This document shows, piece by piece, positions 1 through 64,000 of a stretch of DNA of 64,000 nucleotides. Source of the stretch: Pseudolabrys sp. (GTDB taxonomy: Bacteria > Pseudomonadota > Alphaproteobacteria > Rhizobiales > Xanthobacteraceae). Both the position numbers and the translations under genes were made by a program. The notes beneath the pieces are model-generated. The model saw only the letters and a list, made by a program, of their open reading frames with translations, did not search any database and was not told the DNA's origin. The stretch lies in assembly GCA_035499835.1 (NCBI GenBank), contig DATJYA010000358.1, forward strand, positions 170-64,169, read 5' to 3'. The first letter of the stretch is position 1. Each line of letters begins with the position of its first letter.

Positions 1-2267
1 TCCGGCTCGAGCGCCTTGCGCAACGCGTGGATCTTGGTGGCGATGTCGCCAGAGGTCGCGGAAATCACGGCGAACGCGACCTTCCCGTCTTTCGGCACCG
101 CCCAGACGAAGCTCGCGTCGCGGCCGAAATAGAACGACAGGAACGCCTCATCCGGCCTCAGCACCGCCTTGATCTCGTCGACCGAAGGCGCCTTCGGCGA
201 GATCAGGTTGGCATAGTTGGGAAACCGCTTGGCGATGTCGGCGCGCAGCTTGTCGCGCTCGCTGCGCAGATTGCCGATCGCGACACTCAGCGCTTTCACG
301 CCGTTCTCGTCGCGCTGGCCGGCCGGCAGCGCCAAGGCATTGTTGAGCGTGCCGAGCTGCGCGTTCACCTGCTTGCTCAGATCCTGTTCCTGGCGCACGA
401 GTTCAGCGAGCGCCGGATCCCTGATTTGCGCGCGCGCGCTCGACGCCGCCAGCGCCTGCTGCACCGAATGGCCGCGAATGGCATCCGCCAGGGCAAAACT
501 CTGCACCGCGGCGCTGTCATCCCCGTTTGCCGCCTGCATGCGATTGAGCAGCGTGATGTAGGATTCGACGAAGCTTTGCAGCCGGTCGCTGCGCATGGCC
601 ACCGCCGCGGAATTGTCGTCGTCGGACGTCTCCCGCGCCCCGGCCATCAAGATCGGAATTGCGGCCCGGAATTCGCGGGCAGCGTCGTCGTCGCGATGCA
701 GCTTGGCATAGCCGAAAGCAAGGTTGGCACGCGCATTGGCGGCGTCGTAGCTGTTGTCGCCGAGGCGGGCGACTTCACGCTTGACCAGGGCCTCGGCGGC
801 GGCGACGCCGCGGTCGAATTGGCCTGCGGCATAATATGAATTGATACGCGAGCCGTTGAGGTCCAGCGCCTCCCGCGACTTCTGATCCCAATTCGCCGTC
901 GCCTTGTCGATTTCGGCGTAGACCGCAATGGCCTGTTTTCGCTGGTGTTGAAGGTTGAGGATCAGCGCCAGGGTCGACAATTCACGAACGATTGTCGGCG
1001 AATCGTCGGCAACGCCGACCGCGCGATTGATTTCGATCGCAACGCGCGTCAGCTTTTCGGCTTCGGCATAGCGGCCTTGCTGAACGAGGATGTTTGCGAG
1101 ACCGCCAACATAGATGGTCGTCGTCAGGTTATATTTGCCTTGATCCTTGAGGACGGCGAGCAACGCGCGGCGCGCGTCGGCTTCCGCTTCGGCAAGACGG
1201 CCCTGATTTGCCTCCACGCGCGCCATGGCGATGACCATGCGAATGGCGGATTGGCGGATCTGCGATTCGGACGGCGGGTCCGGCGAGGCCAGAATGCCCT
1301 TGATCGAGCCGAGCCTGCGTTGCTCGGCCAGGCGATACGATTTTTCGGCCTCCTGATACTGCCCCCGCGCCTCGAAAATAATGGCGCGGTGATATTCGAT
1401 ATCCGCTTCAAAAGACTGGCCTTTGATCGCATAGCTGGTTCGCCAGCCCGGCAGCCCGCTGGTCCGGGCCTCCTGAATTAAAGCGAGGTTGCGCTTGAGA
1501 TAAGCTTCCGCCTGCGCCAGGTCGCCGGCCTGGATCAGAAACTTCGAGATTTCCCGATAAGCGCCAAACAGGTAGCCCTTGGCTCCTGCTGTGTTGGTGT
1601 CGCGAATTTGATTCTGGAAAATCTCGAGGGCGCGCTTGGGATTTCCCGAAGCCGAATATTGCAGCCCGGCGAACTGCTCGATGCGCCCCAAAAGGTGGGC
1701 ATCGCCCGCGGCACGGCCGTTCTCCAATGCTTTTTCGGCATCGGCGAGCGCACCCTTGAGCTGGCCAAGCCTCGAGCGCGCACTACCACGCGCGTAATAA
1801 AAGCGCGCCAGTTCGAGACGAGAGGCCTTGGCCGGTTCAGCGGCATCGGCTTCGGCTCGCAGTGCGGCGATCTTCTCCGGGTCCGGTTTCTCGCTGTCGA
1901 GAATAGCCGTGATGTCGGTGATGGTCCGTGGCGGCGCAACGAAGACGGTCGGCAGATCGGCGGCCTCCTTGGCGACCTCCTCGCTCGGGCCCTGTTCCTT
2001 GGGCGCCTCGACCGCAATGTTGGCGCGGCCATTGGCGGCGTTGAGCGCAGCGACGACACAAGCGCGCACTTTCGGCGTCGCCAGTTCCCGGCATTTTTCG
2101 CGGTCGCCGTGGCGGCCCTCCATGCAGGACTGAACGAAGGCGCGGCCAACGGTGGCGCGGCAATTCTCGCGCGCCTGATCTTGAGTCAAGGCCAAGGCCG
2201 GCAACGCTATGACGCAGGCAATAACACTCGCCAGCCCGGCAGCACCGAATTTTACTGGATCATTCAT
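1..2267 (-). CDS. Secreted TPR-repeat protein, probable CHAT (caspase-like) domain protein; runs off the left edge
   Basis: Not in the ORF track because it is open at the edge. Manual translation from ATG 2267 gives MNDPVKFGAAGLASVIACVIALPALA (signal peptide), a 4-Cys mini-domain and TPR-like helices (GQYQEAEKSYRLA, QGRYAEAEKLTRVA). It ends in FPNYANLISPKAPSVDEIKAVLRPDEAFLSFYFGRDASFVWAV, typical of the region preceding a CHAT domain. Catalytic His/Cys would lie outside the window. Confidence 0.75.
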   Translation of the reverse strand, partial: MNDPVKFGAAGLASVIACVIALPALALTQDQARENCRATVGRAFVQSCMEGRHGDREKCRELATPKVRACVVAALNAANGRANIAVEAPKEQGPSEEVAKEAADLPTVFVAPPRTITDITAILDSEKPDPEKIAALRAEADAAEPAKASRLELARFYYARGSARSRLGQLKGALADAEKALENGRAAGDAHLLGRIEQFAGLQYSASGNPKRALEIFQNQIRDTNTAGAKGYLFGAYREISKFLIQAGDLAQAEAYLKRNLALIQEARTSGLPGWRTSYAIKGQSFEADIEYHRAIIFEARGQYQEAEKSYRLAEQRRLGSIKGILASPDPPSESQIRQSAIRMVIAMARVEANQGRLAEAEADARRALLAVLKDQGKYNLTTTIYVGGLANILVQQGRYAEAEKLTRVAIEINRAVGVADDSPTIVRELSTLALILNLQHQRKQAIAVYAEIDKATANWDQKSREALDLNGSRINSYYAAGQFDRGVAAAEALVKREVARLGDNSYDAANARANLAFGYAKLHRDDDAAREFRAAIPILMAGARETSDDDNSAAVAMRSDRLQSFVESYITLLNRMQAANGDDSAAVQSFALADAIRGHSVQQALAASSARAQIRDPALAELVRQEQDLSKQVNAQLGTLNNALALPAGQRDENGVKALSVAIGNLRSERDKLRADIAKRFPNYANLISPKAPSVDEIKAVLRPDEAFLSFYFGRDASFVWAVPKDGKVAFAVISATSGDIATKIHALRKALEP

Positions 2268-2483
2268 GGCGCATTTGCCTCTGGTGCGATGCGCGGCCAG
2301 TCAAATCACATATTACCAAGCCGGCGCCTGGCGGGGAATGGCGTCGTTGGCGCCTTGCCCCAGGTTCCACGGCAATAGGGCCGGTTCCCGAAAAATTGGC
2401 CATTTTTGGCTTTTACCGCCGCCATATTTCTCGGCTAATCTTTCATTTCGGGGTGTTGTCTAGGGGTAGTGGGGGTCCTGGTC

Positions 2484-4160
2484 ATGCGTCGCCGCAGTAT
2501 CGTGCGCGCGTTTGGCGCTGCGTTGCTTTCCATGGCAGTTGCCGGCTGCTCCTTCTTTCCCTCGGACTATTACGGCACCAGGGCGGTCGAATATAACCGC
2601 GAAGCCGAGGACGCTACGCTCGCGGCGATGCTGCTCAACATCGTTCGCGCCAGCCAGCGCCGGCCGATGCAATTCACCAGCCTGCAGTCCGTGACCGGAA
2701 CCGCCAGCGCGAGCGGCAGCATTAGCGGCGGCGAGACCAACGCGCATTCGACGCCGCTCTACAATCTGCCGACGGCGGCCACTTCGATCGTGCAGCGCGT
2801 GGTTACGGGCACCGGCAGCGGCACCGCCAGCATCAGCGGCGGACCCAACTTCACCGTGCCTGTGCTCGATACCCAGGAATTCTACCAGGGCATTCTCACG
2901 CCGGTCCCGCTCTCGGTCATCGATTTTTATCTGCAGGAGGGCTTTCCGCCCGAGCTGCTGGCCGACCTGTTTATCTTGAGTATTGAGGTCACGCGCATCG
3001 ACGAGCGCGGCAATTGCGAACGGTTCGTCTTTAGAAACGATGTCTCGGACGACCTCCAGTTCGGCCAGTTTCAGGCCATGGTGGACTATCTTATGGTGTC
3101 CGGATTCATTGCCGAGCGCATCAACAAGACGACGGCTTACGGTCCGGCGATTCCGCCACCGCGCGCAGCCGACTCAGCGCGCGCGGTCGATGCCTTCGCG
3201 CACGCGGCGCAGGCGGGGCTCGACGTGAAAAAAGACAGGACAGGCAAGGTCACCCTGGAAAAGAAATCGAGCGAGTTGCGCACCTGTTTCCTGTACAAGG
3301 GCGGCGATTACCCGGCGTGGCTCGCCGCCAGGGACAAAACAATTTTTTGTGGACATTTTTCACCTGCAGCCAGGGCAGGAGAAGAAAAGCCCGCCGGTCT
3401 CGCGTGCAGGCCACGAGCGAAGATCGCCAGCCACGCGACGGCGCCAAAGCCGGGCGGGACGGCCAAGCCGACAGAAGCGGCGAAGCCCGAGTCAGGCGCG
3501 GCGGAGCCCACAGCGTCCGCGAACCCGCTCACCTCGGACCGCCAGGGCGTTTCCAGCGAAGGCCAATCGGAGTTTCGCGGAATTGCGATGGCACAGCCGG
3601 TTCTGGATCGAATCAAGGCGGTGCAAATTCAAGCGATCGAAAAGAACGGGGCTGATAACATTGAGTCAGGCGCGCTGTTTCCGGTTCAGGCGTTCGAGGG
3701 CGCGCACATCAGCATGAAATTCCAGACCCGTTCGACCGAGGGCATTCTTTATTACCTCGGCGAGATCGTTCGACGCAGGAACTCGCCGGAATACGGCGGA
3801 CAGCCACGGACGATCCAGACCAAGAGCGGGCTCCACTACGGGGCTTATCCCATGGAGGACTGCAACGGCGATGGAGAAGTCAGAGCTATCAGGCCTCTCA
3901 GCAACAAGCAGCCTTATATTCATGACTCACAAATCGCGATCTCATGCGATAATATCTTCGTCATCAACGAAGGACCGGGCTTGGGCGATAGTGTCGTCTC
4001 CGTCCTGTATAACGGGGTCGTCTATTCGATCCCCCACAGCCGGGAAGTCGGCGGCCGCAGCTCGCAGGTCACCGAACTGGTCAAGCAAATCCTCAATTTG
4101 AACACGTCGGCCAAGCAGCTGCCGCAGACCACGGTGATCTCCGTCGTCGGCGGCCAATAG
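2484..4160 (+). CDS. Hypothetical lipoprotein
   Basis: Long ORF. MRRRSIVRAFGAALLSMAVAGC has basic residues, an h-region and an AVAG-C lipobox. Confidence 0.75.
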   Translation: MRRRSIVRAFGAALLSMAVAGCSFFPSDYYGTRAVEYNREAEDATLAAMLLNIVRASQRRPMQFTSLQSVTGTASASGSISGGETNAHSTPLYNLPTAATSIVQRVVTGTGSGTASISGGPNFTVPVLDTQEFYQGILTPVPLSVIDFYLQEGFPPELLADLFILSIEVTRIDERGNCERFVFRNDVSDDLQFGQFQAMVDYLMVSGFIAERINKTTAYGPAIPPPRAADSARAVDAFAHAAQAGLDVKKDRTGKVTLEKKSSELRTCFLYKGGDYPAWLAARDKTIFCGHFSPAARAGEEKPAGLACRPRAKIASHATAPKPGGTAKPTEAAKPESGAAEPTASANPLTSDRQGVSSEGQSEFRGIAMAQPVLDRIKAVQIQAIEKNGADNIESGALFPVQAFEGAHISMKFQTRSTEGILYYLGEIVRRRNSPEYGGQPRTIQTKSGLHYGAYPMEDCNGDGEVRAIRPLSNKQPYIHDSQIAISCDNIFVINEGPGLGDSVVSVLYNGVVYSIPHSREVGGRSSQVTELVKQILNLNTSAKQLPQTTVISVVGGQ

Positions 4161-4242
4161 GACAAGGTCGGGCCGCCCCGTTTTGATGGCGCGACGGCTT
4201 GCGATAGCATCGGCTCAGCAACAAAACGACTCGCAGGCCGCC

Positions 4243-5040
4243 ATGAAGTGCCCCTATTGCGCCGAGGAGATCAAAGACGACGCGGTCGTTTGCAAGCACT
4301 GCCAGCGCGATTTCTTCATCATCCTGCCTTTGCTCAAGACCTTGAACGACATGGGCAAGCGCATCGAGGCGCTGGAGAGCGAAATCGCCCATCCGCCGGT
4401 GCTCACCGTTTCGCCGGAGGCCCCGGTACTGGCGGCCCGCAAGACCCCGGCGGCGGCCCCCAGCGCCGTCGAGCATTTCATTCCGACCCTGTCGCCGGTT
4501 TCAGCCGTTGCCTTGTGCATCATCACGCTGGTGGTGGCGCATTTCTTCATTGTCGTGCAATACGACCTGCGCCTGCCCTATCTGCGCATCGCGCTCTTCG
4601 CGCTGCCGCTGCTGTTCGGTCTGATGTTTCGCGAGGCCGGGCAGCGGGAGCTGCTGTGGGACTTCATCGCCGGGCTGATCGTCGCCGTCACGTCCACGCT
4701 CGCCATGCTGGTCGTCGTATCCAAGACCGACCAGGTGCCGATCATGCCCGACAGCCCCGGCGAATGGCGCGAGCTCGGCTACTACGTCGGCAGCATCGCT
4801 TTCGGCTTCTTTACCGGCTCCATCGTGCGCCAGATCATTGTCGCACTGCGCACCCCGGCCGCCGCGCACAACAGAATCGTCGCGCGTACCTCGCGCTTTA
4901 TCGCGGCGAGGGTCGCCAGCGGCGACGAGTCCGATCTGGAAAAAAATCTCAAGCGGGTGCAGACCGCGGTTTCCTCGCTGATCGCGCTCGTTTCAGCCGT
5001 CGTGTCGATTGTCAGCGGCCTCGGCATCACCGGCCATTAG
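4243..5040 (+). CDS. Zinc-ribbon / coiled-coil membrane protein
   Basis: MKCPYCAEEIKDDAVVCKHC (CxxC-x10-CxxC), a short coiled coil and about 5 hydrophobic segments. Confidence 0.75.
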   Translation: MKCPYCAEEIKDDAVVCKHCQRDFFIILPLLKTLNDMGKRIEALESEIAHPPVLTVSPEAPVLAARKTPAAAPSAVEHFIPTLSPVSAVALCIITLVVAHFFIVVQYDLRLPYLRIALFALPLLFGLMFREAGQRELLWDFIAGLIVAVTSTLAMLVVVSKTDQVPIMPDSPGEWRELGYYVGSIAFGFFTGSIVRQIIVALRTPAAAHNRIVARTSRFIAARVASGDESDLEKNLKRVQTAVSSLIALVSAVVSIVSGLGITGH

Positions 5041-5119
5041 CACGATGCGGAAGATGATATTGAAATCACCCCGGCAGGCCGGTAAAAGGTGGCGAGGGGC
5101 GCTGTCCAGGAAAGGTGTC

Positions 5120-5578
5120 ATGCACAATTCCTCAGTGGCGGCCATCATCACGGGCTTCAGTCTGATTTGCGGCGTATCGGCCGCCTCGGCCGCGGAAATC
5201 CTGATTACGCAGGCGGAAGCGGCGCTGCCGGCCGCAAGCGAGCTTGGCGCCTTGGGCACGCGCGGCCTCACCCGCGGGCCGCGCATCGAGCAGATTTCGC
5301 CAAGCCCGAATAGCACGGGGGCGAAGTCGCCGTTCCCGCTGGAAATCCGTTTCGTCGCCCATAACGAAACAACCGTGGTCCCCGACAGCGTCAAAGTGAC
5401 CTATCTCAGGTCGCCGTCGGTCGATCTGACGCCGCGGCTCAAGACGCACATCACCGCGGCCGGCATCGACATGGGCGATGCCGAGGTGCCGCCGGGCACG
5501 CATATGATCCGCATCGACGTCCGCGACAGCGACGGACGCAGCGGCACCAGCATCATAAAATTGTCGGTCCTACCCTAG
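5120..5578 (+). CDS. Exported beta-rich hypothetical protein
   Basis: AAAGG RBS before ATG 5120, signal peptide ending ASA-A, and an Ig-like alternating pattern (GTHMIRIDVRDSDG). Confidence 0.7.
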   Translation: MHNSSVAAIITGFSLICGVSAASAAEILITQAEAALPAASELGALGTRGLTRGPRIEQISPSPNSTGAKSPFPLEIRFVAHNETTVVPDSVKVTYLRSPSVDLTPRLKTHITAAGIDMGDAEVPPGTHMIRIDVRDSDGRSGTSIIKLSVLP

Positions 5579-5731
5579 GAGCAGACGGCTTTTCCTGTTC
5601 CACCGGCGATGAACCATGCCGGCTGCGCCGGTTGTCTCCTTGTGCGCGCTTTGCGCCGTCGGCGCTTGCATCGGCCGTGCCGTTCGGCGCATGCTCGCCG
5701 CAACAGAAAAAAGCGCGCGAGGGAGCACCTG

Positions 5732-7549
5732 ATGCCGAAGACGGCGAAACAATCACCGCAATCACAGTCGCGCCGCCTGCGCTCGCAGCTCTGGTTCGAC
5801 AACCCGGAAAATCCGAGCATGACGGCGCTCTATCTCGAGCGCTATTTGAACTTCGGGCTGACCAGCAAGGAGTTGCGCTCGGGCAAGCCGATCATCGGCA
5901 TCGCGCAGACCGGCTCCGACCTTTCGCCCTGCAACCGCCATCATCTCGAGCTGGCAAAGCGCGTGCGCGAGGGCATCCGCACCGCCGGCGGCATCGCCTT
6001 CGAGTTTCCCTGCCATCCGATCCAGGAGACCGGCAAGCGGCCGACCGCGGCGCTCGACCGCAATCTTGCCTATCTCAGCCTGGTCGAGGTGCTTTATGGC
6101 TACCCGCTCGACGGCGTCGTGCTGATGACCGGCTGCGACAAGACGACGCCGGCCTGCATCATGGCGGCGGCAACGGTGAACACGCCTGCGATCGTCCTGT
6201 GCGGCGGGCCGATGCTCAACGGCTGGTGGAAAGGCGAGCGTTGCGGCTCCGGAATGGCGATCTGGCACGCGCGTGAAGAACTCGCGGCCGGCCGCATCAA
6301 CGACGAGGAATTCATGAACATTGCCGCGGCGAGCGCACCCTCGGCCGGGCATTGCAACACCATGGGCACCGCCTCGACCATGAACGCGCTGGCGGAGGCA
6401 CTCGGCATGACACTGCCCGGCTGCGCCGCGATTCCCGCGCCCTACCGCGAGCGGGGGCAGATCGCTTACGAGACCGGCGTGCGCGCCGTCGAAATCGTCA
6501 ACGAAAACCTCAAACCTTCCGACATTCTGACCCGCAAGGCCTTCGAGAATGCCATCGTCGCCAATTCGGCGATCGGCGGCTCGACCAATGCGCCAATCCA
6601 TATCAACGCCATCGCCCGCCATATCGGCGTCAAGCTCACGATCGAGGACTGGGAAAAGGTCGGCTACGACGTGCCGCTGCTGGTCAACATGCAGCCGGCC
6701 GGCAAATATCTCGGCGAGGAGTATTTCCGCGCCGGCGGCCTGCCGGCGGTGATGAACGAATTGCTGAAGGCAAAGCGCATCCACGCCGACGCCATGACCA
6801 TCAACGGCAAGACCATGGGCGACAACGTCAAGGCGGCGCAAATCGCGGACCACGACGTCATCCACAGCTACAAGCGGCCGCTGCGCAAGCGCGCCGGCTT
6901 CAAGGTGCTGTCCGGCAACCTGTTCGATTCGGCGATCATGAAGACCAGCGTGATCTCGGACGAATTCCGCGAGCGCTATCTTTCCAACAAACAGGATCCG
7001 AACGCCTTCGAGGGCCGCGCCGTGGTATTCGACGGTCCGGAGGACTATCACCACCGCATCGACGACCCCAAGCTCAAGATCGACGAGTATACGCTGCTGT
7101 TCATCCGCGGCGTCGGGCCGGTCGGCTATCCCGGCTCCTGCGAGGTGGTGAACATGCAGCCGCCCGCCGAGCTCATCAAACGCGGCATCAAGGCGCTGCC
7201 CTGCATCGGCGACGGGCGCCAATCGGGCACTTCGGGATCGCCGTCGATCCTCAACGCCTCGCCGGAAGCCGCCGTCGGCGGCGGCCTGGCGCTGCTCAAG
7301 ACCGACGACCGGGTACGCATTGACCTCAACAAGGGTACCGCGAATATCCTGGTGTCGAAGGCCGAGATGGCGCGGCGCCGGGCAGCGTTGCAGCGGCGCG
7401 GCGGCTACAAATACCCGGCAAGCCAGACGCCTTGGCAGGAAATCCAGCGCGCCATGGTCGATCAACTCGCCGACGGCATGGTGCTCAAGCCGGCCGTGAA
7501 GTTTCAACGCGTGGCACAGGAGTTCCCCGTGCCGCGCGACAATCACTGA
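5732..7549 (+). CDS. IlvD/Edd-family sugar-acid dehydratase, D-xylonate dehydratase (XylD)-like
   Basis: [50 protein letters not shown] and C-terminal RDNH closely resemble Caulobacter-type XylD. GGGAG RBS. Confidence 0.9.
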
Positions 7550-7561
7550 AAGGTCGCGACG

Positions 7562-8320
7562 ATGGCCGGGCGCCTCAAAGGCAAGACAGCATTCATTACC
7601 GCGGCCGGCCAGGGCATCGGCCGCGCCATCGCCGAAGCTTTTATCGCCGAAGGCGCCGAAGTGGTGGCGACCGATCTCGACGCCGGCAAGCTCAGGGACC
7701 TGGCCAAGGCAAAGACATTTGCGCTCGACGTGCGCTCGACCGAGGCGGTCGACGCGCTGGCGCAAAAAGTCATGACGGAATTCGGCACGCCCAAGGTCGT
7801 CGCCAACTGCGCGGGCTATGTGCATCAGGGCAGCGTGCTCGATTGCTCGGAGCAGGACTGGGATTTCTCATTCGACGTCAACGTCAAATCCATGCACCGC
7901 GTGCTGCGCGCCTTCATCCCGGCGATGCTGAAGAACGGCGGCGGCTCGATCATCAATATCGCGTCGGTTGCCTCCTCGCTCCGCGGCCTCCCCAACCGCT
8001 ATGTGTACGGCGCCACCAAGGCGGCGATCATCGGCCTCACCAAGGCGGTGGCCGCCGACTTCATCCGCCAGGGCATCCGCGCCAACGCCATCTGCCCGGG
8101 CACCATCGAGTCGCCTTCGCTCGATCAGCGCATCGAGATCAACGCGAAGAAAACCGGGAAATCGCTCGACGCCGTACGCCAGGACTTCGTCGATCGCCAG
8201 CCGATCGGGCGCCTGGGAACGCCGCAGGAGATCGCCGCCGGCGCGGTGTTCCTCGCCTCCGACGAGTCGAGCTACTACACCGGGCAGACCTTCCAGATCG
8301 ACGGCGGCATGACGATCTAG
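7562..8320 (+). CDS. SDR oxidoreductase (2-keto-3-deoxy-sugar-acid dehydrogenase / BDH2-like)
   Basis: TAAGQGIG Rossmann variant, YGATK catalytic motif, NAICPGT. Confidence 0.85.
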   Translation: MAGRLKGKTAFITAAGQGIGRAIAEAFIAEGAEVVATDLDAGKLRDLAKAKTFALDVRSTEAVDALAQKVMTEFGTPKVVANCAGYVHQGSVLDCSEQDWDFSFDVNVKSMHRVLRAFIPAMLKNGGGSIINIASVASSLRGLPNRYVYGATKAAIIGLTKAVAADFIRQGIRANAICPGTIESPSLDQRIEINAKKTGKSLDAVRQDFVDRQPIGRLGTPQEIAAGAVFLASDESSYYTGQTFQIDGGMTI

Positions 8321-8468
8321 CCGGCAGACACGACTTTTCCCCGCGCACCGCGCCGATAGGGCTTGAGTTGTATGATGACATGATGAAATAATATTGGCCG
8401 CTGAAATCGGCACCCTTAAGCCGGTGCGGCGCGGATGCCGTCGGGCATCCAGGGGGAGACACAGGGAC

Positions 8469-9536
8469 ATGGCGTCGGTCGCAATTCGCGACGTGCGCAA
8501 GGCCTTCGGCGCGACCGAAGTCATCCACGGCGTCAACATCTCGATCGCGGACGGCGAATTCGTCGTTCTCGTGGGCCCTTCGGGCTGCGGCAAGTCGACC
8601 CTGCTGCGCATGATCGCGGGCCTTGAAAACATCACCGCAGGCGAAATCTCGATCGGCGACCGCGTCGTCAACAAGGTGCCGCCGAAAGAGCGCGACGTCG
8701 CCATGGTGTTCCAGAACTACGCGCTTTATCCGCACATGACGGTCGCCGCCAACATGGCCTTCTCGATGAAGCTGCGCGGCGCGCCGCCGAGCGAGATCGA
8801 CACCCGGGTCAACCGCGCCGCTGAAATTCTTGGCCTGTCGTCCCTGCTCGGACGCTTTCCGCGGCAACTGTCCGGCGGGCAGCGTCAGCGCGTCGCCATG
8901 GGCCGCGCCATCGTGCGCGACCCGCAGGTGTTCCTGTTCGACGAACCGCTGTCGAACCTGGACGCCAAGCTGCGCGTACAGATGCGCACCGAGATCAAGG
9001 AGCTGCATCAGCGCCTGAAAACGACGACCGTGTATGTCACTCACGACCAGATCGAAGCCATGACCATGGCCGACAAGATCGTCGTCATGCACGACGGCCA
9101 CGTCGAGCAGATCGGAACGCCGCTCGAACTTTACGACACGCCCGCCAACCAGTTCGTCGCGGGTTTCATCGGTTCGCCGGCCATGAACTTCCTCAAAGGC
9201 AAGGTCGAGATGAACGGCCGCGCCGGATTCGAGGGCCCGAACGGCGTCAAGCTGCCGCTGGCGTGGGCGCCGGCCGGCAGCAACGAGCGGCGCGCGATTT
9301 ACGGAATACGCCCGGAACATTTCACCATCGCCGACGAGGGGGCGGAGGCCGAGATCGTCGTGGTGGAGCCGACGGGTTCGGAGACCCAGGTTTTCGCCAA
9401 ACTCGGCGGCGAGGAAGTCGTTGCCGTGTTTCGCGAACGTCATCAATTCAAGCCGGGCGACAAGATCCGGCTCCAGCCGGACCCGCGGCTTGTGCATCTT
9501 TTCGACGAGACGACGGGTAAGCGTCTCAACAACTAG
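8469..9536 (+). CDS. CUT1 ABC transporter ATP-binding subunit (MalK/UgpC-like)
   Basis: GPSGCGKST, VFQNYALYPHM, LSGGQRQR, FDEPLSNLDAKLR and a C-terminal TOBE region. Confidence 0.95.
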   Translation: MASVAIRDVRKAFGATEVIHGVNISIADGEFVVLVGPSGCGKSTLLRMIAGLENITAGEISIGDRVVNKVPPKERDVAMVFQNYALYPHMTVAANMAFSMKLRGAPPSEIDTRVNRAAEILGLSSLLGRFPRQLSGGQRQRVAMGRAIVRDPQVFLFDEPLSNLDAKLRVQMRTEIKELHQRLKTTTVYVTHDQIEAMTMADKIVVMHDGHVEQIGTPLELYDTPANQFVAGFIGSPAMNFLKGKVEMNGRAGFEGPNGVKLPLAWAPAGSNERRAIYGIRPEHFTIADEGAEAEIVVVEPTGSETQVFAKLGGEEVVAVFRERHQFKPGDKIRLQPDPRLVHLFDETTGKRLNN

Positions 9537-9559
9537 AAATGGAAATGGAGGGACGACCA

Positions 9560-10873
9560 ATGAACCAATTCACGCGACGTGCCCTGGTCAAGGGGGGCAC
9601 GGCTCTCGGCGCGGCGGGCGCGCTTTCCGGCCCCGCGCTGCTCGACTGGGCAAAAGCCTGGGCGCAAACCGCCCAATGGAAGCCGGAAAAAGGCGCCAAG
9701 CTTTCGATGCTGCGCTGGAAATATTTCGTGCAAGCGGAAGACGACGCCTTCGTCAAGCTGATCGCCGCCTTCTCCAAGGCAACCGGAGTTCCGGTCGAAA
9801 TCTCCCGCGAATCGTACGAAGACGTGCAGCCGAAGGCTTCGGTCGCCGCCAACACCGGGACCGGGCCCGACTTGTTCTGGGGCCTTTACTCGTTGCCGCA
9901 CCTCTTCCCGCAGAAGTGCATGGACGTGACCGACGTCGCTGAATATCTCGGCAAGAAATACGGCGGCTGGGTCGAAAGCGCCGTCAAATACGGCCACAGC
10001 GGCAACAAGTGGATCTGCGTCCCCATCTGCTATTCGGGCGCGCTGATGAACTATCGCATCGAGGCGTCGAAGAAAGCCGGCTTCTCGAAATTCCCGGACA
10101 AGCTCGACTCCTTCCAGGAATACGCCAAAGCGATGAAGGCGCAAGGCACGCCCGGCGGCTTCGCGCTCGGCCACGCCTCGGGCGATGGCAACAGCTGGGT
10201 GCATTGGTGCCTGTGGTCGAACGGCGGCGAAGCCGTCGACAAGAACGACAAGGTCATCATCAATTCACCGGAGACCGCCAAGGCGCTGGAATACGCCAAG
10301 GCGCTCTACGGCAACATGATCTCCGGCACGGCCGCCTGGAATGATGCGTCCAACAATAAGGCGTTCCTGGCCGGCGAAATCAGCTGGACCAATAACGGCA
10401 TCTCGATCTACGTGGCCGCTCAAAACAGCGCCAAGCAGATTGCGGAAGACATGGACCACGCCTACTTCCCGGTCGGCGTGAGCGGCAAGCCGACCGAGTT
10501 GCACCTGATGTATCCGGTGCTGGCGATGACTTACACGAAGTATCCGCAGGCCTGTAAGGCGCTGATGGCGTTCATGCTCGAAGCCGATAACTTCAATCCA
10601 TGGATCCAGTCGGCGAAAGGCTATCTCACGCATTGCCTCAATGCGTATGACAGCAACCCGGTATGGACCGCCGATCCCAAGGCCACGCCGTTCCGTGACG
10701 TTGCCAAGCGTACTCGTACGGCGGGCGGGCTCGGCTCGGTCGGCGAGAAGGCAGCGACCGCGATTGCCGACTTCGTCATCGTCGACATGTTCGCCAACTA
10801 CTGCACCGGCCGCGAGGATGTAAAGGGTTCGATCGCGATCGCCGAGCGGCAGCTCAAGCGCATCTATCGCTGA
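9560..10873 (+). CDS. CUT1 ABC substrate-binding protein with Tat-like signal
   Basis: TRRALVK twin-arginine leader, family-1 SBP size, and position in the ABC operon. Confidence 0.9.
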   Translation: MNQFTRRALVKGGTALGAAGALSGPALLDWAKAWAQTAQWKPEKGAKLSMLRWKYFVQAEDDAFVKLIAAFSKATGVPVEISRESYEDVQPKASVAANTGTGPDLFWGLYSLPHLFPQKCMDVTDVAEYLGKKYGGWVESAVKYGHSGNKWICVPICYSGALMNYRIEASKKAGFSKFPDKLDSFQEYAKAMKAQGTPGGFALGHASGDGNSWVHWCLWSNGGEAVDKNDKVIINSPETAKALEYAKALYGNMISGTAAWNDASNNKAFLAGEISWTNNGISIYVAAQNSAKQIAEDMDHAYFPVGVSGKPTELHLMYPVLAMTYTKYPQACKALMAFMLEADNFNPWIQSAKGYLTHCLNAYDSNPVWTADPKATPFRDVAKRTRTAGGLGSVGEKAATAIADFVIVDMFANYCTGREDVKGSIAIAERQLKRIYR

Positions 10874-10880
10874 AACAGAT

Positions 10881-10905
10881 GGCCGGCGGGACCGTCCCGC
10901 CGGCC
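10881..10905 (+). other. Intercistronic stem-loop after SBP gene
   Basis: Perfect 12-bp inverted repeat GGCCGGCGGGAC-C-GTCCCGCCGGCC. Confidence 0.65.
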
Positions 10906-10933
10906 GCCTTAACGGATCAAGGTCGGTCACTGC

Positions 10934-11890
10934 ATGGCCATTGCCCTCGACCAGGCTCGCGCCCGTTTCGGCCCGCGCGACGTAAGCGCTTGGACCCGCC
11001 TCAAGACCAACCGCGACTGGCTCGGCTTCTGGTTCATGCTGCCGGCGGCGGCGTTCCTGATCTTGTTCCTCGCCTATCCGCTCGGTCTCGGCGTCTGGCT
11101 GTCGTTCACGGATGCCCGGCTTGGCCGCGGCGGCGTTTTTGTCGGCATCGAAAACTACGAATTTCTCTGGGAAGACTCGACGTTCTGGCTCACGGTTTTC
11201 AACACGCTGCTCTACACCACGGTCGCCAGCGCAATAAAATTCGCGGTCGGTCTGTATCTGGCGCTGCTGCTCAACGAGCGGCTGCCGTTCAAGGCGATCC
11301 TGCGGGCGATCGTGCTCATACCGTTCATCGTGCCGACGGTGCTGTCGGCCATCGCGTTCTGGTGGCTGTTCGACCCGCAGTTCTCCATCATTTCCTGGTC
11401 GCTGAAGAAAATGGGTTTGATCTCGGCCAATATCAATTTTCTCGGCGATGTGTGGAACGCGCGTTGGTCCGTGATCTTCGCCAATATCTGGCGCGGCGTT
11501 CCGTTCGTGGCGATCACGCTGCTGGCGGGGCTGCAAACCGTATCGCCCTCGCTCTACGAGGCGGCGACCATCGACGGCGCGACAAACTGGCAGCGCTTCC
11601 GTTTCATCACCTATCCGCTGCTCACCCCGATCATCGCCGTGGTGATGACATTTTCCGTGCTTTTCACGTTCACGGACTTCCAGTTGATCTGGGTGATGAC
11701 GCGCGGCGGCCCGGTCAACGCCACGCATTTGATGGCGACATTCTCCTACCAGCGCGCGATCATGAGCGGCTATCTGGGCGAAGGGGCCGCGATTTCGACC
11801 GCGATGATTCCGTTCCTGCTCGCCGCCATCCTCGTGTCATGGTTCGGTTTGCAGCGGCGCAAATGGCAGCAAGGCGAAAGCAATGACTGA
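10934..11890 (+). CDS. CUT1 ABC permease (MalF/UgpA-like)
   Basis: Multiple TM segments and EAA motif LYEAATIDGA. Confidence 0.93.
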   Translation: MAIALDQARARFGPRDVSAWTRLKTNRDWLGFWFMLPAAAFLILFLAYPLGLGVWLSFTDARLGRGGVFVGIENYEFLWEDSTFWLTVFNTLLYTTVASAIKFAVGLYLALLLNERLPFKAILRAIVLIPFIVPTVLSAIAFWWLFDPQFSIISWSLKKMGLISANINFLGDVWNARWSVIFANIWRGVPFVAITLLAGLQTVSPSLYEAATIDGATNWQRFRFITYPLLTPIIAVVMTFSVLFTFTDFQLIWVMTRGGPVNATHLMATFSYQRAIMSGYLGEGAAISTAMIPFLLAAILVSWFGLQRRKWQQGESND

Positions 11891-12812
11891 CACGCTCGCC
11901 AGCAAAGTCGCCAACCCAGGGAACGTACTTGCCGGCTCGACGCCGCTTGCCGATGACAGCGAGGGGATGAGCTATCTGCAAAGCCTGCCGCGACGGCTCG
12001 TGACGCTCTATCTGCCCCTGTCGATCATCCTGTTCGTGCTGCTGTTCCCTTTTTACTGGATGGCCCTGACCTCCATCAAACCCGACGAGCAGTTGCTTGA
12101 TCTGGACACCTACAGCCCGTTCTGGACGTGGAACCCGACGCTCAAGCACATCACGAAGCTGCTGTTCGAGACCCAGTATCCGGTCTGGCTTTGGAACACG
12201 ATGCTGGTCGCGGTCTGCGCGACCGCGCTTTCCATCGTCGCCAGCGTGCTCGCGGCCTATGCCATCGTCCGGCTTCGCTATCGGGGCGCACAGTGGGTCG
12301 GCGGGGCGATCTTCCTCGCCTATCTGGTGCCACCGTCGATTCTGTTCATTCCCCTGTCGACGGTCGTCTTTCAATACGGCCTGTTCGATACGCCGTTTGC
12401 GCTGATCCTGACCTATCCGACCATCCTCATCCCGTTCTCGACCTGGCTGCTGATGGGCTATTTCAAGACCATCCCGTTCGAGCTTGAGGAATGCGCGTTG
12501 ATCGACGGCGCCAGCCGCTGGCAAATCCTCATGCGAATTGTGCTGCCGCTTGCCATACCGGGGCTGATCTCGGCGTTCATCTTCTGCTTCACGTTGTGCT
12601 GGAACGAATTCATCTACGCGCTGACCTTCATTTCATCGACCCAATACAAGACCGTGCCGGTCGCGATTGTGACTGCGCTGGTCGATGGCGATATCTATCG
12701 CTGGGGTTCCCTGATGGCGGGCGCCATGATCGGCTCCCTGCCGCTCGTCATCCTCTACGCGTTTTTTGTCGAGCACTACGTCTCGGCGATGACCGGCGCG
12801 GTCAAGGAATAG
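11883..12812 (+). CDS. CUT1 ABC permease (MalG/UgpE-like)
   Basis: TM segments, LEECALIDGA, overlaps the previous gene. Confidence 0.93.
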   Translation: MTDTLASKVANPGNVLAGSTPLADDSEGMSYLQSLPRRLVTLYLPLSIILFVLLFPFYWMALTSIKPDEQLLDLDTYSPFWTWNPTLKHITKLLFETQYPVWLWNTMLVAVCATALSIVASVLAAYAIVRLRYRGAQWVGGAIFLAYLVPPSILFIPLSTVVFQYGLFDTPFALILTYPTILIPFSTWLLMGYFKTIPFELEECALIDGASRWQILMRIVLPLAIPGLISAFIFCFTLCWNEFIYALTFISSTQYKTVPVAIVTALVDGDIYRWGSLMAGAMIGSLPLVILYAFFVEHYVSAMTGAVKE

Positions 12813-12835
12813 CCGGCAATCGGCGGCCCGGACAC

Positions 12836-13933
<1,098 letters not shown>

Positions 13934-13973
13934 TGTTCCCCTCCCTTTGCCCCACCCAAGTTTCCTGAGCGCT

Positions 13974-14873
13974 CTAGCCTTTTGTTGCGCCGGCCGTGAG
14001 CCCGGCGATGTAGTAGTCCATGAGAAACGCGTAGATCACCAGCGGCGGCGCCGCGGCAAGCAGCGCGCCGGCCATCAGCATGCCCCACTTGTAGACGTCG
14101 CCGCGGATCAGGCTGGTCACCGTGCCGACGGTGAGCACCTGCTGATCGGACGAATAGAGAAAGGCCATCGGATAGACGAAGGCGGCCCAGGACACGGTGA
14201 AGGCGAAGATCATCGCCGCGATGATGCCGGGCAGCGCCACCGGAATGAAGATCTTCAACAGCATCTGCATGTGTCCGGCGCCGTCGATCAGCGCGGCTTC
14301 GTCGAGCTCCTTCGGGATCGACTGGAAGTAGCCGATCATGATCCAGGTGCAGAACGGCACCGTCAGCGTTGGATAGACCAGCACCATGCCCCAATAGGAG
14401 TTGAGCAGGCCGAGCCATTTGACGATCTGGAACATGGGGATGAAGAGCAGCGTGTCCGGCACGAGGTAGGTCAGGAAGATGCCGGTCGCCAGGATGCTCG
14501 AGCCCCAGAACCGCATACGGCCAAGCGCAAAGGCGGCAAGAACGCTCACCACCATGGTGATCGCGACCACGCACACCGTCACGATCGCGGTGTTCTTGAA
14601 GAAGATAAGGAAGTCGGTGTTCTTCAGCAGGATCCTGAACTGATCGAAAGTGACCCCATCGTAGATGAACCAGGGGCTGGTGGCGAGGCGCGCCATCTCA
14701 GCGTCGCTCTTGAGCGCGGTCACCACCATGTAATAGGGCGGCGCCAGGAAGAAGATCGCGAAGAGGATCAGGAAGAAATACGACGTGTAAAGCGCCCAGC
14801 GCCGGTTGCGCCGCAGGCTGGCGCCGGTTCTAAAGGTCTTTGTCGCCGGTACGGCGGCGGTGAACGCGCTCAT
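13974..14873 (-). CDS. CUT1 ABC permease (MalG-like)
   Basis: TM segments and LDEAALIDGA. Confidence 0.93.
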   Translation of the reverse strand: MSAFTAAVPATKTFRTGASLRRNRRWALYTSYFFLILFAIFFLAPPYYMVVTALKSDAEMARLATSPWFIYDGVTFDQFRILLKNTDFLIFFKNTAIVTVCVVAITMVVSVLAAFALGRMRFWGSSILATGIFLTYLVPDTLLFIPMFQIVKWLGLLNSYWGMVLVYPTLTVPFCTWIMIGYFQSIPKELDEAALIDGAGHMQMLLKIFIPVALPGIIAAMIFAFTVSWAAFVYPMAFLYSSDQQVLTVGTVTSLIRGDVYKWGMLMAGALLAAAPPLVIYAFLMDYYIAGLTAGATKG

Positions 14874-15817
14874 CCGATTTCCCTCCCCCGCTTGCGCACA
14901 CCGCGCAGGATAAAGACCGCGGCGATGGCCAGGATCGGGAACATGAACAGCGAGGTCGCCGCGCCAAGCGGAAGATCACCGGAGCGGATACCGAGCAGGA
15001 AGGCGTAGGTCGCGAACATATGCGTCATGTTGCGCGGGCCGCCGGCCGTCATGATCTGCACGATGTCGAAATTGGCGAAGGTCACGATCATCGAGAACAG
15101 CACGGTGATGGCGATGATGTTGCGCATCATCGGCAGAGTGACGTGGATGAATTTCTGCCAGGCGCTGGCGCCGTCGATGGAGGCCGCTTCATAAAGCTGC
15201 TCCGGCACCGACTTCAGCGCCGCCAGATACATGATGAGGAAGAACGGCGCGCCGTACCAGACGTTGACCAGGATCACCGAGAACCGCGCCCATTCCGGCT
15301 CGCTGAGCCAGGGAATGCCGGCAAAGCCCAAGCTTCTCAAAGTGTAGTTGAACGCCGAATTGGTCGGATCGAACATCCACCACCAGCCAAGCGTCGACAG
15401 CGCCAGCGGGATGACCCACGGCACCAGCAGCATGCCGCGCCATTTGCGCTGGCCCTTGACCGGCAGATTGTTGACGAGGTGCGCGGTGATCAGCCCGATC
15501 AGCGCCTTAAAGAACACGGCTGATAGGGCAAAAATCGTCGATTGCTCGACGACCATCCAGAAGGTGTCACGCGACATCAGGAAGGTGAAATTCGACAGGC
15601 CGATAAAGCGTGTCTGCGCCTTGTTCAGCATCGACAGATAGATCGAATAGAACGCCGGATAAATGACAAGGCAGGCGATGATCAGAATGAGCGGCAGACA
15701 CATCAGAAACGCGATGGTCGAGCGCCGGCGGAAGAGCAACCGAATCCGGCCCGGCTTTGTTGCGCCACCGCCGCTATACGGAACCGTAGACCCCCACGTC
15801 TGAACGGTATCGGCCAT
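14870..15817 (-). CDS. CUT1 ABC permease (MalF-like)
   Basis: TM segments, LYEAASIDGA, ATGA overlap with the next gene. Confidence 0.93.
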   Translation of the reverse strand: MADTVQTWGSTVPYSGGGATKPGRIRLLFRRRSTIAFLMCLPLILIIACLVIYPAFYSIYLSMLNKAQTRFIGLSNFTFLMSRDTFWMVVEQSTIFALSAVFFKALIGLITAHLVNNLPVKGQRKWRGMLLVPWVIPLALSTLGWWWMFDPTNSAFNYTLRSLGFAGIPWLSEPEWARFSVILVNVWYGAPFFLIMYLAALKSVPEQLYEAASIDGASAWQKFIHVTLPMMRNIIAITVLFSMIVTFANFDIVQIMTAGGPRNMTHMFATYAFLLGIRSGDLPLGAATSLFMFPILAIAAVFILRGVRKRGREIG

Positions 15818-15850
15818 GATCCACGACCCTTTATTTTGATTAATGAGTGA

Positions 15851-15879
15851 CGCATGCCGGCCACCGTGGCCGGCATGCG
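15851..15879 (-). other. Intercistronic stem-loop after SBP gene
   Basis: Perfect 14-bp inverted repeat CGCATGCCGGCCAC-C-GTGGCCGGCATGCG. Confidence 0.65.
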
Positions 15880-15906
15880 CATTTCACTTGCAACCCGTGA
15901 GAACGC

Positions 15907-17256
15907 TCAGGCGCGCAAGGTGCCTTCGAGCTCTTTCTCGGCCCACTTGATCACGTCGTCGAGCTTCTCTTTGCCCTGCGTGAACTTGGAGATCATCACG
16001 GTGTTGATGGCCTGGTTGTACATCTGGGCGCCGACTTCAGAACGCGCCGGCGCGCCATATATCGAGGTCTGCTCGTCGCCGCGCGGCGGATAGCCGTAGA
16101 CGGTGCCGACAGGCGGCTCGACCTCGTTCCAGGTCGGCAGGTCGTACATCGTCCTGAACGACGGCAGGTCGTAACCGACCGACGCAGCGACCAGTTGCGC
16201 GACCGACTCCTTCTGCGAAACGAAGGTGAGGAAATCTTTCGCGGCAGACTTGTTCTTGGAGAACTGCCACACGCCGTAGAATTGCGGCAGCTGGCCGACG
16301 AAACGCCCCTTCGGCCCCTTCGGCACCGGATGCGTCCAGCAGTTCTCGGCCACCTTCGGGTTGTCGCGCTTGGCGACCGCCCAGGCGCTCGGCGGATTCA
16401 TAATGCCCGAGCCCTTGCCAGAAATTAGCCAGCGGTTGTTGCCGGCGTCGTCCCAGGCGAACACGTCGGGCGGAGACGCTTCCATGATCTTGCGCGCGAT
16501 TTCCATCGCCTGCCGGGTCTCGTCGGAATTGATCTTGATGTTGTCCTTGGCGTCGACGAACACCACGCCGTAGGCGTTAAACAGGCCGCCGACCCAGTCG
16601 ACCGCATCGGAGGTCTGGCCCATCGGCAGACCGACCGGGAAGCCGGCCTTGAACAGCTTCTGTGCCGAGCTGACGTAGGCGTCCCAGGTCCAGGAATCGA
16701 CCTTGGCCTTGTCCCACTTCTTCTCGTCGGCCGGGAACATGTCGCGGACGTCGATGCCCGCATGCTCCTTGTAGAGATCGAAGCGCGAGCAGCACGGCTT
16801 CACCTGGCTGCCGATTGCGGTCGGAACGCCGCGCCAGGTACCCTTGATCCTGGCGAGATACTCGGCGACCGGACTGATCGGGCCGTATTTCTTGATCAGG
16901 CCATCGACCACGTCGTTGAGCGGCTCGAGCTTGTCCTGGTGAATGCGGATATTCCAGTCGCGATGCGACATGATGTCGTGGCCGGTGCCGGCTTGCGCCT
17001 CGGCGGCGGCGGTAAGCTTGTCTTTCTCGCCCTGCGAGGTGATGTAGTCGATGTGAACTTCGACGCTGTTCTTGTCGCCCCACTCCTTGGCGAGCTTATC
17101 GAGCGCCTTGTTCGCGCCGGGCACCCAGTGGTCCCACACGCCCAATGACAGTGTGCCTGCGGCGTAAGCGCCATGAACATAGGGCGCGGTGATAGCGGCA
17201 GCCGAGGCAAGAGCCGCGGTTTTCAGAACAGTTCTACGAGTAGTCCCTGAACGCAT
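15907..17256 (-). CDS. CUT1 ABC substrate-binding protein with Tat-like signal
   Basis: GGAGG RBS and MRSGTTRRTVLKTAALAS leader. First gene of the minus-strand ABC operon. Confidence 0.9.
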   Translation of the reverse strand: MRSGTTRRTVLKTAALASAAAITAPYVHGAYAAGTLSLGVWDHWVPGANKALDKLAKEWGDKNSVEVHIDYITSQGEKDKLTAAAEAQAGTGHDIMSHRDWNIRIHQDKLEPLNDVVDGLIKKYGPISPVAEYLARIKGTWRGVPTAIGSQVKPCCSRFDLYKEHAGIDVRDMFPADEKKWDKAKVDSWTWDAYVSSAQKLFKAGFPVGLPMGQTSDAVDWVGGLFNAYGVVFVDAKDNIKINSDETRQAMEIARKIMEASPPDVFAWDDAGNNRWLISGKGSGIMNPPSAWAVAKRDNPKVAENCWTHPVPKGPKGRFVGQLPQFYGVWQFSKNKSAAKDFLTFVSQKESVAQLVAASVGYDLPSFRTMYDLPTWNEVEPPVGTVYGYPPRGDEQTSIYGAPARSEVGAQMYNQAINTVMISKFTQGKEKLDDVIKWAEKELEGTLRA

Positions 17257-17476
17257 CGAAGCAGTCCTCCCTGTTAATATTGAAGCCTTGTTATTTTGCC
17301 GGGAGGGTATACCGAATTTGTATGGGTGCCTAGCGCGGGGTCCGCAAATTTGGTGCTGCGAAAGCCGCTCAGTGAAACTGCCACAATTTTCATCGGGACG
17401 GATCAATCGGCTAATACATAAGTCTAATAAAAGCGGCCATTTTCGTTCGGTGGGTAATGATGGCGGTTGCGCCAGC

Positions 17477-20041
17477 CTAGGCGCCCGCGCGCGCGAATTT
17501 TTTCAGCAGCTCCGCACTGGCGAGGTAGGCCACGACCAGAACCGCAATCGCCCCCACCATCGCCCAAGGCATTGTCGTGAAATCGAATGCCGCTCCGAGT
17601 CTCGTCGAGACGATTGCAAAAGAGATCAGCAACGCACCGAGCGAACTCGCCACCAGCACAGGGTGTGCGCGGCTCGCCCAAGCCGGGCGGGCGCTGCGGA
17701 TAACAAAGATGACGAGAATCTGAGTCGCAATCGATTCGATAAACCAGGCGGTGCGGAATTGCTCGGCGCTGGCTTTGAAGATCTGCAGCAGCATCGCGAA
17801 GGTGGCGAGGTCGAACAGCGATGACAGCGCGCCCATGACGAGCGTGAAGTGCAGGATGGCCCGCATGTTCCAGGCGCGCGGCCGCGCCAGATCGCCGGCG
17901 TCCACTTCGTCGAAGGGGATGCCGGTCTCGGACAGATCGTAGATCAGGTTGTTGAGCAGAATCTGCACCGGCAGCAGCGGCAGAAACGGCAGCACCAGCG
18001 ACGCCAGCGCCATCGACAGCATGTTGCCGAAATTCGAGCTGGTGCCCATGCGCACGTATTTGAGGATATTGGCGAAGGTGCGCCGCCCCTCCTCCACACC
18101 GTCGGCGAGCACGCCGAGATCCGGCGCCAGCAGAATCATGTCGGCGGCACTGCGCGCGATATCGGTTGCCCCGTCGACGGACAGCCCGATCTCGGCGGTG
18201 TGAATGGCCGGCGCGTCATTGACGCCATCGCCGATGAAACCGACGGTGTGGCCGCGCGCCTGCAAGGCACGAATGATCCGGGTCTTCTGGTCGGGCGAAA
18301 CACGGGCGAACAGATCGGCGGTCTCGACACGCGCGATCAGGGCCGGCTCGGTCAGTTCCGCGATCTCCGCGCCGGTGAGCAGATCGCGCGCCGGAATCCT
18401 GAGCGTGTCGACCAGATGGCGCACGACGGCTTCGTGATCGCCGGAAATGACCTTGACGCGCACGCCGGCTGCGGCAAGCCGCGCAATCGCCGCGGCGGCG
18501 CTCGGTTTCGGCGGGTCGACGAAGACGCAAAAGCCGGCAATCGTCAGGTCGCACTCGTCCGCGTCACGCAGTTCGTGCGTGTCCCCCGGCATGTCCTTCC
18601 AGGCAATGCCGAGCAGCCGATAGCCGAGCCTGGACTGTTCCTGTTCCTGCCGTTCGAGCACGGCACGCGCGGTCTCGTCCAAGGGACTGCTTTGGCCGTC
18701 GCCGAGATCGACCGCGCTTGCGCGCGCGAACACCGCTTCCGGCGCACCTTTCAGAATCAGAATTCTCCTGCCTTCGCGCTCGGCCAGCACCGACAGGCAG
18801 CGGCGATCGAAATCGAAGGGAACTTCATCGATCTTGCGCCAGGCGGACAGGTCTTCGCCTGCGTCTTGCGCAATGATCGCCTGGTCGAGCGGGCTGCGGA
18901 TGCCGCCGCCGCAGGCAGCGGCCACCGCGGCAAGAGTCATGACCCACTTGCTGTCGGCGCCGTCGAAGCCCGGATGACCGACCAGCGATATTTTTGCTTC
19001 CGTCAGCGTCCCGGTCTTGTCGGTGCAGAGCACGTCCATGGCGCCGAGGTCGTGGATGGCGGCGAGGCGCTTGACCACCACACGCTTGGCCGCCATGCGG
19101 ATGGCGCCGCGCGACAGGGTCACGGTGGTGATCATCGGCAGAAGCTCGGGAGTGAGACCGACGGCAAGCGCGACCGCAAAAAGGAAGGAATCAAGCGCGG
19201 GGCGCCCGAAGACGATATCCACCAGCAACACGAACAGCACCAAAAACACAGTAAGCCGCAGGATCAGCAGACCGAGGCGGCGCAGGCCGCGCTCGAAGGC
19301 CGACGGCGTTTCCGCGCCCGCCAATGCCGCGGCGATGCCGCCGAACCGGGTGGTTTTGCCGGTCGCCGCCACCAGCATGGCGGCTTCGCCGTTGACGACC
19401 GAGGTTCCGGCAAAGAGCGCGTTAAAGGCATCGGCGGGCTCGCGCGCCTGGCAGTCGCCGACGCGCTTCTCGACCGGATAGGGCTCGCCGGTCATGAGCG
19501 CCTCATTGACGTGGGTGCCGCGGCCTTCGATCAGAATGCCGTCGGCGGGGACAAGATCGCCGGCTCGCAGTTCGACGACGTCGCCGGGCACGATCTGCCC
19601 GACGGGAAGCGAGCGCACCGCACCGTCGCGGCGGACGTCGGCATGGATTTCGACCGATCGCCTGAGCGCTTCCGCCCTGGTTTCCGCCCTCTCCTCCTGC
19701 ACGACGTCGAGGACGATCGACAGGCCGATCACCGCGAGGATAATGGCGAAGCTCGCCATGTCGCCGGTGAAGCCGGAAATCGCGGCGGCGACCAGAAGGA
19801 TGGCAACCAGCGGCTCGGCGAAGCGCTTGCCGATCTTGGCGGCAATGCCGTGACGACGCCCGGAAGCGATCGTATTCGGGCCAATGCTGTCAAGCCGTGC
19901 GGCGGCATCAGCGCTGGTCAGGCCGCCCGGCTTGCTGCGCAGGCGCTCAAACAGGTCTGCCGCGGGAAGCAGCCAGTAGGCCTCGCGGGCACCGTTCGCT
20001 GTCCTGGCGCCGGTCACGGTTGCAACGGGGAAGACCGACAT
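17477..20041 (-). CDS. mgtA: Mg2+-translocating P-type ATPase (type IIIB)
   Basis: TGEP, AVGLTPELLPMI, DKTGTLT, GDGVND and TSSNFGN. Start placed at MSVFPV (20041) to avoid overlap with the upstream gene. Confidence 0.88.
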   Translation of the reverse strand: MSVFPVATVTGARTANGAREAYWLLPAADLFERLRSKPGGLTSADAAARLDSIGPNTIASGRRHGIAAKIGKRFAEPLVAILLVAAAISGFTGDMASFAIILAVIGLSIVLDVVQEERAETRAEALRRSVEIHADVRRDGAVRSLPVGQIVPGDVVELRAGDLVPADGILIEGRGTHVNEALMTGEPYPVEKRVGDCQAREPADAFNALFAGTSVVNGEAAMLVAATGKTTRFGGIAAALAGAETPSAFERGLRRLGLLILRLTVFLVLFVLLVDIVFGRPALDSFLFAVALAVGLTPELLPMITTVTLSRGAIRMAAKRVVVKRLAAIHDLGAMDVLCTDKTGTLTEAKISLVGHPGFDGADSKWVMTLAAVAAACGGGIRSPLDQAIIAQDAGEDLSAWRKIDEVPFDFDRRCLSVLAEREGRRILILKGAPEAVFARASAVDLGDGQSSPLDETARAVLERQEQEQSRLGYRLLGIAWKDMPGDTHELRDADECDLTIAGFCVFVDPPKPSAAAAIARLAAAGVRVKVISGDHEAVVRHLVDTLRIPARDLLTGAEIAELTEPALIARVETADLFARVSPDQKTRIIRALQARGHTVGFIGDGVNDAPAIHTAEIGLSVDGATDIARSAADMILLAPDLGVLADGVEEGRRTFANILKYVRMGTSSNFGNMLSMALASLVLPFLPLLPVQILLNNLIYDLSETGIPFDEVDAGDLARPRAWNMRAILHFTLVMGALSSLFDLATFAMLLQIFKASAEQFRTAWFIESIATQILVIFVIRSARPAWASRAHPVLVASSLGALLISFAIVSTRLGAAFDFTTMPWAMVGAIAVLVVAYLASAELLKKFARAGA

Positions 20042-20060
20042 TCGGCGCGATTTGCCCCAA

Positions 20061-21635
20061 TCAGGAAACGGCCAGCGATTGTGTCCGCCAGCGAGCAACC
20101 TCAGCAAGCTCCCGGTCCGGACGCTCGACCAGCACGTCGCAGTGGCCAATGTAGATGGCCCCGCTGTCGCCGTCTATTGAGAGCCAATCGCCCTGCTCGA
20201 TCGTTGCGCCCGCAAGGCGCGCGCTACGGTTTGCCGCGTCAACCGCCAGCGCCGCGCAGCCGACAATGCACGGCTTGTCCATCTGCCGCGCCACCAGCGC
20301 CGCATGCGCGGTGCGGCCGCCGACCGCCGTGACAATGCCGGCCGACGCCGCAAAACCCGCCACATCGGCGGTACTGGTATCCGGCCGCATCAGGATCACC
20401 GGATCGCCGCGCCCCGCCAGACGCTGCGCGCTGTCGGAATCGAAGACGGCGCGGCCGACGGCGACGCCGGCAGCCGCACCGGTGCCATGCGCGGCCGGTT
20501 GCTGCGCGCCGGCAAGGCGGCGCTGCGCCAGCGCGTCGAGGTCGACACCATCGACGCGTTGCAAGGCCTGCTGCGGCGAAATCAGGCCTTCATTGACGAA
20601 GTCAATCGCAAATTGCAGCGCCGCGCGCGGCGTACGTTTGGCCGAGCGCGTCTGCAGCACCCATAATTTGCCGTCCTCGATGGTGAATTCGACATCCTGG
20701 ACGTCAGCAAATTCGCGTTCGAGCCGGACCAGCGTATCGCGCAATCGCGCGGCCGCCCGCGGCGTGTAACGCTCAATCGCGCTCTCGTTTTCCGGCGTGC
20801 GGCTGCCCGAGACCACGTCTTCGCCCTGCGCTTCGAACAGGACCTCTATGACCGGCCGCGCCGCGCCGGTCGAGGGATCGCGCGAAAAGGCAACGCCCGC
20901 TCCCGAGCCGCCGCCGTGATTGCCGAACACCATCGCCTGCACCGTAACCGCGGTGCCTTGCAAGTCCTGCATGTTCTGCAGCCTGCGGTAGGCGCAGGCA
21001 CGCTCGCTCATCCACGACCGATAGACCGCGCGCGCCGCGCTTACGAGCTGCTCGACCGGATCATCCGGCAGCTTCTCGTCCTCGTCCTCGATCAACTGCC
21101 GGAACTCGCCGGCCAGGCGCTCGAGACTATCGCTGTCAAGCTCGCCTTCGGCGGCAGTCAGCGCGGCGCGGCGGGCGGAAAATTGCGCAGCTTCGAGGCC
21201 GAGCACGACCTCGCCATAGCTCTCGAGAAACCGCCTGCGGCTATCCCAGGCAAACCGCGGATTGCCGGTCATGCGCACCAGGCCATGCACCGCCGCCGTC
21301 GTACAGCCGACGTCAAGCACCGTATCGAGCATGCCGGGCATGGACCGCGCCGCGCCCGAGCGCACCGACACCAACAGCGGATGCCTGCGGTCGCCGAAGA
21401 CCCGGCCGGTCGCCTGTTCGAGAAAGGCGATGCCTTCGGCGAGGCCCGCCGTGACTTTTGCCTGTGCGTCGTGATCGCCGCGGACGACCGCGGCACATAA
21501 TTCGACCGGCAGCACGAAAGCCGGCGGCACCGGCAGGCCTAGCACCGCCATGCGCGCCAGATTGGCTGCCTTGGCACCCACCATTTCGGCGGGATATTGG
21601 CCGGTTTCGCCGTTCCCGATGCGAGCGATGCGCAT
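20061..21635 (-). CDS. Pyruvate,phosphate dikinase-like protein (ATP-grasp plus phospho-His domains only)
   Basis: GAKAANL, LLVSVRSGA..SMPGMLDT, VQAMVFGN, QGEDVVSG, LQTRSAKR and GGRTAHAALVAR. At 524 aa it has no C-terminal PEP/pyruvate barrel. Confidence 0.85.
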   Translation of the reverse strand: MRIARIGNGETGQYPAEMVGAKAANLARMAVLGLPVPPAFVLPVELCAAVVRGDHDAQAKVTAGLAEGIAFLEQATGRVFGDRRHPLLVSVRSGAARSMPGMLDTVLDVGCTTAAVHGLVRMTGNPRFAWDSRRRFLESYGEVVLGLEAAQFSARRAALTAAEGELDSDSLERLAGEFRQLIEDEDEKLPDDPVEQLVSAARAVYRSWMSERACAYRRLQNMQDLQGTAVTVQAMVFGNHGGGSGAGVAFSRDPSTGAARPVIEVLFEAQGEDVVSGSRTPENESAIERYTPRAAARLRDTLVRLEREFADVQDVEFTIEDGKLWVLQTRSAKRTPRAALQFAIDFVNEGLISPQQALQRVDGVDLDALAQRRLAGAQQPAAHGTGAAAGVAVGRAVFDSDSAQRLAGRGDPVILMRPDTSTADVAGFAASAGIVTAVGGRTAHAALVARQMDKPCIVGCAALAVDAANRSARLAGATIEQGDWLSIDGDSGAIYIGHCDVLVERPDRELAEVARWRTQSLAVS

Positions 21636-21645
21636 GATCTCCCCG

Positions 21646-23571
21646 CTAGGCCGCGAGCTCGGCGAGCACATACCGTCGCAACTGATGGCCGAAGCCGGCC
21701 AGCCGGTCGGTCGCGCGCTCGAGCGCACGCGCAAGTTCAAGCGCCGACAGCGCCGCTTTCAATTCGTACTCGCCGCGCAGGACGATAGCAGTGAGCGCGC
21801 GTTCGCCACCGTCGCCCTTGTGCTCGGCTTCGATCAGCCGGCCGACCGCCGCCAGGGCGTCCTCGGAATCGGCGCGCTGTCCGTCCGGCACGTCGCTTGC
21901 AGCGGCTGCGCCGATGGCCGTTGCTTCGGTCCCCATGACAGCCGCGGCGCACAAATCGGCAAGTGGCCCGAGCACGTCCGGCGTCAATTGTGACGGGGTG
22001 AGCGAGGCGATGAAAGCTGCCTGCTCGAGTTCATCGATGGCTTCCTCGACGTGGTTCACCATCTGCTCCATCACCGGCGCGGCGCCAAAGCGCGCAATCT
22101 CGGCGCGGGCTTCGACCGCGATGCGGTCGGCTTTCTCCTCGATGCGACGCGCGTGCGCCGCCAAGGCGTCACGGTCGAATGGCCGCTGTGCCTGCTGCTC
22201 GGCGATAAATTGCGCGATGCCGGTGGCGATCTCGCGCGCCAGACCGGCCTGGCGCACGACGATATTCAGCAACAGGCCGTCGACCCGTTGCAGGTGCCGC
22301 ATCAGGTCGGCCTCGATGCGGTCGCGGGCGAGACGCACCGAACCGCCTTCGAGCAAGGCCTCGGCCGAGCAACGCAGCACCGTCTTGAGAAAATCGACCG
22401 CCGCGCTGCGGCCGAGCACGCGGTCGAGCCGGTCGCCGAAACCAATGCGCGCCGGCGTCGCGTGCTGCACGGCAGAGGCGACGAGTTCGCCGCCGCCAAG
22501 CTCGAGAAAACCACGATGGCCGAAGCGTTGGCGCGCCGCCCAGTCGAGAATAATGACGGCGTCGCCCTTTGAGACCCAGTTGCGCAAGACCTTGCGCGCC
22601 TTGTTCCAGTCGATCAGGAACACCAGCGCGGCGCCGACGGCTTGCAGTATCCCGTCGCGCGCTTTGGCGTCCTTGGCCGGAGCGCGGCCGGTGACCAGAT
22701 AGAACACGCCGTCGTCGCCGAGCCCCGCTGCGGTCTTGCGGGCGAGCCCGCTCCATTGCACCGGGAAATCGCGGAACAGATTGGTGAAGAACCTGGCGCG
22801 TGCGAGGTGCACATCGGTATAAGTGATGACGACTGCATCGGCTTCGACGGCGATCACGACGACATGCGCGTCGGTCTCGCCGATATCGTTCTGGATGGTG
22901 AGGCGAGCGCCGCTGCGGGTCGCCGTGGTGGCAAGACCTGGATGATCGAATTTGAGCCGACGCGTCGATTCGACGCCGCGCATGAAGGCCCCAACAGCGG
23001 TGCGATCCGCAGGCAGCAGCCCATAAGCGTGGGCGCCGGCGACGACCTCCTCGGCGTGATCCGCCGAGAGCCGGTTCAGGCTCTTGTGCAGATCCATGAT
23101 CAGGCGATGCAGGCCGTCGTCCGGGCCGTCCGCGATCGCAGTGAGCCTTGCGACCTGGGCAAGCTCCATCGTATCCGGGGCGCCGGCGGCGATCCCGTTC
23201 CTGATCGCGGCCAGGCGCTCGAACGCCGCTTCGCCGCTTGCGGCGTCGCCGGCCTTGACCGCCTGCGCCATCGTCTCGACGTCAGACCAGATCGCCTGAG
23301 CCAGTGCGTCAAAACCGGGCGCCGTCAGCCGCTCGCCGGCGAGCCTTGCATCATTGACCAAAGTCTCCATCGCATTGGCGTCGAGGCCGGCGGCGCGGCA
23401 TTCGGCTTCGAGGTCGAATGCGGAGCCCTGCGGGTCGCGCGCATGCCGCGCGGCCGCCTGCAAGACGCTCAGCCGCGCCTTGACCTTGTCATTGGCCGAC
23501 AGCCCTTCGGCGATAAGGGCCGGCAACAAGACCTCGGTCTGTCCAAGCCGCTCTATAATCTGCGATTTCAT
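21646..23571 (-). CDS. Large protein with C-terminal DUF47/PhoU-like phosphate-transport-regulator domain
   Basis: C-terminal helical acidic motifs IEEKADRI, EEAIDELEQ, EAEHKGD and LERATD. The N-terminal ~430 aa are unassigned (IQNDIGETDAHV, YTDVH). Confidence 0.7.
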   Translation of the reverse strand: MKSQIIERLGQTEVLLPALIAEGLSANDKVKARLSVLQAAARHARDPQGSAFDLEAECRAAGLDANAMETLVNDARLAGERLTAPGFDALAQAIWSDVETMAQAVKAGDAASGEAAFERLAAIRNGIAAGAPDTMELAQVARLTAIADGPDDGLHRLIMDLHKSLNRLSADHAEEVVAGAHAYGLLPADRTAVGAFMRGVESTRRLKFDHPGLATTATRSGARLTIQNDIGETDAHVVVIAVEADAVVITYTDVHLARARFFTNLFRDFPVQWSGLARKTAAGLGDDGVFYLVTGRAPAKDAKARDGILQAVGAALVFLIDWNKARKVLRNWVSKGDAVIILDWAARQRFGHRGFLELGGGELVASAVQHATPARIGFGDRLDRVLGRSAAVDFLKTVLRCSAEALLEGGSVRLARDRIEADLMRHLQRVDGLLLNIVVRQAGLAREIATGIAQFIAEQQAQRPFDRDALAAHARRIEEKADRIAVEARAEIARFGAAPVMEQMVNHVEEAIDELEQAAFIASLTPSQLTPDVLGPLADLCAAAVMGTEATAIGAAAASDVPDGQRADSEDALAAVGRLIEAEHKGDGGERALTAIVLRGEYELKAALSALELARALERATDRLAGFGHQLRRYVLAELAA

Positions 23572-23624
23572 TTCCGAATGGCCTTTCTCGCCAACGATAA
23601 GGGCACATCCGGATGACGCCAATA

Positions 23625-23638
23625 TTGAGCCAGATCAT
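23625..23638. promoter_or_regulatory. FNR/FixK-like box
   Basis: TTGAGCCAGATCAT is a 7/8 match to TTGA-N6-TCAA, centred about 60 bp upstream of ATG 23571. Confidence 0.45.
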
Positions 23639-23679
23639 TCATCGAATTGTCATATTCGAGCCAAGGCTGGTCGTGAAAT

Positions 23680-26364
23680 CTATGCGGCCGCCAGCGCCTT
23701 CATCGCCCGAACTTGTATCTGATCGCTCGGACTCGGAGCGGTCGCAAAGCCGAGCTCCGCGGCAATGGCGGCAAGCCTCTCCAGGGTCGCGGGATAGAGC
23801 ATGACAGCGTGGCGGATGCCTTGCGCAGCCATCACCAAAAGCAATTGCTCGATCAGGCGCGTTGCCAGTCCCTTCTCGCGTAGATCGGAGCGGATGATGA
23901 CCGCGCATTCGGCTTCCTCGAAATCGGGGTCGGCGGTCGAGCGGGCAAGGCCGGCGATGCCATCGCCGTTCCAGGCGACCAGGGTCATCTCGCGGTCGTA
24001 GTCGATCTGGCTCAGGCGCGCGGCGGTCTCATGCGTACGCGGCCGCAGCGGCGCAAAAAACGGGTGCCACAGATCGCGGTCGTCGATCTTGTCGGCAAAG
24101 CGGCGCAGCGCCGGCTCGTCCTCCGGCCGGATCGGGCGCACAATATACGTCCCGCCCTCGCGGAGCTTGACCGACGTTTCGAAGCGCTGCGGATAGGGCT
24201 GGATCGCCATGCGCGCCTGCGCCGGTTGCGACGTCGCGCGCACGCGAACGCGGCCGTCGACCGCCATGACGCCTTGGGCGTCGCAGAGCAGCGGATTGAT
24301 GTCGAGCTCGGTAACCTCGGCGAGATCGGCAACGATGCGGCTCAATTGCACCAGCACGTTGACCACGCCGTCGATATCGGCCGGCGGGCGGTCGCGGTAG
24401 CCCTTGAGCAAGGCAGCGATGCGGGTGCGCTCGATCTGCGCGCGGGCAAGCGCGGTATTGAGCGGCGGCAGTTCCAGCGATTTGTCGCGGATCACTTCGA
24501 CGGCGGTGCCGCCGTGGCCGAACAAGATGACCGGGCCGAAGGTGGCATCGGTGGTGACACCGGCGATCAGTTCGTAGGCACCCGGCCGGCGGATCATCTC
24601 CTGCACGATGAAGCCTTCGCGCCGCGCCTTGGGCAGGTTGCGCGCAATTTTGTCGTTCATCGCCTTGGCGGCGGCCTCGACCGCGGCGGCGCCGGCGAGA
24701 TCGAGCGCTACGCCGCCGGCGTCAGATTTATGAATAATGTCACGTGAGCGGATCTTCAGCGCTACCGGGCTCTTGATCTCTCCGGCGACAGCAGCGGTCG
24801 CCTTGGCGTCGGAAACGGCCTCGGTGCGCACGAAGGGAATGCCATAGCAGGCAAAAAACGCCGCGACCTCGGCCGGATCGAGCCACTCGCGCTTGTCCGC
24901 AATCGCCTGTTGCACGATGGCGCGGGCGCGCACGATATCGGTTTGCGGGCTGGGCGCGACGGCGGCCGGCGTTTCCAGAAGCAGGTCCTGGCTCTGCCTG
25001 TAGCGCACGAGATACATGAAGGCGCGCACCGCGCGCTCCGGCGTCTCGTAATCCGGGATCTTGGCCGCGACGAGCTGCGCGCGCCCGTCCTGCACGCTGG
25101 CATCGCCCATCCAGCAGGCGAATACATTCTTCTTCGCGGCAGTGGCAGGCTGCGACAGCACGCCGATCAGGCCCCTGGCTGCCTCCGCCGCCGAGCCAAT
25201 GGCGGTCGGGCAATAGGCGACCAGCAGCGCGTCGCTGTCGGGATCATCCATCATCACACCGACCGCATCGGCATAGCGCGCGGCGTCGGCATCGCCGATG
25301 ATGTCGATCGGATTGCCATGGCTCCAGGTTGAGGGCAGTACCTTGTCGAGCCTGGCGATCGTCGCGGGCGACAGCGCCGCCAGGTGGCCGCCCTCCTCGA
25401 TTAGCCGGTCGGTGGCGAGCACGCCGGCGCCGCCGCCATTGGTGACGATGGCGAGGCGATTGCCGCGCTGCGCCGGCGTGCGCGCGAGCGTCGCAGCGGC
25501 ATCGAACAGTTCCTCGACCTCGTTGACCCGCAACATGCCGGCGCGGCGGAAGGCGGCGTCATAGACGACATCGGCACCGGCGAGCGCGCCGGTGTGCGAG
25601 CTCGCGGCATGGGCGCCTTCCGGGGCGCGGCCGCTTTTCACCACGATGACCGGCTTCACCCGCGCCGCGCGCCGCGCCGCCGACATGAATTTGCGCGCCG
25701 CCGTAACCGCCTCGGCATAGATCAGGATGGCGCGGGTTCCCGGATCGAGGGCGAAGTAATCGAGCATGTCGCCGAAATCGACATCGGCCATGTCGCCCAT
25801 GGAGACGATCGCGGAGAAGCCGATGCGGCGCGGCAGCGCCCAATCGAGCACCGTGGTCGCCATGGCGCCCGACTGGGTGAGAAAAGCGATATTGCCGGGC
25901 AGCAAGGGCGCCGGCGCGAAGGTGGCGTTGAGCCCGATCGAGGGCACCGCAACGCCGAGGCAATTCGGCCCGACCACGCGCAGCAGATGCGGGCGCGCGG
26001 CGGCAAGCAGTTCCGCGGCGCGTTCGCGGCCTTTGGCAACGTCGCCTTCGGCAAAGCCGGCCGTGAGCACGACGGCAGCGCGCGTGCCGCGCGCGCCGAG
26101 CTCATCGATAAGGCCCGGGATCGCGTCAGGCGGCGTGGCAATGACGGCAAGGTCCGGCGTCAACGGCACGCTGGCGACATCGGCATAGGCCATGATGCCG
26201 TGCACCGCCTGCGCGTGTGGGTTGACGGGAACGATCGGCCCGGAAAAACCGCCACGCAGGAGATTGGTCATCAGCGCTGCGCCGACGGAATTCGGCTTGT
26301 CGGTCGCGCCGATGACCGCAATCGAGCGCGGGGCAAACATCTTGTCGAGATTGCGAATGGACAT
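23680..26364 (-). CDS. Acetate-CoA ligase-like + GNAT protein (Pat/YfiQ-type lysine acetyltransferase)
   Basis: SIAVIGA, GPNCLG, QSGA, SHTGALAG, NPIDIIGDA, HKSDAGGV, LDINPL, and a C-terminal GNAT (QIDYDREM, EAECAV, REKGLA). Confidence 0.88.
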   Translation of the reverse strand: MSIRNLDKMFAPRSIAVIGATDKPNSVGAALMTNLLRGGFSGPIVPVNPHAQAVHGIMAYADVASVPLTPDLAVIATPPDAIPGLIDELGARGTRAAVVLTAGFAEGDVAKGRERAAELLAAARPHLLRVVGPNCLGVAVPSIGLNATFAPAPLLPGNIAFLTQSGAMATTVLDWALPRRIGFSAIVSMGDMADVDFGDMLDYFALDPGTRAILIYAEAVTAARKFMSAARRAARVKPVIVVKSGRAPEGAHAASSHTGALAGADVVYDAAFRRAGMLRVNEVEELFDAAATLARTPAQRGNRLAIVTNGGGAGVLATDRLIEEGGHLAALSPATIARLDKVLPSTWSHGNPIDIIGDADAARYADAVGVMMDDPDSDALLVAYCPTAIGSAAEAARGLIGVLSQPATAAKKNVFACWMGDASVQDGRAQLVAAKIPDYETPERAVRAFMYLVRYRQSQDLLLETPAAVAPSPQTDIVRARAIVQQAIADKREWLDPAEVAAFFACYGIPFVRTEAVSDAKATAAVAGEIKSPVALKIRSRDIIHKSDAGGVALDLAGAAAVEAAAKAMNDKIARNLPKARREGFIVQEMIRRPGAYELIAGVTTDATFGPVILFGHGGTAVEVIRDKSLELPPLNTALARAQIERTRIAALLKGYRDRPPADIDGVVNVLVQLSRIVADLAEVTELDINPLLCDAQGVMAVDGRVRVRATSQPAQARMAIQPYPQRFETSVKLREGGTYIVRPIRPEDEPALRRFADKIDDRDLWHPFFAPLRPRTHETAARLSQIDYDREMTLVAWNGDGIAGLARSTADPDFEEAECAVIIRSDLREKGLATRLIEQLLLVMAAQGIRHAVMLYPATLERLAAIAAELGFATAPSPSDQIQVRAMKALAAA

Positions 26365-26520
26365 TCGCCGCCGTCCGCGTCAGTACGCCAAATTAGTGAA
26401 CCCAATATGGCGGCGGGCACCTTAGCGGGAGCCCGTAATTGTCCTTATACGATTTTTCCAGCAAATCTGACGGCCGCGGCGGCGCGAGCGAGTCATATTC
26501 AGGACGAAATGTTACGGAAA

Positions 26521-26556
26521 TGGATGGCGGACATGTTTGATTTAGTCCGCCATCCA
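26521..26556. repeat. Perfect 12-bp inverted repeat in AT-richer intergenic DNA
   Basis: TGGATGGCGGAC-ATGTTTGATTTA-GTCCGCCATCCA. Confidence 0.7.
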
Positions 26557-26858
26557 GCATTCGTTGCTCAGGCCGCACAATTCAATGGATGCGCCCTGTT
26601 GCAGTCAGTGCTTGTGCACCCGGACGCGAACATAAAGAAGCGGCCCGCGCCGTGTCGGCCGTGGTCGGCGTGAGAGACGACAGCACGTTCGAAGCCGTCG
26701 CGTACGAGATCACCGTCTGCGCGTCGGCAACGAGGAGGAAGCCCCGTGCAACATCCTTGTTCGCAGCCGCTGTCACGACGCAGACATAGCCGGTCCATCA
26801 CCGCAGCATACGCTGGGAATACTCAAAGTTAACGTGTCTAGCCTCCCGCTCAAACAGT

Positions 26859-27065
26859 TTAGATTCTATGGGCATACTCAATCCAATGGTTTCTCGCCGC
26901 CTCTAATTCTGCCGTAGCAAACATGCCGTGCTCGTCCACCCGCGTGTAATAAAAGCCCCGCTTGAAGAACGTGTTTCTCGCAAGATCGACCGTCCCGGCG
27001 TCGACACAGGGTAAGAAGTGCGCGTCGCCCCGCTCGGACGGATCGAACGTGATGACAGGATACAT
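26859..27065 (-). CDS. Small hypothetical protein or gene remnant
   Basis: 68-aa ORF with protein-like, aromatic-rich composition in an AT-richer patch. No family recognised. Confidence 0.3.
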   Translation of the reverse strand: MYPVITFDPSERGDAHFLPCVDAGTVDLARNTFFKRGFYYTRVDEHGMFATAELEAARNHWIEYAHRI

Positions 27066-27308
27066 GACGCGCTCTCACGGCTTGTGTCGGCTAGCCCCGA
27101 AGGTCCGAACGGCGTCCGGCCCTGCTTTCGGTTTCGCCGCGCAAGGTTACGGCGTGGCATCAGAATATTACGCTTCAAATCCATTTCCCGTCGCTCACTT
27201 TATCTGAAGAGTGTCCGTATTTCAGCAGCCAAGACACCGGCCTGTCATTATGGTTGAACTCCGTGCAGAGGCTCGCTGCAGCTGACGCATGCGGGGTTGG
27301 AAACCGAT

Positions 27309-28433
27309 ATGACACCCGAAGAGATCTTGGCCCTGCTGGTGTCGTTTCCGAGCGTCGCGGGCGAGCCCAATGGCGATATTGCCGCCTGGATACGCGACTA
27401 CGCCGCGGCCAATGGCGCGAGGGTCAGCGCCGTGCCCGGCCCGGAAGGCGACCGCGTCAACCTGCTGATCACAATGGGACCGAAGAACGTGCCCGGCATT
27501 ATCCTGTCGGGGCACATGGACGTCGTGCCGGCCGGCGAAGCCGGCTGGACGTCCGGTCCGTTCACCCTGATGCAGCGTGACGACCGCCTTTACGGCCGCG
27601 GCGCAACCGACATGAAGGGGTTTCTGGCCTGCGCGCTGGCGGCGCTACCGGCTCTTGCGGAGCGCAAGCTCGCGCGTCCGGTCCATCTCGCTTTTAGCTA
27701 TGACGAGGAAGCTGGCTGCCGCGGCGTGCCGCACCTGATCGCCGCCCTGCCCCAGCTCTGCGCCAAACCGGACGGTTGCATCGTCGGCGAGCCATCCGGC
27801 ATGCGCGCCATTCTCGCGCACAAAGGCAAGGCGGCGACGCGGGTTTCGGTGCGCGGCATCTCCGGCCATTCGTCGCGGCCCGATCTCGGTCGCAATGCCA
27901 TCCATGCCATGACGGTGGTGCTCGCCACGGCCGTGCAAACGAGCGAAGCGCTGAAGACCGGGCCGTTCGACACCAGATTCGCGCCGCCTTATTCGACCTT
28001 GCAAGTCGGCACGATCGAGGGCGGCCGGGCCGTCAACATCGTTCCTGATCTCTGCGTCGCCGAACTCGAGGTTCGCGCCGTGACCGGCGTGGCGCCGCAA
28101 GACGCGCTGGCGCCGGTCCGAGCGGCCGTCGACGGCCTCAAGGCCGGCGGCTTCGACGCCGAGTGGCAGATTCTGAGCGCCTATCCGGCGCTATCGCTCG
28201 ACACCGACGCGCCGCTCGCCGGCCTGATGCGCACCATCACCGGCGAAGAGACCATCGATGCCGTGAGCTACGGCACCGAAGCCGGGCTCTATCAGGCCGC
28301 CGGCATCGACGCGATCATTTGCGGGCCGGGCGACATCGCCCGCGCGCACCGCGCCGACGAATATATCCACCGCGACGAACTGGCGGCGTGCAGCCGGATG
28401 ATCGCGCGGCTCGGCGATCATTGCGCGGCGTAA
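27309..28433 (+). CDS. argE: M20 acetylornithine deacetylase-like
   Basis: SGHMDVVP, GRGATDMKGF, YDEEAGC, VGEPS, GTEAG and AHRADE. Confidence 0.85.
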   Translation: MTPEEILALLVSFPSVAGEPNGDIAAWIRDYAAANGARVSAVPGPEGDRVNLLITMGPKNVPGIILSGHMDVVPAGEAGWTSGPFTLMQRDDRLYGRGATDMKGFLACALAALPALAERKLARPVHLAFSYDEEAGCRGVPHLIAALPQLCAKPDGCIVGEPSGMRAILAHKGKAATRVSVRGISGHSSRPDLGRNAIHAMTVVLATAVQTSEALKTGPFDTRFAPPYSTLQVGTIEGGRAVNIVPDLCVAELEVRAVTGVAPQDALAPVRAAVDGLKAGGFDAEWQILSAYPALSLDTDAPLAGLMRTITGEETIDAVSYGTEAGLYQAAGIDAIICGPGDIARAHRADEYIHRDELAACSRMIARLGDHCAA

Positions 28434-28447
28434 GCAGAGGACAATCC

Positions 28448-29374
28448 GTGACGGCCTTTCTGTTCAACGTCGATCTGAAGCGCGCGCCGGTCTTCGCCGA
28501 AGCCTTCGCCAGGGAACTGCCGCACGTCCGCTTTGTCACCGACAAGACGACGGTCGATCCCGCCACCGTGCGCTACTTCCTGACCTGGCTCGCGCCCGAC
28601 GACCTGACGCGCTATCCCAATCTCGAAGTCGTGTTCTCGATCGGCGCCGGCGTCGACCAGATCGACCTCGATCGCGTGCCGGCGCATCTCAAGCTGGTGC
28701 GTACGGTCGACGACAGCATCGTCCGCATGATGCAGGAATACGCGACGCTTGCGGTCCTCGCTCTGCACCGCGACCTGCCCGACTACATCGCGGCCAAGGC
28801 GAAGGCCGAGTGGAAAGCCCTGCCGGTGCGCCAGGCCGCCGACCGCCGCATCGGCGTACTCGGCCTCGGCTCCCTGGGCCAGGCCGTGATCGAGCGCCTA
28901 TCCGTGTTCGGGTTTCCGATCTCGGGCTGGAGCCGCACGCCAAAGACTATACCTCACGTCACCTGTTTCCACGGCGCCGACCAATTCGACGCCTTCCTCG
29001 CGCAAACCGATCTGCTCATTTGCATGCTGCCGCTGACGCCGCCGACGACGGGCATCCTCAATGCGGCCACCTTCGCCAAACTGCCGCACGGCGCTTCGCT
29101 CGTGCACATGGGACGCGGCGGCCATCTCGATCAAGACGCCCTGCTCAAGTCGCTCGACAGCGGGCAACTGTCGGCCGCCTTCATGGACGTCACCAATCCC
29201 GAGCCGCTGCCGGTCGATCATCCAATCTGGCGGCACCCCAAGATCGTCCTCACGCCGCACATCGCCAGCATCACGCCGTCGGACCGCGCCGCGCGCGCCG
29301 TCATCGACAATATCAAGAGGCACGAGGGCGGCAGCGAGATGATCGGACTGGTCGACCGCTCGCTCGGCTACTGA
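28448..29374 (+). CDS. D-2-hydroxyacid dehydrogenase (GhrA-like glyoxylate/hydroxypyruvate reductase)
   Basis: GTG start after AGAGG. GAGVD, GLGSLG, GRGGHL, DVTNPEPL and TPHIAS. Confidence 0.85.
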   Translation: MTAFLFNVDLKRAPVFAEAFARELPHVRFVTDKTTVDPATVRYFLTWLAPDDLTRYPNLEVVFSIGAGVDQIDLDRVPAHLKLVRTVDDSIVRMMQEYATLAVLALHRDLPDYIAAKAKAEWKALPVRQAADRRIGVLGLGSLGQAVIERLSVFGFPISGWSRTPKTIPHVTCFHGADQFDAFLAQTDLLICMLPLTPPTTGILNAATFAKLPHGASLVHMGRGGHLDQDALLKSLDSGQLSAAFMDVTNPEPLPVDHPIWRHPKIVLTPHIASITPSDRAARAVIDNIKRHEGGSEMIGLVDRSLGY

Positions 29375-29414
29375 TCGCGACAACCCTTCATTCGGCGCTC
29401 AAGGAGAGCCAGCC

Positions 29415-30866
29415 ATGCAGCTCAAAGACACCGACCTTCTCAAGACGCAGATGCTGATCGGCGGCGTCTGGCGGCATGCCGCCTCGGGCGCGACGCTCGA
29501 CGTCATCGATCCGGCGACCCAGGCGCCGGTCGGCACGGTGCCGAATGCCGGCGCCGCCGGTACGCGCGCCGCCATCGACGCCGCGGCCGCCGCCTATCCG
29601 GCCTGGAAGGCGAAGCCGAATGCGGAGCGTGCCAAGCTTATCGAAGCCTGGCACGATCTCATGCTTAAGCATCTGGACGACCTCGCGCTGATCCTCACCA
29701 GTGAACAAGGCAAGCCGCTCGCCGAGGCGCAGGGCGAAATCCGCTACGGCGCCTCCTTCGTCAAATGGTTCGCCGAAGAAGCCCGCCGCATCGGCGGCGC
29801 CACCATTCCCGCGCCGACCGCGGACCGCCGCATCCTCGTTCTGAAAGAGCCGGTCGGTGTCTGCGGCATCATCACGCCGTGGAATTTCCCGAACGCGATG
29901 ATCACCCGCAAGATCGCGCCGGCGCTCGCCGCCGGATGTACCGTCGTCATCAAGCCGTCGGAGCTGACGCCCTATTCCGCGCTGGCTCTGGGCGTGCTCG
30001 CCGGACGTGCCGGCATTCCCGCCGGCGTCATCAACATCGTCACCGGCCTGCCGGCCGAGATCGGCCAGGAACTGATGACGAGCCAGACCGTGCGCAAGCT
30101 GTCCTTCACCGGATCGACGCGCGTCGGCGCGCTGCTGATGCGCGGCGCCGCCGACACCATCAAGAAGCTCAGCCTCGAACTTGGCGGCAACGCGCCGTTC
30201 ATCGTGTTCGACGACGCCAATCTCGACCTCGCCGTCGAAGGCGTCATCGCTTCGAAATTCCGCAACGGCGGTCAAACCTGCGTCTGCGCCAACCGCATTC
30301 TGGTCCAAGACGGCGTCTACGACGAATTCGCCTCGCGCCTGTCGCAGCGCGTCTCGGGCATGAAGGTCGGCCCTGGCACCGAGCCGGGCGTCGATATCGG
30401 ACCGATGATCAACGCCACCGCGATCGAGAAGATCGAACGCCACATCGACGACGCACTGTCGAAAGGCGCACGCATGTTGTCGCGCCGCGCCGACGCGCCG
30501 GGCCGGCATTACGCGCCGCCCGCCGTTCTCGGCGGCGCCACGACCGAGATGCAACTCGCCAATGAAGAAACCTTCGGCCCGGTCGCGCCGCTGTTCCGCT
30601 TCGAAACGGAAGACGAAGCGCTGGCGATCGCCAACGGCACGCCTTACGGCCTCGCGTCTTATTTCTACACTGAGAACCTCAAGCGCTCATGGCGCGTCGC
30701 CGAGGCGCTGGAGTTCGGCATGGTGGGGCTGAACACCGGCTCGGTGTCGATGGAAGTCGCGCCGTTCGGCGGCATCAAGCAGTCCGGCATCGGCCGCGAG
30801 GGCGCGCAAATAGGTATCGAGGAATATCTCGAGATGAAGAGCTTCCACGTCGGCGGTCTCGGCTGA
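29415..30866 (+). CDS. gabD: NAD(P)-dependent succinate-semialdehyde dehydrogenase
   Basis: ITPWNFP, SFTGST, LELGGNAP, FRNGGQTCVC, EETFGP and PFGGIKQSG. Confidence 0.88.
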   Translation: MQLKDTDLLKTQMLIGGVWRHAASGATLDVIDPATQAPVGTVPNAGAAGTRAAIDAAAAAYPAWKAKPNAERAKLIEAWHDLMLKHLDDLALILTSEQGKPLAEAQGEIRYGASFVKWFAEEARRIGGATIPAPTADRRILVLKEPVGVCGIITPWNFPNAMITRKIAPALAAGCTVVIKPSELTPYSALALGVLAGRAGIPAGVINIVTGLPAEIGQELMTSQTVRKLSFTGSTRVGALLMRGAADTIKKLSLELGGNAPFIVFDDANLDLAVEGVIASKFRNGGQTCVCANRILVQDGVYDEFASRLSQRVSGMKVGPGTEPGVDIGPMINATAIEKIERHIDDALSKGARMLSRRADAPGRHYAPPAVLGGATTEMQLANEETFGPVAPLFRFETEDEALAIANGTPYGLASYFYTENLKRSWRVAEALEFGMVGLNTGSVSMEVAPFGGIKQSGIGREGAQIGIEEYLEMKSFHVGGLG

Positions 30867-30894
30867 AGGCGTCGCCGGCCGCTTTGGTCCGCGC

Positions 30895-32172
30895 TTACTG
30901 GAAGCGGTCGAGCATCTTGTAATAGAGCCCGACCATCGGCAGAAACCACGGCTTGCCGGCATAGCCGGCAATTGCCGGCCATTCGAGGCCACCGACCGGG
31001 TTGCGGTCCGGCTTGCCGAGAATGAGATCGGCCATGACGGTGCCCATATAGGTCGAGATCTGGGCGCCGTGGCCGGAATAGCCCATGGCGTACCAAACGC
31101 CATCGGCGCGACCGGCGCGCGGGAAGCGGTCCTGCGTCATATCGACCAGACCGCCCCAGCAATAATCGACCTCGATGTCGGCGAGATGCGGGAAAATCCG
31201 CGCCAGGCTCGCTCTCAGGATGGCGCCAGACTTCGTATCCGATTTCTGGTTGGCCGACGCCGAGAAGCGGGCGCGGCCGCCGAACAGCAGCCGCTTGTCC
31301 GGCAGCATGCGGAAGTAGTTGCCGATGTTCATCGACGTCACACAATTGCGGTTGCCGGGCATGGTCGCGGCGATCTCGGCATCGCTCAACGGCCTCGTCG
31401 CGATGATGAAGCTACCGACCGGAACGATACGGCGGCGGAAATAGTCGAACGGTCCCGACGTATAGGCGCCGGTCGCAACCATGACCTCCTTGGCCGTGAC
31501 CTTGCCGCGCGCGGTGACGATCTCGTGCTTGTCGCCCGACAGGCGGCGGCCGGTGACCGCGGCGTCTTCGAAAATCTTCGCCCCATGACGCACGGCGGCA
31601 TCGGCCATGCCCGTCGCGAAGCGGCCCATGTGCATCATCGCGCTCTTGCCGAACAGCATGGCGCCATGGAACGCCGTCGAACCGACCTCGGCGCGGACCT
31701 GCTTGGCGCCGAGCAGCGCCGTGTCCGGATCGACTTCGCGCTGAACGACGTCGAAATCGCGGGCCAGTGCGTCGAAGTGTGCCGGCTTCGAGGCGAGCTT
31801 TAGCTTGCCGCAGCGGTGGAAAGCGCAATCGATCCCCTCTTCGGCAACTAGCCGCTCGATGGTCGCGACCGACTCGTCGAAGGCGCGATAAAGCGCCGTC
31901 GCCCGTTCCGCGCCGAGCGCGGCCTTGGCCGACGTAAAGCCGTGGGCGACACCGTTGTTGAGATGGCCGCCATTGCGGCCCGACGCGCCGGAGCCGATCT
32001 TGTCGGCCTCGAGCACGACGACGCTGGCGCCCGATTTCGCAAGATGCCGCGCCGCCGACAGCCCGGTGAAGCCACCACCGATCACCGCGACATCGTAGGC
32101 GCCGTCCACCGGACCCGCCGCGGCGCGCATGAAGCGTGGCGCGGTATCCTGCCAGTACGGCTTGAGCTGCAT
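30895..32172 (-). CDS. FAD-dependent amine oxidoreductase (PuuB/DadA family)
   Basis: IGGGFTG, GASGRNGG and GYSGHG. Confidence 0.85.
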   Translation of the reverse strand: MQLKPYWQDTAPRFMRAAAGPVDGAYDVAVIGGGFTGLSAARHLAKSGASVVVLEADKIGSGASGRNGGHLNNGVAHGFTSAKAALGAERATALYRAFDESVATIERLVAEEGIDCAFHRCGKLKLASKPAHFDALARDFDVVQREVDPDTALLGAKQVRAEVGSTAFHGAMLFGKSAMMHMGRFATGMADAAVRHGAKIFEDAAVTGRRLSGDKHEIVTARGKVTAKEVMVATGAYTSGPFDYFRRRIVPVGSFIIATRPLSDAEIAATMPGNRNCVTSMNIGNYFRMLPDKRLLFGGRARFSASANQKSDTKSGAILRASLARIFPHLADIEVDYCWGGLVDMTQDRFPRAGRADGVWYAMGYSGHGAQISTYMGTVMADLILGKPDRNPVGGLEWPAIAGYAGKPWFLPMVGLYYKMLDRFQ

Positions 32173-32185
32173 GGCGGTGCGCCCC

Positions 32186-32854
32186 TTAGAGACCCACCAC
32201 CGCCGGCAGGCCGGAAATATCCTTGATCTCGGTATATTCGTAGTACGGGTTGGCCGGCTCGTGGCCGCGGTTGACCCAGACCTTGTTCTTGATGCCGAGA
32301 TCGTAGGCCGACATCAGATCGTAGCGGAACGACGACGAGCAGTGCAGCACGTCTTCCGGGTTGCAGTTGAGCATGTCGAACATGTATTCGAACGCCCTGA
32401 AACGCGGCTTGTAGGCATTGGCCTGCTGCGCGGTATAGACGGCGTGAAACGGCGCGCCGAGCTTGGCGACGTTCGACATGATTTGGTCGTTCATGGCGTT
32501 CGACAGGATGACCAGCGGAATTTCCTTGGCCACCTTGGCAAGCCCCGCCGGCACATCGGCATGCGGACCCCAGGTCGGCACGCGCTCGTAGATCATGCGG
32601 GCGTCTTCGGCGCGGAACGGCAAGCCGTTCTTCTTGCAGGTGCGCTCGAAGGCGTTGTAAATGACCTCGTTATAGGGCTTCCAGTCGCCGAGGATTTCGT
32701 CGAGCCGGTAGACCGCGAAATTCTTGATGAAATTCGCCATCCGCGCGGCGTCGAGCTGCGCGCCGAAAACATCCGTAGCGCCTTCCGCCATCTGGAAGTT
32801 CGTCAGAGTGCCGTAGCAATCGAAAGTGATATATTTCGGACGAAAGCGGGTCAT
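32186..32854 (-). CDS. HAD-superfamily hydrolase (haloacid dehalogenase type II-like)
   Basis: FDCYGTL motif I, ILSN, YKP and YDL. Confidence 0.85.
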   Translation of the reverse strand: MTRFRPKYITFDCYGTLTNFQMAEGATDVFGAQLDAARMANFIKNFAVYRLDEILGDWKPYNEVIYNAFERTCKKNGLPFRAEDARMIYERVPTWGPHADVPAGLAKVAKEIPLVILSNAMNDQIMSNVAKLGAPFHAVYTAQQANAYKPRFRAFEYMFDMLNCNPEDVLHCSSSFRYDLMSAYDLGIKNKVWVNRGHEPANPYYEYTEIKDISGLPAVVGL

Positions 32855-33126
32855 GGCTGGGCTCGCAAACGGGGGCGTTGAGGCTGCTAGCATAGATGGC
32901 TCCGCGACGGCCAATGCACCGCAATGGCTCCGGATGAACGCAGAATGTTCCGTCCCGGCACCGTGCTTTGGCATGGAGTTGCGCCGTCCGCACGTGGTCG
33001 GCGGGCCGCATAAGATGCGGCACCGGCCATCGATCTCAGCCGAAAGATATCGCCGCTCCTGATTTGTTGGGGACTTCTTCTCTACGCCGGGCCCTATGAA
33101 GCCAGCGGGGCAAGATCGCGCAGACC

Positions 33127-33963
33127 ATGAATTCCATCGACGTCACATTTGTCGAATTCGGCGCCGAGCATCTGGACGGCGCCGTCGCCCTGTCCCGCCA
33201 GGCCGGCTGGCCGCATCGGCTGGAGGACTGGGCCATGCTGCTCGGCCTTAGCCGTGGATTCGTCGCGCTGGAAGAGTCCCGCGTCGTCGGCACCATCATG
33301 CTGACACCATTCGGGCAAGCCGCGACGATCAACATGGTGATCGTCGATGCCTCCATGCGCGGCAAGGGCCTCGGCGCGCGCCTGATGCGGCTTGCGCTCG
33401 ACAAGGCCGGTGGCCGCGAATGCCGCCTCGTCGCGACGGAGGAAGGGCTGCCGCTCTATCGCAAACTCGGCTTCCGGGAAGTCGCCACCATCCGCCAGCA
33501 TCAAGGCCTTGTGCTGCCGATCGAGGCGGCCGGCCATGTGACCTGGACGACGGCGGACTTCACTGCCGAGATTGCCGCGCTCGATCGTCGCGCCACCGGC
33601 ATGGATCGCGGTGCGCTGCTGGAAGCGCTGCAGCAGGTCGCTTTGTTCGCCGTTATCCGGCTCCCCGGCGGTATCGCGGGCTATGCCGCAATCCGGCGGT
33701 TCGGACGCGGCGAGGTCATCGGCCCGGTGGTGGCGCGCGACGCCGGCGATGCGCGCCACCTTGTGTCGTTCCTGCTGTCGGAACGCACCGGCGCCTTCAT
33801 CCGCGTCGACACGCCCCGCGAGCTCGGCCTCGGCGACTGGCTGACCGGTCTCGGATTAAAGGACGTCGGCGGCGGCATTGCCATGCGCCGCTCCGACGCC
33901 AGCACCCTCAACGACGACGACGGCGTTCGCGTTTACGCGCTCGCTAGCCAAGCACTCGGTTGA
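33127..33963 (+). CDS. Two-domain GNAT N-acetyltransferase
   Basis: RGKGLG acetyl-CoA motif, LYRKLGF, and a second domain containing IGPVVA. Confidence 0.85.
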   Translation: MNSIDVTFVEFGAEHLDGAVALSRQAGWPHRLEDWAMLLGLSRGFVALEESRVVGTIMLTPFGQAATINMVIVDASMRGKGLGARLMRLALDKAGGRECRLVATEEGLPLYRKLGFREVATIRQHQGLVLPIEAAGHVTWTTADFTAEIAALDRRATGMDRGALLEALQQVALFAVIRLPGGIAGYAAIRRFGRGEVIGPVVARDAGDARHLVSFLLSERTGAFIRVDTPRELGLGDWLTGLGLKDVGGGIAMRRSDASTLNDDDGVRVYALASQALG

Positions 33964-33977
33964 ACCAGGAGAACACC

Positions 33978-35354
33978 ATGTTGAGCAATTCCCTGATTGA
34001 GATGGATCGGGCCCATCTGATTCACCCGGTGTCCTCTTATCGTGGCCATGAGCGCGTCGGCGCGCGCATTCTGAAATCCGCCAAAGGCGCGCGGGTGACT
34101 GACGCCTCCGGCCACGAACTGGTCGATGGCTTTGCCGGATTGTGGTGCGTGAACGCCGGCTACGGCCATGACAGCATCGTCGAGGCGGCGGCTCGGCAAA
34201 TGCGCACGCTGCCTTACGCAACGGGCTATTTCGACCTCGCCTCGGAGCCAGCGATCAGGCTCGCCTCGGAGCTGGTCGACCGCGCGCCGGGCGCCCTCAA
34301 ACATATCTATTTCACGTTGGGCGGTTCCGACGCCGTCGACAGCACGGTGCGCTTCATCCGCTACTATCAGCACGCGCGCGGCAAGCCGCAGAAGGACCAG
34401 TTCATTTCGCTGGAGCAGGGCTATCACGGTTCGTCAACCGTCGGCGCCGGCCTGACGGCGCTGCCGGCCTTCCATGAAGGCTTTGGCATCCCGCTCGACT
34501 GGCAGCACAAGATTCCGTCGCCCTATCCCTATCGGAACCCCGTCGGCAGCAGCACCGAGGCCATCATCCAGGCATCGCTCGCCGCCCTGCGCGCCAAGGT
34601 CGAACAGCTCGGGCCGGAGCGCGTCGCCGCCTTTTACGCCGAGCCGATCCAGGGTTCGGGCGGCGTCATCGTGCCGCCGCCGGGCTGGCTCAAGGCGATG
34701 CGCGAACTGTGCCGCGAGCTCGACATCCTCTTCGTCGCCGACGAGGTCATCACCGGTTTCGGCCGCACCGGGCCGCTGTTTGCGTGCCAGGACGAAGGCG
34801 TCGATCCCGATTTCATGACCACGGCCAAGGGCCTGACGTCCGGCTATGTCCCGATGGGCGCGCTGTTCATGTCCGATCATGTGTACCAGACCATTGCCGA
34901 CGGCGCCGGCGCCAAGGCCGTGGGTCACGGCTACACCTATTCGGCGCATCCGGTCAGCGCGGCAGTCGGGCTCGAAGTCCTGAAGCTTTATGAGAACGGC
35001 TTGCTCGACAACGGCCGCAAGGCCGGCAAGCGCCTGATGGCGGGCTTGGCTGCCCTGGCGGATCATCCGCTAGTCGGCGAAGTGCGCGGCCGCGGCATGC
35101 TCGCGGCGGTCGAGCTCGTTACCGATAAAGCCAAAAAGACGCCTTTGCCGGCGGCGGCCGATCCGTCCCGCCGCATCTTCGACCGGGCCTGGACAAATGG
35201 ACTGGTGATCCGCGCCTTTGGCAACGGAATCCTCGGTTTCGCCCCGCCTCTGTGCTGCACCGACAAGGATATCGACCTGATTATCGAGCGGACCCGCCTG
35301 ACGCTCGATCAGACGCTGGTGGATCCCGACGTCTGGGCTAGAATGGCTGCCTGA
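33978..35354 (+). CDS. Class-III PLP aminotransferase (omega-amine type)
   Basis: GLWCVNAG, GYHG, EPIQGSGG, DEVITGFGRTG and TAKGLTSGY. Confidence 0.9.
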   Translation: MLSNSLIEMDRAHLIHPVSSYRGHERVGARILKSAKGARVTDASGHELVDGFAGLWCVNAGYGHDSIVEAAARQMRTLPYATGYFDLASEPAIRLASELVDRAPGALKHIYFTLGGSDAVDSTVRFIRYYQHARGKPQKDQFISLEQGYHGSSTVGAGLTALPAFHEGFGIPLDWQHKIPSPYPYRNPVGSSTEAIIQASLAALRAKVEQLGPERVAAFYAEPIQGSGGVIVPPPGWLKAMRELCRELDILFVADEVITGFGRTGPLFACQDEGVDPDFMTTAKGLTSGYVPMGALFMSDHVYQTIADGAGAKAVGHGYTYSAHPVSAAVGLEVLKLYENGLLDNGRKAGKRLMAGLAALADHPLVGEVRGRGMLAAVELVTDKAKKTPLPAAADPSRRIFDRAWTNGLVIRAFGNGILGFAPPLCCTDKDIDLIIERTRLTLDQTLVDPDVWARMAA

Positions 35355-35638
35355 TACCAGCAGAGCTCGACTCGATACTGGCGCCGCGAAATTCTGGAAT
35401 TCGCCGATTATAGGTATTTTGTGCCGTGAGGCATGACCTATTCAGCAAACTTGCATAGCGGCCATGATCAGAATGATCACGCCAATCGACGTTTGAGGTT
35501 GGCCGGTTGGAGGATGGTGCCTGGCATCCGCGAAACTGACCTTCGGTCATGAACGATCAATCCGTCGTTCATGGAGGGTCATTTTCTGAAAACCGTAGCC
35601 CTTGAGCCGTCGTTTGTTGCCACGATAGGGGTACGAGA

Positions 35639-36373
35639 TTGCCTAAAGCACTCACCAATTTCCGTTACCTGACTTTCGATGTCGTAGGCACGCTGATCGA
35701 CTTCGAAAGCGGACTGACGCGATGCCTCACGGCGATCGCTCAGGAAGCCGGCCGGACGCTCGATCCCGAACAGGCGCTCTCGTTCTATCGCAAAGCCCGT
35801 TACATGCCGGAAGCGTTGCGCTTCCCCGACGATCTGGCCCGCGTCTATCTGGCCATCGCGCCGAAGCTCGGCCTGCCCGCCGACAAAGCCCTTGGCGAAC
35901 GCCTGCGCACCTCGGTTTCGGACTGGCGCGCCTTTCCCGACAGCGCCGATGCGCTGGCTCGCCTGACGAAACGCTACCGGCTGATCGCCATGACCAACGC
36001 ACAGCGCTGGGCTTACAATCACTTCGCGCGCGCGCTCGGCAATCCCTTCTACGCCGCCTTCACGACCGACGACACCGGCACCGAAAAGCCCGATCCCGCG
36101 TTCTTCGAACAGGTTCTCGCCTTCATCGCCAAGGACGGCGGATCGCGCGACGACGTGCTGCATGTCGCGCAAAGCCAGTATCACGACATGGGCATTTCGC
36201 GGCAGCTCGGCATCACCAATTGCTGGATCGAGCGCCGCCATGCCGTCAAGGGCTACGGCGGCACCATCGAGCCGGAACGTTTCACCAGACCCGACTATCA
36301 TTTCACATCGATGGCCGAACTGGCCGACGCCGTCGATCACTCGATAGCCCGGGGCCTGCAGGCAAGTGAGTAA
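35639..36373 (+). CDS. HAD-superfamily hydrolase
   Basis: FDVVGTLID, MTN, KPDP and HVAQSQYHD. Confidence 0.85.
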   Translation: MPKALTNFRYLTFDVVGTLIDFESGLTRCLTAIAQEAGRTLDPEQALSFYRKARYMPEALRFPDDLARVYLAIAPKLGLPADKALGERLRTSVSDWRAFPDSADALARLTKRYRLIAMTNAQRWAYNHFARALGNPFYAAFTTDDTGTEKPDPAFFEQVLAFIAKDGGSRDDVLHVAQSQYHDMGISRQLGITNCWIERRHAVKGYGGTIEPERFTRPDYHFTSMAELADAVDHSIARGLQASE

Positions 36374-36427
36374 ATGCGGGCGGACGCCCTTCGGCGGCAC
36401 CACTCGAAACACCAAGAGGGGATCAAC

Positions 36428-38038
36428 ATGACGGACAGGATCAGTAACTGGACAGCCGCCGACACCGCGATGGTCGAAAATGCCATCAGGCGCGGCGCCA
36501 CCCGGCGCGAGCTGCTCAACATGCTGCTCATGGGCGGTGTCGCCTTGACCGCCGGCGCTGGCGTCTTGACCCGCGCGACCACCGCCGTTGCGGCGACACC
36601 GGTGAAGGGCGGCCACATCCGCGCCGCCGGCTGGTCGTCCTCGACGTCCGATACACTTGATCCAGCGAAGGCGTCGCTTTCGACCGACTATGTGCGCTGT
36701 TCAGCCTTCTACAACCGCCTCACATATCTCGGTGAGGCCGGCAAGATCTCCATGGAGCTCGCCGAAAGCATCGAGTCCAAGGATGCCAAGGTCTGGACCG
36801 TCAAGCTGCGCAAAGGTGTGACCTTCCACGACGGCAAGACTCTCACTTCAAAGGACGTCGTCTTCTCGCTCAAGCGTCACCTCGATCCGGCGGTCGGCTC
36901 CAAGGTCAACGCCATCGCCAAGCAGATGACCGGCTTTGCCGCCAAGGACGACCTCACCGTCGAAGTCACGCTGGCCAATCCGAACGCCGATTTCCCGACC
37001 ATCATGGCGATCCATCAGTTCATGATCGTCGCCGACGGCACGACTGACTTCTCCAAGGGCAACGGCACTGGCGCCTTCGTCTGCAAGGTGTTCGAACCCG
37101 GCACCCGCTCGGTCGCCGAGCGCAACAAGAATTACTGGAAGGCGACCGGACCCTATCTCGACTCGTTCGAGTACATTGCCATCAGCGACGGCACGGCGCG
37201 CGCCAATGCCCTGCTGTCGGGCGACATCCAGTTCGCCTCCAACATGAATGCGCAGACGTCGCGGCTTTTAGAAAACAATCCGAAAGTTACCCTGACGAAG
37301 CAGGCAACGGGGAACTACTCCGACCTCAATGCCAGGCTCGACCTCGATCCCGGCAACAAGGCCGGCTTTGCCACCGGCCTGAAGTATCTGATCAACCGTG
37401 AAACCATAAAGACTTCGGTTCTGCGCGGCCTCGCCGAGATCGCCAATGACCAGCCGGTGCCACCATCGAACATCTATTACAACAAGGAACTGAAGGCGAA
37501 GCCTTACGACCCCGAGAAGGCCAAGTTCTATTTCCAGAAGGCCGGCCTCATCGGCAAGAAAATCCCGATTATCACCTCGGAGGCTGTTACCGCCGGCGTG
37601 GAAATGGCGATCGTCCTGCAGCAGGCTGCCCAGGAGATCGGTATGGATTTCGACCTGCAGCGCGTCCCGTCGGACGGCTACTGGTCGAAATACTGGCTCA
37701 AGGCGCCGGTCCATTTCGGCAACATCAATCCGCGACCGACGCCAGACATCCTTTTCTCTCTGCTCTATACCTCGGACGCGCCGTGGAACGAGAGCCAGTA
37801 CAAGTCCCCGCAGTTCGACAAACTCGTGCTCGAGGCCCGAGGCATGCTCGACCAGACGAAGCGCGCCGAAATGTATCACGAGATGCAGCGCATGATCGCC
37901 GAGGACGCCGCCACCGTGATTCCAGTGTTCATGGGCGGCATCGACGCGACGACGTCGAAACTCAAGGGCCTGCGGCCCAACCCGCTCGGTGGCTCAATGG
38001 GCTACGCCTTCGCCGAGTATGTCTGGCTGGAAAGCTGA
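36428..38038 (+). CDS. Family-5 (Dpp/Opp) ABC substrate-binding protein
   Basis: GAGGGG RBS, Tat-like TRRELL after an N-terminal extension, and LRKGVTFHDG. Confidence 0.9.
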   Translation: MTDRISNWTAADTAMVENAIRRGATRRELLNMLLMGGVALTAGAGVLTRATTAVAATPVKGGHIRAAGWSSSTSDTLDPAKASLSTDYVRCSAFYNRLTYLGEAGKISMELAESIESKDAKVWTVKLRKGVTFHDGKTLTSKDVVFSLKRHLDPAVGSKVNAIAKQMTGFAAKDDLTVEVTLANPNADFPTIMAIHQFMIVADGTTDFSKGNGTGAFVCKVFEPGTRSVAERNKNYWKATGPYLDSFEYIAISDGTARANALLSGDIQFASNMNAQTSRLLENNPKVTLTKQATGNYSDLNARLDLDPGNKAGFATGLKYLINRETIKTSVLRGLAEIANDQPVPPSNIYYNKELKAKPYDPEKAKFYFQKAGLIGKKIPIITSEAVTAGVEMAIVLQQAAQEIGMDFDLQRVPSDGYWSKYWLKAPVHFGNINPRPTPDILFSLLYTSDAPWNESQYKSPQFDKLVLEARGMLDQTKRAEMYHEMQRMIAEDAATVIPVFMGGIDATTSKLKGLRPNPLGGSMGYAFAEYVWLES

Positions 38039-38052
38039 CAGACGCGCCGGTT

Positions 38053-38081
38053 CGGCCGCCGCTTGACGGGAGCGGCGGCCG
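38053..38081 (+). other. Intercistronic stem-loop after SBP gene
   Basis: CGGCCGCCGCT-TGACGGG-AGCGGCGGCCG, 11-bp stem. Confidence 0.6.
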
Positions 38082-38123
38082 CAGCTCCAGTAGAAGCTGG
38101 TCGTCGTGCTTTGAGGAGTGCCG

Positions 38124-39077
38124 ATGAACCGCCAGGTCTTCGAACTGGTCTCTTGGCGTTTGGCGTCCGCCGTCGTGACTTTGCTCATCGTCTCGTTCAC
38201 GATTTTCCTAGCGACAACGCTGCTGCCGGGGGACGTCGCGCAAATTTTGCTCGGCCAGGCGGCGACGCCGGAGGCGGTGGCCGGCCTGCGCAAGGCGATG
38301 CATCTCGACGACCCGGCTATCGTGCAGTTCCTGAAGTGGCTCAGCGGGCTCGCGTCCGGTGATCTCGGCCGCTCTTATGCCAACAACATGCCGGTCGCCG
38401 CCCTGATCGGCGGCCGCCTCGCCAACACCCTCAAACTGGCGGCGGCGACGACGACCGTCGCCGTGCCGCTGGCTTTGACGCTCGGCATCACAGCGGCGAT
38501 CAACCGCGACACGCTTTTTGACCGGATCGTCTCCGGCGCGACCGTCGCGATCATTTCGGTTCCGGAGTTTCTGCTGGCGACCCTCGCGGTTCTGGTCTTC
38601 GCCGTCTATCTGCGGTGGCTGCCGGCGCTGTCACTGGCCAATGAGACGCAATCCTTCGGCGATCTGCTGCGCATCTATGCGCTGCCCGTGATGACGCTGA
38701 CCTTCGGCGTGTCGGCCCAGATGATCCGCATGACCCGCGCGGCGGTCATCGAGACTCTGAACACGCCCTATGTCGAGATGGCCCTGCTCAAGGGCGCGTC
38801 GCGCCGCCGCAAGGTGCTGTGGCATGCGTTGCCGAACGCGCTCGGCCCCATCGTCAACGCGATCGCCCTGTCGCTGTCCTATCTGCTCGGCGGCGTGATC
38901 ATCGTCGAGACGATCTTCAGCTATCCGGGGATCGCCAAGCTCATGGTCGACGCCGTGGCGACGCGCGATCTGCCCCTCATCCAGTCCTGCGCCATGATCT
39001 TCTGCGTCGGCTACCTGGTGCTCGTCACCATTGCCGACATCATCGCCATCGTGTCCAATCCGAGGCTCAGAACATGA
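38124..39077 (+). CDS. Dpp/Opp ABC permease (DppB-like)
   Basis: GDLGRS, HALPNA and VETIFSYPG. Confidence 0.9.
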   Translation: MNRQVFELVSWRLASAVVTLLIVSFTIFLATTLLPGDVAQILLGQAATPEAVAGLRKAMHLDDPAIVQFLKWLSGLASGDLGRSYANNMPVAALIGGRLANTLKLAAATTTVAVPLALTLGITAAINRDTLFDRIVSGATVAIISVPEFLLATLAVLVFAVYLRWLPALSLANETQSFGDLLRIYALPVMTLTFGVSAQMIRMTRAAVIETLNTPYVEMALLKGASRRRKVLWHALPNALGPIVNAIALSLSYLLGGVIIVETIFSYPGIAKLMVDAVATRDLPLIQSCAMIFCVGYLVLVTIADIIAIVSNPRLRT

Positions 39078-39919
39078 CGACGGACGCGCTGACGGCGAGC
39101 CGCCGCATCTCCTATCGCTTCAACAAGGTCGGGCTGGTGTCGCTCGCCGTCATCCTGGCATGGGCGCTGGTGGCGATCTTCGCGCCGCTGCTGGCGCCCT
39201 TCCCGATCGGTAAGATCGTCAATTTCGAATTCTTTGCGCCCATGTCGGCCAAGTTCTGGATGGGCACCGACTATCTCGGACGCGATATGCTGTCGCGCGT
39301 TCTGTTGGGCGCGCGCTACACCGTCGGTACTTCGCTCGCCGCCGTCACCTTCGCCTGCTTCATGGGCGTCGCCCTCGGCATGACGGCCGCGGTTCTCGGC
39401 GGCTGGATCGATACGGTGATGAGCCGGCTGATGGATGCTTTGATTTCCATCCCGAGCAAGCTTTTCGGCCTCGTCGTCGTCGCCGGACTGGGGTCCTCGA
39501 TCCCGGTGCTCATCCTGACGCTGGGCGTCATCTACACGCCGGGATGCTATCGTTTCGCCCGGGCCCTCGCCGTCAACATCAACGCGATGGATTACGTCAC
39601 TGTCGCGCGTGCGCGCGGGGAAGGCCTCGGCTATCTCATCCGCGCGGAGATTCTGCCCAATATTACCGGGCCGGTGCTAGCCGATTTCGGGCTTCGCTTT
39701 GTCTTCATCGTGCTCCTGCTGTCCGGCCTGTCGTTCCTCGGACTCGGCGTGCAGCCGCCTTATGCCGATTGGGGCGCGCTGGTCCGTGAAAATCTCGGCG
39801 GCCTGCCGCTGGCTGCACCGGCCGTGATCTTTCCGTCGCTGGCCATCGCGACGCTCACGATCAGCGTCAACCTGCTGATCGACAACCTCCCCCGCAAAAT
39901 CCGGGATCAGGGCGTCTGA
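39074..39919 (+). CDS. Dpp/Opp ABC permease (DppC-like)
   Basis: GTDYLGRD and LSFLGLGVQPP. ATGA overlap with the previous gene. Confidence 0.9.
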   Translation: MTTDALTASRRISYRFNKVGLVSLAVILAWALVAIFAPLLAPFPIGKIVNFEFFAPMSAKFWMGTDYLGRDMLSRVLLGARYTVGTSLAAVTFACFMGVALGMTAAVLGGWIDTVMSRLMDALISIPSKLFGLVVVAGLGSSIPVLILTLGVIYTPGCYRFARALAVNINAMDYVTVARARGEGLGYLIRAEILPNITGPVLADFGLRFVFIVLLLSGLSFLGLGVQPPYADWGALVRENLGGLPLAAPAVIFPSLAIATLTISVNLLIDNLPRKIRDQGV

Positions 39920-41580
39920 TGGCAAACCTTGTCGAAGTCCGCAATCTCAAGGTCGAGGCGGTCACCGACGCCGGCCGCGTCGTGACCATCATCGACGACG
40001 TGTCGTTCGATATCGCCGACGGCGAGATTGTCGCGCTGATCGGCGAAAGCGGCTCCGGCAAGACCACGATCGCGCTGACGCTCATGGGCTATGCCCGGCC
40101 GGGCTGCCGCATCAGCGACGGCTCGGTGCGGCTCGGCGACCACGACATGGCCAGGCTCGGTGAAAGCGAATGCGCGCGCATTCGCGGCGTCGAGGTCGCC
40201 TATATTCCGCAAAGCGCCGCGGCGGCCTTCAACCCGGCCCACACGATCATGGACCAGGTCATCGAAGTGGCCCGCATTCACCGCCTGATGCCGCTCAAGG
40301 ATGCGCGCGCCAAGGCGGTCGAACTGTTCAAGGCCCTCGCCTTGCCCCATCCGGAAACGATCGGCGATCGCTATCCGCATCAGGTGTCCGGCGGACAATT
40401 GCAGCGGCTGGCCGCGGCGATGGCCCTCATCGGCGACCCGAAGCTGGTCATCTTCGACGAGCCGACCACGGCGCTCGACGTCACGACACAGATCGAGGTG
40501 CTGCGCGCCTTCAAGTCGGTCATGCAGGGCAAGAAGATCGCCGGCGTCTACGTCTCGCACGATCTCGCGGTCGTGGCGCAGATGGCCGACCGCATCATCG
40601 TGCTCAAGAGCGGCAAGATCCAGGAGGCCGGCGCGACCGAACAGATCATCAAGCGCCCGATCCATCCTTATACCAAGGCGCTTATCAGCGCGGTCGAACC
40701 GGCCCTGTTCGCGGGCCTCGATGCGAAGGAAGAAGAAGCGAAAGCAGCGCTGATCGAGGTCAACAATCTCTACGCTGGTTATGGCGGCTTTCTGGACAAC
40801 GGCCTGCCGCGGTTTCTGACTGTCAAACATGTCGATCTGCGCGTGCCCGCCGGGCACAATCTCGGCATCATCGGCGAGTCCGGCTGCGGCAAGTCAACGC
40901 TGGCACGCGCCATCGCCGGATTGCTGCCCGCGGTGACCGGCAACATCCTGCTCGAAGGCAAGGCGCTGGCGCCGGACGCGCGACACCGCAACCGCGAGCA
41001 ACTGCGCAAGGTGCAGATCGTGTTCCAGTCCGCGGATACAGCGCTCAATCCGGCCAAGTCGGTGAGCGAAATCCTGGAGCGGCCGCTGGTGTTCTATCAC
41101 GGCATGGCGCGGAAGGACCGCATCAAGCGCGTCGACGAATTGCTCGACATGGTGCAACTGCCGCGCGGGCTCGGCAACCGGCGGCCGTCGGAACTGTCGG
41201 GCGGACAGAAGCAGCGCGTCAATTTCGCGCGGGCACTGGCCGCCGATCCGAAGCTAATCCTGTGCGACGAGATCACCTCGGCGCTCGATACGGTCGTGGC
41301 GGCGGCGATCATCGATCTGTTGAAGGAACTGCAGCGCGAACTGGGGCTGTCCTACATCTTCATCAGCCACGATCTGTCGACGGTGCGCGCCATTTGCGAC
41401 GATGTCGCCGTGATGTATGCCGGCGAGAAGGTCGAGCAGACCTCGCCGGACAGGATCGGCCAGGCCGGCGGGCATCCTTATTCGCGGCTGCTGTTCGACT
41501 CGGTGCCGAAGCTCGACACCGGCTGGCTCGACAGCCTCAAGCAGGACGCGGCGCTGATCGAAGCTTACGCGGTTCGCTGA
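39919..41580 (+). CDS. Dpp/Opp ABC ATPase with two fused nucleotide-binding domains
   Basis: GESGSGKT and GESGCGKS, plus SGGQLQR and LSGGQKQR. Confidence 0.92.
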   Translation: MANLVEVRNLKVEAVTDAGRVVTIIDDVSFDIADGEIVALIGESGSGKTTIALTLMGYARPGCRISDGSVRLGDHDMARLGESECARIRGVEVAYIPQSAAAAFNPAHTIMDQVIEVARIHRLMPLKDARAKAVELFKALALPHPETIGDRYPHQVSGGQLQRLAAAMALIGDPKLVIFDEPTTALDVTTQIEVLRAFKSVMQGKKIAGVYVSHDLAVVAQMADRIIVLKSGKIQEAGATEQIIKRPIHPYTKALISAVEPALFAGLDAKEEEAKAALIEVNNLYAGYGGFLDNGLPRFLTVKHVDLRVPAGHNLGIIGESGCGKSTLARAIAGLLPAVTGNILLEGKALAPDARHRNREQLRKVQIVFQSADTALNPAKSVSEILERPLVFYHGMARKDRIKRVDELLDMVQLPRGLGNRRPSELSGGQKQRVNFARALAADPKLILCDEITSALDTVVAAAIIDLLKELQRELGLSYIFISHDLSTVRAICDDVAVMYAGEKVEQTSPDRIGQAGGHPYSRLLFDSVPKLDTGWLDSLKQDAALIEAYAVR

Positions 41581-41592
41581 AACCCGGCGGCG

Positions 41593-42069
41593 TCACGCCG
41601 GGAACAACTTGGTCAACGGCAACTGCGTCTTGGAGATCGGCGTCTTGAGGACGACGAAGCTGAAATACTTGTCGATGCCGACATCGAGATCGATCAGCCG
41701 TTCCATGGTCTGCTGGTAATCTTCGATGCCGGCGGTGACGAATTTGACGAGGTAGTCGTAGCCGCCGGAAACGAGGTGGCACTCGACCACCGAATGGACT
41801 TTCTCGATCGCCGCGAGAAACCGCGCGAAGTCCGACTGTCGATGGTTCTTCAGGGTGATCTCTGTGAACACGGTCAGCGTCTGGCCCAGCTTGGCGACAT
41901 TGATCAGGCCCGAGTAGCCGAGAATGTAACCCTCTTCCTGCAGCTTCTTAACGCGCATCAGGCAGGGGCTAGGTGACAAATTGACCAGCTCGGCGAGCTC
42001 GACATTGGTGATGCGGCCGTTCTTCTGCAGCTCGTTGAGGATCTTGATGTCGATGCGGTCCAGTTTCAT
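41593..42069 (-). CDS. Lrp/AsnC transcriptional regulator
   Basis: MKLDRIDIKILNELQKNGRITNVELAELVNLSPSPCLMRVKKL and ECHLVSGGYDY. Confidence 0.92.
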   Translation of the reverse strand: MKLDRIDIKILNELQKNGRITNVELAELVNLSPSPCLMRVKKLQEEGYILGYSGLINVAKLGQTLTVFTEITLKNHRQSDFARFLAAIEKVHSVVECHLVSGGYDYLVKFVTAGIEDYQQTMERLIDLDVGIDKYFSFVVLKTPISKTQLPLTKLFPA

Positions 42070-42317
42070 GGTTCGCCAAATAATATGCTGCCGGGCCCGG
42101 AGCCGCGGCACCATAGCATGCCGTTGCAAAATCGCTGCCATCGGCGCGGAATGGCCCCCGAATATAGCTAACCCGCAGGCCGAGAAGCGCCGGGCGGTCT
42201 GCGAGCCGGAAGATTTGGCGGCGGCCGCACAAGATTGCCGCATGAAATACTGTCAAGCTGCCGTATCCGGCGTCTCCGCCACCGCGCCCGGCGCTACAAC
42301 GGCGGCGGAGGTCCTCC

Positions 42318-43643
42318 GTGTCCGCACCGCTTCAAAAAATCCAGTGCTCTCAAGAGCTCCCGGCTGCAGCTGATGTCGTCGTGATCGGCGGCGGGGTGGT
42401 CGGGGCCTTCGCCGCCTATTACCTGGCGCGGCGTGGGGTCAGCGTCGCGCTGGTCGAAAAGGGACGGGTCGGCGCCGAACAATCGAGCCGCAACTGGGGC
42501 TGGTGCCGGCAACAGAATCGCGACGAGCGGGAGCTGCCGCTCGCCACGGCAAGCCTCGATCTGTGGGAGCGGTTTGGCCAGGACAGCGGCGAGGACACCG
42601 GCTTCCGCCGCTGCGGCCTGTTCTATCTCAGCAATGACGAGGCAGAGCTGGCGCGTTGGAGCGCCTGGCGCGATTTCGCCCGCGGGCAGGGAGTCACCAC
42701 GCATATGCTCGGCGCCGATGAGGCGAGCGCGCGCGCCAGCGCCACCGGACGGCGCTGGAAAGGCGGCGTGTTCTCGCCGAGCGACGGCACCGCCGATCCC
42801 TCGCGCGCGGTGCCGGCGGTGGCGCGCGCGATCATGACAGCCGACGGCAGCGTGCACGAGATGTGCGCCGCGCGCGGCATCGAATTTCAGGGCGGCCGGG
42901 TCAGCGGCGTCGTCACCGAGGCCGGCACCATCCGCACCGGGACCGTGGTGATAGCCGGCGGTGCCTGGGCCTCGTCGTTCTGCCACCAATACGGCATCCG
43001 CTTTCCGCAGGCCTCGGTGCGCGCGTCGATCCTGTCGGTGACGCCACCTGGCGAAACGCTGCCGGATGCGCTGCACACCGCCGCCGTTTCAATCACCAAA
43101 CGCGGCGACGGCTCCTACACGCTCGCGATCAGCGGCAAGGCGCGTGTCGATCCGACGCCGCAGCAATTGCGCTTCGCGCGCGCGTTCGTTCCGATGTTCG
43201 CCAAGCGCTGGGCGAGCCTTGCGCCCGGTAATCTCACCGGCTGGCGGGCCGGGCACGAAACCCTGGCAAAGTGGCGGCTCGACCGGCCGACGCCGATGGA
43301 AGCCAACCGCATGCTCGATCCGGCGCCGGACCGGAAGCAGATCGACGAGACCTATCGCCGGGCCTGTCAACTCTTCGCCGCGTTCAGGCATGCGAAGGTG
43401 GCGGCGCGCTGGGCAAGCTATATCGACAGCACCCCTGACGGCATCCCGGTCATCGGCGAGGTCGCGGGAAAACCGGGATTCATCCTCGCGGCGGGCTTCA
43501 GCGGTCATGGCTTCGGCATCGGTCCGGGCGCCGGACATCTCATCGCCGATGTGGTGACGGGCCGGACGCCGCTCGTCGATCCATCGCATTACAGCTTCGA
43601 CCGGTTCAGCACCGGCAAGGCCGGCCGCGTCTCGGACTTTTGA
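42318..43643 (+). CDS. FAD-dependent D-amino-acid/amine oxidoreductase (DadA family)
   Basis: IGGGVVG, EQSSRNWGW and GFSGHGFGIGP. Divergent from the Lrp gene. Confidence 0.87.
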   Translation: MSAPLQKIQCSQELPAAADVVVIGGGVVGAFAAYYLARRGVSVALVEKGRVGAEQSSRNWGWCRQQNRDERELPLATASLDLWERFGQDSGEDTGFRRCGLFYLSNDEAELARWSAWRDFARGQGVTTHMLGADEASARASATGRRWKGGVFSPSDGTADPSRAVPAVARAIMTADGSVHEMCAARGIEFQGGRVSGVVTEAGTIRTGTVVIAGGAWASSFCHQYGIRFPQASVRASILSVTPPGETLPDALHTAAVSITKRGDGSYTLAISGKARVDPTPQQLRFARAFVPMFAKRWASLAPGNLTGWRAGHETLAKWRLDRPTPMEANRMLDPAPDRKQIDETYRRACQLFAAFRHAKVAARWASYIDSTPDGIPVIGEVAGKPGFILAAGFSGHGFGIGPGAGHLIADVVTGRTPLVDPSHYSFDRFSTGKAGRVSDF

Positions 43644-44293
43644 ATCTGCCTCCGACCAGATGAGCGATTAACTAGTCATCTGGAATCCAAGTTCGCCACA
43701 TTATAGGAGAGCGCTCGGACTTTGAAAGGAGAGCGCTTATGGCGAACGCAGGTAGAAGCCCGCTTTCGAACAATTAGGACAAAAGGTGACCTAATAGCTC
43801 GGGCGGCCTGAAATCATTCCTCGTGTTTCCCCGGTGCTGCCCCAATCGCGGCTTTTGTCAAGGGACCAAAAATCGAGCAGAAATTCTATTTCAAAATCAA
43901 AAGACTAATGGCGCGCCGGAAGGAACAAAACTGCGAACACCTATGTGATTGACATACCGCTGTAATTTCGGCGCCAATTAACGCAGCAGGTCCGATCGGT
44001 CATTAAATTCAGAACTTACAGTGCGAACGGCCCAAAGTCAGCTCCGACGCTTATGAATACTGCAAAAAACGAACGAGCCGCTTTCCTTCACGGGATGGTG
44101 CTCGGTCTGCTCGCCACCGATCGGCCCGAGATTAAGGCATGCGTTCGAAATGTACCCAACAGCTACTCGTCGGCATTCATGCACGGTTTGGAGTTCGGCT
44201 TTCACGTAGACGAAAAAACGATGCATTAGCCCGCTGGTGGTGCACAGCCATTTGTCGGGCTGGCCAACGTGGATTACGACAATTGCACGCTGT

Positions 44294-44898
44294 CTAGGCG
44301 TAGCTCCACCTATACAAGCCGCAAGGGCGATCCTTGCGGCCGAAGCACCCAAACAGAAAACCGAATTGTTGGTAATCCTCAAAGGGTGTGCTGTCGTAGC
44401 TCGCAAGAACAACCGTCAAGGGCGATCCGCACTTCGGGCATGAGTGATCGATTGAAAAGTGCGTTTCTGGCGAAGCCTCAATGTCGTGGACCTGCGCAAT
44501 CAGATCTTCCTTGTCGATATTCATTTTTTGCTGTTTGACCGGACCACTAATCGTGATGTCAAACGCACGAATATCCTCCATCATCTTGTCGAAGTTCGAC
44601 TTCGGTATCTGCGATGCTAAGTGCGCTAGCTCGAAATAGGTTTGAAGCTCGTTAAGCGCTTCCGCAATAGTCACACGCTGGGTCGAATCGTTCGCTAGCA
44701 AAGTTCGGATAGCAGCTTCAATCCCATACGGCCCGCCGGACTGGGTGGGCGCGTTGGCTCCTGTTAGCGACATGACACGCGATACCGTTGACCAACGTGC
44801 AATTTCGAGGACCGTCTTTCCAAAAGACCATGCGTCGGATTTCAAATCGTAGCTGCTTGGCACACCCTCGACTTCAGGAGCCAAATAGTTCCACGTGG
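44294..44898 (-). pseudogene. 5'-truncated Hanks-type Ser/Thr kinase with C-terminal Zn ribbon
   Basis: TWNYLAPE (VIII), YDLKSDAWSFG (IX) and DSTQRVTIAEAL (XI) are present. Gly-loop, HRD and DFG are absent. C-terminal CPKCG...FGC...PC. AT-richer than the flanks. Confidence 0.7.
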
Positions 44899-44903
44899 AG
44901 AGA

Positions 44904-45090
44904 ATCTCTGCGCCCAATTCCCTGGTAACAGGGAAAATAACAGGGAATTTTCCAGATTTGCGGCTTTTGGGAGCCCGAGAGACGCAAAAAGCACCGACGG
45001 CATAGGCCATTTTGCCGAAATTCCTTACTCGGCATAACAGGGAATTATCTTAGTGAAACAGGGAGTCGTGGCGCGAGAACTGGGAATTTC
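44904..45090. mobile_element. Putative integrative-element end: phased AACAGGGAA array
   Basis: Copies at 44927, 44939, 45036, 45057 and 45078, the last three at a 21-bp period. Palindrome TTCCCTG-GTAA-CAGGGAA at 44918-44935. Abuts the kinase truncation point. Confidence 0.55.
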
Positions 45091-45247
45091 ATGGGCCGGT
45101 GTTGATATTCACTGGCCGACGAGTTTTTCGGCACAGAAGGCCTTGGGCAATGTCAGCTATTCGCCAAAAATTGCAGTGACTGTCATACCCACTTTGCGCT
45201 GAACGGCATCGACATCGTGCCTGGCCGAATGAAATTAAAACTGAAAT

Positions 45248-45688
45248 CTACTCTCCGCGGTCTTTGTACGAACCTCCGGCAACCCACGCATTGATCGTCG
45301 GACCGATAGCCGCGCCGGTGACAAGACCTTCGCGCCAATCATCGCTCGTTGGACGCACGATCAGCATCCAGCCATCACCGAACGGGTCCGTTGTCAGAAG
45401 GTCGGGCTTATCGACCAGCATCTCGTTCTGCGCCGCCACGGTACCGTCAAAAGCAGCGCGCGCTGCGCCGATCCATTTGCCGCCCTCAACCATCGCGAAC
45501 CAGCGTCCCTTCTCGAAGGCATGACCGATGCGCTTCGGCGTGAACACGAGAATCTCGCCCATCAGCGCCACAGCCCAGCTGGTAAAGCCGGTACGAAGCG
45601 TCCCATCCGTCTGCGGCTCGTACCAGATTTGGTTCTCGACATCGTAAAGCAGGTGCTCGGGGAAATCGTGATCTTGGATTTGGGCCAC
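45248..45688 (-). CDS. GcvH-fold lipoyl-carrier protein (LbpA-like)
   Basis: FPEHLLYD, GFTSWAVALMG, lipoyl-Lys motif VEGGKWIG (K71) and DPFGDGWM. GTG start. Confidence 0.8.
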   Translation of the reverse strand: MAQIQDHDFPEHLLYDVENQIWYEPQTDGTLRTGFTSWAVALMGEILVFTPKRIGHAFEKGRWFAMVEGGKWIGAARAAFDGTVAAQNEMLVDKPDLLTTDPFGDGWMLIVRPTSDDWREGLVTGAAIGPTINAWVAGGSYKDRGE

Positions 45689-45698
45689 GGTAACGCCT

Positions 45699-46076
45699 TC
45701 AGAAGGTGAGAACCCGGCATTCATCGCCCATGATGTCCTGGATCATGGCGGCGGCGCCCATTACACCCGTGCATTCCGGAATGAGATCGGCCTCGGACTT
45801 GTCGAACAATTCCAGGTTGGCCGGGCAAGCCCAAAACTGCGCGCCATGCCCATGCGCCTCTTTTATCCAATCGTAGACGGTCATGGGGTCGCCCGGTTTG
45901 ACATGTATCGCCGCGGCAACCCCTTTAAGCATGAGCTTGCCGGCGGTCGCAGTACACAAAACATCGACCTTATGATCCATCGCCGCCGCGACTGCCGCGT
46001 AATAGAACGGTGCGCCGAGTTCCTCGGCATTGCGCGGGTCCGTGTTAGCCAGGACAATCAGCAGGCGCCTAGTCAC
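45699..46076 (-). CDS. DsrE/DsrF-family sulfur-carrier-like protein
   Basis: 125 aa. PFYYAAVAAAMD, conserved FWAC Cys, GAAAMI and terminal VLTF. Confidence 0.8.
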   Translation of the reverse strand: MTRRLLIVLANTDPRNAEELGAPFYYAAVAAAMDHKVDVLCTATAGKLMLKGVAAAIHVKPGDPMTVYDWIKEAHGHGAQFWACPANLELFDKSEADLIPECTGVMGAAAMIQDIMGDECRVLTF

Positions 46077-46473
46077 GGCGGACTACCTCCGACCCAGCCT
46101 TTTCGCTTTTGCGACCGCCACTGCGGCGATAAGCGCGTCGGTGCTGATTCTCTTTTGCGAGCAGGCGTTCCTGCAGTACAAAATTTCGATGGCTGATAAC
46201 GGTTTCCCAGGCGAGAATTCCCGGATTCATATAAACCGTAGCACCTTCCAATCTGCGGCGGGCAATTTCAATTTTCTGCTTTTGACAATACCTGAGCCGC
46301 ACTTCGCGCGAGTTTTGATGACGACCAAGCAGTACCGAGCGCGGAAGGCGATAGAACCGCAGCGTATCAGGAATGTCGCCAGCCTGATGAAGTTCAACCA
46401 TTGCCGCGCTCATAGCAACGTTCCAGCGCGCCGGCAGCAGACCCGTATCCACTACCGTGAGCGAACCGGTCAT
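46069..46473 (-). pseudogene. Truncated/degenerate lipoate-protein ligase (LplA N-terminal half)
   Basis: DTG...NVAMS, TLRFY, VLLGRHQN and RRRLEGATVYMNPG (degenerate RRxxGGGxVYxD). Similarity is lost after about 95 aa and there is no catalytic KxxG. Confidence 0.65.
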
Positions 46474-46868
46474 TGCACCTCGACCTCGTCGACCCTGAGT
46501 CGTCGGCCCCATTTGTCAAAGAAATGGCCTTCATTGAGTGCGAGCGGGTCACCGTCAATGCGTGTTTCCAGCTCGCGGAGCTGCAGGCGCGCGCTCGGAT
46601 TGTCGAGTGGGCCGTCACGGGGGCCGGTCACCGGGAAGAACGACGCGCCGTCCCATTCCTGCCCGGAGCCGGCAAAAAGCACGGTGATTTCCGACCAATC
46701 GGTTTCATCACCGATGACGTTGAAATAGCTCGAACATAGCGGGCTGACAGTTGCCTCAGCGATTCTGACCAGCACCACAAGCGCGGTAAAGGCGCCGGTC
46801 CGAGCGAACTCTTCCGCCAGCCAGCGGTCAAAATCGGTCGGTTGCTTTGCGGAGTCAGAAATCGACAA
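46470..46868 (-). CDS. Hypothetical protein
   Basis: TTG start overlaps the upstream gene end and its stop overlaps the next ATG (ATGA). Protein-like acidic/aromatic sequence ending EGHFFDKWGRRL. Confidence 0.7.
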   Translation of the reverse strand: MSISDSAKQPTDFDRWLAEEFARTGAFTALVVLVRIAEATVSPLCSSYFNVIGDETDWSEITVLFAGSGQEWDGASFFPVTGPRDGPLDNPSARLQLRELETRIDGDPLALNEGHFFDKWGRRLRVDEVEVQ

Positions 46869-47316
46869 CGGGCGTCTCCGGCATGTAGTTTTCGAACAGG
46901 ATCCAGAACAGGTTCGGGTGGCTTTCGGCATACCAACGCTCGAATTCACCGAGCGCCGCCACCACGTCGGGCGGCGGCCCGTCCCCGCTTTGCGGTGGCG
47001 CCAGGCTTGCGAACATGGCCTGGGCAACGGGTGTGAAGCGAGACAACACAGCAGCGCGTGCGTCGCTGTCACTCGACCAGCCGAGCTTGGTTCGCAGCAC
47101 GGCGGTCGCAGCCGCGACTGCGATTTCCTCACTTTCGGCGCCGGCGATTGCGTCGGCAATGGACCGCATCAAATTGAACCGGCGGAACGCGAAGGCGCGC
47201 TCCCGCTCGAGCGCCTTGACGCGCGCCGCCACTTCGCGGCGGAATTCATCTTCCGCTATGTTCGCGCGTTCCGTCGCCTGCCGCAACACGTCGAGGAACG
47301 ATGGCCCGGGCGTCAT
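46855..47316 (-). CDS. Hypothetical helical protein
   Basis: GGAG RBS directly after the selB stop. 153 aa with coiled-coil N-terminus and FERWY...FWILFE...ETPVVDF C-terminus. Confidence 0.75.
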   Translation of the reverse strand: MTPGPSFLDVLRQATERANIAEDEFRREVAARVKALERERAFAFRRFNLMRSIADAIAGAESEEIAVAAATAVLRTKLGWSSDSDARAAVLSRFTPVAQAMFASLAPPQSGDGPPPDVVAALGEFERWYAESHPNLFWILFENYMPETPVVDF

Positions 47317-47328
47317 GTCGTTGCTCCG

Positions 47329-49380
47329 CTATCGTGGCGGAAGAGAGAGGGAGTCGAACCCACCAAGGACCGGCTCGCGGCCCCTCCCGGATTTGAAGTC
47401 CGGACGCCCCACCGGGGACGATTCTCTTCCTGAAGTGTCGACGCCGGCCTCGGCCGGCCAGCGAAACAGATCGAGGCGGTGCTTGTTGACGCGGCGCAGA
47501 TCGCCGCGGCGCAAGGTCACGCCATGCCGATCGAAAAATTCAAGAATCTGGATGGCGACCTTGCGGCCGTTGTCGAGGCGGTCGCGGAACTGCGCGGCAG
47601 CGAATTGTCCGTCGGCGGACGTGGCACTGAGGTCGACGATGATTTCCACCATCTCCGTCACGGTCCGGCGCAGAAAGAAATGATCGTGCGCCACCTCGTC
47701 CGTCCTTCCGATGCGCCCAAGCAGCTTGAGCAGGCGCCGCACGTCGGCTTCGTGCAACGCCAACATCCCGGCGATGTCGCGCACGCGCGGCGGGCGGAAG
47801 CGTTCGGCGCCGCCGATCAACGGCGAGACGCGCGCCCAGATTTTCTCATCGTCCGAAGTGAGCCGCACTTCGTGGCCAGCCAGCCGCACCCAGGCGCCGT
47901 CCAAAGCGATTTCCTTCTCGCGCACAAGTCCTTGTAGAATCGCCATAAATTCCGGCATTGGCAGTCGGGGCTGGAGCTGCAGCCGCAACCTTTCAAGGCC
48001 GATGCCCGGCAGATCGGGACTTGCCGCGTGAAAATCGTGCAGCGCCGCCAACAGGTCGCGCTTGAAACTCAGCCATACCGGCGTCGACAAGGCGACGATA
48101 CGCTCATCCACAGTCGCGGTGACGAGGCCGAGCCGTTCGGCAATCGCCTGCGCCTGCTCATCGGCGATGGCGCGGTCGCGGGCGAAAACCGACAGATCGA
48201 CATAGCGCGGCGCAATGTCCAGCAACGCCGCCAGCACAGCGGTCGGGTCGCCGACCGCACAAGCGCGCAACTGGGCCAGCCGCTCGGGCGAACGGCGCTT
48301 GCGCAATGGCGCGCGCAGATCGAGGAATTGGCCGCCGCCGATGGTACGCTGCGCCGTGGTGTCGCGCAGCACGAAGCGGTCGCCGGACGCCGCCGCGATC
48401 GGCCGGTCGAGCACGAGCTGGACCAGCGCCTCGCCGCCCGGCAAAATTGGCTCGTCGCCGAGGAGCACGATGCGGGCGCTGACGTCGGTTGCGGCATGAT
48501 GCAGACGCGCCGGCATCCATTGTGTCACCGGCTTCTGCTCGCTCGCCAGCAGCCGGAAGGTCGCGTCGATCCGGTCGGTGGGAGCATGCAGGTCCGGATC
48601 GAGTACCACCTGCCCGCGCGCGATGGCGTCCTTGGTGATGCCGTCGCCAGCAAGATTAAGCGCGCAGCGCTGGCCGGCGACGCCGCGGTCGCTCGACCTG
48701 TTCTGTGCATGAATGGAGCGCACACGCGCTACGAGGCCCGAAGGGCTGATCATGACGCGATCGCCCGTTGTCATCGCGCCGGAGAGCACCGTGCCCGTCA
48801 CCACCGTGCCGGTGCCGGGCAACGTAAACGACCGGTCGACGGCAAGGCGAAAGCGCTCGGCGGCGGTGCGGGCCTTGATCGGGCGCGCGGCGTCGAACAG
48901 CCGATCGCGCAAGTCGTCGACGCCGTCGCCGGTGACGGTCGAGACCGGAACGATATCGGCCCTTGCGAGGCTGGTGCCCTTGAGCAGTTGGGCGATGTCG
49001 GCGGCGACCTTATCGCGCCACGGCGGCGCCGCGAGGTCCGCCTTAGTGAGCGCGACGATGCCGCGCTCGATGCCGAGCAGATCGATGATGGCGAGATGTT
49101 CGCGTGTCTGCGGCATGACGCCGTCGTCGGCGGCAATGACCAGCAATGCGAAGTCAATGCCGGTAGCGCCGGCCAGCATGTTGTGGATGAATTTATCATG
49201 GCCCGGCACGTCGACAAAGCCGAGCACGGAGCCGTCCGGTGCCGGCAGGTAGGCAAAACCGAGATCGATGGATATGCCGCGCGCCTTTTCCTCCTTCAGC
49301 CGATCGGTATCGACGCCGGTGAGTGCGCGCACCAGCGACGTCTTGCCGTGATCGATATGGCCGGCGGTGCCGACGATCAT
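47329..49380 (-). CDS. selB: Selenocysteine-specific elongation factor
   Basis: MIVGTAGHIDHGKT, GISIDLGF, DVPGHDKF and the WH4 motif FRDRLDNGRKVAIQILEFFD. First in-frame stop is TAG at 47329. Confidence 0.96.
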   Translation of the reverse strand: MIVGTAGHIDHGKTSLVRALTGVDTDRLKEEKARGISIDLGFAYLPAPDGSVLGFVDVPGHDKFIHNMLAGATGIDFALLVIAADDGVMPQTREHLAIIDLLGIERGIVALTKADLAAPPWRDKVAADIAQLLKGTSLARADIVPVSTVTGDGVDDLRDRLFDAARPIKARTAAERFRLAVDRSFTLPGTGTVVTGTVLSGAMTTGDRVMISPSGLVARVRSIHAQNRSSDRGVAGQRCALNLAGDGITKDAIARGQVVLDPDLHAPTDRIDATFRLLASEQKPVTQWMPARLHHAATDVSARIVLLGDEPILPGGEALVQLVLDRPIAAASGDRFVLRDTTAQRTIGGGQFLDLRAPLRKRRSPERLAQLRACAVGDPTAVLAALLDIAPRYVDLSVFARDRAIADEQAQAIAERLGLVTATVDERIVALSTPVWLSFKRDLLAALHDFHAASPDLPGIGLERLRLQLQPRLPMPEFMAILQGLVREKEIALDGAWVRLAGHEVRLTSDDEKIWARVSPLIGGAERFRPPRVRDIAGMLALHEADVRRLLKLLGRIGRTDEVAHDHFFLRRTVTEMVEIIVDLSATSADGQFAAAQFRDRLDNGRKVAIQILEFFDRHGVTLRRGDLRRVNKHRLDLFRWPAEAGVDTSGRESSPVGRPDFKSGRGREPVLGGFDSLSLPPR
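47335..47430 (-). tRNA. selC: tRNA-Sec (UCA), 96 nt
   Basis: 8-bp acceptor stem GGAAGAGA/TCTCTTCC, 6-bp D stem with 4-nt loop, CTTCAAA anticodon loop, long variable arm, TTCGACT T loop and G73-CCA. Confidence 0.96.
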
Positions 49381-50168
49381 GGGGCGGGCTCCGGCAAGGG
49401 CGCGGCGGCGCGCGCCTCGGCCTGGGCAATGTCGGCAGGCGACAATGCGCAGTGCACCGCAAGGAAAAACTGGCCGGCTAGCGCCGAGCCGCCGGCGCGA
49501 GCCCGCAACAACCAGACAAAGGCCTCGACCGGATCGCGGCGAACGCCGGCGCCAAGGTGATAGGCCGCGCCGAGCATTGCCTGGCCATCGGCGTCGCCGC
49601 GTTCGGCGCCGCGCCGCCACCACATCACCGCCTGAGCGGCGTCGCGCCCGACGCCGAGCGCGTTGTGGTACAGCATGCCGAGGCGCGTCATCGAGGCGGC
49701 GACGCCCTGCTCCGCCGCCGCTTCGGCCCAACGGCGGGCCTCGAGGTAATCCGGCTCGGCGACTTCGCCTTCCAACAGCATCCAGCTCAGCATGTCCTGC
49801 GCCGGCCCGTCGCCCTGTTCGGCGGCCGCGCGGTAGTGCTCCACGGCGCGCGCGTAGTTCTGCTCGATGCCGTCGCCCTTGAAGTACAGCGCGGCCAGAT
49901 TGCGTTGCCCAACCGCATCGCCTGCTTCGGCCGCCAGCCTAAGCCATTTGGCGGCAAGGGCAGCATCGCGCTCTACACCCAGTCCCTCGGAGAAACAGGC
50001 GCCGACATTGTTCTGCGCCCGCGCCACACCGGATTGCGCCAACGGCCCCCAGATTTCGAGCGCGCGCGCGTAGTCGCCAAGGCTCGATGCCTCATAGGCC
50101 GCCGCCATTTGTCTGGCTATGCTCGCGCCGCCAGCGCGCGGCTTCGTCACCACATCAGGCCGGCGCAT
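49377..50168 (-). CDS. Sel1-like repeat (SLR) protein
   Basis: About five 36-aa repeats (AQNNVGACFSEGLGV, GQRNLAALYFKGDGI, LGMLYHNALGV, LGAAYHLGAGV). Overlaps both selA and selB. Start uncertain. Confidence 0.85.
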   Translation of the reverse strand: MRRPDVVTKPRAGGASIARQMAAAYEASSLGDYARALEIWGPLAQSGVARAQNNVGACFSEGLGVERDAALAAKWLRLAAEAGDAVGQRNLAALYFKGDGIEQNYARAVEHYRAAAEQGDGPAQDMLSWMLLEGEVAEPDYLEARRWAEAAAEQGVAASMTRLGMLYHNALGVGRDAAQAVMWWRRGAERGDADGQAMLGAAYHLGAGVRRDPVEAFVWLLRARAGGSALAGQFFLAVHCALSPADIAQAEARAAAPLPEPAP

Positions 50169-51570
50169 CGGCGGCCCCCGCGAGGTTTAAATTGGCGAGG
50201 TTGGCGACGAAGCCCTTTTCGTCCTCAAGGCACCGCAAGTCGAGGACCAACGCTTTGTCCTCGATGCGACCGACCACGGGAACCGGCAATTGGCGCAGCG
50301 CCGACGACAGCATCGCCAGCGCCCGCCCGCCGCCGCGCGCAGCATGCGGCCTGATGGCGAGGCCGGCGCTCGGTACGGCCTCAAGCGGTAGCGCGCCCGA
50401 GCCGATCTGGCTGACGCAGGATCCGACGGCGGCCTCGTAGCCATCGCCAATCTTGTTCGCGACGAACGGCAACAGCCGCGCGGCCAGCGCCTCGATCTCC
50501 TTTTTCGGCCGTGCGAGCAGGCGCATAGTCGGCAGCTGCTCGGCGAGCCTGTCCGGATTGCGATAGAGCCGCAGCGTCGCCTCCAACGCCGCGAGCCTGA
50601 TCTTGTCGATGCGCATCGCCCGCTTCATCGGATTGCTCTTGATGCGCGCGATCAGCTCCTTGCGGCCGACGATGAACCCCGCCTGCGGTCCGCCAAGTAG
50701 CTTGTCGCCGGAAAAGGTGACGAGATCGGCACCGTCGGCAACCGCTTCCTTCACCGTCAGCTCATGCACGAGCCCGAAACGGGCGAGATCGATCAGCGTG
50801 CCGGAGCCGAGATCGTTGACCAGCGGTACTTTTTTCGCATGCGCCAGCACGGCAAGCTCGCGCGCAGCGACCTCCTTGGTGAAGCCTTCGATGCGGTAAT
50901 TCGAGGTATGCACCTTGAGGACGAGACCGGTCTTCGGCCCGATGGCGCCGACGTAGTCCTTCTTGTGCGTGCGGTTGGTTGTGCCGACCTCGACGAGTTT
51001 TGCGCCGGCGCGGCTCATGATGTCCGGCATGCGGAAGGTGCCGCCGATCTCGATCAGTTCGCCGCGCGAGACGATGGCTTCACGCCCTTTGGCCAGAGTG
51101 TTGAGCACGAGCAGCACCGCGGCAGCGTTGTTGTTGACGACGGTGGCATCCTCGGCGCCGGTTAATTCGCACAGCAGCTCGCGCACCAGATCGTCGCGGT
51201 CGCCGCGGTGCCCGCCGCAGAGATCGAATTCGAGCGCGACGGCGTTGCGCATCGCCACGCTGGCGGCTTCGATCGCTGTCTCGGCCAATAATGCACGGCC
51301 GAGATTGGTGTGCAGGACGGTACCGGTCAGGTTGAACACCGGTCGCAGACTAGGCTGCGCATCCGCCTCAAGTTTTGCGAGCGCTGTCTGTTCGATGTCC
51401 GCGACGCTCCCCGAGATCCTTTCCCGCCGCGCCGCGGCCAGAGCATGGCGAACGGCGGCAACAACCGCGCTGCGGCCAAAGCGGTCGAGCGCCGCGGTCA
51501 TGCCTTCGCCGCGAACAACCTCATCGACCGAGGGTAACTCACGTAGCTGCGCGCTTGCCGTCTTTTCCAT
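50155..51570 (-). CDS. selA: L-seryl-tRNA(Sec) selenium transferase
   Basis: NLTGTVLHTNLGRA, VNNNAAA, EVGTTNRTH and FSGDKLLGGPQAG. Confidence 0.96.
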   Translation of the reverse strand: MEKTASAQLRELPSVDEVVRGEGMTAALDRFGRSAVVAAVRHALAAARRERISGSVADIEQTALAKLEADAQPSLRPVFNLTGTVLHTNLGRALLAETAIEAASVAMRNAVALEFDLCGGHRGDRDDLVRELLCELTGAEDATVVNNNAAAVLLVLNTLAKGREAIVSRGELIEIGGTFRMPDIMSRAGAKLVEVGTTNRTHKKDYVGAIGPKTGLVLKVHTSNYRIEGFTKEVAARELAVLAHAKKVPLVNDLGSGTLIDLARFGLVHELTVKEAVADGADLVTFSGDKLLGGPQAGFIVGRKELIARIKSNPMKRAMRIDKIRLAALEATLRLYRNPDRLAEQLPTMRLLARPKKEIEALAARLLPFVANKIGDGYEAAVGSCVSQIGSGALPLEAVPSAGLAIRPHAARGGGRALAMLSSALRQLPVPVVGRIEDKALVLDLRCLEDEKGFVANLANLNLAGAADAPA

Positions 51571-51578
51571 CGCCCGCC

Positions 51579-52496
51579 TCAATAGCCGAGCAGGAACGGA
51601 TTGACGGCACCGCGCTGGTAGCCTCCCTCACGGAGCAATAGATCGAGTCCCAAAGTCGCGATGTCATCGGCAACCGGATCGAGCGCAGGGTCTTTGTGCT
51701 GATGCATAATTTTCAGGTACCCGTGGCAAGTCTCGCAGGTTTCCGCCTTGACGGTCGCGGGTCCGCCGTCGAGCTCCTGATAGGCAATGCCCTTGGTCGC
51801 GTTGCACAATACGCATTTGATGCGCACGGCATGCCACTGCGTTGCGCACAGCGAACAGGAGCAGAAGCGTGTGCCGTGGGCGCCCTTCCAGCCGACGATC
51901 GCCGAAGCAACTGGTGCCCCGCCGCAGGACGGGCAAACGCCGTCGCCGATCGGAACCAGCGCCTCGACATCAAGCAGCGCGGCTGCCCGGGCGAAATGAA
52001 CTTGCAGTGCTGCCGCGACATAGACGTGATCGGCCATCATCTCGACCGGGATCGACTCGGCCAATACGTTGCGCAGCATGGCGTCGCGGCCGCTCGCATC
52101 GGCACCGCGCACGCGGTCGAGAGCCGCACGCGCTGTCTCCGGCATGTCGATTTCGGCCGACAGCGCGAACAGGCGATCGAATGTCGCGTCGAGCGCGGCG
52201 TCGGCGGTGAAATGGGTGCGATCGAGCGGCGGCATAGCATACTCGCGCGCCCGTGCGCGCGCCTCGGCCGCGGGCAGGTCCGGCGCCGGGAGTCCTTGCA
52301 GCAGGCGATGCAGGCAATCGCTCAATTGTCCGAGGAACTTGAGGTAAGCGCCAAGGCGATGGCCTTCGGCCACGGTCCTGAAACGCCGCGCGCGCTCGGC
52401 AAAAAGACTGGCGGGATCTGGCAGCCGCGCAAAAGGCGGAGCGGCAACATCGCCGATCACTGTCGGATCGGGCCGGAGAGAACCGGCTTTACTCAT
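51579..52496 (-). CDS. fdhE: Formate dehydrogenase accessory protein
   Basis: CPSCG, CSLCATQW..RIKCVLC, ETCETC and DPVADDIATLGLD. Confidence 0.93.
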   Translation of the reverse strand: MSKAGSLRPDPTVIGDVAAPPFARLPDPASLFAERARRFRTVAEGHRLGAYLKFLGQLSDCLHRLLQGLPAPDLPAAEARARAREYAMPPLDRTHFTADAALDATFDRLFALSAEIDMPETARAALDRVRGADASGRDAMLRNVLAESIPVEMMADHVYVAAALQVHFARAAALLDVEALVPIGDGVCPSCGGAPVASAIVGWKGAHGTRFCSCSLCATQWHAVRIKCVLCNATKGIAYQELDGGPATVKAETCETCHGYLKIMHQHKDPALDPVADDIATLGLDLLLREGGYQRGAVNPFLLGY

Positions 52497-52588
52497 AACG
52501 AAACCTCACGAACCGCACGGGCCACGTGACAGGACCGTCAATTTACACCCACATACGCCTGCTCACGAAAGCCGGCCGTCGCAACAAT

Positions 52589-53263
52589 CTATTCCACTTT
52601 GCCGCCGCTCACCAATTCCTTGAGCCACTTGCGATGATGGCGCCACGCCCAACCGCCGGTGACCTGACCCTTTGTCATCGCCCCAATGGTCCCCTTCACC
52701 CAGATCGCGGCATAAACGTGGACGATCCAGACGCAGATGATGGTCACCGCCGCCATCGAATGGATCAGCACCGCGACGCGCTTGGTCTCCACGCTGGTAA
52801 ACATGGAGAAGTACTGGTCCCAAATCACCAAGCCGGTGCAGATCAGCACAATGATCAGGATCGACATCAGCCAGAAGACGGCTTTTTGCCCGGCGTTGTA
52901 TTTGCCCACCTCCGGCAGCCGTTCCTCGTGCTTGGTGAGCACGTCTTTCAGGCGTGCGAGCCAGGTGCCGTCCTCCCCCTTCCACAGATTCGCCCGCCAG
53001 AAGCGGACGAACAGGCCGAAGAAACTAAAGAACAGCACAACGCCGATCCAGGGATGGATCATCCGAGTGATCTCCCCGCCGCCGAACAAAGCGGTGAGGA
53101 AGAACAGGTCCGGGTGGAACAGCGCTAGTCCCGAGAGCGCGAGCAGCACCAGCGAGATCGCGGTGATCCAGTGGTTGATGCGCGCGCCGCCAGTGTACCG
53201 GTCGACTTCGACTGGATCGCCCCGATGAACCTCGTCGCCTCGTTCGACATCATAAGCTGTCAT
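52589..53263 (-). CDS. fdnI: Formate dehydrogenase-N/O gamma (cytochrome b) subunit
   Basis: [25 protein letters not shown] and WAWRHH. Confidence 0.93.
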
Positions 53264-54213
53264 GGGCGGCCGTTCCCCGCCAAACGCTTGGCGTTTTCTT
53301 CATCTTCTGACGAAACCTTATTCGGGCCTTCGACGGCATAGTGGACGACGCCGATGGCGGCAAACAGCGCCATCGCCGCCAGCCCCACATATTTCGTGGC
53401 GCCCTTCCAGAGCTCCACGATCGGGCTGATGCGCGGATCCTTGGCAAGGTCGGCGTAGATCTCCGGCTTGTCGGCATGGTGCAGGACGTACATCACGTGG
53501 GTGCCGCCGACGCCCGGCGGATCGTAAAGGCCCGCATTCTTGTAGCCGCGGGACTTCAAGTCCTTGATGCGATCCTCGGCATGTTTCTTCATCTCGTCCT
53601 TGGTGCCGAACACAATCGCATGGGTCGGGCACGCCTTGGCGCAGGCCGGGCCCTGGCCAACCGCGACGCGGTCGGAGCACAGCGTGCACTTGTAAGCCTT
53701 CGGACGTGCCTCGTTCTTGGAGATGCGTGGGATGTTGAAAGGACATCCTTTCACGCAATAACCGCAGCCGATACAGTTCTCGTGCACGAAGTCGACGATG
53801 CCGTTGGAATACTGCACGATCGCACCGGGCGCCGGACAGGCCTTGAGGCAGCCCGGATCCTCGCAATGCATGCAGCCGTCCTTGCGGATCAGCCATTCCA
53901 GGCTCTGCGTCTCAGGGTTCACCCACTCGGTGAAACGCATCAGCGTAAACATTTCCGGCGAGAGGTCGGGCGGATTGTCGTAGACCCCCACGTTCTCCCC
54001 GACCGGTGCGCGCTTGTCGTTCCACTCGAGGCAAGCCGACTGGCATGCCTTGCAGCCGATGCACTTCGACACGTCGATCAGCTTCGCGACCGGCGTCAGC
54101 TTTTTCGCCGGTGCCGGCACCGTCGACGCGGACCGGCGGACGAGGTCGGCATCGCTCATGCCGACCGTCGGGTTTTTGGTGTTCGGGTTGGGAAGCTCGA
54201 ATTCGAATGCCAT
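53260..54213 (-). CDS. fdnH: Formate dehydrogenase-N/O beta (4x[4Fe-4S]) subunit
   Basis: [31 protein letters not shown] and a C-terminal TM helix. Confidence 0.95.
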
Positions 54214-54224
54214 GGTTCCCTCCC

Positions 54225-57200
54225 CTACGCCACCGGGCCGGACGCGATAGGCTCAATATCGACCAGGAACGCCTTGTATTCAGGCGTTTCGATATTGGCG
54301 TCGCCGACATAGGGCGTGAGCGAATTCGGGCCGAAGCCCTTCCTCGCCGCACCCATGAAGCCCCAATGCAGGGGTATGCCGACGATGTGGACCGTCTTGC
54401 CGTCGCAGGTCAGCGGCTGGATGCGCTTGGTGACCACGGCTTTCGCCTTCACCGATCCGCGCTTGGACCAGACCCGGACCCAGCCGCCGCCCTTGATGTT
54501 TTTCTCTTTGGCGAGCTGCTCCGATATCTCGACAAAGAATTCGGGCTGCAGCGAGGCATTGATCTCGGCGTGCTTGGTCCAGAAGTGGAAGTGCTCGGTG
54601 AGCCGGTAGGACGTCGCCGCATAGGGGAAATCCTTGGCATCGCCGAACTGCTCCATATCGCCTTTGAAGACGCGGGCGGCGGGATTGCCGCGGACCTTCG
54701 GCGCCAGAACATTGACCACCGGAGATTCGAACGGCTCGTAGTGCGCCGGGAACGGCCCGTCGCGCATCATCGTCCGCGTGAACAGCCGCGCGGTGCCTTC
54801 CGGGTTCATGATGAAAGGCCCGACCACGTCTGGCTTGGCGTTCGGGGCAATGTCCGGCACGTCGTAGCCGGTCCACTTGGCCCCATCCCACCACAGCAGT
54901 TTGCGAGTCTCATCCCACGGGTTGCCGTTGATGTCGGCCGACGCACGATTGTAGAGGATGCGCCGGTTGACCGGCCACGACCACGACCATTTCGGGAAGG
55001 CGCCGGTGTCGTCGGGATCAGTGTTGTCGCGGCGGGCCATCTGATTGCCCGCCTCGGTATAGGAGCCGGAATAGATCCAGCAGCCGCAGGCCGTCGAGCC
55101 GTCGTCGCGCAACACGGCGAAGCTGACGACCTGCTTGCCCTTTTGCAGGATGGTCTTGGTCGCGTCATTCGGATCGGGGACGTCCGCGACGACGTAGCCG
55201 CTGACTTCCTTGGCGATTTCGTCCGGCTGCGGGTAGCCCGGATCCTTGTATGGCCATACGAGCTTGGTGAGCGGATCGGAAAACGCTCCGCCCTCCTTCT
55301 CATACAGCGCTTTAAGCCGCTGCCAGATCTGCGCCATGATCCAGGCATCGTGCTTGGCCTCGCCCGGCGGCGTGCCGCCGGCCCAATGCCATTGCAGCCA
55401 GCGGCCGGAATTGGTGAGCGAGCCCTCGTCCTCGGCAAAGCAGGTGGTCGGAAGCTCGATCACCTCGGTCTGGATGCTCGAGGAGTTCACATCGTTGTAC
55501 TCGCCGTGATTCTCCCAGAAGCGCGCCGTCTCGGTCTGCAGCGGATCCATGACGACGAGGAACTTGAGCCTGGAGAGCGCCGCGGTGAGCTTCTTGCGGT
55601 TCGGGAACGACAGCAGGGGATTGAAGCCCTGGCAGAAGTACCCGTTCATCTTACCTTCGTGCATCAACTCGAATGCGCGAAGCACGTCGTAAGCCGGGAC
55701 ATCCAGCTTGGGCAGCCAGTCGTAAGCCCAGTTGTTTTCCGGCGTGGCCGCGTCGCCCCACATCGACTTCTGGAAGCTGACGAAGAACTTCCTGTAGTTC
55801 TGCCAGTAGCTCATCTGGTTCGGCCGCAACGGCTTGAAACCGCGCGTCGACATGTAGACGTCGAAGGTCGGCTCCTTTTCGTTGGGGATCGTCAGATAGC
55901 CGGGGATCAGGTTCGACATCAAGCCGAGATCGGTCAGCCCCTGGATGTTGGAGTGACCGCGCAAGGCGTTCATGCCACCGCCGCGCACGCCGATATTGCC
56001 GAGAATAAGCTGCAACATCGCCATCGCGCGGATGTTCTGCGACCCCTTCGAATGCTGGGTCCAGCCCAGCGCGTACATTGAGGTCATCGTCTTGGTCGGC
56101 GTCGAACACTCGCCGATCATCTCGCAGACCTTGGTGAATTTGGCCTTGGGCGTGCCGCAAATGCGCTCGACCATTTCGGGCGTGTAAACCGCAACGTGCT
56201 TCTTCAGCAGGCTCCAGACGCTGCGCGGGTTGTCCATGTCTGATACCACATAGCCGTCGGCACCGAGCTGATAGTCCCAGGTCGACTTGTTGTAGTCGCG
56301 CTTGATCTCGTCGTAGCCGGTGAACAGGCCGTCCTGATAATCGAAGCCGTCCTTGACCACGTAAGGCGCGTTTGTGAACGCTTTGACGTAATCCCACTGC
56401 ACCTTGTTGTTGTCGATGCAGTACTTGATCACGCCGAGCAGGAACGCGATGTCCGTACCCTGGCGGATCGGCGCGTACATGTCGGACACTGAGGCCGAGC
56501 GCGTGTAACGCGGATCAACAACAATGAGCTTGGCGCCGCGGTTGGCTTTCGCCTCCGTGACCCATTTGAATCCGCACGGGTGCGCCTCAGCGGCGTTGCC
56601 ACCCATGATCACGACAAGGTCGGTATTCTTGATATCCGTCCAAGAGTTCGTCATTGCACCGCGACCGAATGTTGGGGCCAGACTGGCCACCGTCGGTCCG
56701 TGTCAAACTCTTGCTTGGTTATCGAATGCCAACATCCCAGCGCCGCGCACGACCTTGTACGTGACGAACGCTGTTTCGTTTGTGGTTGCCGAGGCGGCGA
56801 GGAAACCCGTGGTCAGCCACCGGTTCACCGTGATGCCGTCGTTGTTCTTGGCGATGAAGTTCTTGTCGCGGTCGTCCTTCATCAGCCGCGCGACGCGGTC
56901 GAGCGCCACGTCCCACGACACGCGCTCGAACTTGTCCGAACCGGCCTTGCGGATCTGCGGATACTTGGTGCGCGTCTCCGAGTGCACCATGTCGAGCAGC
57001 GCCGCACCCTTAGGGCATAACGTGCCGCGATTGGTCGGATGATCGGTATCGCCTTCGATGTGGATAATGTCGGCCTTCTCACCCTTCGCAAGGTTGCCCT
57101 TGGAATACATGATGATGCCGCAGGCGACCGAGCAATATGTGCAGGTGTTGCGGGTTTCGGTGGTGCCGAGAAGTTTGAAGGGTCGAATCTCCGCTGCATA

Positions 57201-57296
57201 AGCGGCTTCGATATCTCCAAAGCCAAGCGCTCCGATTGTTGTACCGGCAAGACCCGCGCCGGCGCCTTTCATAAATTGGCGCCGCGAGAGTTCCAT
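54225..57296 (-). CDS. fdnG: Selenocysteine-containing formate dehydrogenase-N/O alpha subunit (1023 aa, Sec198)
   Basis: ORFs 56703-57380 and 54225-56690 are in frame across TGA 56703-56705, giving [26 protein letters not shown]. Tat leader [15 protein letters not shown] and [10 protein letters not shown]. Confidence 0.96.
56663..56702 (-). promoter_or_regulatory. Bacterial SECIS element
   Basis: 11 nt after UGA: GG-U(bulge)-GGCCA-GUC-UGGCC-CC, with a lower stem GACCGA/UCGGUC. Same geometry as enterobacterial fdnG/fdhF SECIS. Confidence 0.88.
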
Positions 57297-57352
57297 GTTC
57301 ACGGTGGGCCTCCTTGAGACCATTCGCCCCCAACGGGGGACATTTTCACCGA

Positions 57353-57376
57353 GGGCATGTCTCCCCAGACATGCCC
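57353..57376 (-). other. 10-bp hairpin in the fdnG leader
   Basis: GGGCATGTCT-CCCC-AGACATGCCC. Confidence 0.55.
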
Positions 57377-57523
57377 CCATGAGCGGAATCCAAGTTCGAA
57401 TAACAAAACGCTATTTTTTAAGCTCGGCGAAGTCAAACTGTTCCAGAATTTTCACGAGAAATTGCGAAACGGATTTCTGGATTTATTGCACTGCTCATCG
57501 GCAGCGCGAGCGCATGAACTACC

Positions 57524-57540
57524 CATAGCCTTAGGCTATG
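57524..57540. promoter_or_regulatory. LysR-type operator (ATAG-N7-CTAT) in the divergent fdnG/tlpA promoter region
   Basis: Perfect palindrome CATAGCCT-T-AGGCTATG containing T-N11-A. Confidence 0.55.
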
Positions 57541-57631
57541 ACTCAGCGAACGAATGCGTACTAGCACGGTTCTATATCGGACCGCGTACCAAAGTTGACC
57601 GCGCGGGATACTCCGCGCACTATCAAGCATC

Positions 57632-58255
57632 GTGAAATGTCGAGTGGCTCCCGAGGTTCGGGGCACATCACTCCGTGTCGTCGCCGCGGCGATCACCTGT
57701 CTCGCTGCAGTTGCGTGCAGCGCGATCGGCTTTTTGCGAGTCGCAAGCGCCGCCGAATTGCAGCCTTGGACGGCAGGCACATACGCGCCATTCAGCCTGC
57801 CGGACGTGAAAGGCACCCCTATCGCACTCGGCTCTTACCGCGGTCATGTCGTGCTGGTGCATTTCTTTGCGACGTGGTGCGAACCCTGCCTGACGGAACT
57901 GCCGGCGCTCGGCCGGCTGGCGGCCCGCGGCGCAGGCAAGATCAAAGTGCTGGCGATTTCAGTCGCCGAGGACGATTCGCGGGTGCGCCGGTTTTTACAA
58001 ACCACGCCGGTCGATTTTCCCGTCGCGCTTGACGGCGACCGTGCAGTCGCCAAGGCGTGGGGCGTCTTCACCCTTCCCACCACGATCGTTCTCGACGCAA
58101 GATCGGATCCGCGGCTGATGGCGCCAGCCGATTTCGATTGGGACAGCATCGATCCCGGCGAACTCGCGGCCACGATCGCGCGGGCGCCGGTGGACGGCAC
58201 GAACGCGCCTACGACATCCAATTACACAGAAAAGCTTCCACACCGAGGAGGATGA
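57632..58255 (+). CDS. TlpA/ResA-like periplasmic thioredoxin
   Basis: N-terminal hydrophobic segment, HFFATWCEPC and cis-Pro loop TLPTT. Start uncertain. Confidence 0.85.
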   Translation: MKCRVAPEVRGTSLRVVAAAITCLAAVACSAIGFLRVASAAELQPWTAGTYAPFSLPDVKGTPIALGSYRGHVVLVHFFATWCEPCLTELPALGRLAARGAGKIKVLAISVAEDDSRVRRFLQTTPVDFPVALDGDRAVAKAWGVFTLPTTIVLDARSDPRLMAPADFDWDSIDPGELAATIARAPVDGTNAPTTSNYTEKLPHRGG

Positions 58256-58258
58256 CAA

Positions 58259-59365
58259 ATGCACTTTGACCGACGCGACTTCCTGAAGACCGGCACGGCG
58301 TTATCGCTCGCCGCCGGGTTGCCGAAACTCGCCTATGCGGACGTGGCCTTCGATCCCAAACCCGGCATCTGGCGAAATTTCGAAATTACGACCAGGCTCG
58401 AGATTGCCAAGCCCGAAGGCGTCACCCAGGCATGGGTCCCGCTGCCGTCGGTGAACGAGAAGGACTGGTTTAAGTCGAGCGGCAACACGTGGAAGACCAA
58501 CGGCAAGGCCGCGCTGGCGCGCGATCCCCACTATGGCGCTGAGATGCTGCACGTCCAATGGGCCGCGAGCGAAGCCGCTCCGATCGTCGAAGTCACCAGC
58601 AAGATTTCCACGCAGGATCGCGCGGTTGATTTGAGCAAGCCCGAGGTTCCGTCGATCAAGCTCGGTGCGGCCGAACGCAAATTCAATACTGAAGGCAGCG
58701 AGCTCATACCAGTCGACGGCATCGTCAAGCAGACCTCGGACAAGATCGTTGTGGGCAAAAACACCGAGGTCGAGAAGGTGCATGCAATCTATGAATGGAT
58801 CGTCGAGAACACATTCCGTGACGGCAAGGTACGCGGTTGCGGCATTGGCGACATCGCCGCAATGCTCAAGACCGGCAATCTCGGCGGCAAGTGCGCCGAC
58901 CTCAACGCGCTTTTTGTCGGGCTGGTGCGCGCCGCCGATATTCCGGCACGCGACGTTTACGGCATTCGCGTCGCGCCGTCGAAATTCGGCTTCAAGGCCC
59001 TCGGCGCCGGCTCGGAGACCGTCACCAAGGCGCAACATTGCCGCGCCGAGGTCTTCCTCAACGGTTATGGCTGGGTGGCGACCGACCCCGCCGACGTGCG
59101 CAAGGTGGTGCTGGAGGAGCCGCCGGGCAAGCTTGCAATCGACGACCCCAAGGTTGTCGCCGCTCGCAAGACGCTGTTCGGGGCCTGGGAGGGCAACTGG
59201 CTCGCCTATAATTTCGCGCACGACGTGGCATTGCCCGGTTCCAAGGGTCCGAAGCTCGGCTTCCTGATGTATCCGCAGGCCGAATGCGGGCCGTCGCGGC
59301 TCGACTGCCTGGATCCCGATACATTTGAATATACGATCAAGTCGAAGGAGATTACCGGGGCGTGA
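58259..59365 (+). CDS. Tat-exported transglutaminase-like cysteine enzyme
   Basis: DRRDFLK leader. Triad GGKCADLN / QHCRAEVF / TDPAD. GGAGG RBS. Confidence 0.85.
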   Translation: MHFDRRDFLKTGTALSLAAGLPKLAYADVAFDPKPGIWRNFEITTRLEIAKPEGVTQAWVPLPSVNEKDWFKSSGNTWKTNGKAALARDPHYGAEMLHVQWAASEAAPIVEVTSKISTQDRAVDLSKPEVPSIKLGAAERKFNTEGSELIPVDGIVKQTSDKIVVGKNTEVEKVHAIYEWIVENTFRDGKVRGCGIGDIAAMLKTGNLGGKCADLNALFVGLVRAADIPARDVYGIRVAPSKFGFKALGAGSETVTKAQHCRAEVFLNGYGWVATDPADVRKVVLEEPPGKLAIDDPKVVAARKTLFGAWEGNWLAYNFAHDVALPGSKGPKLGFLMYPQAECGPSRLDCLDPDTFEYTIKSKEITGA

Positions 59366-59497
59366 TGTTCCTTCGGCGCCAAATCGAACGGGCGCCGCCG
59401 CCGCGGCGCCCGCTTTTAAAAGCCGCCATGTGCTGGCGGCATGGAACCATTTGCCGACGGCAGCCGTTGCTCGTGAAATCTCCCACAGGAGGCCACG

Positions 59498-59791
59498 ATG
59501 AGGGCGGTTGGACTACCGATGGCATTTGCCGCGGCTTTATTGGCGATATCCGCTGGCGCTTCGTTCGCGCAGAACAGCGCCGGCCACCAGGAGAAAGGGT
59601 CAACCGGCTGGAGCGGCGCCTCGAAGGATCAGCCGAGCCAGAGCGCCGGCAAGGCCACAGCATCGACGACAGGCCAGAAAACCGCGGCGGAAAACGACGC
59701 GGCGGAGGCGCGCGATCAGCCATTCATGGCTACAGGCGAGGATCTCAATGGACCGCCGACGCAGTTCGCCCCCGACGCGACGCCGGAATAA
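59498..59791 (+). CDS. Small exported low-complexity protein
   Basis: AGGAGG RBS, signal peptide ending SFA-Q, and a polar disordered body. Confidence 0.65.
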   Translation: MRAVGLPMAFAAALLAISAGASFAQNSAGHQEKGSTGWSGASKDQPSQSAGKATASTTGQKTAAENDAAEARDQPFMATGEDLNGPPTQFAPDATPE

Positions 59792-59855
59792 GCACGCCCA
59801 CGACGGGATCAGGCTCCCCGGACGCCTCGCAGGCCGATAAGGATCGGTTGCTCCT

Positions 59856-60116
59856 ATGTTGAAGCAACCGATGGCCTCGGATTCGCAAACAACAGAAACC
59901 GTGCTCGATCTGCGCGGCCTGCGCTGCCCGCAGCCGGTGCTGCGCGCCAAGAAGGCGTTGCGCAACGTGCCAGTGGGGGGAACGCTGGTTCTCGAATGCA
60001 CCGATCCTCTGACGGTGATCGACGTGCCGCACTTCGTCGGGCAAACCGGCCATTCGCTCAGCGCGCAAACGCGCGACGGCGGCATTTACATCTTCAAGAT
60101 CGTCAAACAGCGATGA
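59856..60116 (+). CDS. TusA/SirA-family sulfur carrier
   Basis: LDLRGLRCPQPVL, TDP..IDVPHF. Confidence 0.88.
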   Translation: MLKQPMASDSQTTETVLDLRGLRCPQPVLRAKKALRNVPVGGTLVLECTDPLTVIDVPHFVGQTGHSLSAQTRDGGIYIFKIVKQR

Positions 60117-60120
60117 TGCC

Positions 60121-61275
60121 ATGATGCCAGTTTATCTCGACTACAATGCAACCACCCCCGTGGATTCGCGCGTGCTCGCGGCGATGCTGCCGTACCTGCG
60201 CGACGAATTCGGCAATCCATCATCGACGCACGCTCTGGGCGTTAGGGCGCACGAGGCAGTGGAGAGGGCGCGAGCCCAGGTCGCCGCACTCATTGGCGCT
60301 GCGCCCGACGAAATCATTTTCACCAGCGGCGGCACCGAGGCCAGCAACTTGGCCATCCGTGGCGCCGTCAACATCGACGGCAGGCGCCGCGGCGTCGTCA
60401 CCACGACGATTGAGCACCCGGCGACGGAAACGTGCTGCGCCTTCCTTGAGGCGGCCCAGCATAAAATCACGCGCGTAGCGTCACAGCCCGACGGACTTGT
60501 GGACCCAGCACGAATAGCAGCGGCGCTCGATGGCGGGACGGCGCTGGTGACCATCATTCACGCACAAAACGAAATCGGAACGATCGAGCCGGTTGCCGAG
60601 ATCGCTGCAGCAGCGAAGCAGCGCGGCGCCCTTGCCCACGCCGACGCGGCGCAATCGGCCGGCAAGATTCCCATCGATGTCGGCCAGCTGGGCGTCGATT
60701 TCCTGTCGATTGCCGGACATAAATTGTACGCGCCGAAGGGCGTCGGCGCGCTTTATGTCCGCCGCGGCATTGACCTGCCGCCATTGCTGCTCGGAGCCGG
60801 CCAGGACCGCGGCCGCCGGCCCGGCACCGAAAATGTCCCCTATATCGTCGCTCTTAGCGAAGCCTGCCGGATCGCCGGCACAATGCTTGAGGGCGAACGG
60901 CAGCGACTCTCCGAATTGACCGAGAGGCTCTTTACCGGTCTCAAGCGCGAGATACCCGGCCTCATCCTTACCGGTCATCGGACGCGGCGCCTGCCGAACA
61001 CGCTCAACGTTCTCTTTCCCGATGTGTCAGGCCGCAAGCTGCTGGAACAGTGTCCGCGCGTTATGGCCTCGACCGGTTCCGCTTGCCACGCCGACGGCGA
61101 GGACCCGTCCGCCATTCTGACCGCGCTCGGCATCCCGCGCGAGCGGGCACTCGGAGCCGTTCGCCTGTCGTTGGGACGAGCCACGACCAAAGAAGAAGTC
61201 GAAACCGCTGCCGCCAATTTGGTCGCCGCGTGGCGCACGCTGCGCCAGCCAATACCGGAACAAATTGCGGGCTGA
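60121..61275 (+). CDS. Group-I NifS/IscS-like cysteine desulfurase / selenocysteine lyase
   Basis: YLDYNATTP, FTSGGTE, GHKLYAPKG (PLP Lys), RPGTEN and STGSACH (catalytic Cys). Confidence 0.9.
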   Translation: MMPVYLDYNATTPVDSRVLAAMLPYLRDEFGNPSSTHALGVRAHEAVERARAQVAALIGAAPDEIIFTSGGTEASNLAIRGAVNIDGRRRGVVTTTIEHPATETCCAFLEAAQHKITRVASQPDGLVDPARIAAALDGGTALVTIIHAQNEIGTIEPVAEIAAAAKQRGALAHADAAQSAGKIPIDVGQLGVDFLSIAGHKLYAPKGVGALYVRRGIDLPPLLLGAGQDRGRRPGTENVPYIVALSEACRIAGTMLEGERQRLSELTERLFTGLKREIPGLILTGHRTRRLPNTLNVLFPDVSGRKLLEQCPRVMASTGSACHADGEDPSAILTALGIPRERALGAVRLSLGRATTKEEVETAAANLVAAWRTLRQPIPEQIAG

Positions 61276-61290
61276 CTCGGAGAAAGCACA

Positions 61291-62340
61291 ATGAACATCA
61301 TGCAGCCCATTCGTCTGAGCCACCTGTCGCACGGCGGCGGTTGCGGCTGCAAGCTGGCGCCATCCGTGCTGCAGCAACTGCTGTCGAGCCATCCGGCAAC
61401 GACGCCCTATAAGCAGTTGCTGGTCGGCGTCGAAACCGGCGACGACGCCGCCGTCTGGGAACTCGACAACGGCACCTGCATCATCGCCACCACCGATTTC
61501 TTCATGCCGATGGTGGACGAGCCGCGCGATTTCGGACGCATCGCGGCTACCAACGCGATCTCCGATGTCTATGCGATGGGCGGCGCACCGATCATGGCGC
61601 TCGCCATTCTCGGCATGCCGGTCGACAAAATCCCGCCCGAGATGGTGCGCAAAATCCTGGAAGGCGGCGCATCGGTCTGCGAGGCAGCCGGCATTCCCAT
61701 CGCCGGAGGCCATTCCATCGATTCACCGGAGCCGATCTATGGTCTTGCCGTCATCGGCACTGGAACAAAAGGCAACATACGGCGCAATTCCGATGCCAAG
61801 GCCGGCGACAAGCTGATTCTCACGAAAGCGCTCGGCGTCGGCATTTATTCTGCCGCCTTCAAGAAAGGTGCGCTTTCCCCTAGCGGATATGAGGAGTTTA
61901 TTGCGACCACGACATTGCTCAATCGTGTCGGCACCAAACTCGCCAAAGAAGCCGCCGTTCACGCGATGACCGACGTCACTGGGTTCGGCCTGCTCGGGCA
62001 TACATTGGAAATGGCGCGCGGCTCAAACAAAACGGTGGCGATCAATTCTTCGACACTGCTGTACCTCAAGGAGGCCGCCGCGCTCGCGCAGAAGGGCTTC
62101 ATCACCGGCGCGTCGGGACGGAATTGGAAGAGCTACGATATGAACGTCACACTTCCCGACGATACCCTGGAATGGCAGCGGCAGTTGTATTGCGATCCTC
62201 AGACCTCGGGCGGATTGCTGGTGTCGTGCGCGGCGCACCGCGCCGCGGCATTGCTCGACATAATCGTGGCCGACGGCTACCCGGCCGCGCGGATCATCGG
62301 CAGCGTCGAGAACGGCGAAGCGCGCGTCGTCGTTGAATAG
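61291..62340 (+). CDS. selD: Selenide, water dikinase (Cys-type)
   Basis: [39 protein letters not shown] and DPQTSGGLL. Confidence 0.96.
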
Positions 62341-62430
62341 TCAGGCCCGACTTGATGTCTGCTTCCGGCGGCCCCAGCTACCTGTCGAAAGGCGAGCTGG
62401 TGGACGATTCGTCGAGAAGCTGCCGGCGAC

Positions 62431-62464
62431 CGCACTGGCTGGCTGAGGTGGCAGGATTCGAACC
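62431..62464 (-). mobile_element. tRNA 3'-end-like att remnant (tRNA-Gln-like)
   Basis: Minus strand GG-TTCGAAT-CCTGC-CACCTCA-G-CCA has exact T-loop, 5-nt, 7-nt, discriminator and CCA spacing, but no 5' half of a tRNA upstream. Confidence 0.55.
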
Positions 62465-62690
62465 ACGAGAGAGAGGTAGTCGATTACTCTGTCGCCAATG
62501 CGAAGAAAGCCATCGGACTTTGTGGCCCCGTGTAGCCCCAAGAGCCGATTTCATGACTAGCTGAGATTTCGCCCGCTCAGCAAACGCCGGAAGCGATGGC
62601 AATTCCGGCGCCAGCGCAACCTCCTTCGGCTGCATAGTCGCCGCCACCGTCAGGGTCCAAACCGCGACGGTCGGTATCCGGAACCAGGGG

Positions 62691-63752
62691 CTAGGCCGGC
62701 CCGGTCTGCAATTTGTCGTAGCCTTTTACACGATAGATCATGGTCGAGATAATCCAACTGGCCATAAATATGCCGACGACGACGTAACCGAAATTCGTCA
62801 AATTGTCGTTGAGCCCTCCGATAACGCTCCAGATCCCACCTTCGAGTCCAAGCTTGTCTCCGAGGAGGCCCAGGGCTTCGATCCCACCTATAAAAATTGC
62901 GACGACGACTGAAGCGGCAGTGATCGTCAGATTGTACCAGAGCTTCCTGATCGGGTGGACGAAGGCCCAGCCATAGGCCTTGGTCATCAACACACTGTCG
63001 GTAGTGTCCATGAGCGACATGCCGGCGGTGAACAGCGCGGGAAAAACCATGATCGTCCAGAAGGACATGCCTTGGGCGGCCTGGGTCGCCGAGATGCCAA
63101 GCAGTCCTATCTCTGTCGCCGTATCGAAGCCGAGGCCGAATAAAAATCCGATTGGGTACATCTGCCATGATCGCGAAATCAACCGGAACATGGGGTGGAA
63201 AAGGCGGGCAAAAAACCCCCGGCCGGCCAGCAGAGTGTCGAGATCTTCTTCAATAATTCTCTCACCGCCGCGCGCTCGCTTGAACGCTGACCAAATGGCC
63301 TTGAGGATGAAGAGATTGGCGACACCGATTGCCAGAAGGAACGCTGCGGATACGGCAGTTCCAATGATGCCGCCGATATTGTGAAACTGATCGAGCTTGC
63401 TCTGCATGGCCGCCGCCGTGGCGGCAATGACGACGGACGCCAGCACCACGATAGTGGAATGACCGAGCGAAAAGAAAAAGCCCACCGAAAATGGCCGCTT
63501 GTTCTCCTGCATCAACTTGCGCACGACGTTGTCGATGGCCGCGATATGATCCGCGTCGAACGCATGCCGAAGCCCGAACATATAGGCGAGCATTGCAGTG
63601 CCGAGCAAAACTGGCCGATCCGCGAAAGCAGCCCATGCCCAAATCCAGGCCGCCGCGTTGGCGGCAATTAAAACCGCGTAGGCGACCGCGGCTTTGACTT
63701 TGACGTTGCTGGACAGGTCGTCGAAGGGATTTGGCAGCACCATTTTGGTCAT
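62691..63752 (-). CDS. NiCoT-family (HoxN/NixA) nickel/cobalt permease
   Basis: GLRHAFDADHIAAID, FFSLGHST and GFLFGLGFDTATEI. Confidence 0.93.
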   Translation of the reverse strand: MTKMVLPNPFDDLSSNVKVKAAVAYAVLIAANAAAWIWAWAAFADRPVLLGTAMLAYMFGLRHAFDADHIAAIDNVVRKLMQENKRPFSVGFFFSLGHSTIVVLASVVIAATAAAMQSKLDQFHNIGGIIGTAVSAAFLLAIGVANLFILKAIWSAFKRARGGERIIEEDLDTLLAGRGFFARLFHPMFRLISRSWQMYPIGFLFGLGFDTATEIGLLGISATQAAQGMSFWTIMVFPALFTAGMSLMDTTDSVLMTKAYGWAFVHPIRKLWYNLTITAASVVVAIFIGGIEALGLLGDKLGLEGGIWSVIGGLNDNLTNFGYVVVGIFMASWIISTMIYRVKGYDKLQTGPA

Positions 63753-63771
63753 CCTCGGGATCGCCCGCAGA

Positions 63772-63799
63772 GTATGATGATTTATTTATATCATCATAT
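63772..63799. promoter_or_regulatory. NikR operator
   Basis: GTATGA-N16-TCATAT (consensus GTATGA-N16-TCATAC), containing a perfect 9-bp IR TATGATGAT/ATCATCATA, about 20 bp upstream of the NiCoT start. Confidence 0.8.
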
Positions 63800-63847
63800 T
63801 TGCGGACGTGGCAATCTCTATCGAGCATTAATCGGGGCGACTTCGAA

Positions 63848-64000
63848 ATGTGCGGCGATCGCGTGAGAGATTCGTGTTTCGCGTCTTTGGTTTGGGCTGT
63901 GCTCAGCGCATTCCTCGCAAGTCAGATCAGTGACGCTCAAGCCGAAGATGCCGGTAAGCCGCCGTCGATCTGGGACCAGGACACGCTCACCGGCGACTGG
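63848..64000 (+). CDS. OprB-family porin, N-terminus (runs off the right edge)
   Basis: MCGDRVRDSCFASLVWAVLSAFLASQISDAQAEDAGKPPSIWDQDTLTGDW: a signal peptide followed by the LTGDW(GG) OprB N-terminal motif. Confidence 0.6.
   Translation, partial: MCGDRVRDSCFASLVWAVLSAFLASQISDAQAEDAGKPPSIWDQDTLTGDW

Follow-up and report, generated by a model that had tools for sequence, protein, structure and literature searches.

The window, the whole 64,000-nucleotide stretch analyzed here, comes from a metagenome-assembled genome (MAG) of 65% completeness and contains a two-operon selenocysteine (Sec)/formate dehydrogenase (FDH) unit of ~17 kb that is conserved in the Xanthobacteraceae and neighboring families. 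The minus-strand operon opens with fdnG (54225-57380), which carries a Tat signal, an in-frame UGA Sec codon (56703-56705, motif ARVUHGPT) and a SECIS_3 element (56650-56708; Rfam 83.9 bits, gathering score 63). It continues with fdnH (53260-54213; Fer4_11 with Form-deh_trans), fdnI (52589-53263; Ni_hydr_CYTB), fdhE (51579-52496; FdhE N-terminal, central and C-terminal domains), selA (50155-51582; PF03841, 540 bits) and, between selA and selB, a Sel1-repeat protein gene, SLR (49377-50168; PF08238, 137.5 bits). The selB reading frame (47329-49731) encodes GTP_EFTU, SelB beta-barrel and SelB winged-helix domains, and its true start probably lies near 49400, since the GTPase domain first appears at ORF residue 118. 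The tRNA-Sec gene selC (47335-47430; ARAGORN; Rfam RF01852, 75.7 bits) is followed by two conserved genes recognized by alignment: hyp1 (46855-47316), encoding a 153-aa helical protein (AF2 pLDDT 90.6) for which no match to any known family was found, and hyp2 (46470-46868), encoding a 132-aa alpha/beta protein (pLDDT 87) whose predicted structure returned no PDB or named atlas match.

On the plus strand, the divergent operon contains the remaining core genes, namely a TlpA-type thiol:disulfide oxidoreductase (57632-58255), a Tat-signal transglutaminase-like protein (58259-59365) and selD in its Cys form (61291-62340; GGGCGCK; NF002098 489 bits, above cut-off). Downstream of the transglutaminase gene lies a gene for a 97-aa signal-peptide protein (59498-59791), whose frame is conserved in two other loci (L081 and L019); the 166-aa ORF previously read as a hypothetical gene before tusA (59362-59862) is an Arg-rich wrong frame.

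To this core is added an accessory relay that is split in two, one half at each end of the unit. Directly 5' of selD are a TusA-type carrier with a CPQP motif (59856-60116, plus strand; PF01206, 72.6 bits) and, as is often the case in these loci, a NifS/IscS-type cysteine desulfurase or selenocysteine lyase (60121-61275, plus strand), a class-V aminotransferase (PF00266, 254.6 bits) that scores 432.8 with TIGR03402, under the cut-off of 530.75. The fdn-sel operon, on the minus strand, ends with the genes for a 125-aa DsrE3C-type sulfurtransferase (45699-46076; PF13686/PF02635) and a GcvH-like, LbpA-derived lipoyl-carrier protein, "GcvHL" (45248-45724; PF01597, 77.6 bits), which likely starts near 45688, giving 146 aa, and scores below the NCBIfam GcvH cut-offs. 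The gene content given in the first-pass annotation is thus genuine: Pfam/NCBIfam, ARAGORN and Rfam confirm the gene identities in the minus-strand run from fdnG to the lbpA-like gene, and the identities of the divergent run from tlpA to selD hold on the plus strand. The reported absence of fdhD, gcvP, lpd and sHdr genes from the window also stands, as profile searches of the window gave no FdhD, FdsD, sHdrA/B/C, LipS/LipT or Pyr_redox_dim (Lpd) match, and no gcvP was found in the window's genome.

The LplA-type gene preceding the DsrE gene (46069-46512, minus strand), earlier listed as lplA*, is a truncated remnant of the module's lipoate-protein ligase, because the catalytic-domain profile PF21948 is covered only at positions 2-85 of 200 and an unrelated tail follows. 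It likely begins with the ATG at 46473, which overlaps the stop codon of hyp2, and its N-terminal ~110 residues align to residues 1-111 of the 262-aa full-length ortholog in L064.

This arrangement exceeds chance by far, since the DsrE gene lies directly upstream of the carrier gene in 68 of 69 species-level loci, and fdnI, fdhE and selA keep the same order in 47 of the 52 loci whose upstream DNA spans 6.5 kb or more; the Sel1-repeat protein is present in 42 of these 52. The divergent selD operon was present, with TusA, in all five genomes checked, and TusA adjoins selD or nifS-selD in 7/7 relay loci examined. We profiled 400 genomes of the family, 159 with SelA and 241 without, which are related genomes rather than independent samples: module-type DsrE (at least 69% identity) was found in 45 of the former vs 2 of the latter, both MAGs (72% and 84% complete). 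A TusA ortholog (at least 62% identity) accompanies module DsrE in 43 genomes, while 5 have TusA only, 4 DsrE only and 348 neither. DsrE and carrier homologs therefore do co-occur with Sec/FDH loci, and the lack of co-occurrence that the first-pass annotation had named as grounds for refutation is not what these genomes display.

The relay also behaves as a set, as TusA, NifS, DsrE and the carrier are all missing together from 10 relay-less loci of SelA-positive genomes. Eight of these 10 loci retain hyp1 and hyp2, which are accordingly part of the core locus and not, as had been proposed, of the relay; the TlpA-type and transglutaminase-like genes, which adjoin selD in relay-bearing loci, are likewise present in 8 of the 10. 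The relay was not found in ~70% of the SelA-positive genomes of the family, so it is dispensable for Sec-FDH as such.

Sequence comparison supports the kinship of the DsrE, the GcvH-like protein, the ligase fragment and TusA with the sHdr set DsrE3C/LbpA/sLpl(AB)/TusA. Measured against one Pfam-verified sHdr cluster from the same bacterial family as the window, the DsrE is 60% identical to DsrE3C, the carrier 44% to LbpA and the ligase fragment 40% to sLpl(AB); similarly, the closest DsrE and carrier homologs found outside Sec loci are in Pfam-verified sHdr clusters of this family. In those clusters, sLpl(AB)-LipS-LipT-LipS faces DsrE3C-sHdrC1B1A..C2B2-LbpA-TusA, so that the carriers sit with the sHdr enzyme genes, whereas in the window they occur without them. 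In the tree, the module carriers form a clade (100/98) sister to sHdr LbpA, both inside an LbpA superclade (99/98) separate from canonical GcvH, which agrees with the earlier likening to the sHdr carriers. These data support the view that sHdr-derived carriers now form an accessory set in the Sec-FDH locus. The earlier interpretation consequently survives in part: its repurposed carrier relay is supported by sHdr homology, by the absence of sHdr genes and by co-inheritance with the Sec locus, while FdhD replacement, the hypothetical genes as relay parts and the working ligase are not upheld.

Were the genes a functionless leftover, a piece of an sHdr cluster decaying beside a Sec locus, this would account for the ligase remnant, for the dip in GC content to 0.545 at 44-46 kb and for the existence of deletion derivatives (L019, L027). 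Such decay is very improbable, however, given 66-94% identity among the DsrE sequences of several families, in which Cys41, Cys84 and Cys102 are invariant, a carrier with 59 invariant positions, Lys83 among them, in 24 aligned orthologs, and a DsrE-carrier pair that stays intact in all but one locus; that the pair so consistently accompanies TusA and SelA points to selection on it. We consider that the DsrE-carrier-TusA-NifS set very probably functions as an accessory relay linked to the Sec-FDH unit.

The carrier does not serve glycine cleavage, because no gcvP was found in four genomes (G000, G053, G105 and G404), and G053 and G105 each have a single full-length GCV_H match, the module carrier. 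These two relatives, both nearly complete, yielded no second GCV_H-family or DsrE3C-type gene, which makes the module's genes their only LbpA/DsrE3C genes. The window's carrier has no cysteine, and Lys83 occupies the lipoyl position, aligning with the lipoyl-Lys of Mycobacterium tuberculosis GcvH (3hgb). In basal module members the Cys7/Cys144-145 pair of LbpA is still present, as is a complete ligase gene; the crown clade, to which the window's carrier belongs, has lost both cysteines and the ligase. Given these losses, the single LplA/LipB-family gene in G053 and the report that canonical E. coli Lpl(AB) modifies LbpAs little or not at all (2026 preprint), lipoylation at Lys83 is considered putative.

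A DsrE cysteine of the window aligns with the Cys of 3mc3, and in Hyphomicrobium denitrificans DsrE3C, encoded by a 378-bp gene, sulfur is bound at Cys84 (PMC11094781). We predicted a complex of three DsrE copies and one carrier from our own alignments. The model scored 0.83 (best of three controls, 0.00) on a scale whose mark was attained by 58/80 solved complexes vs 2/110 mismatched pairs, counts that are only rough here because our own alignments and the 3+1 set-up were used. Runs shared at least 94% of contacts, with partner pLDDT of at least 83. The carrier segment surrounding Lys83 (residues 80-87) is predicted to contact residues 85-86 and 89-90 of one DsrE copy, adjoining Cys84, as well as residues 25-34 of the neighboring copy, so that in this confident model the lipoyl-lysine hairpin docks beside Cys84.

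The cargo and its destination allow several readings. The first-pass annotation had the relay sulfurating the FDH cofactor in place of FdhD, which is not supported: the window's own MAG encodes fdhD on another contig (C44, 243.5 bits), and L020 has a copy, 91% identical, 3 kb downstream of the module. Alternatively, NifS, TusA, DsrE and the carrier could supply persulfide sulfur either for the Mo=S ligand of bis-MGD, by way of FdhD, or for molybdopterin synthesis, boosting or repairing FDH in oxic soils alongside FdhD. Sulfur is the cargo of all characterized relatives (PMC11094781), and FDH-N structural genes and fdhE accompany the module. In another family, f65, with the order LbpA(Cys pair)<-DsrE<>Lpl-like->fdnGHI-fdhE-selA-selB, the fdnG operon starts with a ligase-like gene, and DsrE and LbpA are transcribed away from it; no TusA lies beside selD there, and the different gene order together with a DsrE outside the main module clade suggests an independent recruitment of carriers. 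In G105 and L072 the module is followed after a few kb by an fds-type FDH operon, and in one lineage (L027, L002-L004) the intact DsrE-carrier pair adjoins an orphan fdsD-like gene in a MAG that yielded no SelA or SelD. Likewise, in Roseovarius mucosus, which has no sHdr, the cytoplasmic FDH genes fdhGBFD-fdsD have an LbpA-like gene downstream of them (2026 preprint). These FDH-linked cases, like the lack of TusA beside selD in f65, weigh against selenium as the cargo. Against sulfur delivery, the module does not track FDH generally, as its rarity among SelA-negative genomes indicates, TusA sits beside selD rather than fdnG or fdhE, and what is seen in L027 and L019 resembles the full unit after deletions. 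In the genomes compared, FDH-N is inseparable from the Sec trait, and no SelU was found. On balance, we regard this route as rather unlikely.

The carrier gene is also linked to selD. In five genomes, the selD start lies at most 9 nt from the carrier stop codon or overlaps it, and this translational coupling also argues against sulfur delivery to FDH: a Pyr_redox_2::SelD fusion has its ATG immediately after the carrier stop in L036, L040 and L069, the two genes overlap by 4 nt in L064, and a plain selD begins 9 nt past the stop in L047. The pyridine-nucleotide-disulfide oxidoreductase domain on the fused SelD of L036, L040, L064 and L069, for which a lipoyl disulfide would be a suitable substrate, fits redox upkeep with no atom transfer, in which a dihydrolipoyl carrier would act as dithiol reductant and DsrE as adaptor, either converting selenite or selenotrisulfides to selenide or maintaining the reduced state of SelD, FdnG-Sec or the Mo=S site, much as lipoyl proteins supply Ohr/OsmC peroxidases. 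Consistent with this are the loss of the LbpA cysteines in crown carriers and the proposal that Hyphomicrobium GcvH-like proteins are OsmC electron donors (preprint). But a pure reductant would have no need of a strictly conserved Cys84 in DsrE3C, or of being inherited together with TusA and NifS, and profile searches of the window found no lipoyl-group reductase, which makes redox upkeep improbable.

We therefore favor selenium delivery to SelD as the cargo route, with sulfur for the FDH cofactor as its rival. NifS would take selenium from selenocysteine (or sulfur from cysteine) and bind it as a perselenide or persulfide, and the chalcogen would be handed to the TusA cysteine and then to Cys84 of trimeric DsrE. 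The lipoyl arm on carrier Lys83, docking there, may bind the chalcogen as a lipoyl perselenide or in a cyclic S-Se-S form and pass it to the Cys17-type SelD, which would make selenophosphate for SelA. Selenium rather than sulfur as cargo, and the direction of transfer, are what we infer; we place the whole statement, a Sec/FDH unit with an acquired sHdr-derived chalcogen relay delivering selenium to SelD, at a probability of roughly 45%. YedF, a fusion of TusA-like and DsrE-like parts and a comparative-genomics candidate for selenium metabolism and FDH biogenesis (PMC5322559), provides a precedent for proteins of these types in such roles.

We found no earlier description of this relay in the literature. 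Carriers of the sHdr type have been copied into the Sec-FDH cluster of many soil bacteria and are inherited with it, and this link points to an undescribed route of selenium (or sulfur) into FDH assembly. If the favored reading is true, soil bacteria exposed to oxygen would gain from the relay a protected, selenium-selective supply for their single selenoprotein, FdnG.

Domain and RNA searches upheld the minus-strand gene list of the first-pass annotation, in the order fdnG, fdnH, fdnI, fdhE, selA, a Sel1-repeat gene, selB, tRNA-Sec, two genes for hypothetical proteins (hyp1, 46855..47316; hyp2, 46470..46868), an LplA-type fragment, a DsrE gene of the DsrE3C type (45699..46076) and a gene for a GcvH-like, LbpA-derived lipoyl-carrier protein (45248..45724), here called the carrier. 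The plus strand encodes a TlpA-type redoxin, a Tat-signal transglutaminase-like protein, TusA, a NifS-type enzyme and SelD. The selenocysteine (Sec) codon of fdnG is a UGA at 56703-56705 on the minus strand, in the motif ARVUHGPT, and is accompanied by a SECIS_3 element on the same strand (56650-56708, 83.9 bits); with selA, selB, selC and selD also present, this is a Sec-dependent FDH-N locus. The source MAG is 65% complete and comprises 503 contigs, and the window, with a G+C of ~63%, has its closest relatives among Pseudolabrys-like Xanthobacteraceae. Within 44000-46000, G+C falls to 0.545 just past the carrier gene, and no convincing ORF was found at ~42250-45248, where the sole match was to Pkinase and weak (44294-45010, E 0.0016).

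Some earlier readings changed. The gene taken for a lipoate ligase, lplA*, is a remnant that covers only positions 2-85 of the 200-position profile; it can be aligned to residues 1-111 of a 262-aa ortholog, its catalytic domain is incomplete, and the DNA there has a lower G+C. The hypothetical gene placed before tusA rested on a misread frame; what is conserved at this site, between the transglutaminase gene and tusA (59498-59791, plus strand), is a gene for a 97-aa signal-peptide protein with the motifs KGSTGW.G and QP.MATGEDL.GP..QF.P..TPE. This protein is conserved in Pseudolabrys sp. Root1462 (L081) and in L019, and it is missing from L082, L085 and L102, where the gap between the transglutaminase gene and tusA is only 74-110 bp. 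The absence of fdhD, sHdr and Lpd genes from the window was confirmed, and LipS and LipT had no match there; fdhD was found on contig C44 of the same MAG, and the proposed use of the carriers in place of FdhD is not supported.

The arrangement at the carrier end of the locus is widely conserved. The GcvH-like protein family is tight, with 1110 proteins matched at E <= 0.001, the best 120 of the 1110 being 72-91% identical to the window's protein, and with 59 positions, including Lys83, invariant among 24 members. A locus scan with one genome per species yielded 69 loci, mostly from Hyphomicrobiales (Pseudolabrys, Rhodoplanes, Bradyrhizobium sp. Ec3.3, Methylocella, Rhodomicrobium and Astrobacterium) and a few from Stellaceae and Rhodospirillaceae. 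The DsrE gene lies directly upstream of the carrier in 68 of the 69 loci, and fdnI, fdhE and selA precede the pair in the window's order in 47 of the 52 loci with enough upstream DNA. As for the other end, selD stands divergently upstream of fdnG, together with TusA, in all five genomes checked, three of which also have TlpA, transglutaminase and NifS there. One uncultured alphaproteobacterium (L042) carries ~8.5 kb inserted between selB and hyp1 (between 126 and 8712), with selA further upstream on the same contig.

We inspected ten SelA-positive Xanthobacteraceae genomes without DsrE, fetching 20 kb from each. In eight of the ten loci, selD-transglutaminase-TlpA faces fdnGHI-fdhE-selA-SLR-selB-hyp1-hyp2 (SLR being the Sel1-repeat gene), and within the 20 kb fetched none of the ten contained TusA, NifS, DsrE or the carrier. 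We therefore assign hyp1, hyp2, the Sel1-repeat protein, TlpA and the transglutaminase, all kept in these loci, to the core Sec-FDH unit. The accessory set, hereafter the relay or module, comprises TusA, frequently NifS, DsrE, the carrier and sometimes the ligase; it is gained or lost as one although its two halves lie ~14 kb apart in divergent operons. The genes for the TlpA-type periplasmic redoxin and the Tat-signal transglutaminase-like protein (57632-59365, plus strand) are conserved beside selD in almost every locus of the family, whether or not it has the relay (L081, L082, L085, L102 and L105-L114). The genes hyp1 and hyp2 (helical and alpha/beta, respectively; 46470-47316, minus strand) form a translationally coupled pair that follows selB-selC and is conserved in Sec-FDH loci whether or not these have the relay, L105, L106 and L109-L114 among them. 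Their AF2 models are both confident, and searches with Foldseek-PDB, VIA-align wide and an ESM-atlas shape search returned no meaningful named match, the best structural match having a Z of 5.0 and the matched atlas clusters all being unnamed; both proteins are candidates for Sec or FDH maturation factors.

Co-inheritance was followed across 400 genomes of the family; many of the genomes used are MAGs, and related genomes are not independent samples. Module-type DsrE was found in 47, of which 45 are SelA-positive and two are SelA-negative MAGs of 72% and 84% completeness, so that it was found in 2 of 241 SelA-negative genomes, the other 159 being SelA-positive. With TusA orthologs defined by at least 62% identity, well apart from paralogs at <= 57%, 43 genomes have both TusA and module DsrE, 5 have TusA alone and 4 have DsrE alone. 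The relay is distributed patchily, across at least 17 genera and in 6 of 14 genomes within the window's own genus. It was not found in ~70% of the Sec-positive genomes of the family, which points to an optional enhancer rather than basic machinery.

The components of the relay resemble those of the sHdr-LbpA set of Hyphomicrobium denitrificans, namely TusA, DsrE3C, LbpA, sLpl(AB) and LipS1/S2 (PMC11094781; 10.64898/2026.10.01.755906). The window's DsrE gene has 378 bp and encodes 125 aa, and its Cys84, in WACPANL, is invariant in 30 sequences, including sHdr-linked ones; the H. denitrificans DsrE3C gene likewise has 378 bp, and its product binds sulfur at Cys84 (PMC11094781). In four genomes of the family, DsrE is only 60-62% identical to that of the window and lies in textbook sHdr clusters, in which by Pfam sLpl(AB), two radical-SAM LipS proteins and LipT face DsrE, sHdrC1, B1, A, C2 and B2, LbpA and TusA; among further DsrE3C matches in a class-wide sample, 8 of 11 were in sHdr clusters. 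Shared with that set are the DsrE3C with Cys84, a GcvH-fold carrier of the LbpA clade, TusA and an sLpl-related ligase, and the window proteins are 60% (DsrE3C), 44% (LbpA) and 40% (sLpl(AB)) identical to those of a family sHdr cluster. Unlike the sHdr set, the window has no sHdrA/B/C or LipS/LipT, its genes are embedded in a Sec/FDH-N locus, NifS and selD flank TusA, and the carriers of the crown clade described below, the window's included, have lost both LbpA cysteines and the ligase. The window TusA is well supported by PF01206 (72.6 bits, cut-off 28.6) and has the motif LRCPQP, and it misses the cut-off of the NCBIfam TusA equivalog (54.7, cut-off 78). The NifS-type protein reached no NCBIfam equivalog cut-off.

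The carrier has the GcvH fold with a lipoyl-lysine (PF01597, 77.6 bits), Lys83 aligning with the lipoyl-Lys of 3hgb. It reaches neither curated GcvH model (NF002270, 79.3 against a cut-off of 117; TIGR00527, 54.4 against 115.85), gcvP was not found in the window's own genome or in G053, G105 and G404, and the nearly complete genomes G053 and G105 have no full-length GCV_H-family match besides the carrier, which is not a glycine-cleavage protein. These two Xanthobacteraceae, in which the module carrier is the only H-protein-fold gene and neither a canonical GcvH nor gcvP was detected, seem to be without any glycine cleavage system. They also have no second gene of the DsrE3C type or of the LbpA type/GCV_H family, and G053 has a single LplA/LipB-family gene. 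A 1391-aa protein (P0137) with three carrier-like stretches (best 32% identity) is a multi-H-protein-domain fusion.

A maximum-likelihood tree of module carriers, sHdr LbpAs and canonical GcvH placed an LbpA superclade (99/98) apart from canonical GcvH. Within it, the module carriers form one clade (100/98) that is sister to the sHdr LbpAs of Xanthobacteraceae. The hallmark cysteines of LbpA are Cys7 and Cys144/145 (preprint 10.64898/2026.10.01.755906); this pair is kept in L064, G105, P0131, L087 and L118, and full-length ligase genes are present in L064, G105, L087 and L118. The basal members of the module clade (L087, G105/P0131 and L064 from Stellaceae) thus retain both traits, and a crown clade of 22 rows (100/99), which includes the window, has lost the hallmark cysteines and the ligase. 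Like most of the crown clade, the window carrier contains no cysteine at all, and with its ligase decaying the window is caught between the basal and crown states. Isoelectric points were tried as a group marker and dropped (crown clade median 4.99, sHdr LbpA 5.1), since they did not usefully separate the groups. LbpAs proved to be poor substrates of E. coli Lpl(AB), or no substrates at all (preprint 10.64898/2026.10.01.755906), and lipoylation of the crown carriers is putative.

Physical contact between DsrE and the carrier is supported by complex prediction with three DsrE chains, assumed to form a trimer, and one carrier, each with alignments. The pair scored 0.83 and the best of three controls 0.00; the mark is attained by 58 of 80 complexes of solved structure and by 2 of 110 mismatched pairs, counts that apply only roughly to the three-plus-one set-up. 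Contact agreement between runs was at least 94% and partner pLDDT at least 83. In the model, the hairpin with Lys83 (carrier residues 80-87) contacts one DsrE copy at residues 85-86 and 89-90 and the adjacent copy at residues 25-34, which would put the hairpin right at Cys84. This modelled geometry supports binding and is what one would expect of an atom transfer, in either direction, between the lipoyl arm and the DsrE cysteine. We know of no solved DsrE-LbpA complex.

The gene neighbours of the relay link it to SelD. TusA adjoins selD or nifS-selD in all seven relay loci examined, NifS being missing in two of them. At the other end, the ATG of a gene for a 745-751-aa protein directly follows the stop codon of the carrier in L036 (6114-8351), L040 (5442-7679) and L069 (1865-4120), and the C-terminal parts of these proteins match SelD at 33-36% identity. 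A similar gene in L064 (10450-12681) overlaps the carrier stop by 4 nt, and its 743-aa product is a pyridine-nucleotide-disulfide oxidoreductase (Pyr_redox_2) fused to SelD (TIGR03169, 445 with a cut-off of 310; TIGR00476, 300 with a cut-off of 125); in L047, a plain selD begins 9 nt past the carrier stop. We favour delivery of selenium to SelD over delivery of sulfur to the cofactor, with a probability of about 0.45. By analogy, a flavin disulfide reductase beside a lipoyl protein may recall the E3-H protein pair. A role of the relay in supplying reductant seems to us improbable.

The rival proposal, that the relay delivers sulfur to the FDH cofactor, draws on the constant placing of the set in an FDH-N operon, on fds-type FDH genes near the module in G105, L072 and L027, and on loci in another family, f65 (L118, L119). 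There LbpA, with its Cys pair kept, and DsrE run divergently from an Lpl-like gene (357 aa) that heads fdnGHI-fdhE-selA-selB. An LbpA-like gene also lies downstream of the cytoplasmic FDH genes fdhGBFD-fdsD in Roseovarius mucosus (preprint 10.64898/2026.10.01.755906). Against this proposal, the module shows no general association with FDH (it was found in 2 of 241 SelA-negative genomes of the family), and we consider the proposal unlikely; mixed or other roles take up the rest of the probability. SelU was not found in these genomes, and FDH-N appears to be their sole use of selenophosphate, so that phyletic patterns cannot separate Sec from FDH-N. The locus L019, in which selD-nifS-tusA-transglutaminase faces hyp2-DsrE-carrier and SelA and SelU were not found, was considered as a test of selenium against FDH and was not decisive; one deletion spanning tlpA to hyp1, in a MAG, explains it best.

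A quick tree puts the f65 DsrE outside the main module clade, a position that hints at independent recruitments; such recruitments would strengthen the functional link but leave the cargo unnamed. No TusA was found beside selD in f65. In the genome of L118 (G644) selD lies elsewhere, the sister genomes G771 and G473 have a Pyr_redox::SelD fusion beside selB/hyp1 or fdnG (L127, L128), and in L115, where no carrier was detected, a DsrE gene and an Lpl-like gene adjoin an ABC peptide transporter. L027 and L002-L004 show the order fdsD-like, excisionase-type HTH, DsrE, carrier. The excisionase-family HTH_17 gene lies directly before DsrE-carrier in L027 (9285-9509) and L002 (9273-9500), and its homolog in G105 flanks the selD operon on the outer side (L102:179-331), with no fdsD upstream. 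An origin of L027 and L002-L004 by deletion is plausible but unproven. The HTH_17 positions, the deletion-like loci L019 and L027 and the patchy distribution suggest that the locus is mobile or deletion-prone.

Several known systems share parts of this design. As in YedF/FdhU (PMC5322559), TusA and DsrE folds are tied to selD and a Sec formate dehydrogenase, and the STRING partners of YedF include a transglutaminase-like enzyme (PMC5322559). Unlike YedF, in which the two are fused, the module encodes TusA and DsrE separately, one at each end of the locus, and adds a lipoyl carrier; its TusA scores 30.1 bits against the TIGR03527 cut-off of 110, and its DsrE is of the DsrE3C type, not YedF's CGxC type. 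The IscS-FdhD sulfuration of FDH bis-MGD likewise involves a desulfurase-fed sulfur supply to formate dehydrogenase; here, in contrast, FdhD is present and encoded elsewhere, the module has no FdhD-like fold, and it tracks the Sec trait, not FDH in general. Delivery of selenium to SelD by NifS-like lyases is known for E. coli CsdB/IscS and selenocysteine lyases, and the window matches it in encoding a class-V PLP enzyme directly upstream of a Cys-type SelD; unlike that system, the module adds three carrier proteins between or beside NifS and SelD. The R. mucosus locus, compared through the preprint's description, also has an LbpA-type carrier and the sLpl pathway beside FDH genes in an organism without sHdr, but its FDH is cytoplasmic and non-Sec, and the preprint mentions no selABCD link and proposes no function (10.64898/2026.10.01.755906).

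TusA- and DsrE-like domains (YedF/FdhU) are already known as selenium candidates (PMC5322559); NifS-to-SelD delivery and SelD-oxidoreductase fusions (NCBIfam TIGR03169, TIGR04369) are known as well. Full-text searches for literature joining LbpA or sLpl with selenium, sel genes or formate dehydrogenase found only the R. mucosus remark of the 2026 preprint, and the sHdr-type TusA-DsrE3C-LbpA(-sLpl) set in a selenocysteine/FDH-N locus therefore appears undescribed; the same goes for the subsequent disappearance of the cysteines of the carrier and of its own ligase.

How scarce, reactive selenium is delivered selectively to selenophosphate synthetase despite a large sulfur excess has been debated for a long time. 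In vitro, delivery is possible with NifS-like enzymes and thiols, and to our knowledge no dedicated in vivo selenium carrier chain has been established. The locus offers a concrete, genetically tractable candidate, with TusA, DsrE3C and a lipoyl protein, a chemistry that is known, module DsrE in only 2 of 241 SelA-negative genomes of the family, and cultured hosts (Pseudolabrys sp. Root1462, Methylocella sp. CPCC 101449 and Rhodoplanes species). A tentative extension of the selenium reading would make protein-bound lipoate the physiological selenium donor to SelD, loaded via NifS, TusA and DsrE3C, with selenium held as a lipoyl perselenide or selenotrisulfide; a Stadtman-laboratory paper reportedly dealt with lipoic-acid selenotrisulfides. 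On this reading, the enzyme that frees selenide from the carrier would be the Pyr_redox_2::SelD fusion encoded next to it. Should the cargo be sulfur for the Mo cofactor, the relay would add a new branch to the maturation of formate dehydrogenases exposed to oxygen, which is relevant to CO2-reduction biocatalysis. The finding extends the range of uses known for LbpA-type lipoyl proteins beyond sulfur oxidation, and one lineage shows such a carrier losing its hallmark cysteines and private ligase. If lipoate is indeed the donor, this would be its first role in selenium metabolism and a dedicated selenium-trafficking pathway in aerobic bacteria.

Follow-up and report, generated by a model that had tools for sequence, protein, structure and literature searches.

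The selC gene, encoding tRNA-Sec, lies entirely inside the reading frame of selB, on the same strand, in the window analysed here, i.e., the whole 64-kb stretch of DNA from Pseudolabrys sp. We consider it reasonably probable that this window is an ordinary case of the "selC nested in selB" layout already published for Alphaproteobacteria, in which selC would be co-transcribed with its operon and each transcript would be either processed or translated. The layout itself is already known: Mukai (2021; Int J Mol Sci 22:4605, PMC8124441) described it in diverse Rhizobiales as well as in certain Rhodobacterales, Rhodospirillales, and Caulobacterales. In the model proposed in that study, tRNA processing leaves the selB mRNA without a stop and makes the downstream mRNA leaderless, and expression of SelB and expression of tRNA-Sec are alternatives (PMC8124441). 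An earlier reading of this DNA, made from the sequence only, drew the same inference, namely that cleavage by RNase P would leave a stop-less selB mRNA and separate the downstream genes, with each transcript being either translated or processed.

The selB reading frame and its tRNA-encoded end

The selB gene occupies positions 47329 to 49380 on the minus strand and encodes 683 amino acids followed by a TAG stop, as read from its translation, its Pfam domains, and its start codon; the minus-strand open reading frame (ORF) that encloses it extends from 47329 to 49731 and its translation is SelB. The ATG (49380–49378) shares an ATGA (49377–49380) with the TGA of an upstream Sel1-repeat gene. Pfam matches above their cutoffs, to GTP_EFTU, GTP_EFTU_D2, Beta-barrel_SelB, SelB-wing_2, and SelB-wing_3, give the protein the EF-Tu-like GTPase domains and the C-terminal winged-helix, SECIS-binding domains of a SelB elongation factor; a further match, to SelB_WH_2nd_bact, reaches 23.2 bits and is under its 27-bit cutoff. 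From 5′ to 3′, the gene encodes domains I–III, four winged helices, an 11-codon spacer, 32 tRNA codons, an arginine, and the stop. About 53 residues separate the end of the last Pfam domain, SelB-wing_3 (WH4), from the stop, and the frame contains no stop after WH4, all 96 nt of selC being read on the same strand.

SelB residues 651–682 are encoded by the tRNA, whose 96 nt correspond to 32 codons, the first being GGA for Gly and the last CCA for Pro (G-RESS...SLSLP-P). Directly 3′ of this CCA, positions 47329 to 47334 of the minus strand consist of a CGA (47334–47332), encoding the Arg at residue 683, and of the TAG (47331–47329), whose T is 4 nt past the terminal A of the CCA. The translation ends with ...LDLFRWPAEAGVDTS, followed by GRESSPVGRPDFKSGRGREPVLGGFDSLSLPP, and then by R and the stop, and the tryptic peptide expected from the tail is EPVLGGFDSLSLPPR. 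A database entry, P0002, has the same length as the SelB of the window (683 aa) and is 100% identical to a 48-residue tail query. The sequence-only reading had described a selB without any stop past WH4, running through the whole of selC to a TAG located 4 nt past the CCA. The ORF list, ARAGORN, Rfam, and Pfam all bear out this description, in which every coordinate is right, and the tail sequence that it quoted is an exact match to the translation of the 47329–49731 ORF.

The selC gene (47335–47430, minus strand) encodes a 96-nt tRNA-Sec with the UCA anticodon and an encoded CCA, as supported by ARAGORN, Rfam family RF01852, and covariation. It is the sole tRNA reported by ARAGORN in the 64-kb window, as tRNA-SeC(tca), and its RF01852 score is 75.7 bits for a gathering score of 47 (E = 1.5e-14). 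In addition to this score and to the anticodon, it displays the 8-bp acceptor stem and the long variable arm of bacterial tRNA-Sec; as read from the sequence, the acceptor stem (GGAAGAGA/TCTCTTCC) is perfectly paired over its 8 bp, after which come G73 and the encoded CCA. Compensatory changes are found at 16 of the 32 predicted pairs when 27 distinct relatives are compared and, judging from this covariation, tRNA-Sec is under selection at the RNA level. A second selC copy was considered and rejected: in the genome, which is 65% complete, exactly one tRNA-Sec is above the Rfam cut-off, the other matches elsewhere being sub-threshold. A complete, same-strand tRNA-Sec is thus located wholly between the start and the stop of selB, and the SelB extension is the translation of this tRNA, from the Gly of GGA to the Pro of CCA, over a length that is a multiple of three, as expected for the nested arrangement.

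The selenocysteine cluster and comparison with known systems

The published cluster comprises fdoGHI, selA, a Sel1-like gene, selB/C, ORF1, and ORF2, with a 96-nt tRNA and a SelB extension that starts with Gly and ends with Pro (Mukai, 2021; PMC8124441). In the window, the corresponding genes are all on the minus strand. The gene located between selA and selB (49377–50168) encodes a Sel1-repeat protein, with five repeats recognized by Pfam Sel1 (E = 7.5e-41), and is preceded by selA, encoding selenocysteine synthase (50155–51582; Pfam SelA, E = 2.9e-162, and Se-cys_synth_N). Further upstream, positions 54225 to 57380 encode a Tat-exported molybdopterin enzyme, similar to the alpha subunit of formate dehydrogenases, with Pfam matches to Molybdopterin, Molybdop_Fe4S4, Molydop_binding, and TAT_signal. 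Its reading frame contains exactly one in-frame TGA and is open when TGA is read as U; this subunit is likely the selenoprotein served by the selB/selC pair of the window.

Downstream of selB are two candidate ORFs to which no Pfam family could be assigned: one of 153 aa (46855–47316) and one of 132 aa (46470–46868). They are probably the ORF1 and ORF2 of Mukai, with which we equate them on the basis of the cluster layout. The ATG of ORF1 (47316) is 12 nt past the selB stop and is preceded, at a distance of 7 nt, by a GGAG; an N-terminus homologous to that of ORF1 follows selC in other loci as well (L008, L009, L011, and L012). The genome from which the window originates, a metagenome bin in 503 contigs, also encodes an alpha-type tmRNA (288.8 bits) and the RNase P RNA (291.3 bits).

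The window and the arrangement reported by Mukai have in common the nesting, the 96-nt tRNA with its CCA, the ends of the SelB extension, the cluster, the host order (Rhizobiales/Hyphomicrobiales), and the proposed non-stop-mRNA mechanism (PMC8124441). They differ in the way selB ends, since the TAG of the window, 4 nt past the CCA, falls 12 nt short of the next ATG, which is preceded by a GGAG of its own, and does not overlap it. Across the loci compared here, an overlap of the selB stop with the ORF1 start is a frequent, but not a defining, feature of the nested arrangement. As a result of this placement of the stop and of the GGAG, ORF1 would keep a short Shine-Dalgarno leader after tRNA excision, whereas it is leaderless in the published model.

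A complete tRNA gene within a bacterial coding frame is unusual. In the thrU-tyrU-glyT-thrT-tufB operon of E. coli, tRNAs and the mRNA of an elongation factor share a single transcript that RNase P and RNase E cut apart, but these tRNAs lie outside the coding region, so that processing removes no stop codon. Partial overlaps between selB and selC, with the selB stop at tRNA nucleotides 46–48, have been reported in Dyella/Luteibacter and in Nitrospirae (Mukai, 2021; PMC8124441); the overlap is on the same strand there as in the window, where nesting is, however, full. Within the family to which the window belongs, one genome (G231, locus L064) has a TGA at these same tRNA nucleotides. Another case is that of the tRNA-Lys located inside cox1 in the mitochondrion of Armadillidium vulgare (Doublet, 2015, cited in PMC8124441), where a tRNA in direct orientation within a coding region likewise makes processing and translation mutually exclusive. 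In that case, however, a reduced tRNA resides in a compact organelle genome that experiences pressure on its size, in contrast to the large bacterial genome and the full-size tRNA of the window.

Recurrence and loss of nesting among relatives

The sequence-only reading had anticipated that similar overlaps may exist in relatives, and had named relatives that would all stop upstream of selC, combined with an uncoupling without effect, as evidence against its proposal. What is found is that the selB frame continues through selC in 26 of 29 Xanthobacteraceae/Pseudolabrys-like loci, which come from independent assemblies. Two relatives at the genus and order levels, with 75% and 73% SelB identity, read through selC in the same frame, and a scan of named genomes provided 23 further loci, titled Xanthobacteraceae, Pseudolabrys, Hyphomicrobiales, or Methylocapsa aurea. 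Nesting also occurs in isolates, as seen for the genomes of Pseudolabrys sp. Root1462 and Methylocapsa aurea (strain KYG), and Azorhizobium caulinodans ORS571 is a further carrier in culture. The closest loci (70–83% SelB identity) bear the titles Xanthobacteraceae, Pseudolabrys, or Hyphomicrobiales, indicating an alphaproteobacterial (Rhizobiales) host. At the protein level, a search of 5.8 billion proteins with the last 48 residues of SelB returned 1013 SelB-length matches (E ≤ 1e-3); the tRNA-encoded tail is present in all of the 120 best of these 1013 matches, and 71 of these 120 end with "PPR stop", like the window.

Taken in isolation, one nested instance is unremarkable, because the chance of a stop-free run of 44 codons is about 0.37 given the base composition, the stop probability per codon being 0.0225. 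By this comparison of loci, what exceeds chance is the recurrence of nesting in the 26 of 29 related ones.

An even sample of the order, of 301 genomes, contains 20 with a SelB C-terminus like that of the window, whose junctions were classified from 16 fetched junctions together with the window and two loci of relatives. The selB stop is located after selC, i.e., selC is nested, in 5 of these 20 genomes, while it precedes selC by 3–63 nt in nine; in one, the selB TGA is inside the tRNA, at nucleotides 46–48, in four, selC is absent within about 700 nt of selB, and for the last one the junction was not fetched. Three relatives of the window similarly have a selB stop 24, 63, and 25 nt before selC, and some lineages were already reported to have regained an upstream selB stop (Mukai, 2021; PMC8124441). 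As far as these samples indicate, the nesting of selC in selB is labile and often lost. That the stop is often just before selC in relatives suggests that nesting is dispensable, and its frequent loss in the order sample, together with the three relatives that stop before selC, argues against a strong function.

Spacer, stop position, and tail peptide

The end of WH4 (..LDLF) is separated from G1 of the tRNA by a spacer that is 33 nt long in the window (47431–47463, minus strand) and strongly variable in sequence among relatives. Its length varies as well, being 30, 33, 36, 39, 42, 45, 54, or 84 nt in the relatives where the frame is kept, and 41, 43, or 58 nt in those where it is not. At least 7 changes in length are multiples of three versus 3 others (binomial P ~ 0.02), in a crude count that takes each distinct length as one event (7/10) and ignores phylogeny. 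Two of the out-of-frame spacers come from long-read bins; one of these two (L059) and a third such bin (L054) have frameshifts inside selB.

Two subtypes can be distinguished by the position of the selB stop. In the "PPR stop" subtype, which predominates among the nearest relatives of the window, the stop is 4 nt past the CCA, in the form of TAG, TAA, or TGA, and the sequence that follows diverges; the window has this position in common with L037, L038, L039, L041, L042, L051, L053, and L054, again with any of the three stop codons. One locus of this subtype has lost the stop at the usual position, and its very next codon is TAG. In the other subtype, represented by L008, L009, L044–L050, L055, and L058, the TGA of selB overlaps the ATG of ORF1 (ATGA) 19, 22, 28, or 46 nt past the tRNA. 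Termination of selB adjoins the ORF1 start in both subtypes. Indels in the spacer that leave the frame intact, and a stop that is held in position with TAG, TAA, and TGA being interchangeable, suggest that ribosomes really translate through tRNA-Sec and that selection acts on where they terminate selB; this selection on stop placement would probably serve the coupling to ORF1.

The tail peptide gives a different impression. In a structure model of SelB, the tail has a pLDDT of 26–30 and is devoid of secondary structure, which, for a model built on a shallow alignment (26 sequences) in which WH4 is also poor, means only that it is not predicted to fold; the 33-residue tail is in this sense predicted to be disordered. 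Tail residues vary together with compensatory changes in the tRNA stems, as illustrated by GRELRPVAHS in L044, and two loci, L056 and L059, use other frames for it. As it appears from these alignments, the sequence of the tail is dictated by the tRNA and the peptide is not itself the object of conservation. A function of the tail at the protein level was also considered and is unlikely, given its covariation with the tRNA, the frame switches in these two loci, and its absence where a stop precedes selC.

It is quite possible, without being probable, that nesting is a neutral by-product, whereby an ancestral selB stop located just upstream of an adjacent selC was lost, the frame ran on to the next stop, and the resulting tail has been tolerated with no role of its own. 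In nearly all relatives of this GC-rich lineage, nested and non-nested alike, tRNA-Sec has no stop in any of its three sense frames, and nesting hence requires only the loss of one stop codon. The low stop probability per codon, the reading of the tail in other frames in L056 and L059, the way its residues follow compensatory stem changes, its predicted disorder, and the frequent switching between states are all in line with such an origin. This explanation is nevertheless at odds with spacer indels that are nearly all multiples of three, and with a stop that either stays in place while TAG, TAA, and TGA replace one another or shares nucleotides with the start of ORF1.

Probable co-transcription and the proposed fate of each transcript

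Searches for signals around selC were negative. No sigma-70-like promoter was found in 46400–52000 with an E. coli-type consensus, which is not tuned to alphaproteobacterial promoters, and no terminator is apparent at selC, terminator-like matches in 46400–52000 being at the level of shuffles. Synonymous-site conservation gave no signal of a hidden promoter across the 48 codons of selB that precede the spacer, where third-position entropy is 0.78 bits versus 0.74 in the G domain; this comparison covers only the 144 nt before the spacer and leaves room for a promoter further upstream in selB. From these points and from the overlap between neighbouring genes (the ATGA at 49377–49380), we infer that selC is transcribed together with the rest of the operon and lacks a private promoter.

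In the process-or-translate mechanism favoured here, selC would be made as part of an fdh-selA-Sel1-selB-selC-ORF1-ORF2 message. Ribosomes reaching the tRNA ahead of its excision would translate through selC, giving rise to a SelB with a floppy 33-residue tail, and would terminate 12 nt before ORF1, beside its GGAG. Between ribosomes, the tRNA would fold, allowing RNase P (at the 5′ end, 47430) and 3′ trimming to release tRNA-Sec. The upstream fragment would then be a selB mRNA without a stop codon, to be cleared by tmRNA, and the downstream fragment would, in the subtype of the window, retain a short leader with the GGAG. A cut by RNase P at 47430 that leaves a stop-less selB mRNA for tmRNA is plausible on physical grounds, and the RNase P RNA and tmRNA encoded in this genome, with its single tRNA-Sec above the cut-off, lend it indirect support. 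Since excision of the tRNA would leave this stop-less message, one transcript could not keep doing both jobs, and we think that the mutual exclusion of translation and processing is a physical consequence of the layout. The resulting coupling is probably at most weakly selected, because relatives repeatedly move the stop in front of selC.

A stronger form of the model, common to the sequence-only reading and to Mukai, is that selection keeps nesting in order to fix the SelB:tRNA-Sec ratio: each processing event would yield tRNA-Sec and end SelB synthesis from that message, so that excess SelB could not sequester Sec-tRNA-Sec. The layout is indeed kept in the 26 of 29 close relatives, with spacer changes that preserve the frame, the tmRNA and the RNase P RNA are present, and a single selC was found; yet reversion to a stop before selC has occurred repeatedly within the genus and the order, and we regard adaptive maintenance of this kind as somewhat unlikely. 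Moreover, tRNAs far outlive mRNAs, and a one-to-one trade-off per transcript would therefore not by itself set any SelB:tRNA-Sec ratio. Although the model has the merit of being already published, its author concludes that the trait is "not essential" (Mukai, 2021; PMC8124441), and a literature search found only reviews citing this work, from 2022 and 2026, with no wet-lab follow-up or other experimental test. An adaptive balancing of SelB versus tRNA-Sec by nesting, as proposed from sequence, is at this stage a hypothesis.

In E. coli, selC is expressed on its own. A private promoter in the 3′ part of selB could similarly give a separate short transcript, in which case the full message would rarely be processed and translation and tRNA production would be largely independent. 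Even though the consensus used in the scan was not tuned to alphaproteobacterial promoters, this is very unlikely given that 46400–52000 contains no promoter-like site, that the 48 codons upstream show no extra synonymous conservation, that the spacer is highly variable, and that a folded tRNA would still be a substrate for RNase P in read-through messages. Lastly, the chance that an error of sequencing or assembly hides the true selB stop is practically nil, despite the fragmentation of this 65%-complete bin (503 contigs) and the selB frameshifts of some related long-read bins, because the open frame, closing with "PPR stop" as in the window, is found again in numerous independent assemblies and, among the 120 best database proteins, in 71, and because nesting is also seen in the isolates Pseudolabrys sp. 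Root1462 and Methylocapsa aurea.

Implications

A more ambitious view is that the "PPR stop" subtype is itself under selection, and that the layout, far from being a tolerated accident, genuinely switches, in a tunable manner, between making SelB, releasing tRNA-Sec, and expressing ORF1/ORF2. It draws on a stop found exactly 4 nt past the CCA through TAG/TAA/TGA changes and on an ORF1 with its own GGAG, and we consider it unlikely. If the subtype were selected in this way, terminating ribosomes would sit on the 3′ trailer of the tRNA and would time both the 3′ maturation of tRNA-Sec and the hand-over to ORF1.

Under the favoured reading, in which selC is co-transcribed and each transcript is either processed or translated, the window provides one more example from a soil Xanthobacteraceae and is at most a further member with the variant in which the stop comes right after the CCA. 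As each transcript would be either a template or a tRNA precursor, nesting could link the level of SelB to that of tRNA-Sec. To this, the comparison of relatives adds spacer changes that keep the frame, a conserved stop position, no sign of a conserved internal promoter, and a frequent loss of nesting. These additions could aid the design of experiments, the variable spacer being a natural site where a stop codon could be inserted while sparing the tRNA.

Position of the selB stop relative to selC

Other relatives end selB at different points with respect to the tRNA-Sec gene. At one locus (L068, G190:C148:5046-6754) there is no spacer, and the selB TGA lies immediately before G1 of tRNA-Sec, which, judged by sequence, is a state intermediate between a stop before selC and a nested selC. 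At another (L064, G231:C1:718938-720694), nucleotides 46-48 of tRNA-Sec are the TGA that ends selB, with the tail ..GRESSLVGRSDFKSG preceding the stop in the junction sequence. This stop position is identical to that described for Dyella/Luteibacter (Mukai, 2021; PMC8124441), although these are Gammaproteobacteria and L064 is alphaproteobacterial. The L064 genome belongs to the same family as the window.

In two Microflora Danica long-read bins (L056 and L059), selB continues across selC in the remaining two frames, giving the tails ..RKRLVPGGASGLQIREG.. and ..EENRPRWGVRTSNPGG..; its end nonetheless still coincides with the start of ORF1, one of the two ORFs downstream in Mukai's cluster. Since L054 and L059 carry frameshifts within selB, these other frames may reflect homopolymer errors rather than biology. 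The tRNA-Sec T-arm of L040 (CAWHSO010000018.1) differs by one base, probably through an assembly indel, and this shifts the selB frame, which therefore continues for ~290 nt further, into ORF1.

Genes around selB and selC

In the window, two ORFs without a Pfam family lie immediately behind selC (46855-47316 and 46470-46868, minus strand); relatives also have the N-terminus of the former, M-T/I-P-x-x-S-F-L-D, conserved after their selC. The two ORFs probably correspond to ORF1/ORF2, which Mukai found restricted to Alphaproteobacteria (PMC8124441). Upstream, the TGA of a Sel1-repeat gene and the selB ATG share three bases in an ATGA overlap (49377-49380, minus strand), an arrangement that suggests translational coupling along the operon. 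A predicted Tat-signal molybdopterin oxidoreductase, resembling a formate dehydrogenase alpha subunit (54225-57380, minus strand), has an uninterrupted frame only when the one in-frame TGA it contains is taken as selenocysteine, and is the likely client of the window's selB/selC pair.
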